Position numbers and translations under genes: made by a program. From Bacilli bacterium (lineage in GTDB: Bacteria; Bacillota_I; Bacilli_A; RF39; UBA660), in the NCBI GenBank assembly GCA_017484205.1, contig JAFUTO010000013.1, forward strand, positions 217 to 64,216: a stretch of 64,000 nucleotides of DNA, given 5' to 3'. Positions within the stretch are counted from its first letter, which is position 1. Every line of letters begins with the position of its first letter. Below are positions 1 through 64,000 of the stretch, piece after piece. Under the pieces are notes generated by a model. It was given only the letters and a program-made list of their open reading frames with translations, ran no database searches and was not told where the DNA came from.

Positions 1-11
1 TGCCTATTTTA

Positions 12-716
12 TTATTTAGGCATCTTTATTAGTTTTCCTCCAGAGTCTCTATTATCATGATCTAAATTTAATAAGTATTCAACAGTTTCATCAAAACCTT
101 TTCCTTTAAAATCTTTGGCATTATGAACAAAACATTCATATGAATAACACTCAAGTATTCCATATAAGCAAGCAACAGTATATAAATTAAATACATAATC
201 ATCCATATATATATCTTTTTCACCAGTCAAATCAAGATATCTTTTTTGATTTCTATTTAAAATATCAAAATCATAATCATTAATTTTAACATTATCTAAA
301 TCACATAAAGCAATATCTTTTTTACTATTTATTAATATATTACTACTTCTAATATCTCCATATACAATTCCTTTTTTATGCATATATTCTAACTTTTTAT
401 ATAATAGTTTTAATATATCAATTCTTTCTCTTATCGTATATTCTTTAGGCTTAAATTCTTTATAGTCTTTTAATTTAAACATAGAATAACCTTTAAATTC
501 ATCATTTATATATATTAAATCAAGAGGTCTTGTCTTTAAATCAATTTTATTTAATAAAAGTAATTTGTTATATTTATTTTCTAATATAGGTTTCTTTTTA
601 GTTTGAAATATCTTAATGATTTTATTACCATATAAATATACTTTACTTTCTTTACCACCCGCGATAGATTCACCCAATAAGGATTCGTTTAAATCAAGCC
701 TATTCATAGAATTCAC
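12..716 (-). CDS. Ser/Thr protein kinase-like protein
   Basis: Gly-loop (IAGGKESKVY), IIK lysine, catalytic loop YGDIRSSNIL and DLD motif. Confidence 0.7.
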   Translation of the reverse strand: MNSMNRLDLNESLLGESIAGGKESKVYLYGNKIIKIFQTKKKPILENKYNKLLLLNKIDLKTRPLDLIYINDEFKGYSMFKLKDYKEFKPKEYTIRERIDILKLLYKKLEYMHKKGIVYGDIRSSNILINSKKDIALCDLDNVKINDYDFDILNRNQKRYLDLTGEKDIYMDDYVFNLYTVACLYGILECYSYECFVHNAKDFKGKGFDETVEYLLNLDHDNRDSGGKLIKMPK

Positions 717-789
717 CCCTTTTTCCTTGTAATATTATATACTAAAACAAAATAAATGCAAATTATGATATAATTTAATTGGTGGTATT

Positions 790-1881
790 ATGTCTATATA
801 TATTCATATTCCTTTTTGTAGATCAATATGTACTTATTGTGATTTTGCAAAGCTATATCATAATGAAGAATGGATTTCCAAGTATTTAGATAGTTTATAT
901 AATGAAATAAAAGACAAATATAAAGGTGAAGAGGTTAAAACTATATATATAGGAGGAGGAACTCCTAGTAGTTTACCTATCAAATATTTAAATAAACTAT
1001 TTGATATTATTAAAATATTTAAATATAAAGATATTGAATTTACATTTGAATGTAATATTGAAGATATAAATGATGAATTATTAATTTTACTAAAGAATAA
1101 TAAAGTTAATAGATTTAGTATAGGAGTAGAAACATTTAATGAGAAACATCTTAAATTCTTAGGTAGAAATATAAAAAAAGATGATATAATAAATAATATA
1201 GAGTTATCTAAGAAATATTTTGATAATATAAGTATTGATTTGATGTATGCAATACCAAGTCAAACATTAGAAGAATTGGATAATGATATAGATGAATTTT
1301 TAAAAATAGATGTGCCACATATATCAACATATTCACTTATCATAGAACCACATACAGCTATTTATAAAAAGATAGATTATATAGATGAAGAATTAGATAG
1401 AAGTATGTATGATTTAATCATAAAAAGACTTGATGGTTATAAACATTATGAGGTTAGTAATTTTAGTAAAGTAGGTTATGAGTCTATTCATAATATGACT
1501 TATTGGAATAATGAACACTATTATGGATTTGGATTAGGATCTGGAGGATACATAGATAATATAAGGTATCTAAATACTAGAAATATAAATGATTATATAA
1601 AAGGTAATTATTTATTAGAAGAAGATAAACTAGATATAAATACTATTATAGAAAATGAATTTATATTAGGTCTTAGAAAAATAGATGGTATAAATAAAGG
1701 TAGTTTTAAAGAAAAGTATAATATTGATATAAATGATATAGATATAGTAGATAAATTAATAAAAGAAAATAAATTAGTAGATGATAAAAATAATATTAAA
1801 ATAAGATATGATTTAATATATACATCTAATAGTATATTAGTAGAATTTATAGGGAGGAATTATGGTAAGTACATTAGATAA
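790..1881 (+). CDS. hemW: Radical SAM heme chaperone HemW (HemN-like)
   Basis: YIHIPFC..IC.YCDF radical SAM motif, GGGTPS, YEVSNF, HNxxYW. Confidence 0.9.
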   Translation: MSIYIHIPFCRSICTYCDFAKLYHNEEWISKYLDSLYNEIKDKYKGEEVKTIYIGGGTPSSLPIKYLNKLFDIIKIFKYKDIEFTFECNIEDINDELLILLKNNKVNRFSIGVETFNEKHLKFLGRNIKKDDIINNIELSKKYFDNISIDLMYAIPSQTLEELDNDIDEFLKIDVPHISTYSLIIEPHTAIYKKIDYIDEELDRSMYDLIIKRLDGYKHYEVSNFSKVGYESIHNMTYWNNEHYYGFGLGSGGYIDNIRYLNTRNINDYIKGNYLLEEDKLDINTIIENEFILGLRKIDGINKGSFKEKYNIDINDIDIVDKLIKENKLVDDKNNIKIRYDLIYTSNSILVEFIGRNYGKYIR

Positions 1882-2455
1882 AGTAGCAGTTTTTACAAAA
1901 GAGTTGAGCTATATAAAAGATAGTAGGATATTAGAAAATAGTAAGAAGATGATTAATATGATACCTGATTATTTTTTTGAAGTACCAGCATCTTCTACAG
2001 GTAAATATCATCCTCCTTTTGCTCAGGGAGATGGAGGCTTAATAAGACATACTAAAGCAGCAGTTAGAATAGCATATGAAATATTATCATCAGCTTGTTT
2101 ATGTAATGATTATAGTGATATAGATCGTGATTTAGTTATTATTGGTTTAATAATGCATGACAGTTGTAAATATGGTTTGGAAAAAGGAAAATATACAGTT
2201 GTAAATCATCCTATGATCGCGGCTAAATTAATAAGGGATAATAAAGATTCACTTACATTAACAGAGGATGAATTAAATTTACTTACAGGTATGATAGAAG
2301 CCCATATGGGACCATTTAATAAAGATTTTAAAGGTAATGTTTTAATGCCTTTACCAAAGAATAAATATGAGAAATTTGTTCATATGTGTGATTTATTAGC
2401 TAGTAAAAAATTTTTAGATATAAGATTTAATGAAGATAATGAAATAGTAGAGTAG
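1862..2455 (+). CDS. HD-domain phosphohydrolase
   Basis: PASSTGKYHP...GGLIRHT, MHD, HMG, CD motifs. Confidence 0.8.
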   Translation: MVSTLDKVAVFTKELSYIKDSRILENSKKMINMIPDYFFEVPASSTGKYHPPFAQGDGGLIRHTKAAVRIAYEILSSACLCNDYSDIDRDLVIIGLIMHDSCKYGLEKGKYTVVNHPMIAAKLIRDNKDSLTLTEDELNLLTGMIEAHMGPFNKDFKGNVLMPLPKNKYEKFVHMCDLLASKKFLDIRFNEDNEIVE

Positions 2456-2462
2456 GTGTTTT

Positions 2463-3167
2463 ATGAAAGGTAAATTAATAGTTATTGAAGGAACAGATTG
2501 TTCAGGAAAAGAAACGCAGACAAAAAGATTATATGAGTGTTTAAAAAATGAGGGTATAAAAGTAGTATGTTTTTCTTTCCCCGCGTATGATACTCCGACT
2601 GGTAAAATAGTAGGAGGACCATATTTAGGAAAAGACTATATATGTGATGGTTGGTTTCCTGAAGGAGCTTCTAATGTAGACCCTAAAGTAGCTTCATTAT
2701 ACTATGCAGCAGATAGAAAATATAATATGCATATTATAGATGAGTATCTAAATAGTGGTGTTAATGTTATTTTAGATAGATATATATATTCTAATATGGC
2801 ACATCAAGGTGGTAAGATAGAAGATGTAGAAGAGAGAAATAAGATGTATAATTTTATAGAAACATTAGAATTTGATTTATTAGAATTACCTCATGCAGAT
2901 ATCAAGATATTTTTACATATGCCATATAAATTTTCAATGGAAATAGGCAAAAGAAGAAAAGAAGGATTAGATCAACATGAGTCAAGTGAAAGACATTTAA
3001 AAAATGCCGAAAAATCATATTTAGAGATTGCAGATAAATATGGCTTTAAAACAATTGAATGTGCTAATGAAGAAATAAGAACTAGAGAAGATATAAGTGT
3101 AGATGTAATAGATTATGTAAAACAAGCATTAATAATTAATGACAAAGAATATAAGAAGACGACTTAG
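2463..3167 (+). CDS. tmk: Thymidylate kinase
   Basis: IEGTDCSGKETQ P-loop, DRYIYSNMAHQ. Confidence 0.88.
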   Translation: MKGKLIVIEGTDCSGKETQTKRLYECLKNEGIKVVCFSFPAYDTPTGKIVGGPYLGKDYICDGWFPEGASNVDPKVASLYYAADRKYNMHIIDEYLNSGVNVILDRYIYSNMAHQGGKIEDVEERNKMYNFIETLEFDLLELPHADIKIFLHMPYKFSMEIGKRRKEGLDQHESSERHLKNAEKSYLEIADKYGFKTIECANEEIRTREDISVDVIDYVKQALIINDKEYKKTT

Positions 3168-3209
3168 TCGTTTTTTTCTTTAATAAACATATAATTAATT
3201 GGTGATTGT

Positions 3210-3806
3210 ATGATAGGTATTTTAGGAAGATTAGATTATACTCCATCAGGCAAAGAGGCTTATATAGTATATAAAGATTTAAATGATATAGTATTAAAAT
3301 ATGATATGAATGTTATAGGAATAATGCCTAATGAAATAGAAAAAACAAAGGAATTAATTAATATGTGTGATGGTGTGATATTAAGTGGAGGAAGTAATAT
3401 AAGTAAAAATGATTTCGCTATTATTAAATATATTTATGATAATAATATACCATGTTTAGGAATATGTATGGGGATGCAAGAAATGGCATATTTATTTGGT
3501 GGAGTTATGAAAGATATAGATAATCATTATAATAAAAATCATAAAGTTATTATAAGCAATAGTAATATATATGGTGATAAAGTAATGGATGTAAATAGTA
3601 GACATAAAAGTTATATAGCACAAACTGATTTGGAAGTCGTAGGTAGAAGTGAAGATGGTATTATTGAAATGGTAGAAGATAAATTTAAGAAGTTCTTTGT
3701 AGGTGTAGAGTGGCATCCTGAGAATATGTATGATAGTGTGGATGCAAAAATATTATTCGACAAATTTATAGATTCCACAAAAGATATAAAAAAGGAAATA
3801 AAATGA
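3210..3806 (+). CDS. Peptidase C26 / gamma-glutamyl-gamma-aminobutyrate hydrolase family
   Basis: LGICMGMQ nucleophile, VNSRH, VEWHPE. Confidence 0.85.
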   Translation: MIGILGRLDYTPSGKEAYIVYKDLNDIVLKYDMNVIGIMPNEIEKTKELINMCDGVILSGGSNISKNDFAIIKYIYDNNIPCLGICMGMQEMAYLFGGVMKDIDNHYNKNHKVIISNSNIYGDKVMDVNSRHKSYIAQTDLEVVGRSEDGIIEMVEDKFKKFFVGVEWHPENMYDSVDAKILFDKFIDSTKDIKKEIK

Positions 3807-3867
3807 TAAAAAATCATTGTATTATTGTGATAATGTGCTATAATATTATTGGCTTTTTTAAATAAAC

Positions 3868-3920
3868 ATGATGCGAATTTCTATGCCTAGTGCCTTAGGG
3901 TGGTATAGTTTTGAAACATC
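3868..3920 (+). promoter_or_regulatory. rpsB leader RNA (likely S2 autoregulatory element)
   Basis: Nested stems TGATG/CATCA and CTATGCC/GGTATAG between a TGCTATAAT promoter and the rpsB RBS. Confidence 0.55.
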
Positions 3921-3947
3921 AGAAGCAATAACGAAAGGAGAATCGAT

Positions 3948-4988
3948 ATGGCAGTAGTGTCTATGAATTTATTATTGGAGGCTGGAGTACACTTTGGTCA
4001 CCAAACAAAAAGATGGAATCCTAAGATGAAAGAATATATTTATGGATCTAGAGATGACATCTATATTATTGATTTACAAAAAACAGCTAACAGACTAGAA
4101 GAAGCTTATAAAGCTTTAAATGAAATAAGCAAGAATGGTGGTAAAACATTATTTGTTGGTACTAGAAAACAAGCTGAAGAAGCTGTTAGAGAAGAAGCTT
4201 TAAGAAGTGGTTCTTATTATGTTAACCAAAGATGGTTAGGTGGAACATTAACTAATTTCAGAACAATCAGAAGAAGAGTTAAGAGATTAGAAGAAATTGA
4301 AAATATGGAAAAAGATGGTACTTTTGATAAGTTACCTAAGAAAGAAGTAGCTTTACTTAAGAAGGAATATGAAAAATTAAATAAATTATTATGTGGTATT
4401 AGAGAAATGACTAAATTACCAGATGCTTTATTTATCGTAGATCCTTCAAAAGAAGATATCGCTATTAAAGAAGCTAGAAGATTACATATTCCAGTATTTG
4501 GTATTGTTGATACAAACTGTGATCCAGATATGGTTGACTATGTTATCCCTGGTAATGATGATGCTATTAGAGCTGTTAAATTAATTACAGGTGTAATGGC
4601 AAATGCTATAGTTGAAGCTAATGGTGGAAAGATGGTTGATTATACTACAGGTGATTCACAAAGTGCATCTGACATTATGCAAAAAGCTGTAGAATCAGTT
4701 AAGAGAAAAGAAGATCGTGTTCCAAGAGAAAGATTTGATAAGAAAAAACCATTTAATAAAGATAAAAAAGAAACAAAAGAAGAAGTTAAATCAGATAAAA
4801 AAGAAAAAGTAGAAACTAAAAAAGTAGAAAAAGCTAAAGAAACAAAAGAAGTTAAAGAAACTGCTAAAAAAGCCACAGTAGATTTATCTACTAAAACAGT
4901 TGCTGAACTTAGAGATTTAGCAAAAGCTAAAGATATTAAAGGCTATTCTACAATGAAGAAAGCTGAATTATTAGAAGCTTTAAAATAA
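3948..4988 (+). CDS. rpsB: 30S ribosomal protein S2 with K/E-rich tail and Rho-N-like C-terminal domain
   Basis: [27 protein letters not shown]; tail ends [31 protein letters not shown]. Confidence 0.97.
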
Positions 4989-5039
4989 GATTATTAAGAT
5001 GATTCATAAATCATCTTTAATTATATAAGGAGGATTATT

Positions 5040-5915
5040 ATGATAAGTGCTAGTATGGTAAAAGAACTAAGAGAAAAAACAGGCGCTGGTATGTTAGATT
5101 GCAAAAAAGCATTAGAAGAAACTAATGGTAATCTAGATGCAGCTATCGATTGGTTAAGAGAAAAAGGTATTTCTAAAGCAGCTAAAAAAGCTGATAGAAT
5201 TGCTGCTGAAGGACTTGCCCAAGTTTTAATAGATGAAAATGATGCTATTATTGTTGAAGTTAACTCTGAAACTGATTTCGTTGCTAAAAATCCTGAATTT
5301 GTTAACTTAGTTGATACAATTGCAAAAGCATTAATCAATTCTGATGCAAAAACAGTAGAAGATGCATTAAAAGTAGAAGTAGAAGGAAATACTATTGAAT
5401 CAATTATTACTGAAAAAACAGCTACTATTGGTGAAAAATTATCTTTAAGAAGATTCACTAAAGTAACTAAAAATGATGATGATAATTTTGGTTCATATAT
5501 TCATATGGGTGGTAAAATTGCTGTATTAACAGTATTAAACAAAGCTAGTGAAGAAGTAGCTAAAGAAGTAGCTATGCAATCAGCAGCTATGAGACCTACA
5601 TATGTAAAACCAACTGACATTCCTACAGAAGTATTAGAAAAAGAAAAAGATATTATGAGAGCTGAACTTGCTAATGAAGGTAAACCAGCAGATAAAATTG
5701 AAAATATCTTAGTAGGAAAAGTTAATAAATATTATGAAGAAGTATGTTTAGAAAATCAAATATTTATTAAAGCTGAAAATAAAGAAACAGTTGCAAAATA
5801 TGTTTCAAATAATGGTGGATCAATTGTTGATATGATTCGCTATGAAGTAGGCGAAGGAATGGAAAAAAGAGAAGAGAATTTTGCTGAAGAAGTAGCAAAA
5901 GCTGCTAATGTATAA
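5040..5915 (+). CDS. tsf: Elongation factor Ts
   Basis: VKELREKTGAGMLDCKKAL, EVNSETDFVA; follows rpsB. Confidence 0.97.
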   Translation: MISASMVKELREKTGAGMLDCKKALEETNGNLDAAIDWLREKGISKAAKKADRIAAEGLAQVLIDENDAIIVEVNSETDFVAKNPEFVNLVDTIAKALINSDAKTVEDALKVEVEGNTIESIITEKTATIGEKLSLRRFTKVTKNDDDNFGSYIHMGGKIAVLTVLNKASEEVAKEVAMQSAAMRPTYVKPTDIPTEVLEKEKDIMRAELANEGKPADKIENILVGKVNKYYEEVCLENQIFIKAENKETVAKYVSNNGGSIVDMIRYEVGEGMEKREENFAEEVAKAANV

Positions 5916-5973
5916 GAGTTTTAAACTCTTTTCTTTTTTTATTCTTTTTGATATAATCAATATAGGTGATAAT

Positions 5974-6486
5974 ATGAAAAAGAATAGTATGATAATTATA
6001 TTTTCAGTAATAATAATCGGATTATGTGGTTATATTATATATGATAAAGTGATAAATAAAGAAGAACCAACTGTATGTAATAAATGCCCAGATTGTATTT
6101 GTAATGATGCTAAAGACATAAATGCTAACCAAAAAATAAAAGTTATGTATTATGTGAGTGACTTTGGAAAAACTAACTATCATGATGGACGTGTTTCTTT
6201 AGCTTTATATTCTGAACCTAATTCATCAGGTTTAGATTATGGTTTTTTCTCACTTGATATTGCATATGGAAATGAATTTAATGGTGTAACTAATGGTAAT
6301 TATGATATTAAGGACGGTAAGTTAATATTAACATTTAGAACAAGCGATGATGTTAACCACACATTTAAAAATGAATTAGGAGTAGATATAGAATATACTG
6401 ATACGAATGATTGGAGATTATATTCTACAAGTTATAATGATGATGTGATTGAAATTGGAAATATAAAATTATATGCAGTAAAATAG
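5974..6486 (+). CDS. Membrane-anchored hypothetical protein
   Basis: GGTGA RBS before ATG 5974; N-terminal TM helix, CNKCPDCIC cluster. Confidence 0.6.
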   Translation: MKKNSMIIIFSVIIIGLCGYIIYDKVINKEEPTVCNKCPDCICNDAKDINANQKIKVMYYVSDFGKTNYHDGRVSLALYSEPNSSGLDYGFFSLDIAYGNEFNGVTNGNYDIKDGKLILTFRTSDDVNHTFKNELGVDIEYTDTNDWRLYSTSYNDDVIEIGNIKLYAVK

Positions 6487-6548
6487 ATAAGAAGCTAAAT
6501 GCTTTTTTTCTTTATTTAAATATGTTATAATTATATAGGAGGGTTTTT

Positions 6549-7139
6549 ATGACAAACGAAACAAAAGAAATATATGAATTAATTGATGAAAAACAAAGAC
6601 AAGAAATTGATAAAAAACTTAAAAAATTCTTTTTATCACGTAGTGATGTAGTAACTAGATATTATATTGATAAAAGAATTGAAAAAAATAGTGAAAGTCA
6701 TCAAGATGAATTAGAAACATTGAATTTAAAAGCTATAAAAAGAATAATTGATGGTGAAGATGGATATGTAAGACATGTAGATGAATTGGAACCTACAGTT
6801 AATCGTAATTGTGATTATTTTAGCTATTTAGCAGAAAGAATCTATATTGTATTTATGCCTAATAATACCTTTTATATAGGATTTGATGGTGAAATATCAG
6901 ATAATAGAAAAGTGTTTAATACTATTGATCATAAAACAATTTCTTATGATGAATTATATGCCGAAAATAAGGATTTATATTGGGTTAAATTTAGTGATTT
7001 ATGTAAACAAAATAAAGTTTTTTCTATGGACTCATTAAATGAAATAAAAGCTATTGTGGAGTTTTTACTAAATAGTTATCCTGAATTCTACAACATAATT
7101 TTTGATAATAAAAGTAAAGGAAAACAAATACAAAGATAA
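6549..7139 (+). CDS. Hypothetical protein
   Basis: 196-aa ORF with GGAGG RBS, own TGTTATAAT promoter and terminator. Confidence 0.65.
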   Translation: MTNETKEIYELIDEKQRQEIDKKLKKFFLSRSDVVTRYYIDKRIEKNSESHQDELETLNLKAIKRIIDGEDGYVRHVDELEPTVNRNCDYFSYLAERIYIVFMPNNTFYIGFDGEISDNRKVFNTIDHKTISYDELYAENKDLYWVKFSDLCKQNKVFSMDSLNEIKAIVEFLLNSYPEFYNIIFDNKSKGKQIQR

Positions 7140-7187
7140 CTACTTTAATATAAAGTAGTTTTTTGATATAATTTAAATGGTGATTTT

Positions 7188-7853
7188 ATGTTTACTAGAG
7201 AAGAGTGGGTTATAGGAGATAAAATAAATCTAATTAAAGAAAAAAGTGTATTAATAATTGGATTAGGTGGCGTAGGAGGTTATGCATTAGAAACTTTAGT
7301 AAGAGCAGGTATTGGTAAAGTTATCATTGTAGATAACGATACTATTGATATAACAAATTTAAATAGGCAAATAATATCTACAAAATCTAATATAGGTTTA
7401 AAAAAAGTAGATGAATGGGAAAAAAGAATTAAAGATATTAATCCAAATGTAGAAGTAGTTAAATATGATCTGTTTATAACAGAAGATAATATAGATATGT
7501 TATTTAAAGACAAAATAGACTATGTAGTAGATGCATGTGATACTATTAATACTAAAAAGGCTATAATAAGAATCTGTTTAAAAAATAAAATAAAATTTAT
7601 AACTAGTATGGGTACAGGCAATAAATTAGATCCATCTAAAATAACTATAGAAGATATTAGAAAGACTAGTTATGACCCTATCGCAAAGATACTTAGAAAA
7701 ATGGTAAAGGATGAAAAAATAAAAGAAAAAATAATGGTTGTGTCTTCAAAAGAAGAACCTAAAATAAAGGGTAAAGTAGGTTCTATATCTTATGTCCCAG
7801 CTACAGCAGGATTATATATTACTAGCTATATAATTAATGATATTTTAAAGTGA
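7188..7853 (+). CDS. tcdA: tRNA threonylcarbamoyladenosine dehydratase (ThiF family)
   Basis: GLGGVG, DITNLNRQ, SMGTGNKLDP, GSISYVP. Confidence 0.85.
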   Translation: MFTREEWVIGDKINLIKEKSVLIIGLGGVGGYALETLVRAGIGKVIIVDNDTIDITNLNRQIISTKSNIGLKKVDEWEKRIKDINPNVEVVKYDLFITEDNIDMLFKDKIDYVVDACDTINTKKAIIRICLKNKIKFITSMGTGNKLDPSKITIEDIRKTSYDPIAKILRKMVKDEKIKEKIMVVSSKEEPKIKGKVGSISYVPATAGLYITSYIINDILK

Positions 7854-7911
7854 AATTTGACAAAATATCCCAGTGTGCTATAATAGATATTGCTCGGGAG
7901 GAGATTACAAG

Positions 7912-8136
7912 ATGAAAGCAGAGCTGCAAATGGATATAATTCAAATAGTTGGTTCTATACTTTTAGCAATCGTTTCAAAAGTATTAGAATTAATTATAGG
8001 TGAATCTACCTTATTTGCGATTATAAATTTAATAGCTTTAATCTTATTTGTAAAAGGTATTATTACCTTTATTGAACACAAATATGATGTTAAGATATTA
8101 AAGTTCACTAACACAAAAACAATTAGTGAAAGATAA
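7912..8136 (+). CDS. Small two-TM membrane protein
   Basis: GGAGG RBS, TTGACA/TATAAT promoter, two hydrophobic helices. Confidence 0.6.
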   Translation: MKAELQMDIIQIVGSILLAIVSKVLELIIGESTLFAIINLIALILFVKGIITFIEHKYDVKILKFTNTKTISER

Positions 8137-8216
8137 AAGGATATATATCCTTTTTTTCATGTAGACATATTTTATTAAATTTGGTACAATATTATATAGA
8201 GAATAAGGGTGAGGTT

Positions 8217-9974
8217 ATGTTTGGGAAAATAGTTTATATTAGTGATAATAATGCACATATAGCAATACCAGAAGGAACACCAGTAGCTACTAATCTTATG
8301 AATATGCATGTTGTATTTGAAGATGAGAATAAAAAAATACTAGGTGAAGTAAATGATGTATCAAAAGATGAAATAAAAATAACTTTTTTAGGTGAAATAA
8401 CAGATCATGGATTTATTGGTGGTGTTATTAGAAAACCTACATTAGAAGCATCACTTAGAATTATAAATCAAGAAGAATTATCAATGATAGTGGGTACACC
8501 AGGGCCAGGAAAGTTTAGTGTAGGTGTCAGCCCATTATATGATGATTATCCAATTATGGCTTCTGTTAATGATATGTTTAGTAATCATATGGCTATATTT
8601 GGTAACTCTGGTTCGGGTAAATCATGTGGTGTTGCTAGATTAATGCAAAATGTCTTTGTAGATGAGGCCTTGAAACCATATAAAGCTAATTTTTTCATTT
8701 TTGATGCTTATGGAGAATATCATAATGCATTTAAAAATATAAATACTATAAATCCAAACTATAATTTTAAATATTATACAACTAATAAGATGGACACTGA
8801 AGGCGAGAGGTTAAGGATACCATTATGGTTATTGGATTCAGAAGACTTGTCATTACTTTTAAATGTTACAGAACACTCACAAATTCCTATTATTGAAAGA
8901 GTGTTAAAATTAGTTCAAATATTCGCAATGAGTGGTGATATGGCTATAAAATATAAAAACCATTTAATTGCTAAAGCTATTATGGCTATATTATTTACTA
9001 ATCAAACAAGTTCAGCTAAAAGAAATGATATTTTTGCTATTTTAGAGACTTGTTCAACAGAACAGTTTAACTTAGAAGCACCTGTACAAGGATTAGGTTA
9101 TGTACGTAAATTTAGAGATTGCTTTTTGATAGACACATCAGGAAACTTTACAGAAAGTATTTTAGTTACAGAATATATATCAAGTTTTATAGACGAAGCA
9201 TTAGATAAATATGAACCTACTGAAATCAATTTCTATACATTAGATGATTTAGAAAAGGCAATGAACTTTACTTTGATATCTGAAGGATATTTAAGAAATG
9301 ATATTGCTTATGCTTCAGCTATTACATTAAAAGTTAGATTACATTCATTAATTATAAGTGAATTGAGTCAATACTTTGAAATGCCTGAGTTTATTACAAG
9401 AGAAAAATATATAGCAAGTTTAGTTACTAAAAATGCTCATAAAGCTCAAATAGTTAACTTTAACTTAGAAGATGTAGATGACTGGTTTGCTAAGTTTGTT
9501 ACAAAAACATTTGCTAAATTATTATTTAACTTTGCAAAGAATTTGAATAACAGAGCTACTATACCATTCCATATCTTCTTAGAAGAAGCGCATAGATATG
9601 TTCAAAATGATAATGATAATTATTTATTTGGTTATAATATTTTTGAACGTGTTGCTAAAGAAGGACGTAAATATGGTGTTATATTAGACTTAATATCTCA
9701 AAGACCAGTTGAACTATCAGAAACAGTTATATCACAAATATCTAATTTTATGATATTTAAACTAACACATCCAAGAGACTTAGATTATGTTAAAAAGATG
9801 TTACCAAATGTTTCAGCTGATATAATTGAAAAACAAAAAAGTCTACAACCAGGAACTTGTGTTGCGTTTGGGCCTGCATTTAAAATACCAATGATTATTA
9901 AAATGAAAATGCCAGATCCCGCACCTCAATCTTCTAACTGTGATATTATGAATACATGGACAGTACAACAATAG
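8217..9974 (+). CDS. HerA/DUF87-family ATPase
   Basis: Walker A GNSGSGKS, FDAYGEY, Walker B LEEAH, VAKEGRKYG, ISQRP. Confidence 0.85.
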   Translation: MFGKIVYISDNNAHIAIPEGTPVATNLMNMHVVFEDENKKILGEVNDVSKDEIKITFLGEITDHGFIGGVIRKPTLEASLRIINQEELSMIVGTPGPGKFSVGVSPLYDDYPIMASVNDMFSNHMAIFGNSGSGKSCGVARLMQNVFVDEALKPYKANFFIFDAYGEYHNAFKNINTINPNYNFKYYTTNKMDTEGERLRIPLWLLDSEDLSLLLNVTEHSQIPIIERVLKLVQIFAMSGDMAIKYKNHLIAKAIMAILFTNQTSSAKRNDIFAILETCSTEQFNLEAPVQGLGYVRKFRDCFLIDTSGNFTESILVTEYISSFIDEALDKYEPTEINFYTLDDLEKAMNFTLISEGYLRNDIAYASAITLKVRLHSLIISELSQYFEMPEFITREKYIASLVTKNAHKAQIVNFNLEDVDDWFAKFVTKTFAKLLFNFAKNLNNRATIPFHIFLEEAHRYVQNDNDNYLFGYNIFERVAKEGRKYGVILDLISQRPVELSETVISQISNFMIFKLTHPRDLDYVKKMLPNVSADIIEKQKSLQPGTCVAFGPAFKIPMIIKMKMPDPAPQSSNCDIMNTWTVQQ

Positions 9975-10020
9975 TACTGTTTTTTCTTTATAAATATGGT
10001 ATAATTAATGTGGTGATAAC

Positions 10021-11325
10021 ATGTTTGAAAACTTAGGAGAAAGACTTACAAATGCCATAAATAAGATAAAAGGATATGGTAAAATTACAGAAGAAAATAT
10101 AAGTGACATTATGAGAGAAATCCGTCTTGCCCTATTAGAAGCAGATGTTAATTATGAAGTAGTAAAAGAATTTACCAATAATGTTAAAGAAAAGGCATTA
10201 GGTGAAGAAGTGGCTAATTCATTAAAACCTAGTGAATTATTTGTCAAAATCGTAAAAGATGAGTTAGTAGAATTATTAGGTGGAGATAAGGAAGATTTAT
10301 ATATAGATGGAAAACCATCAATCTTGATGATGGTAGGTTTACAAGGTACAGGTAAAACAACATCTATAGGTAAATTAGCTTTACTATTAAGAAAAAAATA
10401 TAATAAAAAACCATTATTAGTAGCTTGTGATATATATAGACCAGCAGCTATAGACCAATTAAAACAAATAGGTCGTGAATTAAATATCGAAGTATACAGT
10501 GAAGATAATAATCCTGTAGAAATAAGTAAAAATGCGATTAATTATGCTAAAGAAAATCATTATGATTATGTTTTAATAGATACAGCTGGACGTCTACAAA
10601 TAGATGAAGAATTAATGCAAGAACTATCAAATATTAATGAAGAAGTACATCCTAATGAAATATTACTTGTAGTTGATAGTATGACAGGACAAAGTGCCGT
10701 TGATGTAATTAAAGGATTCAACGAAAAGTTACCTTTAACAGGAGCTATCTTAACTAAATTAGATGGTGATACTAAGGGTGGTGCAGCTTTATCAATAAGA
10801 CATTTAACAAATATACCAATTAAATATATTGGTGTTTCTGAAAAAATGGATGGATTAGAAGAATTTTATCCTGAAAGAATGGCTAATCGTATTTTAGATA
10901 TGGGTGATCTTATGTCTATGATTGAAAAAGCAGAAGATGTCATAGACCAAGCTGAAATGGAAAAAACAGCGAAGAGAATGCAAAATGGTAAATTTGATTT
11001 AGAAGATTTTTTAAGCACAATGAAACAAATGAAAAAATTAGGCCCAATCGAAAACTTAATAAAAATGTTACCAGGCGCGAATAAGTATAATTTAAAAGAT
11101 ATTAAAGTAGATCCTAAAGAAATGGCACATATTGAAGCTATAATTTTATCTATGACACCTAAAGAAAGAAGACATCCTGAAATATTAAAGGCTTCTCAAA
11201 AGCAAAGAATAGCTAAAGGATCTGGTAGAACTGTAACAGAAGTAAACACTTTACTTAAAAGATTTGAAGAAATGCAAAAATTAATGAAACAAATGAAAAA
11301 TGGTAATTTTAAAATGCCATTCTAG
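10021..11325 (+). CDS. ffh: Signal recognition particle protein Ffh
   Basis: GLQGTGKTT, DTAGR, TKLDGD, M-domain. Confidence 0.97.
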   Translation: MFENLGERLTNAINKIKGYGKITEENISDIMREIRLALLEADVNYEVVKEFTNNVKEKALGEEVANSLKPSELFVKIVKDELVELLGGDKEDLYIDGKPSILMMVGLQGTGKTTSIGKLALLLRKKYNKKPLLVACDIYRPAAIDQLKQIGRELNIEVYSEDNNPVEISKNAINYAKENHYDYVLIDTAGRLQIDEELMQELSNINEEVHPNEILLVVDSMTGQSAVDVIKGFNEKLPLTGAILTKLDGDTKGGAALSIRHLTNIPIKYIGVSEKMDGLEEFYPERMANRILDMGDLMSMIEKAEDVIDQAEMEKTAKRMQNGKFDLEDFLSTMKQMKKLGPIENLIKMLPGANKYNLKDIKVDPKEMAHIEAIILSMTPKERRHPEILKASQKQRIAKGSGRTVTEVNTLLKRFEEMQKLMKQMKNGNFKMPF

Positions 11326-11333
11326 GAGTATAT

Positions 11334-11804
11334 ATGAAATTTTATGAAGTAGATGGAATAGTGGATTTAGATAAGTATAACTATTCCAATTATAAAGTTG
11401 GTGTTATCGTTCATATAAAAGATAGTAATGACAATATACTATTGCAACAAAGAGGATTAAAATCTAGAGATGAAAATGGTTTATATGAAGATGTTGGTGG
11501 TAAAGTAGATAAAGATGATGCTGATTTTAGATCTGCCATTGAAAGAGAAATAAAAGAAGAAATGGGAGAAGATGTAGTTATAGAACTTAGTAACCCTATA
11601 GGAGTATGGTATGTTCCTAAAAAAGATACTAATTGGTTATTTGTCGTATTTAAAGGAACTTATTTGAGTGGTAACATTAAAATAATGGAACCAGATAAAT
11701 GTATGGGGTATAAGTTTTTTACATATGAAGAAGCTATTCAATCTAATATGTTAAGTGAAAGTTGTAGTTTTTTAGTTAAGACGATGAAAAAAAATGGTAA
11801 ATAA
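11334..11804 (+). CDS. NUDIX hydrolase
   Basis: Nudix box GGKVDKDDADFRSAIEREIKEEMG. Confidence 0.85.
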   Translation: MKFYEVDGIVDLDKYNYSNYKVGVIVHIKDSNDNILLQQRGLKSRDENGLYEDVGGKVDKDDADFRSAIEREIKEEMGEDVVIELSNPIGVWYVPKKDTNWLFVVFKGTYLSGNIKIMEPDKCMGYKFFTYEEAIQSNMLSESCSFLVKTMKKNGK

Positions 11805-11870
11805 GGCATTTATATTATGCAAATAAATCCTCCTTACATAAGATAAACTAGGTAAGGGGGATTAATTTAT

Positions 11871-12131
11871 ATGTTCAATAAAAAATGTTGCATGAATAGA
11901 ATGCCATGTAATGATGAATGTAAAAGACAAGATCCAATTATGGAACCTGTAATAAATAATTGTGTTGAAAGAGAATTTGTTCACGAAGTAAAACACTGTT
12001 GTCCTATTAACACTCATTATATTAATAAACACATTTATAATCATACATATACTCCAATGTATACATGTACTGAAGAAAATGTTGTTATTAATAATGATTG
12101 TGGTGGATGCTGTAAATTTATGGGTAGATAA
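11871..12131 (+). CDS. CotD-like Cys/His-rich spore coat protein
   Basis: PIMEP...HEVKHCCPINTHYINKHIYNHTYTP pattern recalls B. subtilis CotD; CATA-type box upstream at 11837. Confidence 0.5.
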   Translation: MFNKKCCMNRMPCNDECKRQDPIMEPVINNCVEREFVHEVKHCCPINTHYINKHIYNHTYTPMYTCTEENVVINNDCGGCCKFMGR

Positions 12132-12155
12132 TAACTTCACTTATGTGAAGTTTTT
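12128..12155 (+). repeat. 28-bp direct repeat / terminator, left copy flanking mazEF
   Basis: ATAATAACTTCACTTATGTGAAGTTTTT identical to 12781-12808. Confidence 0.9.
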
Positions 12156-12158
12156 CTA

Positions 12159-12187
12159 TTGACAGATGTATAAACAATGTATATACT
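12159..12187 (+). promoter_or_regulatory. sigmaA promoter of mazEF
   Basis: TTGACA-17bp-TATACT. Confidence 0.8.
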
Positions 12188-12206
12188 ATATAGAGAGGTG
12201 AATAGT

Positions 12207-12449
12207 ATGGAGGTAAGATTACAAAAATGGGGTAATTCTGATGGTATAAGAATACCAAGCAGTATTTTAAAAACATTAAATTTAAAAACTAACGATAAAT
12301 TATTATTAGAACAAGTAGATGACAAAATAATTATAACAATTCCAAAAAAAAGAAAAATATCACTTAAAGAAGAATTTAAAAATTATGATGGTCCTAATTT
12401 AGCTAAGGAATTTGAATGGGATGAACAAGTAGGTAAAGAGATATGGTAA
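12207..12449 (+). CDS. mazE: AbrB/MazE antitoxin
   Basis: LQKWGNSDGIRIP, ends WDEQVGKEIW; overlaps toxin start. Confidence 0.9.
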   Translation: MEVRLQKWGNSDGIRIPSSILKTLNLKTNDKLLLEQVDDKIIITIPKKRKISLKEEFKNYDGPNLAKEFEWDEQVGKEIW

Positions 12450-12784
12450 AAAAATATATACCAAAACAAGGTGATGTAATATTTTTAAATTCAGATCCTA
12501 CTAAAGGTCACGAACAAGCAGGAAAAAGACCAGCTATAGTTATTAGTAATAATGTATTTAATGAAAATACTAAAATGGTTATTGTATTGCCCATTACTTC
12601 AAATGATAAAGCATTTCCAACACATTATATCCTTAAGAACACTAAAAAAATACATGGTGCAGTTTTATGTGAACATATAAGAAGCATTGATTACGAAGTA
12701 AGAAACATAAAATTTGTTGAAAAATTAAATGATGAAGATTTATTAAGTATAATTATGCTAATGAATGCTTGTATTGAAGAATAA
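12443..12784 (+). CDS. mazF: PemK/MazF endoribonuclease toxin
   Basis: PKQGDVI..DPTKGHEQAGKRPAIVIS, LPITS. Confidence 0.92.
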   Translation: MVKKYIPKQGDVIFLNSDPTKGHEQAGKRPAIVISNNVFNENTKMVIVLPITSNDKAFPTHYILKNTKKIHGAVLCEHIRSIDYEVRNIKFVEKLNDEDLLSIIMLMNACIEE

Positions 12785-12808
12785 TAACTTCACTTATGTG
12801 AAGTTTTT
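12781..12808 (+). repeat. 28-bp direct repeat / terminator, right copy
   Basis: Identical to 12128-12155. Confidence 0.9.
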
Positions 12809-12850
12809 TCTTTCTGTGGTATAATAGATATATATGGTAGGGTGATATGA

Positions 12851-14158
12851 ATGAAAAGAAGTATGGGTAATAAACTAATATTAATTGCGTTAATGATATT
12901 GTTGAGTTTAACAATATATGCATTATATAAAAATAATGTAATTGAAATTCCTAAAACTAATGATAATAACATTAATAATACCAAAGATGGTGGGAAAGAT
13001 ACTATAGAAGATCCAAAACCTGAAAATAAAGTAGGGGAACAAACTACATATTTAGGTGAAGTTTCTAATAGTAGTAATACCACTATCAAAGAAGGTTGGC
13101 AAGATGTAATTGTAAAGTTTTTAGATGCATATACTAAATCACTAGTAAACTTGAATACAGAAGATGTTACAAATCTGTTTACTGATCCATCAGGGAATGA
13201 AGCATATTTAACCGAAGCAACAATTGATTTTCAAGTAGAACATCATAAGTTACAACCTAATGATATGAAATTAAGTTACGCTAGTTATAATATTGAGTAT
13301 AAAAGTGTAAATATAAGTGGCAACAAAGTGACAATTGTTTTCTTGGAAGATGATTTTTATAAATTTAATTTTATGAATGATATAACATCTAGAGTTATTG
13401 ATGTTGAAAATACGATTGTTATAAACAAAAATGAGGATGAAACATATAGTATTGATTCATTAAGAGTAGTTAGAGATAATTATGTTATGTTTACTAATGC
13501 GGTTGAGATAGGTAGTAGTAACGCTAAGGCGACAATTGATAATTTAAAGGCAAAATATATTGGATGGGCTAAAGAAGAAGTAGCTAATAATAAGAAACTT
13601 CTTGAGGAAGCGAATAGTAATGAATATGTTGCGAAAAAAACTTGTGATAATGGATATAATAGGGACGCAGCAATAAGTTATGCTAATAAGTATGCAGATG
13701 GTAGAAATAGTGATTATTATGATTATTCAGATCTCGGTGGTAATTGTGCTAATTATGGTTCGCAATCTGTCTATGCAGGTGGTATTCCAATGGATTATAG
13801 CGGTACTTACCAATGGAAATATTATGGAACAGGATTAAATGATTCCAATACGGCAACCGGTAGATCTAATTCATGGACATCAACAAATTATTTTTATAAC
13901 TATGCAAAGAATAATACAGGTTATGGGATGTGTGCTGATGTAGATGTAAATATTTTTTATGCTGAAGGTGGAGATATAATTCAAGTAGGTTATAGTGGCT
14001 ATACTCATACAACTATAGTTGTTGGAGTTGCAAAAAAAGATAATAAAATATTAGATATTATTGTTAATTCTAATACTGTAGGATTAGAAAATTATCCAGT
14101 GCTCGGATATACATATCAAAATAAAAGACTTATCAAAATATTAGGGTATAATGATTGA
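12851..14158 (+). CDS. Exported Amidase_6 domain protein
   Basis: Signal/TM anchor; YNRDAAISYA, GGNCANYGSQ, GDIIQ, HTTIV. Confidence 0.8.
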   Translation: MKRSMGNKLILIALMILLSLTIYALYKNNVIEIPKTNDNNINNTKDGGKDTIEDPKPENKVGEQTTYLGEVSNSSNTTIKEGWQDVIVKFLDAYTKSLVNLNTEDVTNLFTDPSGNEAYLTEATIDFQVEHHKLQPNDMKLSYASYNIEYKSVNISGNKVTIVFLEDDFYKFNFMNDITSRVIDVENTIVINKNEDETYSIDSLRVVRDNYVMFTNAVEIGSSNAKATIDNLKAKYIGWAKEEVANNKKLLEEANSNEYVAKKTCDNGYNRDAAISYANKYADGRNSDYYDYSDLGGNCANYGSQSVYAGGIPMDYSGTYQWKYYGTGLNDSNTATGRSNSWTSTNYFYNYAKNNTGYGMCADVDVNIFYAEGGDIIQVGYSGYTHTTIVVGVAKKDNKILDIIVNSNTVGLENYPVLGYTYQNKRLIKILGYND

Positions 14159-14205
14159 CAATATTTATAATATAATGTATATTTTATATAGTTAGAAGGT
14201 TAGAT

Positions 14206-14931
14206 ATGGAATACGTAAGAATAAAATCAGATTATCTTGAGTTTAATAAAAAACTTGCAAAAGATGAAAGAAAATTTAAATTGATAAAAGCTGCAACATT
14301 AGGCTTATTTGCTGCAGGTGCTTTTTCTGCTATTGTTGCATATGCCAAAGTAGATGATAACTTTGAATATGATAATAATAGTAATGAGACTTTATCAGAA
14401 GCTTATGAAGAATATGCTGATGCAGAAATAGATAAAGATGTAAAAAAAGTATTAGATACATTATCTACATATGAAGAGTTGAATGATCAATATGAAGAAA
14501 TATCTAAATTAGATGGTGTTTCACATGATGATTTAGTATCTAAGAGAATGGAATTAATTAAAAGTGTAAAATCATTAAAATCAGCAGCTAATAAGATTAT
14601 AAAATTGCAAGTAATGTCATCGATGGATTTAAGTGATGACGCACATATTGAAATAATAGATGTAGGTAACAAAGCAGATGGTCCAAGTCATAGCATATTT
14701 ATAAGTGATGGTGATAATAATTATGTTATAAATTCACTACCATTTGAATATGAAAAAACATTAGAATATATTGATAAAATTAATACATATAGTGGTGATG
14801 GTTCATCAGATGCATGGGATGGAAAAACTATGGATGAATATCAAGATATAGTTGAAACATTATATTATCGTATTCTTAATATATCCACTAATGATCCCAA
14901 TTTTAAGTATAAAGTAGATAAATCAAGATAA
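14206..14931 (+). CDS. Hypothetical membrane-anchored protein
   Basis: TTGACA-17-TATATT promoter; TM near N-terminus. Confidence 0.6.
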   Translation: MEYVRIKSDYLEFNKKLAKDERKFKLIKAATLGLFAAGAFSAIVAYAKVDDNFEYDNNSNETLSEAYEEYADAEIDKDVKKVLDTLSTYEELNDQYEEISKLDGVSHDDLVSKRMELIKSVKSLKSAANKIIKLQVMSSMDLSDDAHIEIIDVGNKADGPSHSIFISDGDNNYVINSLPFEYEKTLEYIDKINTYSGDGSSDAWDGKTMDEYQDIVETLYYRILNISTNDPNFKYKVDKSR

Positions 14932-14938
14932 AAAAATA

Positions 14939-16036
14939 TTACTTTTTATAAGTAATATTTTTTTCTTTATCTTGCTTATTAATATCTTCTATTAATTTAT
15001 TTTCATAGTTAAATGATTCTATCATTAAATATTCAATTCTTTTATATAGATTAAGCAACCATCTATCTATTTCTTGTTTATTTTTAAAATCTACACTACC
15101 ATACATATCTCTTAATTCAATAATATCATTAACTATATCTTTTTCTTTTCCTTCAAATAGTGCTTTTTCAACTAAATAATTATAGTATGCTTCATTTTTA
15201 ATCGCACATCTAAATAAATCATTAAGTATAATTTTTATTCTCTCATCACTTAAACCTAATTGATTAATTAATCTTAATACTTCATTTATGTTTTGATAAT
15301 CAAAGTATTTATCTAAAATATCAGGTTTATATAATGTATATAAATCTTTTTTAAGTTTACCTCTAGGAGGTAGTGTGATTTCTACCTTTTTTTGTTTTTT
15401 TATAGTAGGAATAACTTCTTCCTTTTCCTTTGATTTAAGATAAGTTATATATGCCTCTATAAGTTTATCAGACCATTTAAGACCTTTAAGAAGTTTTGTA
15501 AAATAACTATAATCTTTATTAGTATCTTTACTATTTATAAATTCTTCTAGTTTAATATAGTATTCTTTATATTCTTTGTTTTGTTCATGTTCCTTTTCGA
15601 GTATTTTATTAACTTTTTCTTTTTCAATAGGATCCATTTCTTCTCCATTGACCAATTTAGTTAATAATTCTTGGATATCCATTCTTTCATAACCCGCTTC
15701 TTCAAATGGATTATATGTAACAATTAGATGAAAATCATTTTTACATAAAGTATAATTGTAATTCATAAGTCTATTGATTACAAAACCTGCTTCTTCCATT
15801 GTTAATTCACATAGTTCAAATAATATTGGTTCTATGATTGTATATGAATCGACTAATTGTCCTACATCATTATTGCTATAATCAAGTGATAAAACTTTAA
15901 TGATATTATTTGTAAGCATTTTTGAAGAATAGAAAAGATCTTTTTCTTCGGGCTTTTCTTCAAACAAATGATATAAATCCATTCTTAAATTTAAATGTTC
16001 TAATTGACTAATTGTTTTCTTTATTATCTTATTCAT
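14939..16036 (-). CDS. Hypothetical protein
   Basis: Long ORF, GAGGTG RBS before ATG 16036. Confidence 0.65.
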   Translation of the reverse strand: MNKIIKKTISQLEHLNLRMDLYHLFEEKPEEKDLFYSSKMLTNNIIKVLSLDYSNNDVGQLVDSYTIIEPILFELCELTMEEAGFVINRLMNYNYTLCKNDFHLIVTYNPFEEAGYERMDIQELLTKLVNGEEMDPIEKEKVNKILEKEHEQNKEYKEYYIKLEEFINSKDTNKDYSYFTKLLKGLKWSDKLIEAYITYLKSKEKEEVIPTIKKQKKVEITLPPRGKLKKDLYTLYKPDILDKYFDYQNINEVLRLINQLGLSDERIKIILNDLFRCAIKNEAYYNYLVEKALFEGKEKDIVNDIIELRDMYGSVDFKNKQEIDRWLLNLYKRIEYLMIESFNYENKLIEDINKQDKEKNITYKK

Positions 16037-16084
16037 AAAACACCTCAACACGAGGATATATTATATATGTAAATTGAAATAAAA

Positions 16085-16648
16085 TCAAATTAAATATTTT
16101 TTATAATATTCATCATAAGTTAAATTACTTTTATATACTTTAGTAGCTAAGTTAGTACCTAAGTATCTATAATGCCATGGTTCGTATTTATAACCAGTTA
16201 TGTTTTCCTTTCCTTTAGGATATCTTAATATAAATCCATATTTATGTGCATTTTTACTCAGCCATACAAATTCATCGCTTTTATCAAAATCATACATACT
16301 AAATATATTCGTGCATAAATCAAAGGCTAAACCTGTTTGATGTTCAGAATGACCTGGTAAAGCTATACTATTTAAAGTCTTATCACCTTTTTCTTTATAT
16401 TCTTTATCAAACAAGTATTTTTGTCTATTATAAGATCTATATGCCGATTCATTTATAATATGTAAATTTTTCTTCTCTGCATCTTTGGCCATTATAATAA
16501 AACTATTACATGCTTCATATCTTGCCATGCCTTTAATAGAATATGTTTTATCAATTTCTACTAGGTCATCCGGTTCATAATCTTTTTTTAATTTATATTC
16601 TTTATTTACTAATATAGCTATATCTTTATTTAAATCAGACTCCATCAT
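16085..16648 (-). CDS. M15B (VanY-like) D,D-carboxypeptidase
   Basis: SAYRSY, PGHSEHQTGLAFD, YEPWHYRY. Confidence 0.9.
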   Translation of the reverse strand: MMESDLNKDIAILVNKEYKLKKDYEPDDLVEIDKTYSIKGMARYEACNSFIIMAKDAEKKNLHIINESAYRSYNRQKYLFDKEYKEKGDKTLNSIALPGHSEHQTGLAFDLCTNIFSMYDFDKSDEFVWLSKNAHKYGFILRYPKGKENITGYKYEPWHYRYLGTNLATKVYKSNLTYDEYYKKYLI

Positions 16649-16684
16649 ATCACCTAATAAATTATATGAAAAAAACAAGTAAAA

Positions 16685-17596
16685 TTACTTGTTATCTAAA
16701 TAATATGCATAATATTCATCATAAGTTATTCCACTATCATGAACTTTTGTAGCTAACTCTACACCTAAATATCTATAATGCCATGATTCATATTCATAGC
16801 CTGTTAAATATTCTTTATCTTTAGGATATCTTAATATAAATCCATATTCGTGTGCATGTTCTTGTAACCATTGATATTCTGATGAATCTTCAAATGTATC
16901 ACCTGTTGATGTAGGTCCTATAATATCAACTGCTAATCCAGTATTATGTTCAGAATGTCCAGGACGCGCAGCATAATCGTCACCATATCTTTTATGTGTT
17001 TTTTCTTGTTCTTCATAACTTCTATAAGAATCGTTTATAATAAGTGTTAGATTTTCTTTTTTAGCTGCATTAAACATTAATTTATATTGTTCATATACTT
17101 CTTCACTTACCTTTTGTTCACCATAAGCATACCAATTACTAACATTGACAATATCTTCTGGTACATATTCTTTGTCTAAACCATATACTTTATTTACAAT
17201 CATTTCGATTCCTTTACTAGTATCAGTTTCTAATTCTATATTATAAAATTCTTCTTCGGCATGAACATTGATAATCGCGATAATATCATCTATGCTTTTA
17301 TCTTTATTTGCGTCATAATAATCTAAATATTTTTCTAAGTTATTATCAATGTAATATTTTCCTTTTAATATGTCTAGCATAACTTCACTATATCGAATAT
17401 TTAAGACTCTATTACTTTTCCCTATAGTTACAATTTCAATAGCTTCTTCTTTAGAATATCCTAATTTAGTTAGTTTATATTTATCACTTGTATAATACAT
17501 AATTAAAGCTATTACAAAAATGATAAATAAAATAGCTATGATTGTAATTACCCCATATTTAATAACGCCTTTTTTTAAAACTCTTTTAGTTTCCAT
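16685..17596 (-). CDS. Membrane-anchored M15B (VanY-like) D,D-carboxypeptidase
   Basis: TM anchor; SYRSY, PGHSEHNTGLAVD, YESWHYRY. Confidence 0.9.
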   Translation of the reverse strand: METKRVLKKGVIKYGVITIIAILFIIFVIALIMYYTSDKYKLTKLGYSKEEAIEIVTIGKSNRVLNIRYSEVMLDILKGKYYIDNNLEKYLDYYDANKDKSIDDIIAIINVHAEEEFYNIELETDTSKGIEMIVNKVYGLDKEYVPEDIVNVSNWYAYGEQKVSEEVYEQYKLMFNAAKKENLTLIINDSYRSYEEQEKTHKRYGDDYAARPGHSEHNTGLAVDIIGPTSTGDTFEDSSEYQWLQEHAHEYGFILRYPKDKEYLTGYEYESWHYRYLGVELATKVHDSGITYDEYYAYYLDNK

Positions 17597-17685
17597 ATAA
17601 TCACCTTATAATTATTATATCTTGATTTTATGTTTTATACAATCATAAAACTTGTAAATTATCATAAATTTAATTAGGTGATAAC

Positions 17686-18318
17686 ATGAAAAAAATATTT
17701 ATATTTTTATTAGCCTTAAATCTATTGCTTATAATTCCAGTTAAAGCGGAGGAACTAGACCTTGCTCCTAATGCTAAGAGTGCCATTTTAATAGAAGCAA
17801 GTACTGGTAATATATTGTATGAAAAAAATAGCCATGAAAAATTGCCGCCAGCTTCTATGACTAAGATGATGAGTATGTTAATTATATTAGAAAGTATTGA
17901 TAAAGGTATCATAAATTGGGATGATATAGTAACTGCATCAGCTAATGCATCTAGCATGGGAGGAAGTCAAATACTTTTAGAGACAGGAGAGGAAATGAGT
18001 GTTTCTGATTTGTTCAAAGGTATAGCTGTTGCTTCAGGAAATGATGCAGTAGTTGCTTTAGCAGAAGCCATTGCAGGAACAACATCAGAATTTGTAAATA
18101 TGATGAATGAAAGAGCAAGTGAGTTAGGATTACAAGATACATATTTTAAAAATCCACATGGACTAAATGATACAAATCACTATTCTAGCGCTCATGATAT
18201 GGCTATGATAGCAAAGGAACTTGTTAAACATGAAAAAGTATTTGAATATACTTCTATATATGAAGATTATTTGAGACAAGGTACAAATAGAAAATTATGG
18301 TTAGTTAATACAAATAAA
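17686..18318 (+). pseudogene. dacF: 5' part of dacF-like serine D-Ala-D-Ala carboxypeptidase (S11), interrupted by the ICE; reads through to a stop at 18372
   Basis: Signal peptide, SxxK (ASMTK), SGN, ends WLVNTNK at attL; continues at 60039. Confidence 0.88.
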
Positions 18319-18342
18319 GTCGTATGTAAGTTTTACCATAAA
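18307..18342 (+). repeat. attL: core AATACAAATAAA (18307-18318) plus element-side arm GTATGTAAGTTTTACCATAAA (18322-18342)
   Basis: Core matches 60027-60038 at 11/12; arm is the reverse complement of 60011-60031 at 19/21. Confidence 0.88.
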
Positions 18343-18458
18343 GGTAGTTTTGGCTTATATTTCAATGGCTAAATGATTTTTGGAGATTATACTGTTTTGA
18401 TAAAAGTGCATATTTTTGAAAGTTGTTATCTATACTTTATTAGAAAGTGAGGGTAACA

Positions 18459-18563
18459 ATGAACAAAATTATTATACCTAAAAATATTCAAATAGAAATG
18501 ATGAAATTTTTCTTAAAAACAAGCATACCTAGAATTTTAGAATCAAATATCAAATCTATTTAG
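18459..18563 (+). CDS. 34-aa peptide upstream of the recombinase (candidate directionality factor/regulator)
   Basis: MNKIIIPKNIQIEMMKFFLKTSIPRILESNIKSI; GAGGG RBS; below ORF-track cutoff. Confidence 0.55.
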   Translation: MNKIIIPKNIQIEMMKFFLKTSIPRILESNIKSI

Positions 18564-18584
18564 TTAGAATAGAGGAGATATAAA

Positions 18585-20051
18585 ATGGAAGAAAAGATTG
18601 TTACAGGTATTTACATTCGTGTATCAACAGAAGATCAAGCAAAGGATGGTTTTTCAATTCATGCACAAAGAGAAAAATTAACAAAGTATGCAGAGGCGAA
18701 CGATTGGCATATATATGATTATTATGTTGATGATGGAATAAGTGGTAAGAATTTAGATGGAAGACCTGAAGTAACAAGATTGCTTAATGATGTAAAAGAA
18801 GGAAAAGTAAATAATGTGTTAATCTATAAACTTGATAGATTAACAAGAAGTGTTAGAGATTTGATATATTTGATTGAACTATTTGAAAAGCATAGTTGTA
18901 CATTCAATTCCCAAACAGAAAAGATTGATACATCAAATGCGGTTGGTAGAATGTTTGTTAAGATTATTGGAATATTTGCTGAATTTGAAAGAGAAAATTT
19001 AGCAGAAAGAGTATCTTTTGGATATGAGCAAAAAACTAGAGAAGGTAATTATACAAATACTAATGGTGTCTATGGATATGATTATATAATTGGTGAAAAT
19101 AGGATAGAAGTAAATGAATTTGAAAGAGAGCTAGTAAATAAAATATTTGATTTATATATAGATGGAGAATCTTATTTTAAAATAGCAAGAGCTTTTAACG
19201 CTGAAAATGTTCCTACAAAAAGAGGTGGGCATTGGTCTGCTACTACAATAAAATCAATTATAAATAATCCTTTATATATCGGCAAAGTTAGATATGGATT
19301 ACAAGAAAAAAATAAGGATAAAGCATTTACAGTTGATGGCAAAAATATTGAACCAATTGTTGATGAGGATAAATGGAATTTAGCAAATAATATAGTTGAT
19401 ACTAGAAAACATTATTGTTCAAGGAGATATCCTTCTGAAAATTCATACTATTTTCATATTATAAAATGTGATAAGTGTGATGGACATATTTCTGCTAGAC
19501 AGCAAACTCATAAAGGCAAATTATATATTTCATATAGATGCAATAATTCTGCTAGAGGATTTTGCGATGCAAAATGTTTCTCACATAATTTAATGGAAAA
19601 TGCTTTTTTAGAATATTTAGATACGTTAGAAACATTAAAACCAGATAAAAGTATTTTAGAAAATAAAAAAATTGTTAATTCTTATGAAAAAGAAAAAGAA
19701 GAAATAGAAAAAAAAATTACTAAATTAGAAGAAAAAAAGAAATCAGTAAGAAGTCAATTTATTAATGATTTAATTAGTATTGATGAATATAAAAGTATTA
19801 TAGATGAAATAGAAAAACAAGAAAATATGTGGAAAAATAAAGTAGCAACACTGATTGAAGATACCACCAATATTGTAGAGTCATATACATATGAAGATGT
19901 TAAAGAGATTGTTACAAATATAAAATTAAATTGGAAACATCTAACAAATAAGGAAAGACAGCAGTTTCTTGAAAGATTTGTGGATAATATAAAAGTTTAT
20001 AAAGTTAAAAATAAAGTAAAGATAAAATGTATAGATTTTAAAAAATTATAA
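18585..20051 (+). CDS. Large serine recombinase (integrase)
   Basis: YIRVST catalytic Ser, KLDRLTRS, recombinase domain, Zn ribbon CDKC...YRC, coiled coil. Confidence 0.95.
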   Translation: MEEKIVTGIYIRVSTEDQAKDGFSIHAQREKLTKYAEANDWHIYDYYVDDGISGKNLDGRPEVTRLLNDVKEGKVNNVLIYKLDRLTRSVRDLIYLIELFEKHSCTFNSQTEKIDTSNAVGRMFVKIIGIFAEFERENLAERVSFGYEQKTREGNYTNTNGVYGYDYIIGENRIEVNEFERELVNKIFDLYIDGESYFKIARAFNAENVPTKRGGHWSATTIKSIINNPLYIGKVRYGLQEKNKDKAFTVDGKNIEPIVDEDKWNLANNIVDTRKHYCSRRYPSENSYYFHIIKCDKCDGHISARQQTHKGKLYISYRCNNSARGFCDAKCFSHNLMENAFLEYLDTLETLKPDKSILENKKIVNSYEKEKEEIEKKITKLEEKKKSVRSQFINDLISIDEYKSIIDEIEKQENMWKNKVATLIEDTTNIVESYTYEDVKEIVTNIKLNWKHLTNKERQQFLERFVDNIKVYKVKNKVKIKCIDFKKL

Positions 20052-20373
20052 ATATAAAAGAATATAAAGTATTACAGATATAATTGCATTATAATTAATC
20101 AGTAAAAACTTAATTTATATAGTTGGAAAATGTATATTGAAAAATAATGTAATTAAGTAAATATATTAAATGTAATGCACCTAGTTAATTGTAATGTTTA
20201 ATTAATAATACTCAAAACATATTAATTGTTTATTAATATTATCATATAATTGATAATATTTTTTTGATGATGATATGTTGTGGAAAAAATTATAAAATGG
20301 AATTTACTAATTAATTTATTAGTGTTATAATTAAAATGTATGGTGTCGAATATTTTAGTGAGGAGGTATAGTT

Positions 20374-21060
20374 TTGACAAAGGTGGCAATTGAACTAAGA
20401 GAATGCAGTAAAATTTATAAAAGCAAGAAGTTAGATGATGTTGTTGCACTTAATAAATTTAGTTATATTTTTGAATATGGAAAGATTTATGGAATTATGG
20501 GAAAAAGTGGTGCTGGTAAAACAACATTACTCAATTTAATTTCAATGATTGATGATATAAGTGACGGAAAAATTTTAATAGATAATATTAGTGTGGATAA
20601 ATTGAAAATTAGTGAGAAAGCATTAAAGAGAAATAATGATATTGGAATGATTTTTCAAAATTATATGTTAAATGAATATATGAATTCTTATGAAAATATT
20701 GTGTTGCCAATGTTGATTAATAAAAATGTGGATAGACGTAATCGAAAAGAAAATGTTACTAAACTAATTAATATGGTAGGATTACCCGACAAGTTAAAAA
20801 GATATCCATCTGAACTTTCTGGCGGTGAAAAGCAAAGAATTGCTATAGCTCGTGCATTAGCTAATGATCCAAAAATAATATTAGCAGATGAACCAACTGG
20901 AAATTTGGATGAAGAGAATGAAACATATATATTTAAATTACTTAGAAAATTTGCGGAAGATGGTAAATGTGTAATTGTGGTAAGCCATAGTAATATCATA
21001 AAGAAATATGCTGATATAATAATAAACATTAGAAAAGGTGAACTATATGTCAATAAGTGA
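20374..21060 (+). CDS. ABC transporter ATP-binding protein (LolD/MacB type)
   Basis: GKSGAGKTT, LSGGEKQR, ILADEPTGNLD. Confidence 0.93.
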   Translation: MTKVAIELRECSKIYKSKKLDDVVALNKFSYIFEYGKIYGIMGKSGAGKTTLLNLISMIDDISDGKILIDNISVDKLKISEKALKRNNDIGMIFQNYMLNEYMNSYENIVLPMLINKNVDRRNRKENVTKLINMVGLPDKLKRYPSELSGGEKQRIAIARALANDPKIILADEPTGNLDEENETYIFKLLRKFAEDGKCVIVVSHSNIIKKYADIIINIRKGELYVNK

Positions 21061-22243
21061 TATTATACATTTATCGTTTTTCAATTTTAGGAAACATTTA
21101 AGTAATTGGCTTATAATATTAATGTTAACTATTTCATCTGTAATCACAATAGTTGGATTTTCTTATTATAATTCTATTCATAAATTTTGGGATGACTGGT
21201 TGAAAAATTCATATGATTTTAGACTATATTTAATTTCATATGACTATGATCATTATACTTATGATGAAATAAAAGAAAATTTATTGAATAATGAACATAT
21301 TGTTGATGTATTTAAGTACACTGAACTCATGGTTGTTGGTAATGCTGTTGATTTCATAACTGTTGATGTCGATGGTGAGACTAAAATTTTAGGTACTGTT
21401 GCTAGTACCAAAAAAATATTAAAAGGTAATGATTTAGGAGAAAAAAAATATGAAATAATCTGTCCATCACATTTTTTACCGAAATCTAATATTCAAAATG
21501 GTCAATATGATAAAAATTTGGAGGTCGATATATCTGCGAATATTGGAGATGTTATACGTTTTGAGCTTTTTCCTAATACAAAAAACAGTCCAATGGTTAA
21601 TATGACATTAGTTGGTGTGTACGATGAAGATTATGATTATTCTGATATAAATATATGCTATACAAATCATGAAACTATTAGTCAAATTAATAGAAAATAT
21701 CAGTCGAATGTGGTTGATGAAGGTAGAGGAATATACATTTTAATAGACAATACTAATAATATCGATAATATATATGAAGTGGATGGTGTTTATGAAATGT
21801 TTGCTATGAAGCAAATAAGGACTGATGTAGCTGATAATGTATTTAAAGTAACTAGTATTTTTACAATTGTATCATATATTTTAACTGGTGTATTATTGCT
21901 GATTATGTTTAATAAAAAGTTTAGAAATGAGTATAGAAATTACGGATTGCTATTAGCTTTAGGATATGAAAAGAAAACTATTAAACTAATTTCATATTTA
22001 GAAAATTTATTTATAATTGTTACATTTTTTATAATAGCTAGTATTCTAAATGTAGTTGTTTTGAAGAACTTTACAAAAATATTTTTATCTAATCAAATGC
22101 AATTATCAAAAATTAATATAGGTATATCACTAATCGCGTTACTATTTAGCACAATTGTTTTATTAATAATTGTATATATTTTTAGTTATAGGAATTCAAA
22201 GAAAATAGAAGAAATGAATATTATTGATGTATTAAGAGGCTAA
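21047..22243 (+). CDS. FtsX/MacB-like ABC permease
   Basis: N-terminal TM, large extracytoplasmic loop, three C-terminal TMs with YGLLLALGY. Confidence 0.8.
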   Translation: MSISDIIHLSFFNFRKHLSNWLIILMLTISSVITIVGFSYYNSIHKFWDDWLKNSYDFRLYLISYDYDHYTYDEIKENLLNNEHIVDVFKYTELMVVGNAVDFITVDVDGETKILGTVASTKKILKGNDLGEKKYEIICPSHFLPKSNIQNGQYDKNLEVDISANIGDVIRFELFPNTKNSPMVNMTLVGVYDEDYDYSDINICYTNHETISQINRKYQSNVVDEGRGIYILIDNTNNIDNIYEVDGVYEMFAMKQIRTDVADNVFKVTSIFTIVSYILTGVLLLIMFNKKFRNEYRNYGLLLALGYEKKTIKLISYLENLFIIVTFFIIASILNVVVLKNFTKIFLSNQMQLSKINIGISLIALLFSTIVLLIIVYIFSYRNSKKIEEMNIIDVLRG

Positions 22244-22245
22244 AA

Positions 22246-23217
22246 ATGCTTAAAACTAATTTAAATTATTGTATACATAATATTAATTTTAGGAAATATT
22301 TATTAATATTTTTTATAATTAATTTATCATTAGTATGTTCTTTATTGTATTATAATTATATTGATAATAATATTAATAATATTACTGGTTCATCTCAGTA
22401 TAGAACATTATATGTTAATATTACTGCTGAGCAATATGATATTTTTCAAGAAAAATATGATTTTAATAGTTATGATAGCATAGAAATATATGCTGTCGGA
22501 AATTATTATGCTAATGATCAATTAGCTTTTAACTTAAATATTCCTGCAGAATCAATTAATATTGATAATTCATATGATAACTATGTCATTTTTAGTAATA
22601 ATGCTGAATTGTGTAAAAAAGGAAAAATTGTTATTGATGATGTCATAATTACTATTGTTCCAATTGAGTCAGATTATGAACTTTCATTTACTAACTATGC
22701 TACAGCAAAAATGTTCATAAAAAAAAGAATTGTTGAAGATTTTACTATAAAAATAGTTTTAGAAGATAATTTAAAAACTGAAATTATTAAAAGTGAACTA
22801 AAAGATGGAGCGTATGATGTTTATCAAATTAATATCAACGAATATGAGTATAATGCGTATTATAAATTAAAATTACAAGTAGATGTGATTGTTAAATTAG
22901 AATTTGTATTTGTATTTATTATAATTATTTTTATTTCAATTCAGATGGTTGTAGAACAATTAAAAGAATTACAAATTCTCTATAAACTAGGATATTCTAA
23001 TAATAAAATTTTTAGTTTTATATTTATATCTAATTTATATATTATTATTTTTACAAGTATTGTTATATTAATTAGCCAATTTGTAATAAAAAACTTTATA
23101 AATGGAATTTCATATTTATTTAACTTAAGTACAATCTTATTACCTGTATCTTTTGAGATAGTGGTTTCGTCTCTTATAATTTATATTTGTATTAATTTAT
23201 TATTTAAAAGGAGTTGA
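22246..23217 (+). CDS. FtsX-like ABC permease 2
   Basis: Same topology, ELQILYKLGYS motif. Confidence 0.7.
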   Translation: MLKTNLNYCIHNINFRKYLLIFFIINLSLVCSLLYYNYIDNNINNITGSSQYRTLYVNITAEQYDIFQEKYDFNSYDSIEIYAVGNYYANDQLAFNLNIPAESINIDNSYDNYVIFSNNAELCKKGKIVIDDVIITIVPIESDYELSFTNYATAKMFIKKRIVEDFTIKIVLEDNLKTEIIKSELKDGAYDVYQININEYEYNAYYKLKLQVDVIVKLEFVFVFIIIIFISIQMVVEQLKELQILYKLGYSNNKIFSFIFISNLYIIIFTSIVILISQFVIKNFINGISYLFNLSTILLPVSFEIVVSSLIIYICINLLFKRS

Positions 23218-23223
23218 TGTTTA

Positions 23224-24027
23224 ATGTCCAAAAATAAAATTTTGGCGATAGTTTTAATATTATTATTAGTGCTTATTTCCTTAATATTTTTCTTTAAAAA
23301 AGATTCTGTTGATTATGATAATATAGTTGATAATAATCCCTTTAAAGTGGAAAATCGTGTTATCAATTTAAATAATAAGAAAACGAATGCTGAAACCGCG
23401 TATTTATTGTATTCAGACCATGATTATAAATATTTTATAAATCAAAATCCTAAAAATATGTACGTATTATTAAGTGAAGTAGGTATTATAAATGATAAAA
23501 TATATAAAATTGCATTGGATAATTTAAAAAATAATAAATATAAAATTTGTGTTGATAATAATAAAAATAGTTTATATATGAATAATATTATAAAAAGTTT
23601 ATATATGGAAGATGTAAAAATATCTGATATATCACCTTATGTTGAAATTTATAAAGAGTCAAATGATGTTTCTTACATTATAGATGAATATGTTTATATT
23701 AAAGATGAGAGTATAAAAAACAAATTATATTATACAGATAAATATAACACAAGCATTTATTTGGATGGAATTTCTAGCGTTAAAATTGCATATGAAAATC
23801 AATACGTTGAATTGTCATCAATTCTAAAAGACGGCGACTTTATTGCTGATACTATTTATTATAATATTAATATAAAAAATGAAAAATATGAATATTATCC
23901 TATGGGCGAAGTATTTGATCCTTACAATTTATTTTCCGTAGTATATGGAAAACTTAAAATTGCTAAACAATTTAGAAATAATGAATTATATTATGTAATA
24001 TCATTATTCGGTGATAGCGATGATTAA
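23224..24027 (+). CDS. Membrane-anchored hypothetical protein
   Basis: N-terminal TM; last gene of the ABC operon. Confidence 0.6.
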   Translation: MSKNKILAIVLILLLVLISLIFFFKKDSVDYDNIVDNNPFKVENRVINLNNKKTNAETAYLLYSDHDYKYFINQNPKNMYVLLSEVGIINDKIYKIALDNLKNNKYKICVDNNKNSLYMNNIIKSLYMEDVKISDISPYVEIYKESNDVSYIIDEYVYIKDESIKNKLYYTDKYNTSIYLDGISSVKIAYENQYVELSSILKDGDFIADTIYYNINIKNEKYEYYPMGEVFDPYNLFSVVYGKLKIAKQFRNNELYYVISLFGDSDD

Positions 24028-24082
24028 GAATATAAAAGACTTAAATTATTAAAATCGCTTTAAAATATTGATAAAAAATAAC

Positions 24083-24162
24083 AAATCTGATAGAATAGAA
24101 TTGTAATTAAATCTCGTTTAAGCAGTGCCTGATTATAGTTGCTAGAAAGGAGATTTTATGAA
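24083..24162 (+). repeat. 80-bp leader repeat copy 1 (-10, 5'UTR, RBS, start codon)
   Basis: Identical to 24660-24739. Confidence 0.92.
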
Positions 24163-24604
24163 GAAAATAAGGTTGTTTCTATTTGCATTGATAATGATGC
24201 TACCTATTTCCATGGTATCTGCTTCACAATTATATTCCGACCTTACATATGTACAAATTGGATATGGTTCATCTCTTACTGGTGGTAGTCGTAACTTGCC
24301 TGCTGGATATAACTTTTTCTATTTAAAAAATTATTATTTCTATGATCAAAGTGGTAATGTTACATATAGTGGATATTCAAAAATACGTACATCATATATA
24401 GAAGATCATGCAACATATTCAACATTGATAGGTTATGCTGATAAAGACGTATCTCATTTAGATTCATTTTTATTGGATTGGGGATATTTAGCGGCTGGCA
24501 CAAGATATTATTCTTTTTCTACTAAAATAAATGGTACAAGTTATCTTGGTCAATATGCATCACCTGTAAAAATACAAGTTAATTCTAATTATAGATTTTA
24601 TTAA
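24158..24604 (+). CDS. Secreted protein, paralog A
   Basis: Sec signal ending VSA; shares AGYN, TYSTLIGY, WGYL..G.RYYS.ST.INGT with the 24735 protein. Confidence 0.75.
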   Translation: MKKIRLFLFALIMMLPISMVSASQLYSDLTYVQIGYGSSLTGGSRNLPAGYNFFYLKNYYFYDQSGNVTYSGYSKIRTSYIEDHATYSTLIGYADKDVSHLDSFLLDWGYLAAGTRYYSFSTKINGTSYLGQYASPVKIQVNSNYRFY

Positions 24605-24659
24605 TCTAAAAATAGCTCTATGTGATAATGCATAGAGTTATTTATTGAATTTTTTTTAT

Positions 24660-24739
24660 AAATCTGATAGAATAGAATTGTAATTAAATCTCGTTTAAGC
24701 AGTGCCTGATTATAGTTGCTAGAAAGGAGATTTTATGAA
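24660..24739 (+). repeat. 80-bp leader repeat copy 2
   Basis: Identical to 24083-24162. Confidence 0.92.
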
Positions 24740-25196
24740 AAACGCAAAATTCATAGTAATAGCTGTACTATTATCGGTATTTTGTATGACAAATGTATCT
24801 GCATCAATCATAAATAATTATGATGACCCAATTGATATTCCATATGGTTCTACAGTAATTGATATGGATCATATTAGATACTTTAGTGCTGGATATAATT
24901 ATTTTAGAATGGAAGTACAATATTTGTTAAGTTCTACGGGTGCTCTAAATAATGTAACTGTTAGTAAAGTAAGAACAACTTATATAGAATCTTCTGGTAC
25001 TTATTCTACATTAATTGGATATCAAGATGCCTCTGTCTCAACTAGCGCCCCAGTCTTTGCGATTCGTTGGGGATATTTGTCATCTGGAAATAGATATTAT
25101 TCTTATAGCACCGAAATAAATGGTACTGACTATTATGGTATTCGTCCTTTACATATGTATAAGCGTTCGAATTCAGGCGATTCATTTTGGGGATAA
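24735..25196 (+). CDS. Secreted protein, paralog B
   Basis: Sec signal ending VSA; homologous to the 24158 protein. Confidence 0.75.
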   Translation: MKNAKFIVIAVLLSVFCMTNVSASIINNYDDPIDIPYGSTVIDMDHIRYFSAGYNYFRMEVQYLLSSTGALNNVTVSKVRTTYIESSGTYSTLIGYQDASVSTSAPVFAIRWGYLSSGNRYYSYSTEINGTDYYGIRPLHMYKRSNSGDSFWG

Positions 25197-25197
25197 A

Positions 25198-25226
25198 AAT
25201 AACCACCCTATATTAGGGTGGTTATT
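25198..25226 (+). terminator. Intrinsic (possibly bidirectional) terminator
   Basis: AATAACCACCCTA-TAT-TAGGGTGGTTATT hairpin. Confidence 0.75.
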
Positions 25227-25320
25227 AAGCAGTAATTTATTCGTATGGTTTCGAATAAATAAGAAAGAAATCTCTTTCTCACTATTAATTATATATATTT
25301 AATTAATTAATTCAATAGCA

Positions 25321-25352
25321 TTTGCACGAAATGGCGTTTTCCTTGCGTGAAA
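25321..25352 (-). repeat. 32-bp motif copy 1 (inverted)
   Basis: Reverse complement TTTCACGCAAGGAAAACGCCATTTCGTGCAAA matches the copies at 29026 and 30485. Confidence 0.85.
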
Positions 25353-25405
25353 ATAAGTAATAATTTCTATAAAATTTATTTTATTACACAAATTTATAAA
25401 TGTGC

Positions 25406-25434
25406 TTGACTATTAAAATTATAAATGCTATAAT
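25406..25434 (+). promoter_or_regulatory. sigmaA promoter of the YbfG-like gene
   Basis: TTGACT-17bp-TATAAT with extended TG. Confidence 0.75.
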
Positions 25435-25675
25435 TTACTTGACAAGTGATTATAGATATTGAACGGTATAGATTATAAAGTTTAGTTAATACTTAATAAT
25501 TTATGCTGTTTTTTCTTTATAATACTTCATATGTCCGGACTATGAAATATTATGTTATAAATATTTATATTCAATTTGTCAATAATATTTAATATTTATG
25601 AATAGAGAACGGATTTTATAACGGTATTTTGATCTTTCGATATATTAAATAATTAATATAAAAGGAGATGAAAAT

Positions 25676-28078
25676 ATGGCGTTAAACGCTACAACAACGG
25701 GTGATCCATACGTTGCTAATGTTCAAGAATGGGTCAATGACACATATAGTGGGAGGACAGGATATACAGAAATAACTGTAAACGGTCAAGTCGGTTGGAC
25801 AACAATTTATGCATTATTGCATGCACTACAAATTGAATTAGGCATAACTAATACTGCAAATAATTTTGGACCATCTACTATTTCATTATTTAATTCTAGA
25901 TTTCCAAATGGTGTGCAACAACAAACTGATGGTGATACTAGTTCAGATAACATTTATGGTATTATACAAGGAGCTTTGATTTGTAAGGGATATGATATAG
26001 GTGCTAATACACCGACATGTCATTTTTATAATGGTACAGGAACTGCTATAAGAAATTTAAAATCTGATGCGGGTTTAACTGATACTACATCAACAGTCAC
26101 ATTAAATATAATGAAAGCATTAATGTCTATGGATTATTTTTATTCATATGACACATCGGAAAGAACTCAAAATATTATCGCAATGCAGAGATATTTAAAT
26201 AGAAACTATGAAAACTATATAGGAATTAGACCTTGTGATGGAGTATATGGAAGAGGTACAAATGCTGCTCTTTTATATGCAATACAAGCAGAAGAAGGGA
26301 TGCCAACATCAGTCGCAAATGGAAACTGTGGGCCATCTACTAAAAGATGTTTACCATTAATACCATATTCTGGAGGCTACACAAAAAATGGTCAAACTTA
26401 TGGTGTTAATTATTATGGACAAGTATATAATAGTGGCAGTATAGATAAGTTTAAAATATTATTAAATATGGCGTTATATTTTAATGGATATGGCGACGGT
26501 ACAATATCTTCTATTATTGATACAAATATTGTAAGTTTATTCCAGAGTGATTATTCTATCTCAAATACTGGAAATGTAGATTATACAACTTGGTTGTCAT
26601 TATTAGTTAGTTGTGGAGATATTGAACGTTCTGCACTTGCTTGTGATTGTGCTACAATATTAACTCAAGCTAAGGCAGCGACTTTATTTAATAATGGTTA
26701 TAGATATGTTGGAAGATATTTATCTGGTACTGCAGCCGGTGGTGTAAGTAAAGCATTATCAAGAGAGGAATTACAAATAGCATTTAATAATGGTCTTAAT
26801 GTATTCCCTATTTATCAAAGTAGCGGAACAGATATAAATTATTTTACATACGAACAAGGTAAGTATGATGCAAAAGAAGCAATGAAATATGCTGATAAGT
26901 TAGGAATACCAAGTGATACTATAATATTCTTTGCTGTAGATTGTGATCCATTAGATTATCAAATTACACAAAATATCATTCCATATTTTAATGGAATTAA
27001 TAGTGTGATTGCAGGTTATGGTGTAGGTATATATGGTACAAGAAATGCTTGTTCTAGAATAAGTAATTTAGGGTATGCAAGTAACAGCTTTGTAAGCGAT
27101 ATGTCAACAGGATTTAGTGGCAATTTAGGTTTCAATATTCCTAGCAATTGGATTTATGACCAATTTACTACAATAACTGTTGGTAGTGGCGATGGACAAA
27201 TAGAAATTGATAAAGATGGATATTCATCAAATAATGCTAATAGTCATAACTCTTTTAATTCTATTACTACAGCTCCTTTAATTGCAAAAACGGCAGATTC
27301 GATACAAAAAATCTACGATTTAGCTATGAATTATACCGGTAATAATGTATCAAAAAGCACATTGCTAACTTTACAATATTTACGTTCTTATAAAGGACGA
27401 TATTCAAATTCATTTTGGGGTATAACTGCTGGTGAAATTAGTGATAATTTTTGCAATTATGTGAATACTAATTATCCAACTTTACCATTAACATTTTTTG
27501 AACCGGTTAAAGAAAAAGATGGTATCTTTGTTGAATACGAATTGGATCATATGTGTGCTACATTAAATGCTTTACTTTATGAAGTTGGTGAGGGAGAAAT
27601 ACCTGGGTTAGATTTTATAACTGATAATTTTGCAAGTTGGGTTGGTGATTGTGCCTCTTTCTCTGGCGATATTTATACTGCTAGTGATAATGGTGAAACT
27701 AATTTACAAGATTGGGCTAATGATAATATTTGCCAATTAAATGATACATCATTTGATTTTAGTGATTATGCTGCTGATATTGATGCAGAAAATATTTATT
27801 TTAAAATAAATAGCGGCATTAGTTTACCAATTGCATTTCTTACTTATTTTGCAACTATTTTAAATCAAGATGCTGATGTATATACAAGAACGAGTACATG
27901 GGTAAATAATCACTCTACAGGTTTCTTGGAGGATAGAATTGCTTTGTTAAATTCAACTGATTTTACAATTTATGCTGCCGTTCTACAAAGAAGGCTTCCA
28001 TATAATTCAACTTATTTTGCAATAGCTCTAAATGCATTTCAAACATATCTTTATACAGAATATGGTAATGGTAGGTAA
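25676..28078 (+). CDS. YbfG/FadG-like protein: PG-binding repeats + DUF1906 glycoside hydrolase-like domain + C-terminal domain
   Basis: VQEWVNDTYSG..GWTTIYALLHALQIELGI, PCDGVYG, ACDCATIL, YVGRYL, SDMSTGFSGNLG; no signal peptide. Confidence 0.85.
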   Translation: MALNATTTGDPYVANVQEWVNDTYSGRTGYTEITVNGQVGWTTIYALLHALQIELGITNTANNFGPSTISLFNSRFPNGVQQQTDGDTSSDNIYGIIQGALICKGYDIGANTPTCHFYNGTGTAIRNLKSDAGLTDTTSTVTLNIMKALMSMDYFYSYDTSERTQNIIAMQRYLNRNYENYIGIRPCDGVYGRGTNAALLYAIQAEEGMPTSVANGNCGPSTKRCLPLIPYSGGYTKNGQTYGVNYYGQVYNSGSIDKFKILLNMALYFNGYGDGTISSIIDTNIVSLFQSDYSISNTGNVDYTTWLSLLVSCGDIERSALACDCATILTQAKAATLFNNGYRYVGRYLSGTAAGGVSKALSREELQIAFNNGLNVFPIYQSSGTDINYFTYEQGKYDAKEAMKYADKLGIPSDTIIFFAVDCDPLDYQITQNIIPYFNGINSVIAGYGVGIYGTRNACSRISNLGYASNSFVSDMSTGFSGNLGFNIPSNWIYDQFTTITVGSGDGQIEIDKDGYSSNNANSHNSFNSITTAPLIAKTADSIQKIYDLAMNYTGNNVSKSTLLTLQYLRSYKGRYSNSFWGITAGEISDNFCNYVNTNYPTLPLTFFEPVKEKDGIFVEYELDHMCATLNALLYEVGEGEIPGLDFITDNFASWVGDCASFSGDIYTASDNGETNLQDWANDNICQLNDTSFDFSDYAADIDAENIYFKINSGISLPIAFLTYFATILNQDADVYTRTSTWVNNHSTGFLEDRIALLNSTDFTIYAAVLQRRLPYNSTYFAIALNAFQTYLYTEYGNGR

Positions 28079-28137
28079 CAATAAGCAATAATTGTATTAA
28101 AAAAATTTATATGGTATAATGTCATTGGTGAGTTTAC

Positions 28138-28563
28138 ATGAAGAACTATATAAAGAAATGGTATACATATATTTTAAGTTATCCAATATTGCTTATCTTA
28201 ATTTTATTTTTTACAAAATTTATTTTAAATATATTACATTACGAATTTAGATTAGCTATATATATATATATTAGTTCATTTATTAATTTTTTAATATTGT
28301 GCGGTATTATACAACTTGTTATAAAATCAAATGAAGATAGGATAAGTAAAATTATTTTATTAATTCTAATAATACCTTTATATATATTGATATTTAGTCT
28401 TATTATATGGTTTACAGTAAATATTAAAAGTGAAAGAGTTATTGATGATAAAAGATATGTGTTGTGTACTACTTCTCGTTTCCCTGGATATATAGAGAGA
28501 CAGTATGTTTATATTAATGAAATAATTAGAGGCAATGACATAATATTTGAAAAAATTGATTGA
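28138..28563 (+). CDS. Three-TM membrane protein
   Basis: Three hydrophobic helices; own TGGTATAAT promoter. Confidence 0.6.
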   Translation: MKNYIKKWYTYILSYPILLILILFFTKFILNILHYEFRLAIYIYISSFINFLILCGIIQLVIKSNEDRISKIILLILIIPLYILIFSLIIWFTVNIKSERVIDDKRYVLCTTSRFPGYIERQYVYINEIIRGNDIIFEKID

Positions 28564-28607
28564 TATGATTATTGATTTTATATTTTATAATTTTTAAGGA
28601 TTTTAGA

Positions 28608-29009
28608 ATGAAAAATATCATTGAAAAGATATTTGGATTAGCTGGAGCTATATTAATATTCTTGTTAGGTGAGTTTGATTTTTTATTAAAAGCGATACTT
28701 GCTTTAATGTTTATAGATTATATAACTGGAGTTTGTAGTTCGTTTGTTAATAAAAAGATTAATAGTAGTATTGGTGGGCAAGGAATTGTTAAGAAGGTTG
28801 GATACTTATGCGTAATTGCTGTATCAGTAATATTAGACCAAATGCTAGAATCTAACGGTGCTATTAGAACTTTAGTTATTACGACGTTTATACTTAATGA
28901 GATGCTTTCTATTTTAGAAAATAGTAGTCAAATGGGTATAAAAATACCTAAAATAATATACAAATCACTCGAAAAAATAGATTCAAATAACCAAAAAGAT
29001 TCATTATGA
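28608..29009 (+). CDS. Phage holin family 4 (toxin secretion/lysis holin)
   Basis: IDYITG, INSSIG..GIVKK, NEMLSILEN..MGIKIP. Confidence 0.88.
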   Translation: MKNIIEKIFGLAGAILIFLLGEFDFLLKAILALMFIDYITGVCSSFVNKKINSSIGGQGIVKKVGYLCVIAVSVILDQMLESNGAIRTLVITTFILNEMLSILENSSQMGIKIPKIIYKSLEKIDSNNQKDSL

Positions 29010-29025
29010 ATCTTTTTTTAGTACA

Positions 29026-29057
29026 TTTCGTGCAAGGAAAACGCCATTTCGTGCAAA
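29026..29057 (+). repeat. 32-bp motif copy 2
   Basis: TTTCGTGCAAGGAAAACGCCATTTCGTGCAAA; internal 10-bp direct repeat at 21-bp period. Confidence 0.85.
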
Positions 29058-29300
29058 TTATCTTTATTTTATTTTATTAATTTCTATAATAATTACCATT
29101 AACAATTATGTTTAGTGTGGTTGTGGTGTGTGGTGGTTAATTATTTTGTACAAATACAGAAAACATATTGAATTTTTAATATTTATAATACTACCTGTGT
29201 CTTATATTCTTTCGTAGAATTTATACACAGTTTTTTTGTGTTATGAAAATAAAAAACAAATCTCCTCCTATCTTATTTAGCGGTAAGATAGGAGGAAAGT

Positions 29301-29777
29301 ATGAATAATCAACCCAAAAGGCGAAAGAGTAAAGACAATCCATATTCATTAATCGTAAATGACGAAAAAAAGGAATTTTATGTGTCTTTTAAAGATGCAA
29401 TTAATATATGTCATATAATTAAAATTAATGAGAAACTTTATCAGCAATTTAATCAATTTGAATTGGATGATTTATCTATTATGAATGAATATGATAATCA
29501 TATAGAACATTCTGAATTATATGAATCGACATTAAATAAAAGGGTAATTGATAAACCTGCTTTAATAGATGAGGTAGTAGAGAATAAAATAAATTATGAA
29601 AAATTAAATGAATGTATAGAATTATTACCGGAAATCCAAAAAAGGAGATTAAAAAAATACTTTTTTGAAAGCAAAACATTTGAGCAAATTGCAAATGAGG
29701 AAAACTGTACAAAAAGAGCAATAAAATTTAGTGTAGATATAGCTGTAAAAAAAATTTCAAAAAATTTTTATAATTAG
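29301..29777 (+). CDS. Sigma-70 region 4 domain protein (Tn916 Orf7-like), paralog 1
   Basis: LPEIQKRRLKKYFFESKTFEQIANEENCTKRAI HTH; paralog at 30853. Confidence 0.8.
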   Translation: MNNQPKRRKSKDNPYSLIVNDEKKEFYVSFKDAINICHIIKINEKLYQQFNQFELDDLSIMNEYDNHIEHSELYESTLNKRVIDKPALIDEVVENKINYEKLNECIELLPEIQKRRLKKYFFESKTFEQIANEENCTKRAIKFSVDIAVKKISKNFYN

Positions 29778-29896
29778 ACTACACAAAACACTTTTTAGTT
29801 AGGAAACAAGTGAGAGAAATAATTTAATTTCTTTCATCTGTAGTATAAGTAATTGTGAATAATTGTTTAGGATAAGTAACGAGAAAGGAAGATAAT

Positions 29897-30262
29897 ATGG
29901 CATATTCAAAAAGGATACCACCTATAAAAATAGTGTTAACAATTAAGGAATATAATACATTGATAGGAGTTTTAACGGAAAATAGTAATAGTCAAAATGA
30001 TGAAATAATAAAAAATATTGCATTATTGACTAAAGAAAAATTATTAAAATATAGCGTACCTCGAAATGTAAATGAAAATATTGAAATAGATATAAGGTTA
30101 TATATAAATGAAGCAGTTGATATTATATCTCAATTTTTAACATTTACTAATTTAAGACTTAAAGAAATTGATTATTATCAAGTATTGTTAAAGGTAAGAG
30201 AAAATATAGGTGATTTAACTAATGAAAATGTTTCGGACAATGATATCATTAGAAACGAATAA
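29897..30262 (+). CDS. Hypothetical protein
   Basis: AAGGA RBS, 121 aa, followed by a terminator hairpin. Confidence 0.6.
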   Translation: MAYSKRIPPIKIVLTIKEYNTLIGVLTENSNSQNDEIIKNIALLTKEKLLKYSVPRNVNENIEIDIRLYINEAVDIISQFLTFTNLRLKEIDYYQVLLKVRENIGDLTNENVSDNDIIRNE

Positions 30263-30484
30263 ATAAATATTTATCACACACTTATATACAGTAAAAAATC
30301 AGATTCATAATAGAATCTGATTTTTTGTAATCTAAATCGATAGTGTGGTTAAACGATAAGACGGGTTATTATTTATAAATATTATATACTCAAAATAAAT
30401 TTTTTAAAATTATATTTTATAGAAAAAATTAAAAATAAAATAAATATATACTCTATTTTTTTAAAATATAATAAAAATACTTGT

Positions 30485-30516
30485 TTTCATGCAAAGAAAA
30501 CGCCATTTCGTGCAAA
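30485..30516 (+). repeat. 32-bp motif copy 3
   Basis: TTTCATGCAAAGAAAACGCCATTTCGTGCAAA. Confidence 0.85.
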
Positions 30517-30852
30517 TTTGCTTTAAAAAATTTTGAAAGTAAATATAATAAAAATTCAACAGCAATTACCAATTTGCATTAAATTATTTTTTATGTTGTT
30601 ATAAGTTGTTGTTTTAATTCTGCTATTGCAATTCGTAATAAATAATTGCTGTCTAGTGGGGGTTTATGGGGGAAATTTGGCGAGTTAATTGTGAATTTGC
30701 AACTGAATATTATAATAAATTAGAACTCTTTTCTATTTTTAATGTGTCTTTAATCTATTATGGGTTAAGGCACATTTTTTTTTATACCCTAATTTTTAAA
30801 AATAAGGATCCACCATCCTTTCAATTAAAACAAATTGAAAGGAGTTATACAG

Positions 30853-31323
30853 GTGAATACAAGACCAAAAAGAAGAAAAAGTAATGATAACCCTTATACT
30901 TTAATAGTTAGTAATAATATATATGCTGTTATTTTTAAAGATAGCCAATTAAAAGAACAAAAAATAGAAGTTACAAAGGAAATTTTTGATTTGTTCGATA
31001 GTTTTGAATTGGATGATATATCTCAAATGCATAAATTTGATAGACATATAGAACACTCTGAATTAACTGATGAGTCTATAAATCGTAGGGCATTTAATAA
31101 AAGTTTATCTATTGAAGAAGAAATTATCAAGAAAAACACCTTTGATGAACTAAAAAAAGCGATTGATGAATTGTCAGAAGTTCAAAAACGCAGAATACAA
31201 ATGTATTTTTTTGATAATATGAAACTCGAAGAAATATCTAAAGTAGAGGGCGTAAGTGTAAAAAATATTTGGAAATCAATAAATATTGCACTTGCAAATT
31301 TACAAAAAAGTTTAAAAAAATAA
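30853..31323 (+). CDS. Sigma-70 region 4 domain protein, paralog 2
   Basis: GTG start; PKRRKS.DNPY, FELDD, HIEHSEL shared with the 29301 protein; LSEVQKRRIQMYFF HTH. Confidence 0.8.
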   Translation: MNTRPKRRKSNDNPYTLIVSNNIYAVIFKDSQLKEQKIEVTKEIFDLFDSFELDDISQMHKFDRHIEHSELTDESINRRAFNKSLSIEEEIIKKNTFDELKKAIDELSEVQKRRIQMYFFDNMKLEEISKVEGVSVKNIWKSINIALANLQKSLKK

Positions 31324-31359
31324 TTTTTTAGGGGTAAAAAAATGCTTTTAAATGGAGAA

Positions 31360-31570
31360 ACAAGTGAGAGGGTATTTTACTCTTTCACCTGTTTCTTTTT
31401 TGTTACAGGTTTGCTCATTGACAACTGAATATACATTTATCAAATACAAATAATGATACTCCTGTTTGGTCGAAAGTCGAGCGTTGAAGTATTAATCATT
31501 TAATATGAGCCGTCGCAACATACGAAAGCAGTTGCAGGAAATCCCTGCAAGAGCAAGATGCTCGTGGAAC
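31360..31570 (+). ncRNA. Candidate structured RNA/leader upstream of the transfer operon
   Basis: GC-richer non-coding stretch with hairpins TTGCAGG/CCTGCAA, GAGCA/TGCTC, GCAAC/GTTGC. Confidence 0.35.
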
Positions 31571-31823
31571 TAATTCAATTAGTCATTTGATAAAATCCTT
31601 TATAGAGGGTATTGAGAAAAATATCTATAATTTACAATAAAATTGGTATCTTTTTGTTGCCAAAAATGATAAAATGGAGGTGATAAATCATATAAATTAA
31701 TAAAAATGATAAAAAACACTTGCAAAATTTTCAATTTAGAGTGATTAATATTATAGGAAATATATGTAATATTTAATCATTTAAATGTTCATAGAACAAT
31801 TTTAACTAGGAGGTTGATATATT

Positions 31824-32624
31824 ATGCAAGGAAAGAAAAAAATAGTTATTATAGGGACTATGTTAGTTATAGTTGTTATATTAGCAATTATTTATATGCC
31901 AAAGATGATTAATTTTAGTAATAATTCTAATCCTATTATAGAAGATAACAATGATATAAGTGAAAACAAAATTGATGATAGTAACGATATCATTGAAGAC
32001 GAAGAAGAAAAAAAAGAATTAGAAAAAGAATTAGAAAATAATGAAGAAAAAAAAGAAGAATTAAAAGAAACAGAATCAATAGTTGAAATTAAAGAAACAC
32101 CAAAGCAAAATACTACGAGTGCAACTTCTAATAATACTCAAACTTCATCTACACAGAATTCTAATTCTTCAACTAATACAAATACATCAACATCAAGTCA
32201 AACACAGCCTAGTACACCAACTCCAGTTGAACAACCAAAAACATGTAAAGAAAGTGTTTTCAAATCAAAAGAAGAAGCTGTATCTTTTGGTGAAGATAAA
32301 AGAAAATATGGTACAGGTTATAGTGTAATAGACTATATGGATGATTGTGGTAAAATGTATTATGCTTTAAAAATCACTTTTCGAGTGGTAACACCTGGAT
32401 ATACCAAAACATTAGATGAAAATCAAGCCATAGCATTTGATTGGGCAAAATATGATGAAGATACATTAAAAAATTATATTAACAATAATTGTAGTATAGA
32501 TGTATCAATGTCATATAAGGCAGCTGCAAGAGATAATAAAGTATTAGAATATTATCAAAGTGGATTTTTCACAGCCGAATCTCAGCCACAATGCTATAAA
32601 AATATAAAAGATTTATTACAATAG
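31824..32624 (+). CDS. Membrane-anchored protein with E-rich and S/T-rich linker
   Basis: N-terminal TM, low-complexity stalk, Cys-containing C-terminal domain. Confidence 0.7.
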   Translation: MQGKKKIVIIGTMLVIVVILAIIYMPKMINFSNNSNPIIEDNNDISENKIDDSNDIIEDEEEKKELEKELENNEEKKEELKETESIVEIKETPKQNTTSATSNNTQTSSTQNSNSSTNTNTSTSSQTQPSTPTPVEQPKTCKESVFKSKEEAVSFGEDKRKYGTGYSVIDYMDDCGKMYYALKITFRVVTPGYTKTLDENQAIAFDWAKYDEDTLKNYINNNCSIDVSMSYKAAARDNKVLEYYQSGFFTAESQPQCYKNIKDLLQ

Positions 32625-32673
32625 TGAACATACATGTTCACTTTTTTTATTCAAAAATGAATGGAGGAAAATA

Positions 32674-35562
32674 ATGAAGAAGAAAATAATTGAGATGGTT
32701 ATGTTATTTATTTTAGGAATTTTTATTACACCACTTGTGGCATCAGCTGAAAGCACTGCACATATAAGTGGTTCAGATTCTTATGAAAAATTACCAAGCA
32801 ATTTTAAATTACAACAATATGCTGGAAAATATACATACCAAAGTAAAAATCAAATTGACGATACAATTGCAAATGGAGATTCAGTAGCTAAAATAAAAAA
32901 TGGTGTTTTAACATCCACTGCAATGATTAGTATTCTTTATGATATGGATACAGGTGAATGGGTTTACTGTTTACAACCATCAACTGAACTTAAAGATGGA
33001 TATTTATATCAAGGTTATAGTGGTGAGGAAGCACTAACATATACAGGATTAACAGAAGAACAAAGAACAAGAATACATTTAATAGCATATTTTGGTTTTG
33101 GTTATCAAGATTCAAATCATAATCACATGGCTAGAATATGGTACTCTGTTGCCCAGAAAATGATATGGGAAACTGCAGGATATGAAATAAGATGGTTATA
33201 TGATGTATATGATTCAACAAGTTATATTACAAAATACACTGCTGAAGAAGCTGAAATTGAAAGTTTAATTAATGAATATAATAATTCATTTAATGTATCA
33301 TTTGGTAAAGATGAATATGAAATTGATTTAGGTGAAACATTAACAATAACTGAAATACATAATAATTTGGCAGGTTTTAAAATTTCTTCTCAAAGTGATG
33401 GATTAAATGCGAGAATAGATGGTAATAGCATAATAATTAATCCAAGTAAAGTTGGAAAATATTTTACTTTAAGTTTAGAAAAGGAATATAAATATTTTGA
33501 AGCCCCATCAATTATATATCATAGAAATGATTCACAAGATGTATTTAAAGTTGGCTATTTAGATCCAGTAGATTTGGAATTAACTATAAATGTAAATGGT
33601 GGAAAAATAGCAATCCATAAAGTAGATAGTAAAACTAATACAAATGTAGCACAGGGATCTGCAACTTTAAAGGATGCTAAATATGGTATTTATGATAGCA
33701 ATGATAATCTAATTTATACATTAACTACTGATGGAAATGGTTATGCTATAAGTGACTATTTACCAAAATTAGACACATATAAAGTAAAAGAAATTAGTTC
33801 AAGTAAAGGTTATAATTTGGATGATAATGTTTACTATGTAGATGTTGATTCATCAGGAACTTATGATGTAAATGTTCCAGAGAAAGTTATCGAAAATTAT
33901 ATAAGTATTTTAAAACAATATGATTTTGTTGATGGCAATACAACATTCTTAAATGCAGAGGAAGGCATTACTTTTGAAATATATGATTCAAGTAATCAAA
34001 AGTATAAAGAGATAGTAACTGATAAAAATGGTTATGCAACTACTGCTTTGCCCTATGGTGTTTATAGATTTCATCAAGTAAATAGTCATACTGGTTTTGA
34101 AAAGATTTATGATTTTTATGTGACAGTAGATGAAAATTCTGAAAAGGAACAATATTATAATATCTTAAATAATAAAATATCTGCATATCTTCAAGTATAT
34201 AAAATAGATCAAGAGACAGGCAATGTTATAGCTTTGGCAGGTACTGAATTTAAAATATTAAATACTGATACTAATCAATATGTTAGTCAATATGTATCAG
34301 GTCATGTATATGATACTTTCGTTACTGATGAAGATGGAAAGTTTATGACTTATCTTAAGTTAGAAAGTGGTAACTATAAGTTAATAGAAGTTTCAAGTCC
34401 AACAAATTATTTGTTAAATGATAATGGTTTAGATTTTAGTATAGGTGAGGATACTCATTTTGCTTATACAACTTATGGAGCTGTTGTGACATTAAGATTT
34501 AGTGATAAAGCTATTAAAGGAAAAATAGAAGTTCATAAAACAGGTGAGTCAGTAATTATTAATAATGGAACTATTGGATATGAAGAAATCCCATTAAAAG
34601 ATACTAAATTTAATGTCTATGCTAGTGAAGATATTCTATCAGCTGATGGTAATTATTTATATTATAGTAAGGATCAGTTAGTAGATACTATTACAACTGA
34701 TGGCAATGGATATGCTATTAGTAAAGAATTGTATTTAGGATCTTATTATATTGTTGAGGTTTCAACAAACTATGATTATGTTTTAGATAGTGAGCCTTAT
34801 TATTTTACTTTAACTGCTATTGATAATAAAACAAGCATTGTATATGAAAGTTATAGTAAGTTAAATAAAATCAAAAAGGGTACATTAAATTTTAGCAAAT
34901 TAGACTTTTCTGATAGTAATCCTTTACCAAATACAAAAATTGAGGTATATACTGATACCAATTTATTAATTTGGTCAGGTATAACTGATGAATTTGGAAA
35001 AATTGTTATAAATGATATTCCAAAAGGTAAATATTGCATATTGGAAAAAGAGGCACCTGAAGGATATATTTTAAATGAAGAAAAGATGTGTTTTGAAATT
35101 AAAGATAACAATGAAGTTATTAAATCAACTATGTTAAATAAAAAAATAGAAGGATCTTTAGAATTTAGTAAATTAGATTTTTCTACTAATGAACCAATTC
35201 CAAATACAAGAATAGAAATATATAAAATTGTTGAAGATAAAGATGAATTAGTCTTTGAAGGATTAACAGATGATAAAGGACAAATAATTATAGAAGAATT
35301 AGAATATGGAAAGTATTATATTTTAGAAAAAGCCACAGCATCATCTGACTATATTTTAAATGAAGAAAAGATGTACTTTGAAATATTAGAAGATGGCGAG
35401 GTAATAAAAGCTACTATGTTTAATGATAGAGTAATAATTGAAGTACCAGATACTCTTCTTAATGAATTCGACTATAAGAGTTATATAGCAATAACTTTTA
35501 TATTAGCTGGAGTAGGTTTGATATTTTATGAATCAATTAAAAAAGATAAAAATAATATTTAG
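32674..35562 (+). CDS. Thioester-domain adhesin with SpaA/CnaB (prealbumin-like) repeats, sortase-anchored
   Basis: Signal peptide; YCLQP and AQKMIW thioester-domain motifs; repeated TTD.NG / Y..KE..AP.GY; VPDT + TM + basic tail. Confidence 0.85.
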   Translation: MKKKIIEMVMLFILGIFITPLVASAESTAHISGSDSYEKLPSNFKLQQYAGKYTYQSKNQIDDTIANGDSVAKIKNGVLTSTAMISILYDMDTGEWVYCLQPSTELKDGYLYQGYSGEEALTYTGLTEEQRTRIHLIAYFGFGYQDSNHNHMARIWYSVAQKMIWETAGYEIRWLYDVYDSTSYITKYTAEEAEIESLINEYNNSFNVSFGKDEYEIDLGETLTITEIHNNLAGFKISSQSDGLNARIDGNSIIINPSKVGKYFTLSLEKEYKYFEAPSIIYHRNDSQDVFKVGYLDPVDLELTINVNGGKIAIHKVDSKTNTNVAQGSATLKDAKYGIYDSNDNLIYTLTTDGNGYAISDYLPKLDTYKVKEISSSKGYNLDDNVYYVDVDSSGTYDVNVPEKVIENYISILKQYDFVDGNTTFLNAEEGITFEIYDSSNQKYKEIVTDKNGYATTALPYGVYRFHQVNSHTGFEKIYDFYVTVDENSEKEQYYNILNNKISAYLQVYKIDQETGNVIALAGTEFKILNTDTNQYVSQYVSGHVYDTFVTDEDGKFMTYLKLESGNYKLIEVSSPTNYLLNDNGLDFSIGEDTHFAYTTYGAVVTLRFSDKAIKGKIEVHKTGESVIINNGTIGYEEIPLKDTKFNVYASEDILSADGNYLYYSKDQLVDTITTDGNGYAISKELYLGSYYIVEVSTNYDYVLDSEPYYFTLTAIDNKTSIVYESYSKLNKIKKGTLNFSKLDFSDSNPLPNTKIEVYTDTNLLIWSGITDEFGKIVINDIPKGKYCILEKEAPEGYILNEEKMCFEIKDNNEVIKSTMLNKKIEGSLEFSKLDFSTNEPIPNTRIEIYKIVEDKDELVFEGLTDDKGQIIIEELEYGKYYILEKATASSDYILNEEKMYFEILEDGEVIKATMFNDRVIIEVPDTLLNEFDYKSYIAITFILAGVGLIFYESIKKDKNNI

Positions 35563-36139
35563 CATATTATTAATTTTGATTAGTGGTTATATTTTATTAG
35601 ATAATGAATTAAAACATCAACAAGAGCAACAAAATGAGCAAGAATTAATTGAAGAATATTACGAAAGAGAAGTTATAGATGAAACTATTCCATCTACTGA
35701 TGCAACTGAAATAGTAGAAGAAGTTAAAGAGCAAATAAATTATATTGCTGTACTTAAAATCCCTAAAATTGATTTAGTTAAAGGTCTAGTAGATAGAAAT
35801 AGTTATTTTAATAATGTGAATTATAATATTCAAATATTAGATTCATCTGATATGCCAGACAAAGAAAATGGTAATATTATATTAGCTTCACATACGGGCA
35901 CTTCTAAAGTGGCTTTTTTTAGACACATAGATAGACTTGTAATAGGTGATGAAATAATTTTAGATTATAAAAATAAAACATATACATATAAGATTACTGA
36001 TATTTATGATATTGAGAAAACTGGTAAAGCTTATATAAAACGAAATAAAGATATTAATACATTAACATTAATATCATGTAGATTCAGAACAAATAAACAA
36101 ATTATTATAATTTCTGAATTAATGATGAAGGAGGAATAA
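35528..36139 (+). CDS. Sortase
   Basis: LKIPKI, GNIILASH, TLISC..R catalytic residues. Confidence 0.9.
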   Translation: MNQLKKIKIIFSILLILISGYILLDNELKHQQEQQNEQELIEEYYEREVIDETIPSTDATEIVEEVKEQINYIAVLKIPKIDLVKGLVDRNSYFNNVNYNIQILDSSDMPDKENGNIILASHTGTSKVAFFRHIDRLVIGDEIILDYKNKTYTYKITDIYDIEKTGKAYIKRNKDINTLTLISCRFRTNKQIIIISELMMKEE

Positions 36140-36141
36140 AT

Positions 36142-36777
36142 ATGAAAAAATTGAATAATAAAGAAGAAAAAGATAAAGAAAAGAAAAATAAGAAGAAAAC
36201 ATTTATTGTAGCAGGAATAAGTGTATTAACTATATTAAGTGGAACACTTGCATATTTTACAACTAGTACAAATTTTAAAAATGATTTTAAATCAGGATTA
36301 TATCAAGCAAATGTAGTTGAAACTTTTGTTGCACCAACTAATTGGACACCTGGAGATACAACAGCAAAGGAAATTAAAGTAACTAATAATGGCAGTATCA
36401 CAATGGCAGTTCGTGCTAAATATACTGAAAAATGGACTAGTAAAGATGGAACTAATCTATCTTTAAAAGATTCAAATAACAATGTAGCATCTATTATTAA
36501 TTTTAATACAGGATGGACAAAAGATAGTGACGGGTATTACTATTACGGTTCTAAATCTAGTTTAACTAAATTAGAGCCTAATCAAACTTCAACATCATTT
36601 ATAAGTGGTGTTACATTTAATAGTAATATTGTTGCCGATATAAAAGAAACTAAAAGTGCTGATGGTAAAACTGTTACATATACATCAACCGGAAAAGGTT
36701 ATGACAATGCTACATACACTTTAACTATCACAATTGATACTGTCCAATACAATCAAGCAATTAATGTTTGGAATTAG
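36142..36777 (+). CDS. SipW-dependent TasA/BsaA-like biofilm matrix protein
   Basis: Basic N-region, GTLAYFT SipW-type cleavage motif, WTPGD..KEIKVTNNGS. Confidence 0.8.
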   Translation: MKKLNNKEEKDKEKKNKKKTFIVAGISVLTILSGTLAYFTTSTNFKNDFKSGLYQANVVETFVAPTNWTPGDTTAKEIKVTNNGSITMAVRAKYTEKWTSKDGTNLSLKDSNNNVASIINFNTGWTKDSDGYYYYGSKSSLTKLEPNQTSTSFISGVTFNSNIVADIKETKSADGKTVTYTSTGKGYDNATYTLTITIDTVQYNQAINVWN

Positions 36778-36785
36778 GAGTTAAC

Positions 36786-37274
36786 ATGTTTAGAAAAATA
36801 AAAAATATATTATTAAGAATAATATATATTTTACTTATAATATATTTGTTAATATTTGTGCCTACTTTGTGGGGCAAAAAGCCATTAGTAATTGTATCAG
36901 GGTCTATGGAACCAGTTTTAAAAGTTGGTGGAATAGTCTATTATAAAGATTATGCTATTAATGATTTCAAAGAGGGTGATATTGTTGTATATAAAATTCC
37001 TAGTGATATCATCTCACATAGATTAGTAAATATTACGGACAATGGATTAATTACTAAAGGCGATATGAATAATACTTATGATAATATTCTCATAACAGAG
37101 GATATTATTTTAGGTTTAGCAAATAATTGGTCGATTGCATATATTGGCTATTACGCACATTTTATTTACACGCATAAATATTTATTAATAATTACTATAT
37201 TATTAATTATAACTGATGTTATAGTAGAAAAATATCAAAGCAAAAAGAAGGTGATAAGTAATGAAAAAAGTTAA
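36786..37274 (+). CDS. sipW: Signal peptidase I, SipW (ER-type)
   Basis: VSGSMEP, GDIV, ISHR, TKGDMN. Confidence 0.88.
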   Translation: MFRKIKNILLRIIYILLIIYLLIFVPTLWGKKPLVIVSGSMEPVLKVGGIVYYKDYAINDFKEGDIVVYKIPSDIISHRLVNITDNGLITKGDMNNTYDNILITEDIILGLANNWSIAYIGYYAHFIYTHKYLLIITILLIITDVIVEKYQSKKKVISNEKS

Positions 37275-38172
37275 ATTATTATTTCTAGTAATAATAGCAT
37301 TTCTTATATCATCTTTAGCTACTACATCTACATACTATACAACTAGTACAAACTTTACTAATAAATTTAATAGTAAGGTAAATAATGTGTCTATTGATTT
37401 TAAAACTAGTAGCAGTGATTTAGTTTATGGAACTAATTCGCATATATCAGGAAATAATATATATTTACCTAATATTAATAGAGCAGGATATAGTTTTCTT
37501 GGTTATGGTGAAATTAATAAAAATGTAACATACTATGGTGGAAGATATGTTTCTATAAGTGAAATTAATAATAAATCTTTAGAAGCAAAGTATAGTTTAA
37601 CTAATTATACAATAGGGTATATATTAAATGGTGGTACTGTAAGTAGAAGTAACCCTACAACATATACAATAGAAACCAATACATTTACATTAAATAATCC
37701 TAGTAGAACAGGATATACATTCAAAGGTTGGTCTGGAACAGGTATTGCAGATAAATCTACATCAGTAACAATACCAAAGAATTCAAATGGAAATAGAAGT
37801 TATACAGCTAATTTTGTGGATGACATTGCACCAAATGTAAAAAATATTTCTATTTCAACTTTAAGAAGATCTACTTCTGAAGAGTGTCAAAATACTTCTA
37901 CATATCGAGTTGCTATTGAAGTTAAAATGTTAGAACAAGGAACTGGCTTTGACCATTATAATGTGTCTTTAACAGCAGTTGGAGATGCACATGGTACGGG
38001 TTTTGATGTATCAGCAGGTGCAATAACAACTAATAATTCCGATGGTACTATAACGGTAAGAGCAGAAGATACTTGCTGGGTTGGTGATATAACAAGAAGT
38101 GTACAATTAAAAACTTGCGATAAAGCAGGTAATTGTACAACTAATACTAATAATTATTATATCGGTTTGTAA
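37261..38172 (+). CDS. Putative SipW-processed protein with InlB B-type (Listeria-Bacteroides) repeat
   Basis: TTSTYYTT cleavage-like motif; YILNGG...NPTTYT...FTLNNPSRTGYTFKGW. Confidence 0.7.
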   Translation: MKKVKLLFLVIIAFLISSLATTSTYYTTSTNFTNKFNSKVNNVSIDFKTSSSDLVYGTNSHISGNNIYLPNINRAGYSFLGYGEINKNVTYYGGRYVSISEINNKSLEAKYSLTNYTIGYILNGGTVSRSNPTTYTIETNTFTLNNPSRTGYTFKGWSGTGIADKSTSVTIPKNSNGNRSYTANFVDDIAPNVKNISISTLRRSTSEECQNTSTYRVAIEVKMLEQGTGFDHYNVSLTAVGDAHGTGFDVSAGAITTNNSDGTITVRAEDTCWVGDITRSVQLKTCDKAGNCTTNTNNYYIGL

Positions 38173-38292
38173 TTATATATTAAAATAATACAAAAAATAT
38201 TATTGTTCAAAATCTTAATGTCTATGGTAACAGTATGACTTTAGTAATTATAATAATAAAAAATGATAAAGAGAAATGGAGGAAAGATATAA

Positions 38293-38694
38293 ATGAATAA
38301 TGAAAAAGAAACAAGAAATTCAACAAATAAATTTGAATTAGAAGGGAATGTAGGAAATATAAGTGATATCTATACAAATCAAAATGGAAAGAAAACATTA
38401 AGATTTGATTTAGGGCAAAATAACAATGGAAATACTCAATTTGTACCGATTGTTTTAAAGGGAGAATTAGTTAATACTTATGGTAGTGAAATCCAAAAAG
38501 GCGATTGGCTTTCTATAAAAGGTAGAATATCTACTTATCAAAAGGAAGTTGAGAGAAATGGAAAAACTACTAAAGAAAAAGTGATTGAAATTATTGGTTT
38601 TGAAATCGCTGATAGAACTAATGATAAATTATATACTTCTGATGGCAAAGTTGAAGAATTAGAAAAGAAAAATACTGATATGGAAAGAGAATAG
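38293..38694 (+). CDS. ssb: Single-stranded DNA-binding protein
   Basis: OB-fold pattern NKFELEGNV...IQKGDWLSIKGRISTY. Confidence 0.75.
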   Translation: MNNEKETRNSTNKFELEGNVGNISDIYTNQNGKKTLRFDLGQNNNGNTQFVPIVLKGELVNTYGSEIQKGDWLSIKGRISTYQKEVERNGKTTKEKVIEIIGFEIADRTNDKLYTSDGKVEELEKKNTDMERE

Positions 38695-38698
38695 TATT

Positions 38699-39178
38699 AT
38701 GCAAAAATATGATTATGAAATATTAAATTATTGGAATGATAATGATGATTTGTATGTAGATTATGTAGTTACCAATAAAGAAACAGACGAACAAGCACAC
38801 GCTTGTACTTTGTTAAATACTGATATGATAGAAGATTATATATCTAAAAGTAACATAGATGATGAATTAATTAGTATTATTAGTAAAAGTGATGGTAATG
38901 AGTTTAATCTTCCTAAAACGAGTGAATTACATAAAATTACTTATGATATATTTAAAGAATTGTGCGATTCGGATAACAATATGTTGTGGGTAGAAGAATA
39001 TGATGACTTTGAAAGGTTAAATCTTAATGATAATACTTATAAATTATTATATGAAGATATTAATAAATACCATCTTAATGATTATTTTGAACAAACAGGT
39101 AAAACATTAACTGTTTATGGCGGTTTACAATGCTGTTTTAATGATGATTTAGCTAGGGGTGATAACTATGAGAGATAA
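38699..39178 (+). CDS. Acidic hypothetical ICE protein
   Basis: ORF in operon, ends NYER. Confidence 0.65.
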   Translation: MQKYDYEILNYWNDNDDLYVDYVVTNKETDEQAHACTLLNTDMIEDYISKSNIDDELISIISKSDGNEFNLPKTSELHKITYDIFKELCDSDNNMLWVEEYDDFERLNLNDNTYKLLYEDINKYHLNDYFEQTGKTLTVYGGLQCCFNDDLARGDNYER

Positions 39179-39839
39179 TTTGAAAAAAGGACAAGCATTT
39201 ATTGGGCAAGACGGTGAAAAGTATTACTTTTTAGGACTTGATTATGACGATCAAGTCCTTTTCACTACTTTAGATTTATGGACTGATAAAGAGCAAAGTT
39301 ATATGGAAAAAAGTAATTTATTTATTAAAGAAGTATTAGATGAGAAATCTGAATTAATTGAAAATACTGCTTGGTATTATCAATCAATGAAAGAGTTTTC
39401 AAATTCAACAATAAATGAAAAAGTAAAACGATGTTTAGATATTATAGATAACTCAAATACTGATGAATTAAAGTTACAACCATTAAAGATAGGTGGTTTA
39501 GTTCGTGGTCAAGCATATAGCAAAGAGGTTAATCAATATTATGAAGTAATTGGTTTCATTGTTGAAAATAATATATATTTCAAAGGTGATTTGAAAGCAA
39601 ATCAAAAAGGTTTTTTTGCAATTTATCATTCTAATTGTGAAAATAGTGTTCCATTAATTTTTGAGAGAAGTCTTGATGAGAATGATAATTCATTTGATTG
39701 TAAACATTTTGTTGCAGGCAATGATGATATAGTAGATATTAATGATTTTATTTTATCTAAAGATTCAGTTAATGCTGGATTAGATGAAAATAGCAAAAGT
39801 AGATTAAAAGAAGAAATATATAATGATATGACTAAATAA
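39168..39839 (+). CDS. Hypothetical ICE protein
   Basis: GGGGTG RBS; in operon. Confidence 0.65.
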   Translation: MRDNLKKGQAFIGQDGEKYYFLGLDYDDQVLFTTLDLWTDKEQSYMEKSNLFIKEVLDEKSELIENTAWYYQSMKEFSNSTINEKVKRCLDIIDNSNTDELKLQPLKIGGLVRGQAYSKEVNQYYEVIGFIVENNIYFKGDLKANQKGFFAIYHSNCENSVPLIFERSLDENDNSFDCKHFVAGNDDIVDINDFILSKDSVNAGLDENSKSRLKEEIYNDMTK

Positions 39840-39856
39840 AAGGAAAGGGTGATGTA

Positions 39857-40135
39857 ATGAATTTATTTAATATATTAGAAATCCAACAATTAGAGGGTGG
39901 AACATATACAGTTGATACTATATTAACAGTAATTAAGCAAATTACTGATTGGGCAATAGTAATAGGCATATCACTTGCAGGTGTAGCAGTTGTAATTAGT
40001 TTTATTATATATACTATTGGTGACATTGACCAAAAGCAAAGAGTCAAACCTAGAATAGTACAAACACTTTTAGGTCTAGCAGGTATAATTATTTCAGTAT
40101 CATTAGTAAATGTCATAATAAGACTATTTATATAG
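39857..40135 (+). CDS. VirB2/TrbC-like small T4SS membrane protein
   Basis: 92 aa, two TMs separated by a short charged loop, directly before the VirB6-like gene. Confidence 0.6.
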   Translation: MNLFNILEIQQLEGGTYTVDTILTVIKQITDWAIVIGISLAGVAVVISFIIYTIGDIDQKQRVKPRIVQTLLGLAGIIISVSLVNVIIRLFI

Positions 40136-40142
40136 GTGTTAA

Positions 40143-41531
40143 ATGACTAAAGTATTTGATTTGTTAAGAAGTTTAGGCTGGTATATAGTTAATTTTATAT
40201 ATAAACTAATTGACACAGTATTTTTAATTGTAAAAAAATTAAATGTGTTTGATATAATTGGCTCATTATCAAATAATCAAGTGTTTGTAGGCTTATATAA
40301 AGGTATTATGGCAATAGCTGTAACTTTATTTGCATTATTTATTGTATGGCGATTTATAAATAAACTATTAGATCAAGATGAAGAAAACTCATTTAGAAAT
40401 ATAATGATTGAAATAATGAAATGTGGGGCACTTATTATGATGTCCACTTTTTTATTTGTTCAAGTTTCTAATTTTTCCATTAAACTATCAAATTATACAG
40501 GCAATATATTTGAAAGTAGCACTAATCAAACAATGAGTGATTCAATGCTTACAATGTTTATATCTTATAATGATGATTATAAAAATAGCGATAAGTTTAA
40601 TGAATCAAAAAGTATTTCAGATAGTGTATCAGATGGAAGTTTTAATAGTGATGAATTATATATATCAAAATATGTTACAAAATCTCGTGTAATACTATCT
40701 GATGAAAAAGATTATAAGTATGATATAAACTGGATTTTAGCAATACTATGTGGTGGTTTTTTCTTATATAGTTTATTCTTTGCATCCATCATGTTGGGGC
40801 GAAGGCAAATAGAGTTTTTATTTCTGTTTTTAATTTCACCAATAGTATTTGCCACATCTATATGTAATAAACAAAGAAGAGGTGCTGTAATAGAACAATT
40901 AGTATCACTTACATTACAAAGCTCAGTAGTAATGTTAATAGTTAGCCTAAGTGTTATGGTTATGCAAGAAGTTAATAATACAACTTTCTTCAGCGATTCA
41001 TCAATGAATGTAGTTGCTAAAGTTTTACTATATTTAGGTTGTGGAACTTTTATACTTACAGGTAGTCAAGTTATAAATAGATTTATTGGTGCAAATGTAA
41101 GTGCAGCAAGTGGTAGAGAACAATTAATGTCATTAATGGGATATGGTAAAGTTGCAGGAACTGCAGGTGCTATTGCAGGTGCTACTGCTTTAGGTGGTGG
41201 ATTACTTGCAACAGGTGGTGTTATGAAAGCAGGCGGTTTAATTGGCTCTAATGCTTTATCAAAGGTTGGAGCAACATTAGGAGCTTTTGGTGCTGTGGAT
41301 ACTTCAAGTGGTGCAAGACCTACAAGAATGCAAAAAATAGCAAGTACATTGGGAACAAAGATGTATATGGCTGGACAAAATGGACTTAAAAGAGATTCAG
41401 GAAAATCAAAGTTCAGTCCAAGTAATGCATTCATTAATGCAGGTGCAAGTAGTCTTAATAGTGCTATAAGGACAGTTGTTCCTAGAGCATCATATAATAC
41501 TGCTTATTATAGAAGAAGGAAAAGCTTGTAA
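40143..41531 (+). CDS. VirB6-like polytopic conjugation protein
   Basis: Multiple TMs, RQIEFLFLFLISPI, Gly/Ala-rich tail; operon position. Confidence 0.75.
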   Translation: MTKVFDLLRSLGWYIVNFIYKLIDTVFLIVKKLNVFDIIGSLSNNQVFVGLYKGIMAIAVTLFALFIVWRFINKLLDQDEENSFRNIMIEIMKCGALIMMSTFLFVQVSNFSIKLSNYTGNIFESSTNQTMSDSMLTMFISYNDDYKNSDKFNESKSISDSVSDGSFNSDELYISKYVTKSRVILSDEKDYKYDINWILAILCGGFFLYSLFFASIMLGRRQIEFLFLFLISPIVFATSICNKQRRGAVIEQLVSLTLQSSVVMLIVSLSVMVMQEVNNTTFFSDSSMNVVAKVLLYLGCGTFILTGSQVINRFIGANVSAASGREQLMSLMGYGKVAGTAGAIAGATALGGGLLATGGVMKAGGLIGSNALSKVGATLGAFGAVDTSSGARPTRMQKIASTLGTKMYMAGQNGLKRDSGKSKFSPSNAFINAGASSLNSAIRTVVPRASYNTAYYRRRKSL

Positions 41532-41543
41532 AGGAGGTAATGT

Positions 41544-41846
41544 ATGTATATAACAGTTAAAACAATTAAGAGAAGTTTAGGTTTTAAGGGTATAGAAATA
41601 TTAGATATTGCTATATCTTTTCCAATAATAGTATTATTTATATTGTTATTTTGTCTTACATCTTTAAAAATCCCATCATTAACATTTTTAATGTTAGGTG
41701 CATTTTGTTTACTTCCTATTAACATTAGTAAAAAAAATAGAATGTATAAAATTATAGGACTTATATTTAGTTTTATTTTTAGAACAAAGTATTTTGTCTA
41801 TATCAATGATAAGGAGGAATACATAAATGAAGAAAACAAAAGTTGA
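41544..41846 (+). CDS. VirB3/PrgI-like membrane protein
   Basis: Small two-TM protein immediately before VirB4. Confidence 0.6.
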   Translation: MYITVKTIKRSLGFKGIEILDIAISFPIIVLFILLFCLTSLKIPSLTFLMLGAFCLLPINISKKNRMYKIIGLIFSFIFRTKYFVYINDKEEYINEENKS

Positions 41847-44328
41847 TAAAGTCAAAAAAAGAGAAGAAAAGGAAAAGCAAACTATTTTAAAGTTTCGAAA
41901 AAGAATAAGTGAAAAGAAAACAAGTTATATAACTAAGGACATTTTAAATAGAAAATATAAAAATGCTCAAATATTTACTAATGCGGAATCAGTAAATAAT
42001 GATGGTATGATTAAACTTCGTACAAATGAGTATGCAATTGTATATTCAGTTGATGCAATAGATTTATCATTGACTTCAAATATACAAAAGAATAATTTTT
42101 TTAATCAATTAAAATATTTATACCAATTGAGAGATTTGAACTTACGAATATATAAATTAGATGATAAAATTGATTTAAATGCGAATAAAGATTATTATAG
42201 TAAGTTAATAGATGAATATAGTGATGATGAGAATAAAGTAGCATTTTTAAAAGAAAGATATAATGGTTTAGAAAATCTAGAAAGAGAAAATCTTACAACA
42301 ACAAGTAGGTATTATTTTGTTATAATAAATGAAAATGAAAAAGCATTAGAACATATATCTGAAGAAGTAGAAATGCAATGTTATAATATGACACCAAAAT
42401 TAAATATAGAAAAAATAACTAATAAATTAGAGATTTATCAATTTTTAGTAAATTTATATTTAGCAAATGCCAATATTGAACAATTAATGTGGAGCAATTT
42501 AGTAGAATTAGTTGCTCCTTTTTATATTAATGAACAAATTAGTCAAATAAAGGTTGATGAAGAAGAAATACAAGTAGTTAGTATAAAAAATCTTCCGCCT
42601 TTTATAGATGAATTGTTCTTTGAAGAATTATTTAATGTCCCAGATACTAGATGTTGCATACATATAAAAGATACAATCCCTACTGATGAGTTAATAAGAA
42701 GATTAGATAGTAATTATGAGTTTTTAATTTCGGAAAGAAGTACAACAAGAAAATTGAGTGATGCGACACAAATGGATACTGAAAAAGAAAACTTTCAAGC
42801 CTTAATGACACAATTAAAAAATGGTAATGAAAAAATTAAAGAAGTTGATTTTATTATCGTAATAAAAGGATCTAAAAAAGAAAGAGAAGAAAAGGTAAAA
42901 GAATTAAAGAAAATAGCTGATATATATCAAATCAAATTAGATGTACCACGAATGAGACAAATGGAAGGTTGGCAATCGTTTGATATATCCATAGATGGAT
43001 TTGATGACTATCATAATTATTTACCAAGTTTGACATTAGCATCTTCATTTCCGCTTACTATAACTAATTTTAATGATGAAACAGGTTATATGCTAGGTGT
43101 TGATATACATACTGCATTGCCTACAATTTTTGATTTATATCATAAAGATACAACAAGACCATCAAGTAATTTAGCAATTATATCTTCGACTGGCGGTGGC
43201 AAAAGTTTTACATTAAAGAAAATGATTATCAATGAAATTAATCGTGGAAACAAGGTGTTTATTTTTGATGCAGAGGGTGAATATAAAAAATTAGTTGATA
43301 GAAATAAGGGCGAATATATAGATATGTATTCATCTAGTGGTGGTATTATTAATCCTTTGCAAGTTAGATTTCTAGCAAGTGATAGGGAGGAAAAAGATGA
43401 TAATGCTGTAAATAATGTTGATTATGATGAATGCCCTTTAGCAAAACATTTAGGCTCATTAGAAACATTTATAAAATGTGCCTTTGAAGAAATTAAGGAA
43501 AGTGAAGTAGTAGTTTTATTAGATATGATTGAAAATCTATATAAGAGATTTGGTATAACTAAAAATACTAAAATTTCTAGATTAAAGGAATTAGAAAATA
43601 CTGATTATCCTATATTTAGTGATTTGATAAATTTTTTACCAGAGTATAGAAAGATGATTACTAATGCGGAACAATTAAAAATAATTGATAAATTACAAAT
43701 TCTGCTAGATAGATTTAAAGTAGGAATTGATGCAACATTATTTAATGGTTATACATCTGTAAATCTTGATTCTAATTTAATAGGATTTAATGTAAGAGAT
43801 TTATTATCGAGTAAGAATAAACGGATTATTACAACTCAATTAGTTAATCTACTTACATATCTTAATAACATCATAGTTAATAATAAAATTACTAATGAAA
43901 ATAATAGTGGACATGAGCTTAAAAATATGGCTGTTGTTGTTGATGAATTCCATTTATATATTAAAGATACTGATAGTGAAGTTTTATTAACATTTGAACA
44001 AATTGCTAGAAGAATTAGAAAATATCATGGATCATTCATTCCAGCAACGCAAAGTATTCACGATTTTATTGGTGACGATGATTCAGTTAGAAGTGCGACA
44101 GCTATATTTAATAATTGTCAATATCAATTAGTTGGGATGTTAAAAGAAGATGATTTAACAACATATTTAAAATTATTTTATCAAAATCCATTAACTGATA
44201 CTCAAAAGGAATTTTTATCCCAAGCAGAAGTAGGGGAATTTTTACTTACTATTAATTCAAAAAAAAGATTAAGAGTTAAGATAATGGCAACACCACTAGA
44301 AGTTGAATTAATGGGAGAAGATAATTAA
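41827..44328 (+). CDS. virB4: VirB4-like conjugation ATPase
   Basis: SSTGGGKSF Walker A, IFDAEGEY, VVDEFH, RIRKY..S...ATQ. Confidence 0.9.
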   Translation: MKKTKVDKVKKREEKEKQTILKFRKRISEKKTSYITKDILNRKYKNAQIFTNAESVNNDGMIKLRTNEYAIVYSVDAIDLSLTSNIQKNNFFNQLKYLYQLRDLNLRIYKLDDKIDLNANKDYYSKLIDEYSDDENKVAFLKERYNGLENLERENLTTTSRYYFVIINENEKALEHISEEVEMQCYNMTPKLNIEKITNKLEIYQFLVNLYLANANIEQLMWSNLVELVAPFYINEQISQIKVDEEEIQVVSIKNLPPFIDELFFEELFNVPDTRCCIHIKDTIPTDELIRRLDSNYEFLISERSTTRKLSDATQMDTEKENFQALMTQLKNGNEKIKEVDFIIVIKGSKKEREEKVKELKKIADIYQIKLDVPRMRQMEGWQSFDISIDGFDDYHNYLPSLTLASSFPLTITNFNDETGYMLGVDIHTALPTIFDLYHKDTTRPSSNLAIISSTGGGKSFTLKKMIINEINRGNKVFIFDAEGEYKKLVDRNKGEYIDMYSSSGGIINPLQVRFLASDREEKDDNAVNNVDYDECPLAKHLGSLETFIKCAFEEIKESEVVVLLDMIENLYKRFGITKNTKISRLKELENTDYPIFSDLINFLPEYRKMITNAEQLKIIDKLQILLDRFKVGIDATLFNGYTSVNLDSNLIGFNVRDLLSSKNKRIITTQLVNLLTYLNNIIVNNKITNENNSGHELKNMAVVVDEFHLYIKDTDSEVLLTFEQIARRIRKYHGSFIPATQSIHDFIGDDDSVRSATAIFNNCQYQLVGMLKEDDLTTYLKLFYQNPLTDTQKEFLSQAEVGEFLLTINSKKRLRVKIMATPLEVELMGEDN

Positions 44329-44330
44329 CT

Positions 44331-44513
44331 ATGAATAATAAATCATCAGACAACATAAAAAAAGAATTCAAAAAATTATTCTATGATGAGTTCAATGATC
44401 CGAATGAATCGTTCATAGATTTTTTGTTAGATTTAATTCCTACGAAAATATTAGCATTAATATTAAAGAAAGGTAGAAGTTTTTATTACTCAAATTTTAA
44501 TAAGTATAAATGA
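44331..44513 (+). CDS. Small hypothetical protein
   Basis: 60-aa ORF filling the gap between virB4 and the M23 gene. Confidence 0.4.
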   Translation: MNNKSSDNIKKEFKKLFYDEFNDPNESFIDFLLDLIPTKILALILKKGRSFYYSNFNKYK

Positions 44514-45364
44514 AAAAAAATAAAAGTTTTATATTAAAAATTATATTTAGTAGTTCTATATTAACCACAATATTTTTTATGATTATTATAATTTGTGCTT
44601 TAATGGTATTTGATTTTTTTGGTAATGATATTACAAAAGAAAAGGTAATTGATAATGCCAATTATGCAGTAGAGTATAAAAAAGTTCTCAACAAAAGATT
44701 AAGTGATGGTTATGTTCCGTTACAAAGAATTTTATATTTTTATTTAGAAGATAATTCATTAACTATCGACACATTATATAAAATTAATCAAAATAGTAAT
44801 TCTAAAAATACAAAAGAAATATCTATTGTGTGTGACGATAATCGCATAAAAAATTTAAAAGCTTGTAGTGAAAATAGTATAAGTATTAATAAAAATTATT
44901 TAATAGTTAGTTCAAAACATTTTAATTTTCCATTAAAAGATAAATATTCAGTTACAGGTTTTTTTAATGAACAAAGAATTGTTTATGATGAAGAAAATGT
45001 TCATAGTGGTTGGGATTTTGCAACTTCAGCAAAGACTCCTATATATTCAGTTTGCAGTGGCACAGTTTACAAAATTAGTTTTACTCAAGAAGAAAATATA
45101 CCTTATGATGAAAGTAATAACTATCAAGGTAATAGCATTATTATCAAATGTGATGAAGATTATGAAAATATTTTTTATGTAACTTTTCTACATCTTTATC
45201 CAAATAGTTCAAAAGTTAAAGTTGGGGATAGAGTAGAACATTGGACAGAACTAGCTAGTGTAGGAACAACGGGGTATTCAACAGGTAATCATTTACATTA
45301 TCAAGTGCAAGATGAAAAATGGAATTTATTAGATGGAATGCAATTTATAGATTTTAATATATAA
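44510..45364 (+). CDS. M23 peptidase (transfer-associated peptidoglycan hydrolase)
   Basis: TM anchor; HSGWD (HxxxD), GTTGYSTGNHLHY. Confidence 0.88.
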   Translation: MKKNKSFILKIIFSSSILTTIFFMIIIICALMVFDFFGNDITKEKVIDNANYAVEYKKVLNKRLSDGYVPLQRILYFYLEDNSLTIDTLYKINQNSNSKNTKEISIVCDDNRIKNLKACSENSISINKNYLIVSSKHFNFPLKDKYSVTGFFNEQRIVYDEENVHSGWDFATSAKTPIYSVCSGTVYKISFTQEENIPYDESNNYQGNSIIIKCDEDYENIFYVTFLHLYPNSSKVKVGDRVEHWTELASVGTTGYSTGNHLHYQVQDEKWNLLDGMQFIDFNI

Positions 45365-45409
45365 ATAATATTTTTAAAAAGAGTAGGAAGCACTTTAAAA
45401 TAGATAAAA

Positions 45410-45672
45410 TTAATGAAATAGCCACTTCCAATCAAAAAGGTGGTCATAAAAATTATTATAAATAAAGGTTTACATATATAAGGGTAGCCACTTCGATTAA
45501 AAAAAATAGTCATTTTCGCAAGTGCGAAAATAGTAAGACACCATTATTATTCGTTGAAAAATAAGGAAAAAATATGATTTTGGTGTCATTTTCCTTATGC
45601 CCATTAAAAATATGCAATATTTTTATTATGAAAAAGACCTTTAATTGATTGGAAGTGGCTACCCTTATATTT
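45410..45672. other. Candidate oriT
   Basis: Non-coding; TAGCCACTTC twice forward and once inverted; hairpin ATTTTCGCA-AG-TGCGAAAAT; precedes the RHH + relaxase genes. Confidence 0.55.
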
Positions 45673-45687
45673 AAGATTGGAGGTTTT

Positions 45688-45903
45688 ATGATAAAAAAAA
45701 CTATTAGAACAACATTAAGAATTGATGATAATTTAAAAACTAGAATTGAATTATTAGCAATAAAAAATAATATAAGTTTTAATACAATGTTAATATATAT
45801 TATTGAACTTGGTTATAATTCTTATATGGATAGATTTGATAAATATTATGAAGAAGAAAATGAAAAAGTTAAAAGAGAGGTGGAAGAAGATGTACAAGGT
45901 TAG
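45688..45903 (+). CDS. Ribbon-helix-helix (Arc-like) protein
   Basis: RTTLRIDDNLKTRIELLAIKNNISFNTML. Confidence 0.75.
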   Translation: MIKKTIRTTLRIDDNLKTRIELLAIKNNISFNTMLIYIIELGYNSYMDRFDKYYEEENEKVKREVEEDVQG

Positions 45904-46303
45904 AGTATATACTGATGAAGAAATAAAAAAACTTTTAAGTAATCCAAATGTAGAAAGAGTAAAAAATGATATTCAAATAATTTATAAAAATAAGTTTAAA
46001 CTTTGGGCAGTTCACGAAAAAATTGTTAATTCTGAAAAAACAGCTAGACAAATTTTTGAAGAGGCAGGTTTTGATATGAAAATATTAAATGAGCAAACAC
46101 CACAAAAAAGATTAAATGCTTGGTTAAAAAAATATAGACAATTTGGCAATGAATATTTTAATGATAATAATTATACTTATTCTACTAAAAAAAGTTTTTC
46201 AAATGATACAAATTTGTTAAAGAAAATGAAAAATAAGTCATCAAGTATTTGTAAAGATAATTCATTAGTTATAAGTTTTGAAGTTATATCTGAAGATGAA
46301 TGA
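45890..46303 (+). CDS. HTH protein resembling IS3-family OrfA N-terminus
   Basis: YTDEEIKKLLSNPNV...ARQIFEEAGFD...RLNAWLKKY. Confidence 0.5.
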   Translation: MYKVRVYTDEEIKKLLSNPNVERVKNDIQIIYKNKFKLWAVHEKIVNSEKTARQIFEEAGFDMKILNEQTPQKRLNAWLKKYRQFGNEYFNDNNYTYSTKKSFSNDTNLLKKMKNKSSSICKDNSLVISFEVISEDE

Positions 46304-46629
46304 AGAAGTTGACTGTACGACTTGATGATTATGTATATGATAGATTAAATCTAGTATCTAATGAAGAGAAAATATCAGTTAATAAAATTGTTGCATCTAT
46401 ATTAAAAAAATTTATTGACCAACCTAAAGAAATAAATTATCTTAATGAAATAGATAAAAAGTTAAATGATATTATTTATAAGTTAGAACATATATCTAAA
46501 AAACAAACTATACATTATAAAATATCTTCACAACATTTTGCCAATCATGGTTACTTATCCAATGCTGATATTAGTGAAGATAAATGTTTGAAAGAACTAT
46601 TAAGTAGGAAAGATAATTTTAATGAATAA
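46300..46629 (+). CDS. RHH relaxosome accessory protein
   Basis: MKKLTVRLDDYVYDRL...SVNKIV; overlaps relaxase start. Confidence 0.7.
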   Translation: MKKLTVRLDDYVYDRLNLVSNEEKISVNKIVASILKKFIDQPKEINYLNEIDKKLNDIIYKLEHISKKQTIHYKISSQHFANHGYLSNADISEDKCLKELLSRKDNFNE

Positions 46630-47995
46630 GAAAAGCCCTAATGTAATTTTTAAATCAAAATATTTACTAGCGCTTAATAGTGTTGATAATAAGTTCCAAT
46701 CTAGTAATTATAGAAGTGAAAGAGAAAAAGATATTAATGATATGGTTAATTATTTTTCTAATGAGAAAAAAAGTTTAGTTGGTATGTTTGAATATTATAT
46801 GGGGCATACAAGGAATGAGCATATTAATTTAGTTTTAGAAAATGGCAATTATGCTACTAAAGAAGATGTTAAAAAAATAAAAACTGATTATAAAAAATAT
46901 ATAGAAAAATCAAATCTATGGAAAGGTATATTAAGTTTTAAAAGAGAATATCTTGATGAAAATATTGATATAAAAACTTTAGAACAAAAAATTGCTAAAG
47001 AAGTTATGCCACAATTTTTAAAATATTGTGGTTTTAAAGATATTAAAAATATGAGTTATGTATTTTCAGTTCATACAAATAGAAAACATCAGCCTCATAT
47101 ACATTTTGCTTTTATTGAAAAAAAGCCTAATTATATATATAGTAATAATAAAGTTGATTATAGAAGAAAAGGTAAAATCACTTTGGATGAGCAAAGATAT
47201 TTAAAGAGATTAGTAGAATTAACTATTGAAAGAGAAAAATATTATACTCCATTACTCAAGAAAACTAATGAAGATATTGATTATTTAAAAACATATTTTA
47301 ATCCTAAAGAAAGAAATTTTGCTTTACGAAATGTTGATGAAATATATATAGAGGAAAAAATATTAAGGTTAGGTGAACTTTTAAAGGAATACAGGAACAA
47401 TAATAAGCAATATTTTGGTAGGATTAAATATAATTCTATTAAGAATAACAAATTAGGAAAAGAGATTAAATCTTTAACTAAAGATATTAAAAAATATTTA
47501 TTTAATGACGAAACATCTATATTATATAACTGTAAAAAAGATGTTGATAAAGATTTAAATAGGCTAAATGATTATTTTAATGAACTTAATTTGAAAAATA
47601 ATGTTAAAGCTACAATAGATAAAAATAGTATTGTAGAAGAAAAAGGAGAGTATATTAATAATTATATATATAACTCTATTGTTAATCATTCTTTGTATAG
47701 ATATGAAACTATATCTCAATTTGTGAAGGATAAAACAATGAGTGATAAAATTACTGTTGAAGATTTAATACAGGAAATAGCTTATCAAAATAGTCTATAT
47801 AGAAAATATACTGATGATAAAGATATTAGAAAAAGTATATTAGATAATTATTTTAAAGGTAAAAATAATTTGTTGATGTTTCCAAGTAAAAGTAAAATGG
47901 AAAAAGCAATAAGAAATATTAATTATGAAATGGATAAAGCATCAAGTGAATTCAGTAGATTATTTAATTATGATAATCAAAAGACTAGAAACTAA
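46622..47995 (+). CDS. Relaxase, MobL (MobP2)-like
   Basis: SPNVIFKSKY, MFEYY, LWKGILSF, HUH motif VHTNRKHQPHIHFAF. Confidence 0.82.
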   Translation: MNKKSPNVIFKSKYLLALNSVDNKFQSSNYRSEREKDINDMVNYFSNEKKSLVGMFEYYMGHTRNEHINLVLENGNYATKEDVKKIKTDYKKYIEKSNLWKGILSFKREYLDENIDIKTLEQKIAKEVMPQFLKYCGFKDIKNMSYVFSVHTNRKHQPHIHFAFIEKKPNYIYSNNKVDYRRKGKITLDEQRYLKRLVELTIEREKYYTPLLKKTNEDIDYLKTYFNPKERNFALRNVDEIYIEEKILRLGELLKEYRNNNKQYFGRIKYNSIKNNKLGKEIKSLTKDIKKYLFNDETSILYNCKKDVDKDLNRLNDYFNELNLKNNVKATIDKNSIVEEKGEYINNYIYNSIVNHSLYRYETISQFVKDKTMSDKITVEDLIQEIAYQNSLYRKYTDDKDIRKSILDNYFKGKNNLLMFPSKSKMEKAIRNINYEMDKASSEFSRLFNYDNQKTRN

Positions 47996-48040
47996 TATTG
48001 GTATGTGATATAATTTGTAATGGTAGTAGGAGTGCATAAT

Positions 48041-48250
48041 ATGGAGATAATATTATTTAAAAAGAAATATGAATTAAAGAAATCAGGAGAACAGGGTGTA
48101 CTAGTAAGTAAAATAGTAAGTAAAGATGATAATAAAATATATTATATATTTGAACCTGATTCTTTTGGAAATGGAACTAGTAATTGTGTTACAGTTACTG
48201 AAGATGATATAAAAGATTTTAGTATATCAAAAAAGTACGTTGTAATGTAA
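48041..48250 (+). CDS. Small hypothetical protein
   Basis: AGGAG RBS, own TGATATAAT promoter. Confidence 0.5.
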   Translation: MEIILFKKKYELKKSGEQGVLVSKIVSKDDNKIYYIFEPDSFGNGTSNCVTVTEDDIKDFSISKKYVVM

Positions 48251-48284
48251 TTGACAAAAAATGTAATTTGTTGAGGAGGAAAAG

Positions 48285-49082
48285 ATGAAACAAAGAATAT
48301 TATTAGTTTTAATGGTTATTGTAGGGATATTTTCTATAACAGGCTGCGGAAAAAGTAAGAACAAAGACTTGCCAAAATTAGAAAATAATAGTGAATGTTG
48401 TAATGGCTGTATGTGTGGTGATACTATGGAATTATTAAAAAACACTGAAACAGCATGGACTTTGACTGAAATAAATAGTAAAGGTGAATATGTGTATGAT
48501 AGGTATTCTTTCATTAATTTTCATGGTACTGGAAAAAATAAATTTGCTTTTTACAAAAATGATGAGAATGGTAACACCATTTCTGAAATAAGAGGAGAAT
48601 TAGTTATTAATAAACAAGATGAAATTACATTAATACCAAATGACAATAATAATGAGAAAATAACTTGTAAAATAGGCGAAGAAAAAGATCTAATTGCAAT
48701 TTTGTATTGTGATAATGATTTTGGTACATTTACATTACAAAAAGAAGGAACACTTGAATTACCAAGTATAATAAAAGATACTATATCTAATACTAAAACA
48801 ATTGTTATTAAAGGAAATCAATCTGATTATAAAAATAAAATAATTACAGAGGAAAAGGAAATAAATATGTTATTGTTAGTAATAAATAGCTCAAAAGTAT
48901 GGACTGGACCAGTTACACTTCCATCTCCTTTATATGAAATGGAATTATTTGATGCTAATTATAATAGCATTGCAAAAATAGTATATAATCCTAATCATTA
49001 TTTTGATATTGAAATAAATGATAAAGATTATGAATTGACAAATATTGATAAAGATTCGCTGAATGCAATATTAGCAAACTAA
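48285..49082 (+). CDS. Lipoprotein
   Basis: Lipobox ITGC; CCNGCMC cluster. Confidence 0.75.
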   Translation: MKQRILLVLMVIVGIFSITGCGKSKNKDLPKLENNSECCNGCMCGDTMELLKNTETAWTLTEINSKGEYVYDRYSFINFHGTGKNKFAFYKNDENGNTISEIRGELVINKQDEITLIPNDNNNEKITCKIGEEKDLIAILYCDNDFGTFTLQKEGTLELPSIIKDTISNTKTIVIKGNQSDYKNKIITEEKEINMLLLVINSSKVWTGPVTLPSPLYEMELFDANYNSIAKIVYNPNHYFDIEINDKDYELTNIDKDSLNAILAN

Positions 49083-49148
49083 ATATAGCTAATTTACAAT
49101 TTAATGAGTAGATTTTAATATCTACTTTTTTTGATAGGAGGTTTTAAA

Positions 49149-49262
49149 ATGATTATAATTATTATAGGACTAATAGGATTACTATTAGTTCTTTTTTCAT
49201 ACTCTGCTTGTGTTGTTTCAAGTAGATGTTCTAGAATTGAAGAAATGAGAAAGGAGAAATGA
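49149..49262 (+). CDS. 37-aa single-TM peptide
   Basis: AGGAGG RBS; MIIIIIGLIGLLLVLFSYSACVVSSRCSRIEEMRKEK; below ORF-track cutoff. Confidence 0.6.
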   Translation: MIIIIIGLIGLLLVLFSYSACVVSSRCSRIEEMRKEK

Positions 49263-49265
49263 TTT

Positions 49266-49610
49266 ATGAATACTTTAGAAAGATATAGAAATTTGTCTAA
49301 TGAAGATAAAGGAAATCTTACAATATATACTATATATAATAGTATTCATGATGTTATTAAAGAAAATGATGCAGAGATTTCTGACGAGATAATATTAGAT
49401 ATTCAAGAATTGGCATACGATATTTATATCGAAGATACTTTTTCTAATGTTTCAGCATCAAGTATAGGTTATTTTATTACAGAATGTTATGTAAAAGATA
49501 ATCAATTTTTAGAAAAAATAGATGAAATATCTTATGATGATATTTTATCTGCAATAGAAAATGACAATTATGATTTTTATAAAGATAATTTAGAAAGAGG
49601 AGGTAAATAA
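49266..49610 (+). CDS. Acidic hypothetical ICE protein
   Basis: AAGGAG RBS; in operon. Confidence 0.65.
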   Translation: MNTLERYRNLSNEDKGNLTIYTIYNSIHDVIKENDAEISDEIILDIQELAYDIYIEDTFSNVSASSIGYFITECYVKDNQFLEKIDEISYDDILSAIENDNYDFYKDNLERGGK

Positions 49611-49612
49611 AT

Positions 49613-49888
49613 ATGGATTTTTCAAAATTAAATCTAGAATTTGCTAATATGCAAACTACTATTTCAAAATATAATAAAATAATTAGTTCAATTAATATTA
49701 AAATAAAGGAAAATATAAAAAATATTAATAAGTATGAAACAAAAATAAAAAATACAAAGGATAAACTAGAAAAGGAGTTAGTACATATCTATGTTGCATC
49801 TATGAAAAAAGAAAATGAATTTTTAGATAGTTTAATCAAGGAGGCTCAAATGGATGAACGAGAAAAAGGGAATATTAAATCAGTATAA
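49613..49888 (+). CDS. Coiled-coil hypothetical protein
   Basis: GGAGG RBS; in operon. Confidence 0.6.
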   Translation: MDFSKLNLEFANMQTTISKYNKIISSINIKIKENIKNINKYETKIKNTKDKLEKELVHIYVASMKKENEFLDSLIKEAQMDEREKGNIKSV

Positions 49889-50252
49889 TGAAGAAGAAAC
49901 AAGGCAACTATTAAATGATAAAGTTAAAATGGTTTATATTGATAATGGTGTAGAAGAAGTCGTTGCAAGGTATGAAGATTTACCAGATATCATTGTTGAT
50001 GTAAATGAAAAACTAGGTCATAATCAATATTTAAAAGTATATGATTTTGAAAATCCTAATTTTGATAAACCGCTTTTAACAACAACAGGGTATTTTTTAG
50101 ATAATTGCGATCCAGATGTTAGAAAAGATATTATTGATAAATTAATACAATTACAGATGGGAGAAATAGAGGTTAGAGACTATAAAGTAATTAATGAAGA
50201 TATGCTAGATGATATTAGAGTTGCTATGGAACAAGAAGAAATGGAAAAATAA
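49854..50252 (+). CDS. Acidic hypothetical ICE protein
   Basis: GGAGG RBS; ends EEMEK. Confidence 0.65.
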   Translation: MNEKKGILNQYNEEETRQLLNDKVKMVYIDNGVEEVVARYEDLPDIIVDVNEKLGHNQYLKVYDFENPNFDKPLLTTTGYFLDNCDPDVRKDIIDKLIQLQMGEIEVRDYKVINEDMLDDIRVAMEQEEMEK

Positions 50253-50254
50253 TT

Positions 50255-52243
50255 ATGCCAATACTTTATACAATTATTTTAGTTATAATAGGTTTAATAA
50301 TTATATTTATATATTTTATAGAGCCACTTATGACTAAACAAAAATTAGTAAGTAATAATGAATATGGTTCTGCCAGATATGCAACGAAGAGTGAAATTAA
50401 ACAAACTTTTCATAAAGAAAAAGTAAATAGTATTAATAAGAGTGGTTTTCCTATATATTATTCTAAAAATAATAGAAAAGTATGGTTTGACATGAATACT
50501 CCTCATTGGATATTTTTAGGTTCAACAGGAAGTGGAAAAAGTGTTACAGCTGTAATTCCAGAGTGTAGTTTTATTGCAACAGCAAAAACTAAAAAGAGTG
50601 TTTTTATAACTGATCCAAAGGGAGAAATATTTAATGCTACAAGTAAAATGTTTAAAGATAATGGTTATAATATTTTGACACTGGATTTTAGAAATCCAAG
50701 TTTATCAAATCATTTAAATATACTAGAGCCTATTATAAAGGAATATGAACTATATAACGAAAATGAAAACTTATCAGAAAAAGCAATTAATGAAATTGAC
50801 AAAATGAGATACAAAAATATGGCAATTGAACATTTAGCAGAATGTAATCAGTTGATTAGTTCTATATCTACTTTGATAATGCAAGATAAGTCTGCTAAAG
50901 AGGCATTTTGGAATAATAGTGCTAGTGATTTATTATATGGGTTAATTGCTTTATTTTTGGAAGATTATATAGATGGAAAAATTAGTAGAGAACAAATTAC
51001 ACTTACATCCATAAAAAAGTTTCAAAATAGTTCAATGGCTGATCAAAATCAAAAAAAATTAAAGAATTACATTGCAAACAAGGAATATGGTCTTAAGAGT
51101 AAGGATAAGTTATTACCTATAATTTCTACGAGTGATAATACTTATAAATCTATTACAAGTGTTTTTAATGAGAGAATGACTTTATTTGATGATATTAATG
51201 TAGAAAATATTACAGCAAATTCTGATTTTGACTTTGATATATTGGGTAAACAGCCAACTGTGTTATATTGTTGTATTCCAGATGAAACAAAAGTGTATTA
51301 TACATTAGTATCTATTGTTGTATCTTTAATATATAAAACTTTAGTGCTTTTATGTAATGAACAAGAAAATAAAAGGTTGCCTTATGATTTGGTTTTTCTA
51401 CTAGATGAATTTGCTAACACACCACCATTACAAGATATTGAAACGATAGTATCTGTCGCTAGAAGTAGAGGAATGCAATTCCAATTTTTTTTACAAAGCT
51501 TTGCCCAATTAGATAATCTATATGGTAAAGAAGTTAGTCAAATAATTCAAGATAACTGTGGTTTGGCTTATCTTAAAACTAATACTCAAGAAACAGCAGA
51601 AGCAATAAGTCGTAGATTAGGAAATACAACTATTGAATCTAAATCACTTAATTATTCATTAAGTTTTATGAATTATAATGCTAGTAGAGGAGCAAGTCTT
51701 ATGGGGAGGAATCTTATGACTGCTGATGAAATAAAACAATTGAAATTTAAAACCATAATTTTTTCCACAATAGGTTATCCTATATTTCGTGATACAGTAG
51801 TTTATCAAAAATTTAGTTGTTATTCAAAAGGATGTATAAATAGAGAAGTAAGACCATTAAGAAGATTAGTAGAAACATATTATACAGTTGAACAACTACA
51901 TGTTGATAATCAAAATAATAAAGTTATTCCTAAAAAAATTAGTGCCAAAGAGGAACACCAAAGAAAATTATTATTAAAAATAATAGAAGAAATAATTAAG
52001 AATTTTGGTAAGATTGATTTTGATGTTGAATATGTAAATAGAGATGAAATTATAATTGCTGAACTTTATTTAGCACCACCACTATCATTACCAGATATAA
52101 CAATGTTAGAGGAATTGTCAACTAAATATAAATTCATATATACAATAATATCAAGTAGAGAAAAGATAGATAGAAAAAATAGAAATTCTAAAATAGAAAT
52201 ATATTTTGAAGAATATGAAAATACCGAAGAATTAACAAAATGA
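50255..52243 (+). CDS. virD4: VirD4/TraG-like type IV coupling protein
   Basis: YGSARYA, GSTGSGKS, TDPKGE, LDEFAN, QSFAQL..LYG. Confidence 0.92.
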   Translation: MPILYTIILVIIGLIIIFIYFIEPLMTKQKLVSNNEYGSARYATKSEIKQTFHKEKVNSINKSGFPIYYSKNNRKVWFDMNTPHWIFLGSTGSGKSVTAVIPECSFIATAKTKKSVFITDPKGEIFNATSKMFKDNGYNILTLDFRNPSLSNHLNILEPIIKEYELYNENENLSEKAINEIDKMRYKNMAIEHLAECNQLISSISTLIMQDKSAKEAFWNNSASDLLYGLIALFLEDYIDGKISREQITLTSIKKFQNSSMADQNQKKLKNYIANKEYGLKSKDKLLPIISTSDNTYKSITSVFNERMTLFDDINVENITANSDFDFDILGKQPTVLYCCIPDETKVYYTLVSIVVSLIYKTLVLLCNEQENKRLPYDLVFLLDEFANTPPLQDIETIVSVARSRGMQFQFFLQSFAQLDNLYGKEVSQIIQDNCGLAYLKTNTQETAEAISRRLGNTTIESKSLNYSLSFMNYNASRGASLMGRNLMTADEIKQLKFKTIIFSTIGYPIFRDTVVYQKFSCYSKGCINREVRPLRRLVETYYTVEQLHVDNQNNKVIPKKISAKEEHQRKLLLKIIEEIIKNFGKIDFDVEYVNRDEIIIAELYLAPPLSLPDITMLEELSTKYKFIYTIISSREKIDRKNRNSKIEIYFEEYENTEELTK

Positions 52244-52263
52244 AAATGTAAGGAGGGTTAAGA

Positions 52264-55200
52264 TTGAATGAAAAATTTGAATATGATTTTTTAAAGATAA
52301 GAGATGATACATTATCTTTAATAAGAGATAGTAGTGATGAGTGGAATAAGTTTATTGTATATTGGTCAAAGATATTAGATAAATATAGTGTAGATAATGT
52401 TTTTAATTTATATTTTTATAATCCTGATGGTAAAGTTTTTATGACTTTTGATGAATGGAATAATGATATAGATAGAAGAATTAAACCTAAAAGCAAAGGG
52501 ATACCAATTTTGATAAATGGTAGAAAAAATTATGTATTTGATATAAAACAAACTTATGGTAAAGATTATAATGATTGGAATTATAATCACAAAATAGATT
52601 TTGATTTATTATATTTTTATAGAGTAAAATATAATATTAATCTTGATAATGATTTATCAGGTAATATGAGGTATTATAATGTATTTAATTTGATAGCAGA
52701 AAAACTAATCGATAACAATTATATAGATATGGATGAAAAAGAAGTGAAGTTAATCAAAAATATGATGACTTCACTTTTCCTTTCTAAAACTAGGTTCAAT
52801 ATTGCAGATTTGCCAAATTGTTATGATGATATTGCAGGTTTAGATAATGAAATTATTTTAAAATGTATGGAAATAGCTAATAAAGAAACTGAAGTTATAT
52901 ATGAAGATTTTATGTTTAATGCTAATTCAATAAATAAAGTAGTAAATGAGATAAAAAATACTATATCTGGTCAATTTACTTCTAATGATTTTATGAGTGA
53001 TGATGATAGACAAAGTTATTTAGAGTCTATGGAAATGGAATATGAATATCATTATGATCTATTAGATAAAATATATAATAGATATTTCAATGAATATAAA
53101 CAATCTATTGCTAAAGAAGACTATCAAGATAATGATACAATAGAAAGTGATATAAGTGAAGAATTTAAAGATATAATAAAAAAAACAGAAGTTATTAAAA
53201 GTAATAACAATATATCTAATGAGAAAGAACACAGTAGAAGAGATAGTAACTTTGAAATTGAACAATTATCTTTATTTGAATCTAGAGAAGAATTATTAGC
53301 AAAAAAGATATGTGATATATTTAATTCGTTTGATACTGATTTTAAAAACACTTTTGAGATTAAACAAATTGAGTTACAAAAATGGGAACATATATCTAGC
53401 AATAAAAGAAATCTAACTATTTTATTGTCAAGTCCTCTTGCTGATATGTCTGATAATGCTTTCTCATATTTTAATAAAGAAAACGAAAAAAGGTTAAATG
53501 AAGAAATAAGTAATAATTATTTTTTAAATGGTTTAAATAAGGATTCTGATTTTGATATAATTTTATCGCCAGAATTAATACATATATATTGGCATAATTT
53601 TGATGAAAAAGAATTTAATTTAGAAGTCTCTAGTACAAGAAAAGTAGAAGAAAAAAATAATGAAATTGATTATATTGTGAAAGAATCAGAATTTATTCCA
53701 ACTGAAAACGGAATTGTAACTAAAGAAATAAGTAAAGCTAGTTATGATAAATCTGGTAGTGAAATAAAAAAAGATAATAATTTATATCCTGCAATTAATT
53801 ATCATATAGATGATAGTAGAGTTGATGGAAGTTTTGGGGCTAAATCAAGATTTGAAGATAATATAAAAGCAATAGAACTATTAAAGATATTAGAAAGTGA
53901 AAATAGATTTGCTACAAAAGAAGAACAAGACATTTTATCAAAATATGTTGGATGGGGTGGAATTGCTGATGCTTTTGATGAAAATAAAGACAATTGGAAA
54001 AATGAAAGAGATAAGTTAAAAAATTTACTAAGCAATGAAGAATATAATGAGGCGAGAACATCAACTCTTACTTCTTTTTACACACCTAATATAGCAATTG
54101 ATGCAATATATAAAACTTTAGAAAAATTTGGATTTGAAAAGGGAAATATTTTAGAACCATCGATGGGTGTTGGTAATTTCTTTGGTAGATTGCCTAATGA
54201 TTTTAGTAGTTCAAAATTATATGGTGTTGAAATAGATAGTATAAGTGGTAGAATAGCAAAAAAATTATACCCAAATGCTAAAATAGAAATAAATGGATAT
54301 GAGAATTCTAAAGTAGCTGATAATTTTTTTGATATAGCAATTGGTAATGTACCTTTTGGTAATTATAAAGTAGTGGACAAAAGATATAAAGATAATTTTA
54401 TGATTCACGATTATTTTTTTCAAAAAACATTAGATAAAGTAAGAAGTGGTGGAATTATTGCATTTATTACTACTGATGGGACAATGGATAAAAAAGATAC
54501 TAAAGTAAGAGAATATATTGCAAAACGAGCTGAACTTATCGGAGCAATCAGATTACCTAATAATACATTTACAGGTAATGCAAATACAAAAGTAACTACT
54601 GATATTATTTTTTTTAAAAAGCGTGAAGAATTAAAACTAGATGTTAGTGATGAAAGATGGATTTATACTGATGAATATGCTGATGGTATAACTATAAATA
54701 ATTATTATATTGATAATCCTAATATGATGTTAGGAAAAATGGAATTAAGAACTTCGGCATGGGGATATGAAAATACTTTAAATCCATCAGAAGAAGATTT
54801 TAATGTATTAATAGAAAAGGCAATATCTAATTTACCATCTAATATATACGAAAAGGCAATATATGAAGTATCAGAACAAAATAGTGAATATGATATTTTA
54901 GAAGCAGATGATAACATAAAAAATGATGCTTTTGTTATTATCAGTAAAGATGGTAAAGATATTATATATAAAAGGCAAGATTCTAATTTAGTTCCCTATA
55001 CTATACAAGATGGAATGACAGCTAAAAGAATAATTGGAATGTGTAATATTAAAAAAGCATTACATAAAGTATTTGATGTGCAATTAAAAGATGGTAGTGA
55101 TGAAGAACTTTTATTGGCACAAAAAGAATTGAGTGATGAATATGATACATTCAAGAAGAAATATGGATATATAAATGACTCTGCTAATGTAAGAGCATTT

Positions 55201-58200
55201 AGTGATGATCCAGACTATTATTTACTTACATCTATTGAAAATAAAATAAGTAGGGATGAAGAAGATGATAAACCACAATATGAAAAAGGCGATGTATTCA
55301 CAAAAAGAACTATTAGAAAAAGCAAAGATACTAGTTCAGCGAATACAGCAGAAGAAGCATTAAGATATTCTTTAAATAATCGCGGTTGTGTTGATTTTGA
55401 ATATATGAAAACTCTTTATGTTCATACCGAAGAAGAAATTAAAAATGAACTTGAAGGATTAATATATCAAGACCCAGAAAAACTAAATGATTCTAATAAA
55501 GGTTGGGTTATTTCTAGTGAGTATTTAAGTGGAAATGTAAAGCATAAACTAAATTATGTAAAGTCTATAAATAGTGATGGTAAGTTTGATAAAAATATAG
55601 AAGCATTAGAAAAAGTACAACCAGCACCACTTGAATATGATGAGATAAGTGTTAAGTTAGGCAGTACATGGATACCAGAAGATGTATATCATGATTTTTG
55701 TTGTGATTTATTAGATATAAGTGCTTATAATTCTAGTAAATTAAAAATTAAATATGTACCATCTGGTAATGTGTGGCTTTTTCAAGCAAGTGGATTATAT
55801 AGTTGGGGAATAAAAAATACAAAGACTTGGGGAACAAGTAGAGTTGATGCTTTATCTATAATAAAAAATACTCTTAACTTACAAAGCATAACTATATATG
55901 ATACTTTAGATGATGATAGAAAGGTAGTTAATCCGGTTGAAACTGCAATTGCAAGAGAAAAGCAAGAAGCAATTAAACAAGAATTTAAAGAATGGTTATG
56001 GAAAGATGAGGAAAGAAGAAATAGACTTGTAAAAATATATAATGAACGATTTAATTGTATGAGAGAAAGAGAATATGATGGAAGTCATTTAACTTTTGAT
56101 GGCATGAATCCAAGTATAGAACTTCGTGAGCATCAAAGAAATGCTATTGCTCGTGTATTATATGGAGGTAATACTTTACTTGCACATGCAGTAGGTGCTG
56201 GAAAAACTTATGAATGTATTGCTAGTGCTATGGAATTAAAAAGATTAGGTATTGTTAATAAACCAATGTTTGTTGTACCAAATCATTTATTAGGTCAATG
56301 GGCTAGTGAAATATTAAAGTTATATCCTACTGCTAATGTATTAGTTGCAACTCAAAAAGATTTTGAAAAAACTAAAAGAAAAAAACTTATGGCAAGAATT
56401 GCAACAGGCGAATGGGATGCAGTATTAGTTGCTCATTCTAGTTTTGGTTTAGTTCCAATGAGTAAAGAATATGAAAAAAAGCATATAGAAAAACAAATTG
56501 AAGAAGTTACTGAAGCTATTGAAAGAATAAAAGCTGAAACAAATGAAACATTAAGTGTAAAGAAATTAGAACAAATGAAAATAAGTATGCAGGCAAGATT
56601 AAGATTACTATTAGATGATTCTAAAAAAGATGATGTAGTAACATTTGAAGAATTAGGTGTAGATGAATTGATAGTAGATGAGGCACACATGTTTAAAAAT
56701 TTACCTATGTTTTCAAAAATAAGAAATGTATCTGGTATCAATAATACTGAATCTAAAAAAGCAACTGATTTATATATGAAAATTAGTTATATATTAGAGA
56801 ATAATAATGGTAAAGGTGCCATATTTGCAACAGGAACTCCAATATCTAATTCAATGGGAGAATTATATGCTATGCAAAAATATTTGCAACCAAATAGATT
56901 AAAAGAAATGGGATTAGAACATTTTGATGAGTGGGCATCTACATTTGGAGAAATCGTTAATAGTTTTGAGATTGCTCCCGATGGAAGTGGTTTTAGAACA
57001 AAAACAAGATTTGCTCAATTTTTTAATATTCCAGAACTTATGGGATTATTCAAAGAAGTCGCTGATATAAAAACATCTAAGATGTTAGACTTACCAGTTC
57101 CTAAATTAAAAGATGGTGAGTATAAAACTATTGTTGCACCAAAAAGTGATGAACTTGCTAAATATGTAGAAAGTTTAGCAGAACGAAGTGAAATTATTAG
57201 AAATGGCTGTGATCCAAGAGAGGATAATATGCTACTTGTTACCAATGATGGTAGAAAAGCAGCACTCGATTTAAGACTTATAGATCCTACTATGCCAGAT
57301 TTGAAAGATTCTAAAGTAAATATAGCAGTTGAAAATATATATAAAATATGGTTAGAAAATAAAGAGGACAAGTTAACGCAACTTGTCTTTTGTGATTTAT
57401 CTACTCCAAAAGTAGATGGAGAATTTAATGTATATGATGATATAAAAAATAAATTAGTTGAAAAAGGAATACCAGAGGAAGAAATAGAATTCATACATAA
57501 TGCTAAAACTAATCCACAAAAATTAAAATTATTTGAGGATATGAGAAATGGTACTAAAAGAATCTTAATTGGTTCAACAGCTAAAATGGGAGCAGGTATG
57601 AATGTTCAAGACAAGTTAGTTGCTTTACATCATTTAGATTGTCCTTGGCGACCATCTGATATAGAACAAAGAGAAGGTAGAATATTAAGACAGGGAAACC
57701 AAAATGAAGAAGTTGAAATATATAGGTATGTTACTGAAGGCAGTTTTGATGCATATTCATACCAATTAATTCAAACTAAATCAACTTTTATAAATCAAAT
57801 TATGTCTAATAGCAATAGTGGTGGAAGAACTGCTGAAGATTTAGATAGGGATACTCTTACTTATGCCGAAGTAAAAGCTTTAGCTAGTGGTAATCCTTTA
57901 ATTTTAGATAAATATAAAATTGAAAATGAATTAAAACAATTATATTTATCAAAAAGTAGATATGATAAAACGCATATTGAAATGGATATTAAATATAATA
58001 GAGAATTACCAACACAATTAAATAATCAAGAGAATTATTTAGAGGCATTAAAAAATGATATTACAAAAGTGGAAGATTTATCTGCTGATAATTTTAAGAT
58101 GGTAGTTGGAAATATTAAATTTGATTCTAGGAAAGAAGCAAGTACAAAATTATATGAAATGATGTCTATATTAAAAACGAGTGAAGAAACAAAAATGGGT

Positions 58201-58566
58201 GAAATAAGTGGATTTGATATTATTGGTATTAAAGATGAATTATTATATTCACCAATTGTGTATTTGAAAGGGACAGGAAAATATAAAGTAGAAGTAAGTA
58301 AAACTGATGAAATAGGAAATATTATAAAAATGGAAAATATGTTGAAAAGTTTTGAAAGCAAAATTGATACAGTCATAGAACAAATTGAATATACAAAAAA
58401 GCAAATAAATGATGCTAAAGATGAATTAGATAAACCTTTTCAATATACTGAAAGAATAAGAGAACTTCAAAAAGAAAAAGCAAAAATTGATAGTAAATTG
58501 GATTTAGATAAGGTAGAAACCAATCTTTTTTCATCAAATGATATTGAAGATAATATGGAAAGATAA
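52264..58566 (+). CDS. Giant N6-adenine methyltransferase + SNF2 helicase (DarB-like), with ArdC-like N-terminus
   Basis: [26 protein letters not shown]; [31 protein letters not shown]. Confidence 0.9.
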
Positions 58567-58868
58567 AGAATATAAAAAATGAAAAAAAGTCTTGCAAAAT
58601 TTCTTGTTTTAAGTGATTAATTAAATGACAAAAAAACACTATTAAACATATCTAATTTGCGAGTGATTAAATTTAATATGCGAGTTTAGACAACTATAAG
58701 ACTAAAAATATAAAAGCTCTCAGAATGGCTAAAAATAGTGTTTTAGAAAGGAGATATTTGATGCGAGATGAAATATTAAATTAATCCTGAACTTATGGAT
58801 GAAGATTTAAAAGAAAAGATAACAGATGAAAAATTTGAAATATTAAAAAATAGAAGGAGGAATTTTAT

Positions 58869-59387
58869 ATGTATGTAACTGAAGCAAATGACCAAGTTAG
58901 ATATTTATTTGAAGAATTATCTTCAAAAGACAATATCGTAAAAATGAGATTTTTATTATATGTTATGAATCAACTAGCTAATGACCAAATTAATAGTACA
59001 AATGAGGCGAATCCAAATACTAGGGAAGATCCAGAGTTAGAAATATTTAATATTGATAGTATTGGATATTCAGGAGATTATATAAGATTGTTTTTAGAAT
59101 ATAATGTTATGTGTTACAATCGAATTATTGATAATTATAAAACTTATGTAAATGAAAATACTGTTATAGGAATTGAAAATAGTGAAGAAGATGAGAAAAT
59201 ACAATCTAATTTTGAAACTTTAGACTTTTTAGATAAATTAGATGTAGTAAGTGAATTACTTATAAGATATGAAAGTGAAAATTATTTTGACGAAGAAGTC
59301 AATATAGTACTTATTAATCCATTTTCAAATGGATATGATATAGCAAGTAGAATACAAAAATATAAAAGCTGGATAAAGGAGTCATAA
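58869..59387 (+). CDS. Hypothetical protein
   Basis: AGGAGG RBS, 172 aa. Confidence 0.65.
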   Translation: MYVTEANDQVRYLFEELSSKDNIVKMRFLLYVMNQLANDQINSTNEANPNTREDPELEIFNIDSIGYSGDYIRLFLEYNVMCYNRIIDNYKTYVNENTVIGIENSEEDEKIQSNFETLDFLDKLDVVSELLIRYESENYFDEEVNIVLINPFSNGYDIASRIQKYKSWIKES

Positions 59388-59404
59388 TAAAGGCTCTTTT
59401 AATT

Positions 59405-59962
59405 TTGGAAGGAGGAATACTTATTGAAGATTTAATTGTAAATAATTTGAAGTTAATAAATTTTGTAATGAAAAAGATGAATTTAAATAGTAGTATAGAT
59501 TTTGATGATTATTATCAAGTAGGTACTATTGGATTAATATACGCTTCTAAAAACTATAATTCTAATTTAAAAATCAGTTTTTCTACCTATGCCTATACAT
59601 GTATAAAAAATGAAATATTAAAATATATAAAAAGTAATCAAAATAAAAAATATGATATATCTTTAGATGAGCAAATATATGATAACTTGATTCTAGAAGA
59701 AACTATTGCTGATAATAGTATTGAAAATGCTATAGATACTATAATTATTGAAGAAAGTAATAAAGAATTGTATAGAGTTCTTAATGATGAATTAACCGAT
59801 GACGAAAAAATTATTGTAAAAAAATTATATGGTTTAGGATGTGAACAATATAAGCAAACTGAAGTAGCTAAAAAACTTAATATCCCACAATATAAAATTT
59901 CGAGAATAAGAGATAGATTATTTAAAAAAGTAAAAAAATATTTAAGGAATAACTATCATTAA
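59405..59962 (+). CDS. Sigma-70 factor resembling sporulation SigE/SigK
   Basis: NNLKLI, GTIGLI, FSTYAYTCIKNEIL, DISLDE, YGL..KQTEVAKKLNIPQYKISRI; true start may be ATT at 59423 after GGAGG. Confidence 0.82.
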   Translation: MEGGILIEDLIVNNLKLINFVMKKMNLNSSIDFDDYYQVGTIGLIYASKNYNSNLKISFSTYAYTCIKNEILKYIKSNQNKKYDISLDEQIYDNLILEETIADNSIENAIDTIIIEESNKELYRVLNDELTDDEKIIVKKLYGLGCEQYKQTEVAKKLNIPQYKISRIRDRLFKKVKKYLRNNYH

Positions 59963-60010
59963 TTTCCCTTTAATGTTATAATGAAAGTACATAGATGATT
60001 GATATTTGAT

Positions 60011-60038
60011 TTTATTGTAAAACTTAAATACTAATAAA
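60011..60038 (+). repeat. attR: element-side arm TTTATTGTAAAACTTAAATAC (60011-60031) and core AATACTAATAAA (60027-60038)
   Basis: Matches attL core and arm; dacF frame resumes at 60039. Confidence 0.88.
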
Positions 60039-60545
60039 CTAGTGCGATTTTATAAAGGAGTAGATGGCTTAAAAACAGGTTATACTAAAGAAGCTGGGTA
60101 CTGTCTAACTGCTACAGCAAACAAAGGATTTAGAGTCATTGCTGTTACTATGGGGGAACCTACTTCAGAACTTAGAAACAAAGAAGTAAGTTCTATGCTA
60201 GATTATGCTTATGCACAATATAGATTAGATACTATTTTGACTAAAAATGAAGTGTTAGGTAGGGAAGAAGTAGAAAGAGCTAAAACAAAATATACTGAAC
60301 TAGTTCCAAAAGAGAATATAACAATATTAAATAAAAAGTTGGATAAAGATAAAGACTATGTATATACTATGATAGTAGATAAGTTAAAGGCTCCAATAAA
60401 AGCAGGTGATAAAGTAGGTGAAATTCAAGTTTTAGAAGATGGGTTATTAATTAAAACAGTTGATATGACTGTTAAAGAAGATATTAAAAAAGCTAATATA
60501 ATTGAATTGTATTTTAGATATTTAAAAGAGACTATTACAATATAG
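60039..60545 (+). pseudogene. dacF: 3' part of dacF-like D-Ala-D-Ala carboxypeptidase
   Basis: LVRFYKGVDGLKTGYTKEAGYCL (KTG motif) and PBP5-type C-terminal domain. Confidence 0.9.
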
Positions 60546-60566
60546 TTTTTTTGTAATTAAAAAAGA

Positions 60567-61292
60567 CTATTTAGTCTCTTTTAGTTTTTTTACCACATTT
60601 TTAAGTTCATCATTAATAACTAAAGTAGCAATATTATCATAAGGTGTACTATCTCTATTTATGAGTATCATATTCTTGCCTTTAAAATATCTAATAAAAC
60701 TACTTGCTGGATATACGGTTAATGATGTCCCAGCGACAATTAAAACATCAGCATTACTAATCGCGTCAATACTTTTGTATATTAACTCGCTATCAAGTTC
60801 TTCTTCATATAAAACTACATCAGGTTTTATAATACCACCACAATTACATTTAGGCACATCTTTAGAATTAAAAACTTTATCTACATCATAAGATTTACCA
60901 CATTTCATACATCTATTTCTATAAATAGATCCATGTATTTCATATACATTAGTGTTGCCTACTTTTGTATGTAGGCCGTCTATATTTTGAGTTATAATAG
61001 CTTTGAGTTTATGATCATCTTCTAATTCTTTGAGATATTTGTGAAAACTATTGGGATTAATATTTCTAGAATCTAATTTATCTTTATAGAATCTATAAAA
61101 TTCGCTAGTATTATTTAAGAAAAAAGTGTGACTTAAGATTTCTTCAGGTGGGAATTTATATTTAGTATTATAAAGTCCATCTTTGCTTCTAAAATCTTTA
61201 ATCCCACTTTCTGTAGATACACCAGCTCCTGTAAAAAGAACGATGTTACTATTATTATCAATAATTTCTTTTAATTTAGTTATCTTATCCAT
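60567..61292 (-). CDS. cobB: NAD-dependent protein deacylase (sirtuin)
   Basis: GAGVSTESGIKDFR, TQNIDGLH, HGS, CxxC, KPDVVLY, GTSLTVYPA. Confidence 0.93.
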   Translation of the reverse strand: MDKITKLKEIIDNNSNIVLFTGAGVSTESGIKDFRSKDGLYNTKYKFPPEEILSHTFFLNNTSEFYRFYKDKLDSRNINPNSFHKYLKELEDDHKLKAIITQNIDGLHTKVGNTNVYEIHGSIYRNRCMKCGKSYDVDKVFNSKDVPKCNCGGIIKPDVVLYEEELDSELIYKSIDAISNADVLIVAGTSLTVYPASSFIRYFKGKNMILINRDSTPYDNIATLVINDELKNVVKKLKETK

Positions 61293-61690
61293 AAACTATT
61301 CCAACAAGCCATCCATGAATCACTGTCTGTTATTCCAGAACTTACTAAAATACTAGTTATAATTTCAAATAAAGATAATAATAAGAATACTCCAATTCCC
61401 AACATAAGTCTATTCATAAACTTTTTCTTATACTTTTCCATATCATCAACTTTGCCTGCCATAGTAGCTTTAAAGAAATCTATACTACCAGCAATAACTA
61501 AAATTAGTGGTGTTGCATATCTAATAATATTATATACTCTCTTTATTAAAGTCATTACTTCTTTAATATCTTGATCACTACAACCGAAAGTTAAAGTAAT
61601 AGTATCATCTGCTGCATACACATAAGTTCCAAAACTTAATAGTATGATAGCAGCAAATATTATATAAAACACATATTTATTTTTTTTCAT
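61280..61690 (-). CDS. VirB2/TrbC pilin-like membrane protein (chromosomal)
   Basis: Signal ending VYA, two TMs, GSIDFFKA..AG...KKFMNRL, flanking cysteines. Confidence 0.5.
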   Translation of the reverse strand: MKKNKYVFYIIFAAIILLSFGTYVYAADDTITLTFGCSDQDIKEVMTLIKRVYNIIRYATPLILVIAGSIDFFKATMAGKVDDMEKYKKKFMNRLMLGIGVFLLLSLFEIITSILVSSGITDSDSWMACWNSLWIR

Positions 61691-61786
61691 ACAATCATCC
61701 TTACCGATATAATTATATCATAGTTTATTTTTATTGTAAATCAATATTAATTATGATAAAATGTATATAGTATGGGAGATGGGATA

Positions 61787-62302
61787 ATGGAAAAATATAT
61801 ACCAGATATATACCAAAAGAGTATATATTCAATCAACTATGATAAATTACGCAAACGTGGTATTAAATGTATCTTGTTTGATCTAGACAATACTCTTGTA
61901 CCCATAACAGTAAAAGATGTAGATGATGAGTTAAAAAATTTGATATATAAATTAAAAGATATGGGCATGAAAACAATAATTTTTTCTAATAGTTCATCTA
62001 AACGTGTAGAACAATTTAAGCAAGCATTAGAAATAGAAGGTTACTCATATACTTTCAAACCATTTGCAAAAAAAATAAATGATATATTAAAGATATATAA
62101 AGAGGATGAAATAGCTATAATTGGTGATCAAATGATAACTGATGTAGCTCTTGGTAATAAAATAGGCATTACAACTATACTAGTAAATCCAATTAGTAAA
62201 AATGATAAATTGTTAACTAAATTTAATAGAAAAAAAGAAAAACATATTATGACTAAATTAAGAAATAATAATTTATTTGTAAAAGGTAGATATTATGAAT
62301 AG
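61787..62302 (+). CDS. yqeG: YqeG HAD IIIA phosphatase
   Basis: FDLDNTL, SNS, KP, IGDQMITD; precedes yqeH. Confidence 0.9.
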   Translation: MEKYIPDIYQKSIYSINYDKLRKRGIKCILFDLDNTLVPITVKDVDDELKNLIYKLKDMGMKTIIFSNSSSKRVEQFKQALEIEGYSYTFKPFAKKINDILKIYKEDEIAIIGDQMITDVALGNKIGITTILVNPISKNDKLLTKFNRKKEKHIMTKLRNNNLFVKGRYYE

Positions 62303-63278
62303 ATGTGTAGGTTGTGGAGCGATACTTCAAGATGAAGAACCTTTAAAAGAGGGCTACGTAAAGAATATAAATTCAAGGTTATGTGAAAGATGTTTTAAAA
62401 TTCAAAATTATGGTGATTATATACCGGCTATAAAAGATGAATCTGAGTTTATACAATTATTGAAAGACATAAATAATACGAGAGATTTAGTGGTGTTAGT
62501 ATGTGATTTATTTAATTTTAATCCTAATATGGAACTTATAAATAAGTATATCACTAATGATGTAATACTAGTTTTAACTAAAAGAGACTTATTACCTAAA
62601 TCTTTATATGAAGAAAAATTACTTAATTATATAGACGATGTAAATTTACATATTGTTGATAGAATAATAATTAGTAGTAATAATAATTATCATTTTGATG
62701 AATTAATAGAAACTATAAAGAATCATAAAAAAAGCAACGATGTTTATGTTATAGGTTATACTAATGTAGGTAAATCTACAATGATTAATAAGATACTTTA
62801 TAATTATGCGGATAGCAATGATGTTATAACTACATCGCTATTGCCAAATACTACGATTGACAATATAAGTATTAAAATTGATGATGATTTAACTTTAATA
62901 GATACACCAGGTGTATTAGATAGTGGTAGTATTTATTATCAAAAAGATATCAAAGAATTAAAAAGAATTATACCTAAAAAAGAAATAAAACCAATAAGTT
63001 ATCAAATAAATAAAAAACAAAGTATTGTTGTAGAAGATTTATTTAGGATAGATTTAGAAAAAAACGATATTGTTTTGTATATGTCAAATAGATTAGACAT
63101 TAAGAGATTTTATAAAAACATAAATACAAATAATATGGATAAATATGAAATAGATATTAGCGCTAATTATGATATTGTATTATCTGGTTTAGGCTTTATA
63201 AAATTTATGAAAGATGAACATATAACTTTATATGTTATCAAAGGATTAGATGTAAAAATAAGAAAGAGTTTAATTTAG
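62295..63278 (+). CDS. yqeH: Ribosome biogenesis GTPase YqeH
   Basis: CVGCG...CERCF Zn finger, TKRD, GYTNVGKST, DTPG. Confidence 0.9.
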   Translation: MNRCVGCGAILQDEEPLKEGYVKNINSRLCERCFKIQNYGDYIPAIKDESEFIQLLKDINNTRDLVVLVCDLFNFNPNMELINKYITNDVILVLTKRDLLPKSLYEEKLLNYIDDVNLHIVDRIIISSNNNYHFDELIETIKNHKKSNDVYVIGYTNVGKSTMINKILYNYADSNDVITTSLLPNTTIDNISIKIDDDLTLIDTPGVLDSGSIYYQKDIKELKRIIPKKEIKPISYQINKKQSIVVEDLFRIDLEKNDIVLYMSNRLDIKRFYKNINTNNMDKYEIDISANYDIVLSGLGFIKFMKDEHITLYVIKGLDVKIRKSLI

Positions 63279-63287
63279 GAGGATTAT

Positions 63288-64000
63288 ATGTTAGGAAAGA
63301 TAAGAGGGATTGAGGAAAATCGTTTATTTTTAGAACTTTCAGATGAAGCTTTAGCAGCTGGTAATTTATCTAACATGTATGTTAGTATTGAAAGCCCCAA
63401 TAGTGTATGTATTGGTGAAATTGAAGAGGTTAAAGATAGAGATGCATATATTAATTTATTAGGGGAACTTATAGAAGGTAGATTTGTATTTGGTGTTATA
63501 AAAAAACCTTCGATAAATGCGAATATAAGATTAGTACCAACTGATAAGATACCAATGATTATTAGTTGTGATAATAGTGATGAATCTAAGTATTTATATT
63601 TAGGTAAAAGTCCAGTATATGATGGTGTAGATATAAATGTCCCAGTAAATGCATTTTTTAGTAATCATTTCGCGGTATTTGGTTCTACTGGATCAGGTAA
63701 GTCATGTTCTGTATCACGTTTATTTCAAAACTTATTTACGAAACAAAATGCGATTCCTTATAAATCAACTATATTAATGTTTGATGCTTATGGAGAATAT
63801 CATCCTGCATTTGAAAGATTAAATGAGGTAGTACCTGAGATTACATTTAAGTCATATACGACAAATACTAATTTCAGTGACACAGAAATTGTTAAAATAC
63901 CTTTATGGTTATTAAGTACCGATGATTTAGCTTTACTATTAGGTGTTGAATCACATGGTCAACTTCCTATTATTGAAAAAGCATTGAAAATAGTTAATAT
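63288..64000 (+). CDS. HerA/DUF87-family ATPase (runs off window end)
   Basis: GGAGG RBS; MLGKIRGIE..., FSNHFAVFGSTGSGKSC, FDAYGEY, IPLWLL; paralog of the 8217 protein. Confidence 0.85.
   Translation, partial: MLGKIRGIEENRLFLELSDEALAAGNLSNMYVSIESPNSVCIGEIEEVKDRDAYINLLGELIEGRFVFGVIKKPSINANIRLVPTDKIPMIISCDNSDESKYLYLGKSPVYDGVDINVPVNAFFSNHFAVFGSTGSGKSCSVSRLFQNLFTKQNAIPYKSTILMFDAYGEYHPAFERLNEVVPEITFKSYTTNTNFSDTEIVKIPLWLLSTDDLALLLGVESHGQLPIIEKALKIVN

Follow-up and report, generated by a model that had tools for sequence, protein, structure and literature searches.

A 41.7-kb integrative element with conjugation genes splits a dacF-type carboxypeptidase gene in a gut bacterium of the Bacilli

The window, which is the whole 64-kb stretch of DNA analysed, belongs to a gut bacterium of the Bacilli with a 1.27-Mb genome. 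An S11 D,D-carboxypeptidase gene in this window was interrupted at 18318/60039 by an element of 41,720 bp. The features of the gene and of the junctions were as follows.

17643-17670, + strand: promoter-like box TCATAAA-N13-CATAAATT preceding the split gene
17686-18318, + strand: 5' part of the DacF-type S11 carboxypeptidase gene with signal peptide, SMTK and SGND (Pfam Peptidase_S11, 219 bits, profile positions 10-198 of 239)
18307-18318, no strand: attL core AATACAAATAAA, inferred crossover dinucleotide AA at 18316-18317
18319-60038, + strand: integrated element of 41,720 bp between the two junctions
60027-60038, no strand: attR core AATACTAATAAA, inferred crossover AA at 60036-60037
60039-60545, + strand: 3' part of the carboxypeptidase gene with the KTG motif and PBP5_C domain (Pfam profile positions 203-238 and PBP5_C)

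The left piece ends with ...WLVNTNK, and its frame reads on for 17 codons inside the element to a stop at 18372. The 3' part begins with LVRFYKGVDGLKTG... at 60039 and stops at 60545. A scripted join of 17686-18318 with 60039-60545 gave a single frame of 379 aa on translation, in agreement with the initial annotation, whose coordinates for the split gene were all reproduced. As it had also claimed, the cut lies between the SxN and KTG motifs: SMTK and SGND were read in the left piece of the joined translation and KTG in the right one. Both halves of the gene are undamaged.

Of the three S11 paralogues found in the host genome, one belongs to dacB-spmAB, another lies between eno and gpm, and the third is the split gene. 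The dacF-like identity proposed earlier was borne out, as reciprocal best hit, synteny and a tree all identify the split gene as the DacF orthologue. In Bacillus subtilis, dacB is a mother-cell gene, while dacF is under forespore sigma F/G and its single mutant is not known to have a phenotype. The DacF of Clostridioides difficile is reported as a sigma-G-controlled sporulation gene (PMC13753750). In the family of the host, the dacF-type gene no longer stands beside the spoIIA operon, and its control may therefore have changed. The initial annotation had tied its sporulation reading to a sporulating host, and the genome does contain Spo0A, SpoIVA, SigE, and dacB-spmAB. Furthermore, the dacB orthologue was split by a different family of large serine recombinases (LSRs) in three related genera.

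The SigE-like box of the initial annotation was present at 17643-17670 and resembles the sigma-E consensus. Of 19 orthologues, 17 had a CATA at roughly this spacing before the ATG; TCATwww-N13/14-CATA was seen in 8 of these 17 and its strict form in 6 of 17, so that the box is partly conserved. Boxes of a similar type preceded dacB and spoIVA of the host. However, in the genome-wide control the strict motif also occurred upstream of hrcA, murG, and an internal dnaE start. On the same strand, the promoter-bearing 5' half is followed directly by a 34-aa ORF and the LSR gene, nothing resembling a terminator being found in between, and no clear mother-cell promoter was recognised by eye before the 34-aa ORF.

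The junctions have AATAC[A/T]AATAAA in common, which confirmed the core described earlier. In the rebuilt attP, the centre of symmetry falls between two A's (60036|60037, equivalent to 18316|18317), and 20 of the 25 arm positions of the inverted repeat are complementary. None of the 63,940 centres within the window reached this value, and the best score among 1,065 windows of 120 nt was 18. The inverted arms around AA that had been claimed were thus recovered, but not the arm match of 19/21: the innermost 21 positions gave 16 matches, and positions 6-25 gave 18 of 20. This layout, with a 2-bp AA centre flanked in attP by inverted arms that match imperfectly, is that of the att sites of serine recombinases. 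The attB was conserved as GT.AATAC.AATAAA.T.GT across 13 intact orthologues.

In addition to these junctions, the element carries the following features, and its long ORFs are nearly all on the + strand.

18459-18563, + strand: conserved ORF of 34 aa just before the recombinase gene, a candidate for a recombination directionality factor or a regulator
18585-20051, + strand: LSR, 488 aa, intact (Pfam Resolvase 143.6 bits, Recombinase 81.6 bits)
20374-21060, + strand: ABC-type ATPase (Walker A GKSGAGKTT and LSGGEKQR read in the translation)
21038-23217: two membrane ORFs after the ABC-type ATPase
25676-28078, + strand: 800-aa protein with an Rv2525c-like glycoside-hydrolase-like domain and a peptidoglycan-binding domain
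32674-36139, + strand: SpaA-repeat surface protein (962 aa) and sortase (203 aa)
38293-38694, + strand: single-strand DNA-binding protein (SSB)
40143-41531, + strand: conjugation membrane protein resembling the pLS20_p028 and Mbov_0396 families (NCBIfam)
41827-44328, + strand: VirB4-type conjugation ATPase (NCBIfam Mbov_0397, 473.3 bits, cut-off 590; Pfam DUF87 and TraG P-loop)
44510-45364, + strand: M23 peptidase (cell-wall hydrolase)
50255-52243, + strand: type IV coupling protein of the VirD4/TraG type (Pfam T4SS-DNA_transf, 204 bits)
52264-58566, + strand: 2100-aa SNF2-type helicase protein
59405-59962, + strand: sigma factor most similar to the SigE/SigK models but lacking their N-terminal part

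The LSR matched Zn_ribbon_recom of Pfam with 24.6 bits, under the cut-off of 25.3, and its nearest solved relatives were the TP901-1 integrase and SPbeta YokA (73 bits). The membrane protein at 40143-41531 was also under its family cut-offs (81.4 bits against 150 and 54.5 bits against 70). The sigma factor scored about 92-93 bits with the NCBIfam SigE/SigK models, far under the cut-off, and had Pfam Sigma70_r2 and r4. The element had been called a complete ICE; the LSR, VirB4, coupling protein, membrane protein, M23 hydrolase, and SSB bear out this description in part, but a relaxase was not recognised in the element by Pfam or NCBIfam.

Upstream of the LSR, the 34-aa ORF was recognised in 7 loci from genomes and, by tblastn, in 17 from metagenomes. 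Complex prediction lent weak support to its binding to the LSR. The predicted pair had an ipSAE of 0.58, compared with 0.00 for the best of three controls. Of 80 solved complexes, 58 reached the mark used, as did 2 of 110 mismatched pairs; values of 0.60 or lower were seen for just 7 of the 80 solved complexes, but for both of the mismatched pairs that passed. The runs shared at least 78% of contacts, with a partner pLDDT of at least 64.

The same insertion site was occupied elsewhere. Of the 22 loci that could be evaluated and whose LSR was 49% identical or more, 20 had dacF halves next to the LSR at the WLVNTNK|LV codons, i.e. the window, locus G025, 6 of 7 loci on genome contigs, and 12 of 13 metagenome loci, some of which may duplicate contigs of metagenome-assembled genomes. 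The junction ...AATACNAATAAA|GTCGT... was also present in G025, L039-L042, L045, L080-L084, and L116. The element or remnant at the site measured 41.7 kb in the window, 9.5 kb in L041, 6.6 kb in G025, and 3.2 kb in L095; one recombination unit thus occupies identical codons in many genomes with quite different cargo. L041 is a decayed copy of the element of the window, which still has its LSR intact, together with the 34-aa ORF and the genes of the right end, among them a homologue of the sigma factor. The LSR proteins of L039, L040, L041, L042, and L045 were 99-100% identical, whereas the dacF 5' halves next to them were merely 47-64% identical. Such near-identical LSRs in very different hosts point to recent spread, probably by horizontal arrival rather than long co-inheritance. 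Of the 11 evaluable dacF-associated metagenome copies, 5 had shortened LSR frames (252-404 aa), and the other 6 had frames of 477-489 aa.

No attB or attP form was seen in the Logan contigs, where a blank carries no weight, and no attP form was seen among LSR loci with at least 51% identity. An intact allele of the host species was looked for and not found, the best match being 91% identical. The attL was bridged by contigs from 4 runs of one study. Three of these runs may be sources of the DNA of the window, and in them the bridging contig was as deep as the flanking host contig. The depth of the bridging contig was 66 against 66.8 for the flanking host contig in one run and 33 against 33.6 in another; the third run had a single contig at 16.8, and the bridging contig of the fourth was 640 nt long with a depth of 5. 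In G010, the gene is interrupted by the end of a contig precisely where the crossover is inferred, and this contig overlaps by 77 nt with another that continues the intact gene, which suggests that two forms may be present in that sample.

It is somewhat more likely than not that the 41.7-kb integrative element with its conjugation apparatus is an ordinary site-specific LSR insertion at the dedicated attB of its clade. This attB would lie within the conserved codons WLVNTNK|LVRF of the DacF-type D,D-carboxypeptidase gene and might act as a safe harbour: the element could land in many hosts because the attB sequence is conserved, and remaining inserted would cost little because the gene is dispensable. 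The LSR, together with a directionality factor that may be encoded by the conserved 34-aa ORF lying after attL and before the LSR gene, would excise the element at AA and leave the intact gene behind. Restoration of the gene would then be a by-product of excision for transfer rather than a required sporulation switch.

The initial annotation had proposed a skin-like switch. In the version weighed here, transcription from the gene's own sporulation promoter would continue past the truncated 5' half through the 34-aa ORF and the LSR gene, the element would be excised in the terminal mother cell to rebuild the gene, and the spore would keep the integrated copy. This reading, which we regard as doubtful, is favoured by the sporulation genes, the conserved CATA -10 with its partly conserved -35, the co-oriented LSR without a terminator-like site (as in skin and yin), the LSR unit retained in L041, the dacB splits in relatives, the relocation of the gene, and the weakly predicted binding of the 34-aa ORF. 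Except for the relocation and the predicted binding, these points were also counted against ordinary insertion, as were the G010 break and the lack of an intact allele of the host species. What survives of the proposal is the element, its conjugation genes and LSR, the sporulating host, the DacF orthologue, and an excision at AA that would restore the gene. Developmental control is on balance less likely, since the gene is the DacF orthologue and DacF is sigma-G controlled in C. difficile, and forespore excision would lose the element from the germ line; the intervening elements compared here are all described as interrupting mother-cell genes. Moreover, the gene can stay split, because 5 of the 11 metagenome copies have shortened LSR genes. 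The recent arrival of the LSRs, the housekeeping occurrences of the strict motif, and the missing mother-cell promoter before the 34-aa ORF also speak against it.

A reversible forespore switch in the style of active lysogeny, with excision upon activation of dacF, a circle that persists in the spore without replicating, and re-integration by the LSR alone at germination, would suit the forespore expression that DacF orthology implies. The read-through layout would tie excision to dacF expression, and LSRs are reported to integrate without a directionality factor (PMC12286644). However, it has no precedent in the accounts of the sporulation elements compared, all of them mother-cell events. 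With no attP form seen, a high risk of element loss, and the shortened LSRs, it is very improbable. A fixed insertion that is no longer mobile and permanently inactivates the gene in the host lineage is a little less remote, although still unlikely. The attL bridged in 4 runs, at flanking host depth in 3, the decayed relatives, and the unrecognised relaxase are consistent with it, but the LSR, VirB4, coupling protein, both att arms, and both gene halves are intact. Likewise, Mycoplasma-type conjugative elements, whose gene families are similar to those of the element, are not known to have a recognisable classical relaxase.

The element has several partial parallels among known systems. The Mycoplasma ICEs (Mbov_0396/Mbov_0397) provided the best family matches, below the cut-offs, of the membrane protein and the VirB4 ATPase (473 bits); they use a DDE transposase, whereas the element of the window integrates by an LSR at a defined site. 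Like skin in sigK of B. subtilis and C. difficile, it bears an LSR, splits a sporulation gene, and would rebuild the frame on precise excision. However, skin is a defective prophage that interrupts an essential sigma gene of the mother cell, where its excision has been demonstrated; the present element has conjugation genes and a DacF-type carboxypeptidase target, and its excision during sporulation is hypothetical. The recombinase gene downstream of the 5' part in the same orientation is another shared feature, which the yin paper points out for both skin and yin. SPbeta in spsM (SprA, SprB) is described as an active mobile element with an LSR, a small directionality factor, and two possible excision triggers, and YokA (SprA) is among the nearest solved relatives of our LSR. 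SPbeta is a phage in which the mother-cell promoter of sprB has been mapped, while the 34-aa candidate factor has no recognised promoter. The gin element in gerE of Bacillus cereus ATCC 10987 is likewise not a phage, carries serine recombinases, and sits within a sporulation gene, but its authors describe it as free of structural conjugation genes, unlike the present element with VirB4, the coupling protein, and other transfer genes. The yin element in yabG of Clostridium botulinum V73 is also an LSR-type insertion in a non-essential sporulation gene; its integrated and circular forms are reported to coexist, and its attB is conserved in other strains. It is described as a prophage of one strain, whereas the present unit was found in at least 20 loci with varied cargo. 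This variety, from the 41.7-kb conjugative element to remnants of 9.5, 6.6, and 3.2 kb, resembles the interchangeable attL-int-rdf-attR units of Suzuki et al. 2019 (PMC6957869), in which one unit serves very different cargo. Those units are reported as swapped experimentally in B. subtilis, while here a natural pattern is read from sequence.

The gene for an S11 D,D-carboxypeptidase of dacF type was separated into two parts by an element of 41,720 bp (18319-60038), in which nearly all of the long ORFs lay in one direction. The features of the locus were as follows.

Features of the split gene and of the inserted element (window coordinates)
17686-18318, 5' part of the split carboxypeptidase gene
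18307-18318, attL junction core, AATACAAATAAA
18459-18563 (+), 34-aa ORF between attL and the recombinase gene
18585-20051 (+), large serine recombinase (LSR), 488 aa
41827-44328, VirB4-type ATPase (type IV secretion ATPase)
50255-52243, VirD4-type coupling protein (T4SS-DNA_transf)
58869-59962, right-end pair: ORF of 172 aa (no known family), sigma factor
60027-60038, attR junction core, AATACTAATAAA
60039-60545, 3' part of the split carboxypeptidase gene

The gene boundaries proposed in the initial annotation were right: the left piece ended in ...WLVNTNK at 18318, beyond which its frame continued for 17 codons into foreign DNA, and the right piece began with LVRFYKGVDGLKTG at 60039 and reached its stop at 60545. 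When the two parts were joined by script, the single frame of 379 aa claimed in that annotation was obtained. The left piece matched positions 10-198 of the Pfam S11 profile, and the right piece matched positions 203-238 and the PBP5 C-terminal domain. As had also been claimed, SMTK and SGND were located in the left piece and KTG in the right one, so that no functional enzyme can come from either piece. The joined protein was an S11 protein with the SxxK, SxN, and KTG motifs and the PBP5 C-terminal domain.

The rebuilt attP was an imperfect inverted repeat with 20/25 positions paired, a value attained by no other centre of the 63,940 in the window. Its centre was between two A's, within the part of the core common to both copies, in agreement with the earlier placement, but the arm match of 19/21 reported there was not reproduced by our count. 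The lone A/T mismatch between the cores sat to the left of this centre, as a 2-bp crossover predicts.

The LSR was full length and began 267 bp inside the left end of the element. It matched the Pfam Resolvase catalytic domain (143.6 bits), the Recombinase domain (81.6 bits), and the zinc ribbon (24.6 bits, just below the cut-off of 25.3), and the serine of its YIRVSTEDQ motif was invariant in five sequences. Judged by these domains and by the geometry of the junctions, the 488-aa protein is a large serine recombinase, with predicted att sites that have a 2-bp centre and imperfect inverted arms. The 34-aa ORF was found together with the LSR at 7 loci in genomes and at 17 in metagenomes, the most divergent of these LSRs being about 33% identical, and about half of its changes between the window and locus L039 were synonymous by eye. 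The predicted complex of the 34-aa ORF with the LSR had an ipSAE of 0.58 (best of 3 controls, 0.00), against a mark attained by 58/80 solved complexes and 2/110 mismatched pairs; with scores of up to 0.60, it was attained by only 7 of the 80 solved complexes but by both of the passing mismatches. The contact agreement between runs was at least 78%, and the pLDDT of the partner was at least 64. The support from this prediction is weak, and the 34-aa ORF is no more than a candidate directionality factor or regulator.

Further genes of the element encoded a conjugation membrane protein, an M23 hydrolase, an SSB, and a 2100-aa SNF2 helicase, together with a sortase and a SpaA-repeat surface protein. 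The right-end sigma factor was closest to the SigE/SigK models, without their N-terminal part. The 9.5-kb element of locus L041 was a decayed copy of the window element, and the few genes that it retained included an undamaged LSR gene, the 34-aa ORF, and the right-end pair (8361-9451 of the L041 element). No relaxase family of Pfam or NCBIfam was recognised among the 28 different element ORFs scanned, a set that left out the ABC-transporter block (20374-23217) and most ORFs below 130 aa. The initial annotation had described a complete ICE. The integrase with attL/attR, the VirB4-type ATPase, and the coupling protein were in agreement with that description, but because no relaxase was recognised, it is only plausible on gene content that the element is complete. 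Compared with the known Mycoplasma ICEs, the ATPase had its best family match in Mbov_0397 (473 bits) and the membrane protein had its best match there in Mbov_0396 (54.5 bits), both below the cut-offs. The segment at 40143-44328 had the appearance of a Mycoplasma-ICE-like transfer module, here joined to a serine recombinase.

Three S11 genes were found in the host genome: a dacB-type gene with spmA- and spmB-like genes, a copy between eno and gpm with no space for a promoter of its own, and the split gene. G038 is a complete genome of 2.4 Mb from the same class; there, the gene that matched the split gene best was part of the row pdp-dacF-spoIIAA-spoIIAB-sigF-like-spoVAC, the dacF arrangement of B. 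subtilis, and the best hits were reciprocal. The neighbouring spoIIAA and spoIIAB scored 125 bits (cut-off 114.75) and 186 bits (cut-off 135), respectively. A tree was constructed with 32 S11 proteins of 17 genomes, without a B. subtilis reference sequence. In it, the joined protein grouped with the G038 gene and with a gene near spoIIA in genome G030 (support 93/99), whereas the dacB-spm proteins (97/96) and the eno-type proteins (100/100) formed clades of their own. The paralogues were assigned by synteny, as the database names of the matches were generic and carried no DacA, DacB, or DacF labels. The designation dacF-like was thus supported by the reciprocal best hit, the synteny in G038, and the tree, and we infer a role of this DacF orthologue in the sporulation of the host. 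In the host genome, the split gene was not adjacent to the sigF operon.

The host genome (1.27 Mb, 34 contigs, 92.5% complete, about 25% G+C) comes from an uncultured family of gut Bacilli, in which many genomes of 0.8-1.3 Mb retain sporulation genes. The earlier proposal of a developmental switch presupposed a host with sporulation genes, and such genes were present: Spo0A (254 bits) and SpoIVA (710 bits) were both above their cut-offs. The SigE-like and SigK-like genes scored just under theirs. A row of a 120-aa STAS-like/spoIIAA-like ORF, a sigF-like gene, spoVAC, and spoVAD was found on contig C33 (L050), and dacB was followed by two Gate-domain genes resembling spmA and spmB. No match to SASP (PF00269) and no SpoIIAB match above the cut-off were obtained in the 92.5%-complete genome. 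This gene set indicates that the host is probably a reduced sporeformer.

Some neighbouring observations were also made. On a 3.7-kb contig (G000:C5:3347-3661), a SigK/SigE-like gene (153.5 bits, positions 5-111) ran into the contig end after its N-terminal half, and full SigE-like and SigK-like genes were present elsewhere in the genome. Two VanY/LdcB-type carboxypeptidase genes (16085-17596) adjoined the split gene in divergent orientation, and the neighbour was also found in genome G001. The host flank further encoded a 597-aa HerA-type helicase (8181-9974), which matched anti-phage HerA models with 157-164 bits, far under their cut-offs.

The occupancy of the same site was studied in 40 other genomes, 23 of which had an intact orthologue of 377-410 aa. 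The attB consensus GT.AATAC.AATAAA.T.GT was conserved in 13 intact orthologues. The orthologue of G018 was broken by contig ends elsewhere than at the att site, and that of G025 was split at the same codons as the window gene. The insert of G025 (6.6 kb) shared its left end (GTCGTATGT...) and its AA centre with the window element, with ...GACT AA AGTC... in its attP. Its LSR was 49% identical and was located at the opposite end of the insert on the opposite strand, and no conjugation genes were found in these 6.6 kb. A scan of one genome per species gave 7 close LSRs. At 6 of these loci, the 5' half of dacF preceded the LSR by about 290 bp in the same orientation; the seventh, L043, was the exception. 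In metagenomes, 12 of the 13 evaluable loci (LSR at least 51% identical) were beside dacF halves, the exception being L100, where the LSR was beside an unrelated gene in G+C-richer DNA. Overall, 20 of 22 evaluable LSR loci were in a dacF-type gene, a count in which some metagenome loci may equal MAG-contig DNA.

At locus L043 (9861-11464), the 34-aa ORF and the LSR had 99.7% DNA identity to those of L039, and no dacF half was found within 10 kb upstream. According to the translations, its left flank contained xseA, xseB, a SpoIVB-like peptidase, and a 261-aa ORF. Either a nested insertion or the use of a secondary site may account for this locus.

The LSRs of L039, L040, L041, L042, and L045 had 99-100% protein identity, but the adjoining dacF halves were only 47-64% identical. 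The same unit has therefore recently entered different species, and a transfer of the LSR unit between hosts would be indicated indirectly. Furthermore, 5 of the 11 dacF-associated metagenome copies with a measurable LSR frame were shortened (252-404 aa), and the other 6 were 477-489 aa in length. Among the shortened ones, L095 (606-3803) was a 3.2-kb remnant at the same dacF-type site with a 268-aa LSR stump. This remnant also held a 552-aa sugar-kinase/phosphatase-like ORF on the other strand. In the genomes with shortened LSRs, the dacF-type gene can no longer be rebuilt and is therefore dispensable at least for a while, which is unsurprising given three paralogues in the genome.

In genome G010, the gene was broken by a contig end exactly at the inferred crossover AA, with an exact 77-nt overlap to the contig that continued the intact gene (the ends of contigs C15, L034, and C1, L035). 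The assembly graph of G010 probably branches at the att site; the contig holding the other branch was not in the bin. Among the 120 matches listed in each case, no full-length protein had more than 91% identity to the window 5' half, and none had more than 82% identity to the joined protein. No locus with the right-end genes upstream of the LSR, as in a circular form, was found among the copies of at least 51% identity.

A search for sequencing runs containing this DNA gave 4 DNA runs of a single study and no RNA run; the DNA runs were covered as Logan contigs. Contigs of all 4 runs bridged attL. In the 3 runs that were possible sources of this DNA, the depth of the bridging contig equalled that of the flanking host contig, and in the fourth run, the bridging contig was 640 nt long with a depth of 5. 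These contigs show the integrated form and say nothing on rare excision. Among the contig matches listed, neither a loose end at 18318 nor a joint across 18318 was found; this blank says nothing on excision either, because a further 1,512 loose ends stood outside those matches and contigs drop rare variants.

The upstream region of the gene was compared among orthologues. Of 19 orthologues, 17 had a CATA that was about equally far from the start codon, and TCATwww preceded it by 13-14 nt in 8 of these 17, with 6 fitting the strict form. The box in front of the split gene has the spacing and shape of a sigma-E promoter. The host spoIVA box was TAATATA-13-CATATAGT, and host dacB had CATA at the same place. 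By contrast, host spoVAC was preceded by GTATA-18-CATAATA, a textbook sigma-G box. The strict pattern [GT][AC]ATA[AT][AT]-N13/14-CATAnnnT gave 85 matches on both strands of the genome. For 5 of them, an RBS together with an ORF of 50 aa or longer lay 8-70 nt downstream, by a filter that missed spoIVA. One of the 5 preceded the split gene, and the others preceded hrcA, murG, an internal start of dnaE, and an ORF of 292 aa that is unknown. Since hrcA, murG, and the internal dnaE start were also preceded by it, the strict motif alone is no marker of sporulation genes, and the promoter argument for a switch is weakened. The SigE-like box of the initial annotation fitted the sigma-E pattern and was partly conserved, but its motif was unspecific genome-wide. 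The 34-aa ORF and the LSR were located downstream of the 5' half in the same orientation, and no terminator-like site intervened. Passages of the yin paper point to an LSR placed after the 5' half for skin and yin.

The structure is real, and the element is a further serine-recombinase element living inside sporulation genes. Its insertion is best explained, with somewhat more than even probability, by a conserved but dispensable gene that serves as a dedicated landing site: the LSR element would land at its attB in the dacF-type gene, and the restoration of the frame would be an incidental by-product of excision. The near-identical LSRs beside divergent dacF halves and the shortened LSRs in 5/11 metagenome copies are as expected of an ordinary mobile element and argue against a switch, as does the strict promoter motif before hrcA, murG, and the internal dnaE start. 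An insertion that is stuck is improbable for the window element with its full-length LSR. Excision of the element in the mother cell, with the carboxypeptidase gene rebuilt there, would be consistent with the conserved CATA and the partly conserved sigma-E-like -35 box, with the position of the 34-aa ORF and LSR behind the 5' half, with the genes retained by the decayed L041 element, and with the G010 contig end, which is as expected of an assembly-graph branch at the att site; we nevertheless regard such a mother-cell switch as doubtful.

The compartment bears on this judgement. In B. subtilis, DacF is forespore-expressed and dacB is mother-cell-expressed. The C. difficile report (PMC13753750), in the portion available, places DacF under sigma-G and dacB under sigma-F, and the sporulation intervening elements in the available text of the gin, SPbeta, and yin papers all interrupt mother-cell genes and are excised specifically in the mother cell, which argues against a mother-cell switch in dacF. 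However, the dacF-type gene has left the spoIIA operon in the host family, and because of this, a rewiring of the gene to the mother cell is possible on gene order. A reversible switch in the forespore would suit the sigma-G control, but after excision in the forespore, the element would be lost to later generations if it did not re-integrate, and this reading is highly improbable. By promoter capture, the gene's own sporulation promoter would read through the 5' half into a 34-aa directionality factor and the LSR, and the element would excise at just the time and place at which the gene is required. That a transmissible conjugative element doubles in this manner as a sporulation-timed switch seems unlikely; the landing-site explanation is preferred.

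Related genera may have a sister system in dacB. There, the dacB orthologue was split inside the SGND motif codons by an element of about 15 kb with a different LSR (561-568 aa) adjoining the 3' half, a coupling-protein-like gene, and helicases. The halves were located at 1053-1391 and 16393-17142 in G004 (L032, C2:3500-21500), followed by spmA/spmB, at 398-742 and 15891-16658 in G011 (L033, C7), and on separate contigs in G013 (L037/L038). These elements may represent a second intervening-element family. None of the papers listed by the literature searches paired an intervening element with dacB, and dacB, dacF, and dac were absent from the main text of the gin, SPbeta, and yin papers, supplements aside.

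In the available parts of the literature, the known pairs of element and gene are skin/sigK, SPbeta/spsM, vfbin/spoVFB, gin/gerE, yin/yabG, and phi3T/kamA, in addition to vrin and a spoVK site. The D,D-carboxypeptidase genes join this list of sporulation-gene landing sites, with the dacF type here and dacB in relatives. Sporulation-timed excision, if true, would make this element the first conjugative one demonstrated to be a developmental switch, and promoter capture, if true, would make it the first such switch in a cortex carboxypeptidase gene. Also of practical use is the new serine recombinase of the locus, for which attB and attP are defined and the 34-aa ORF is a candidate partner. A single recombination unit is carried here by cargo ranging from a full conjugative element to 3-kb remnants, and compared with the interchangeable attL-int-attR modules, the window unit and its relatives are a natural example.
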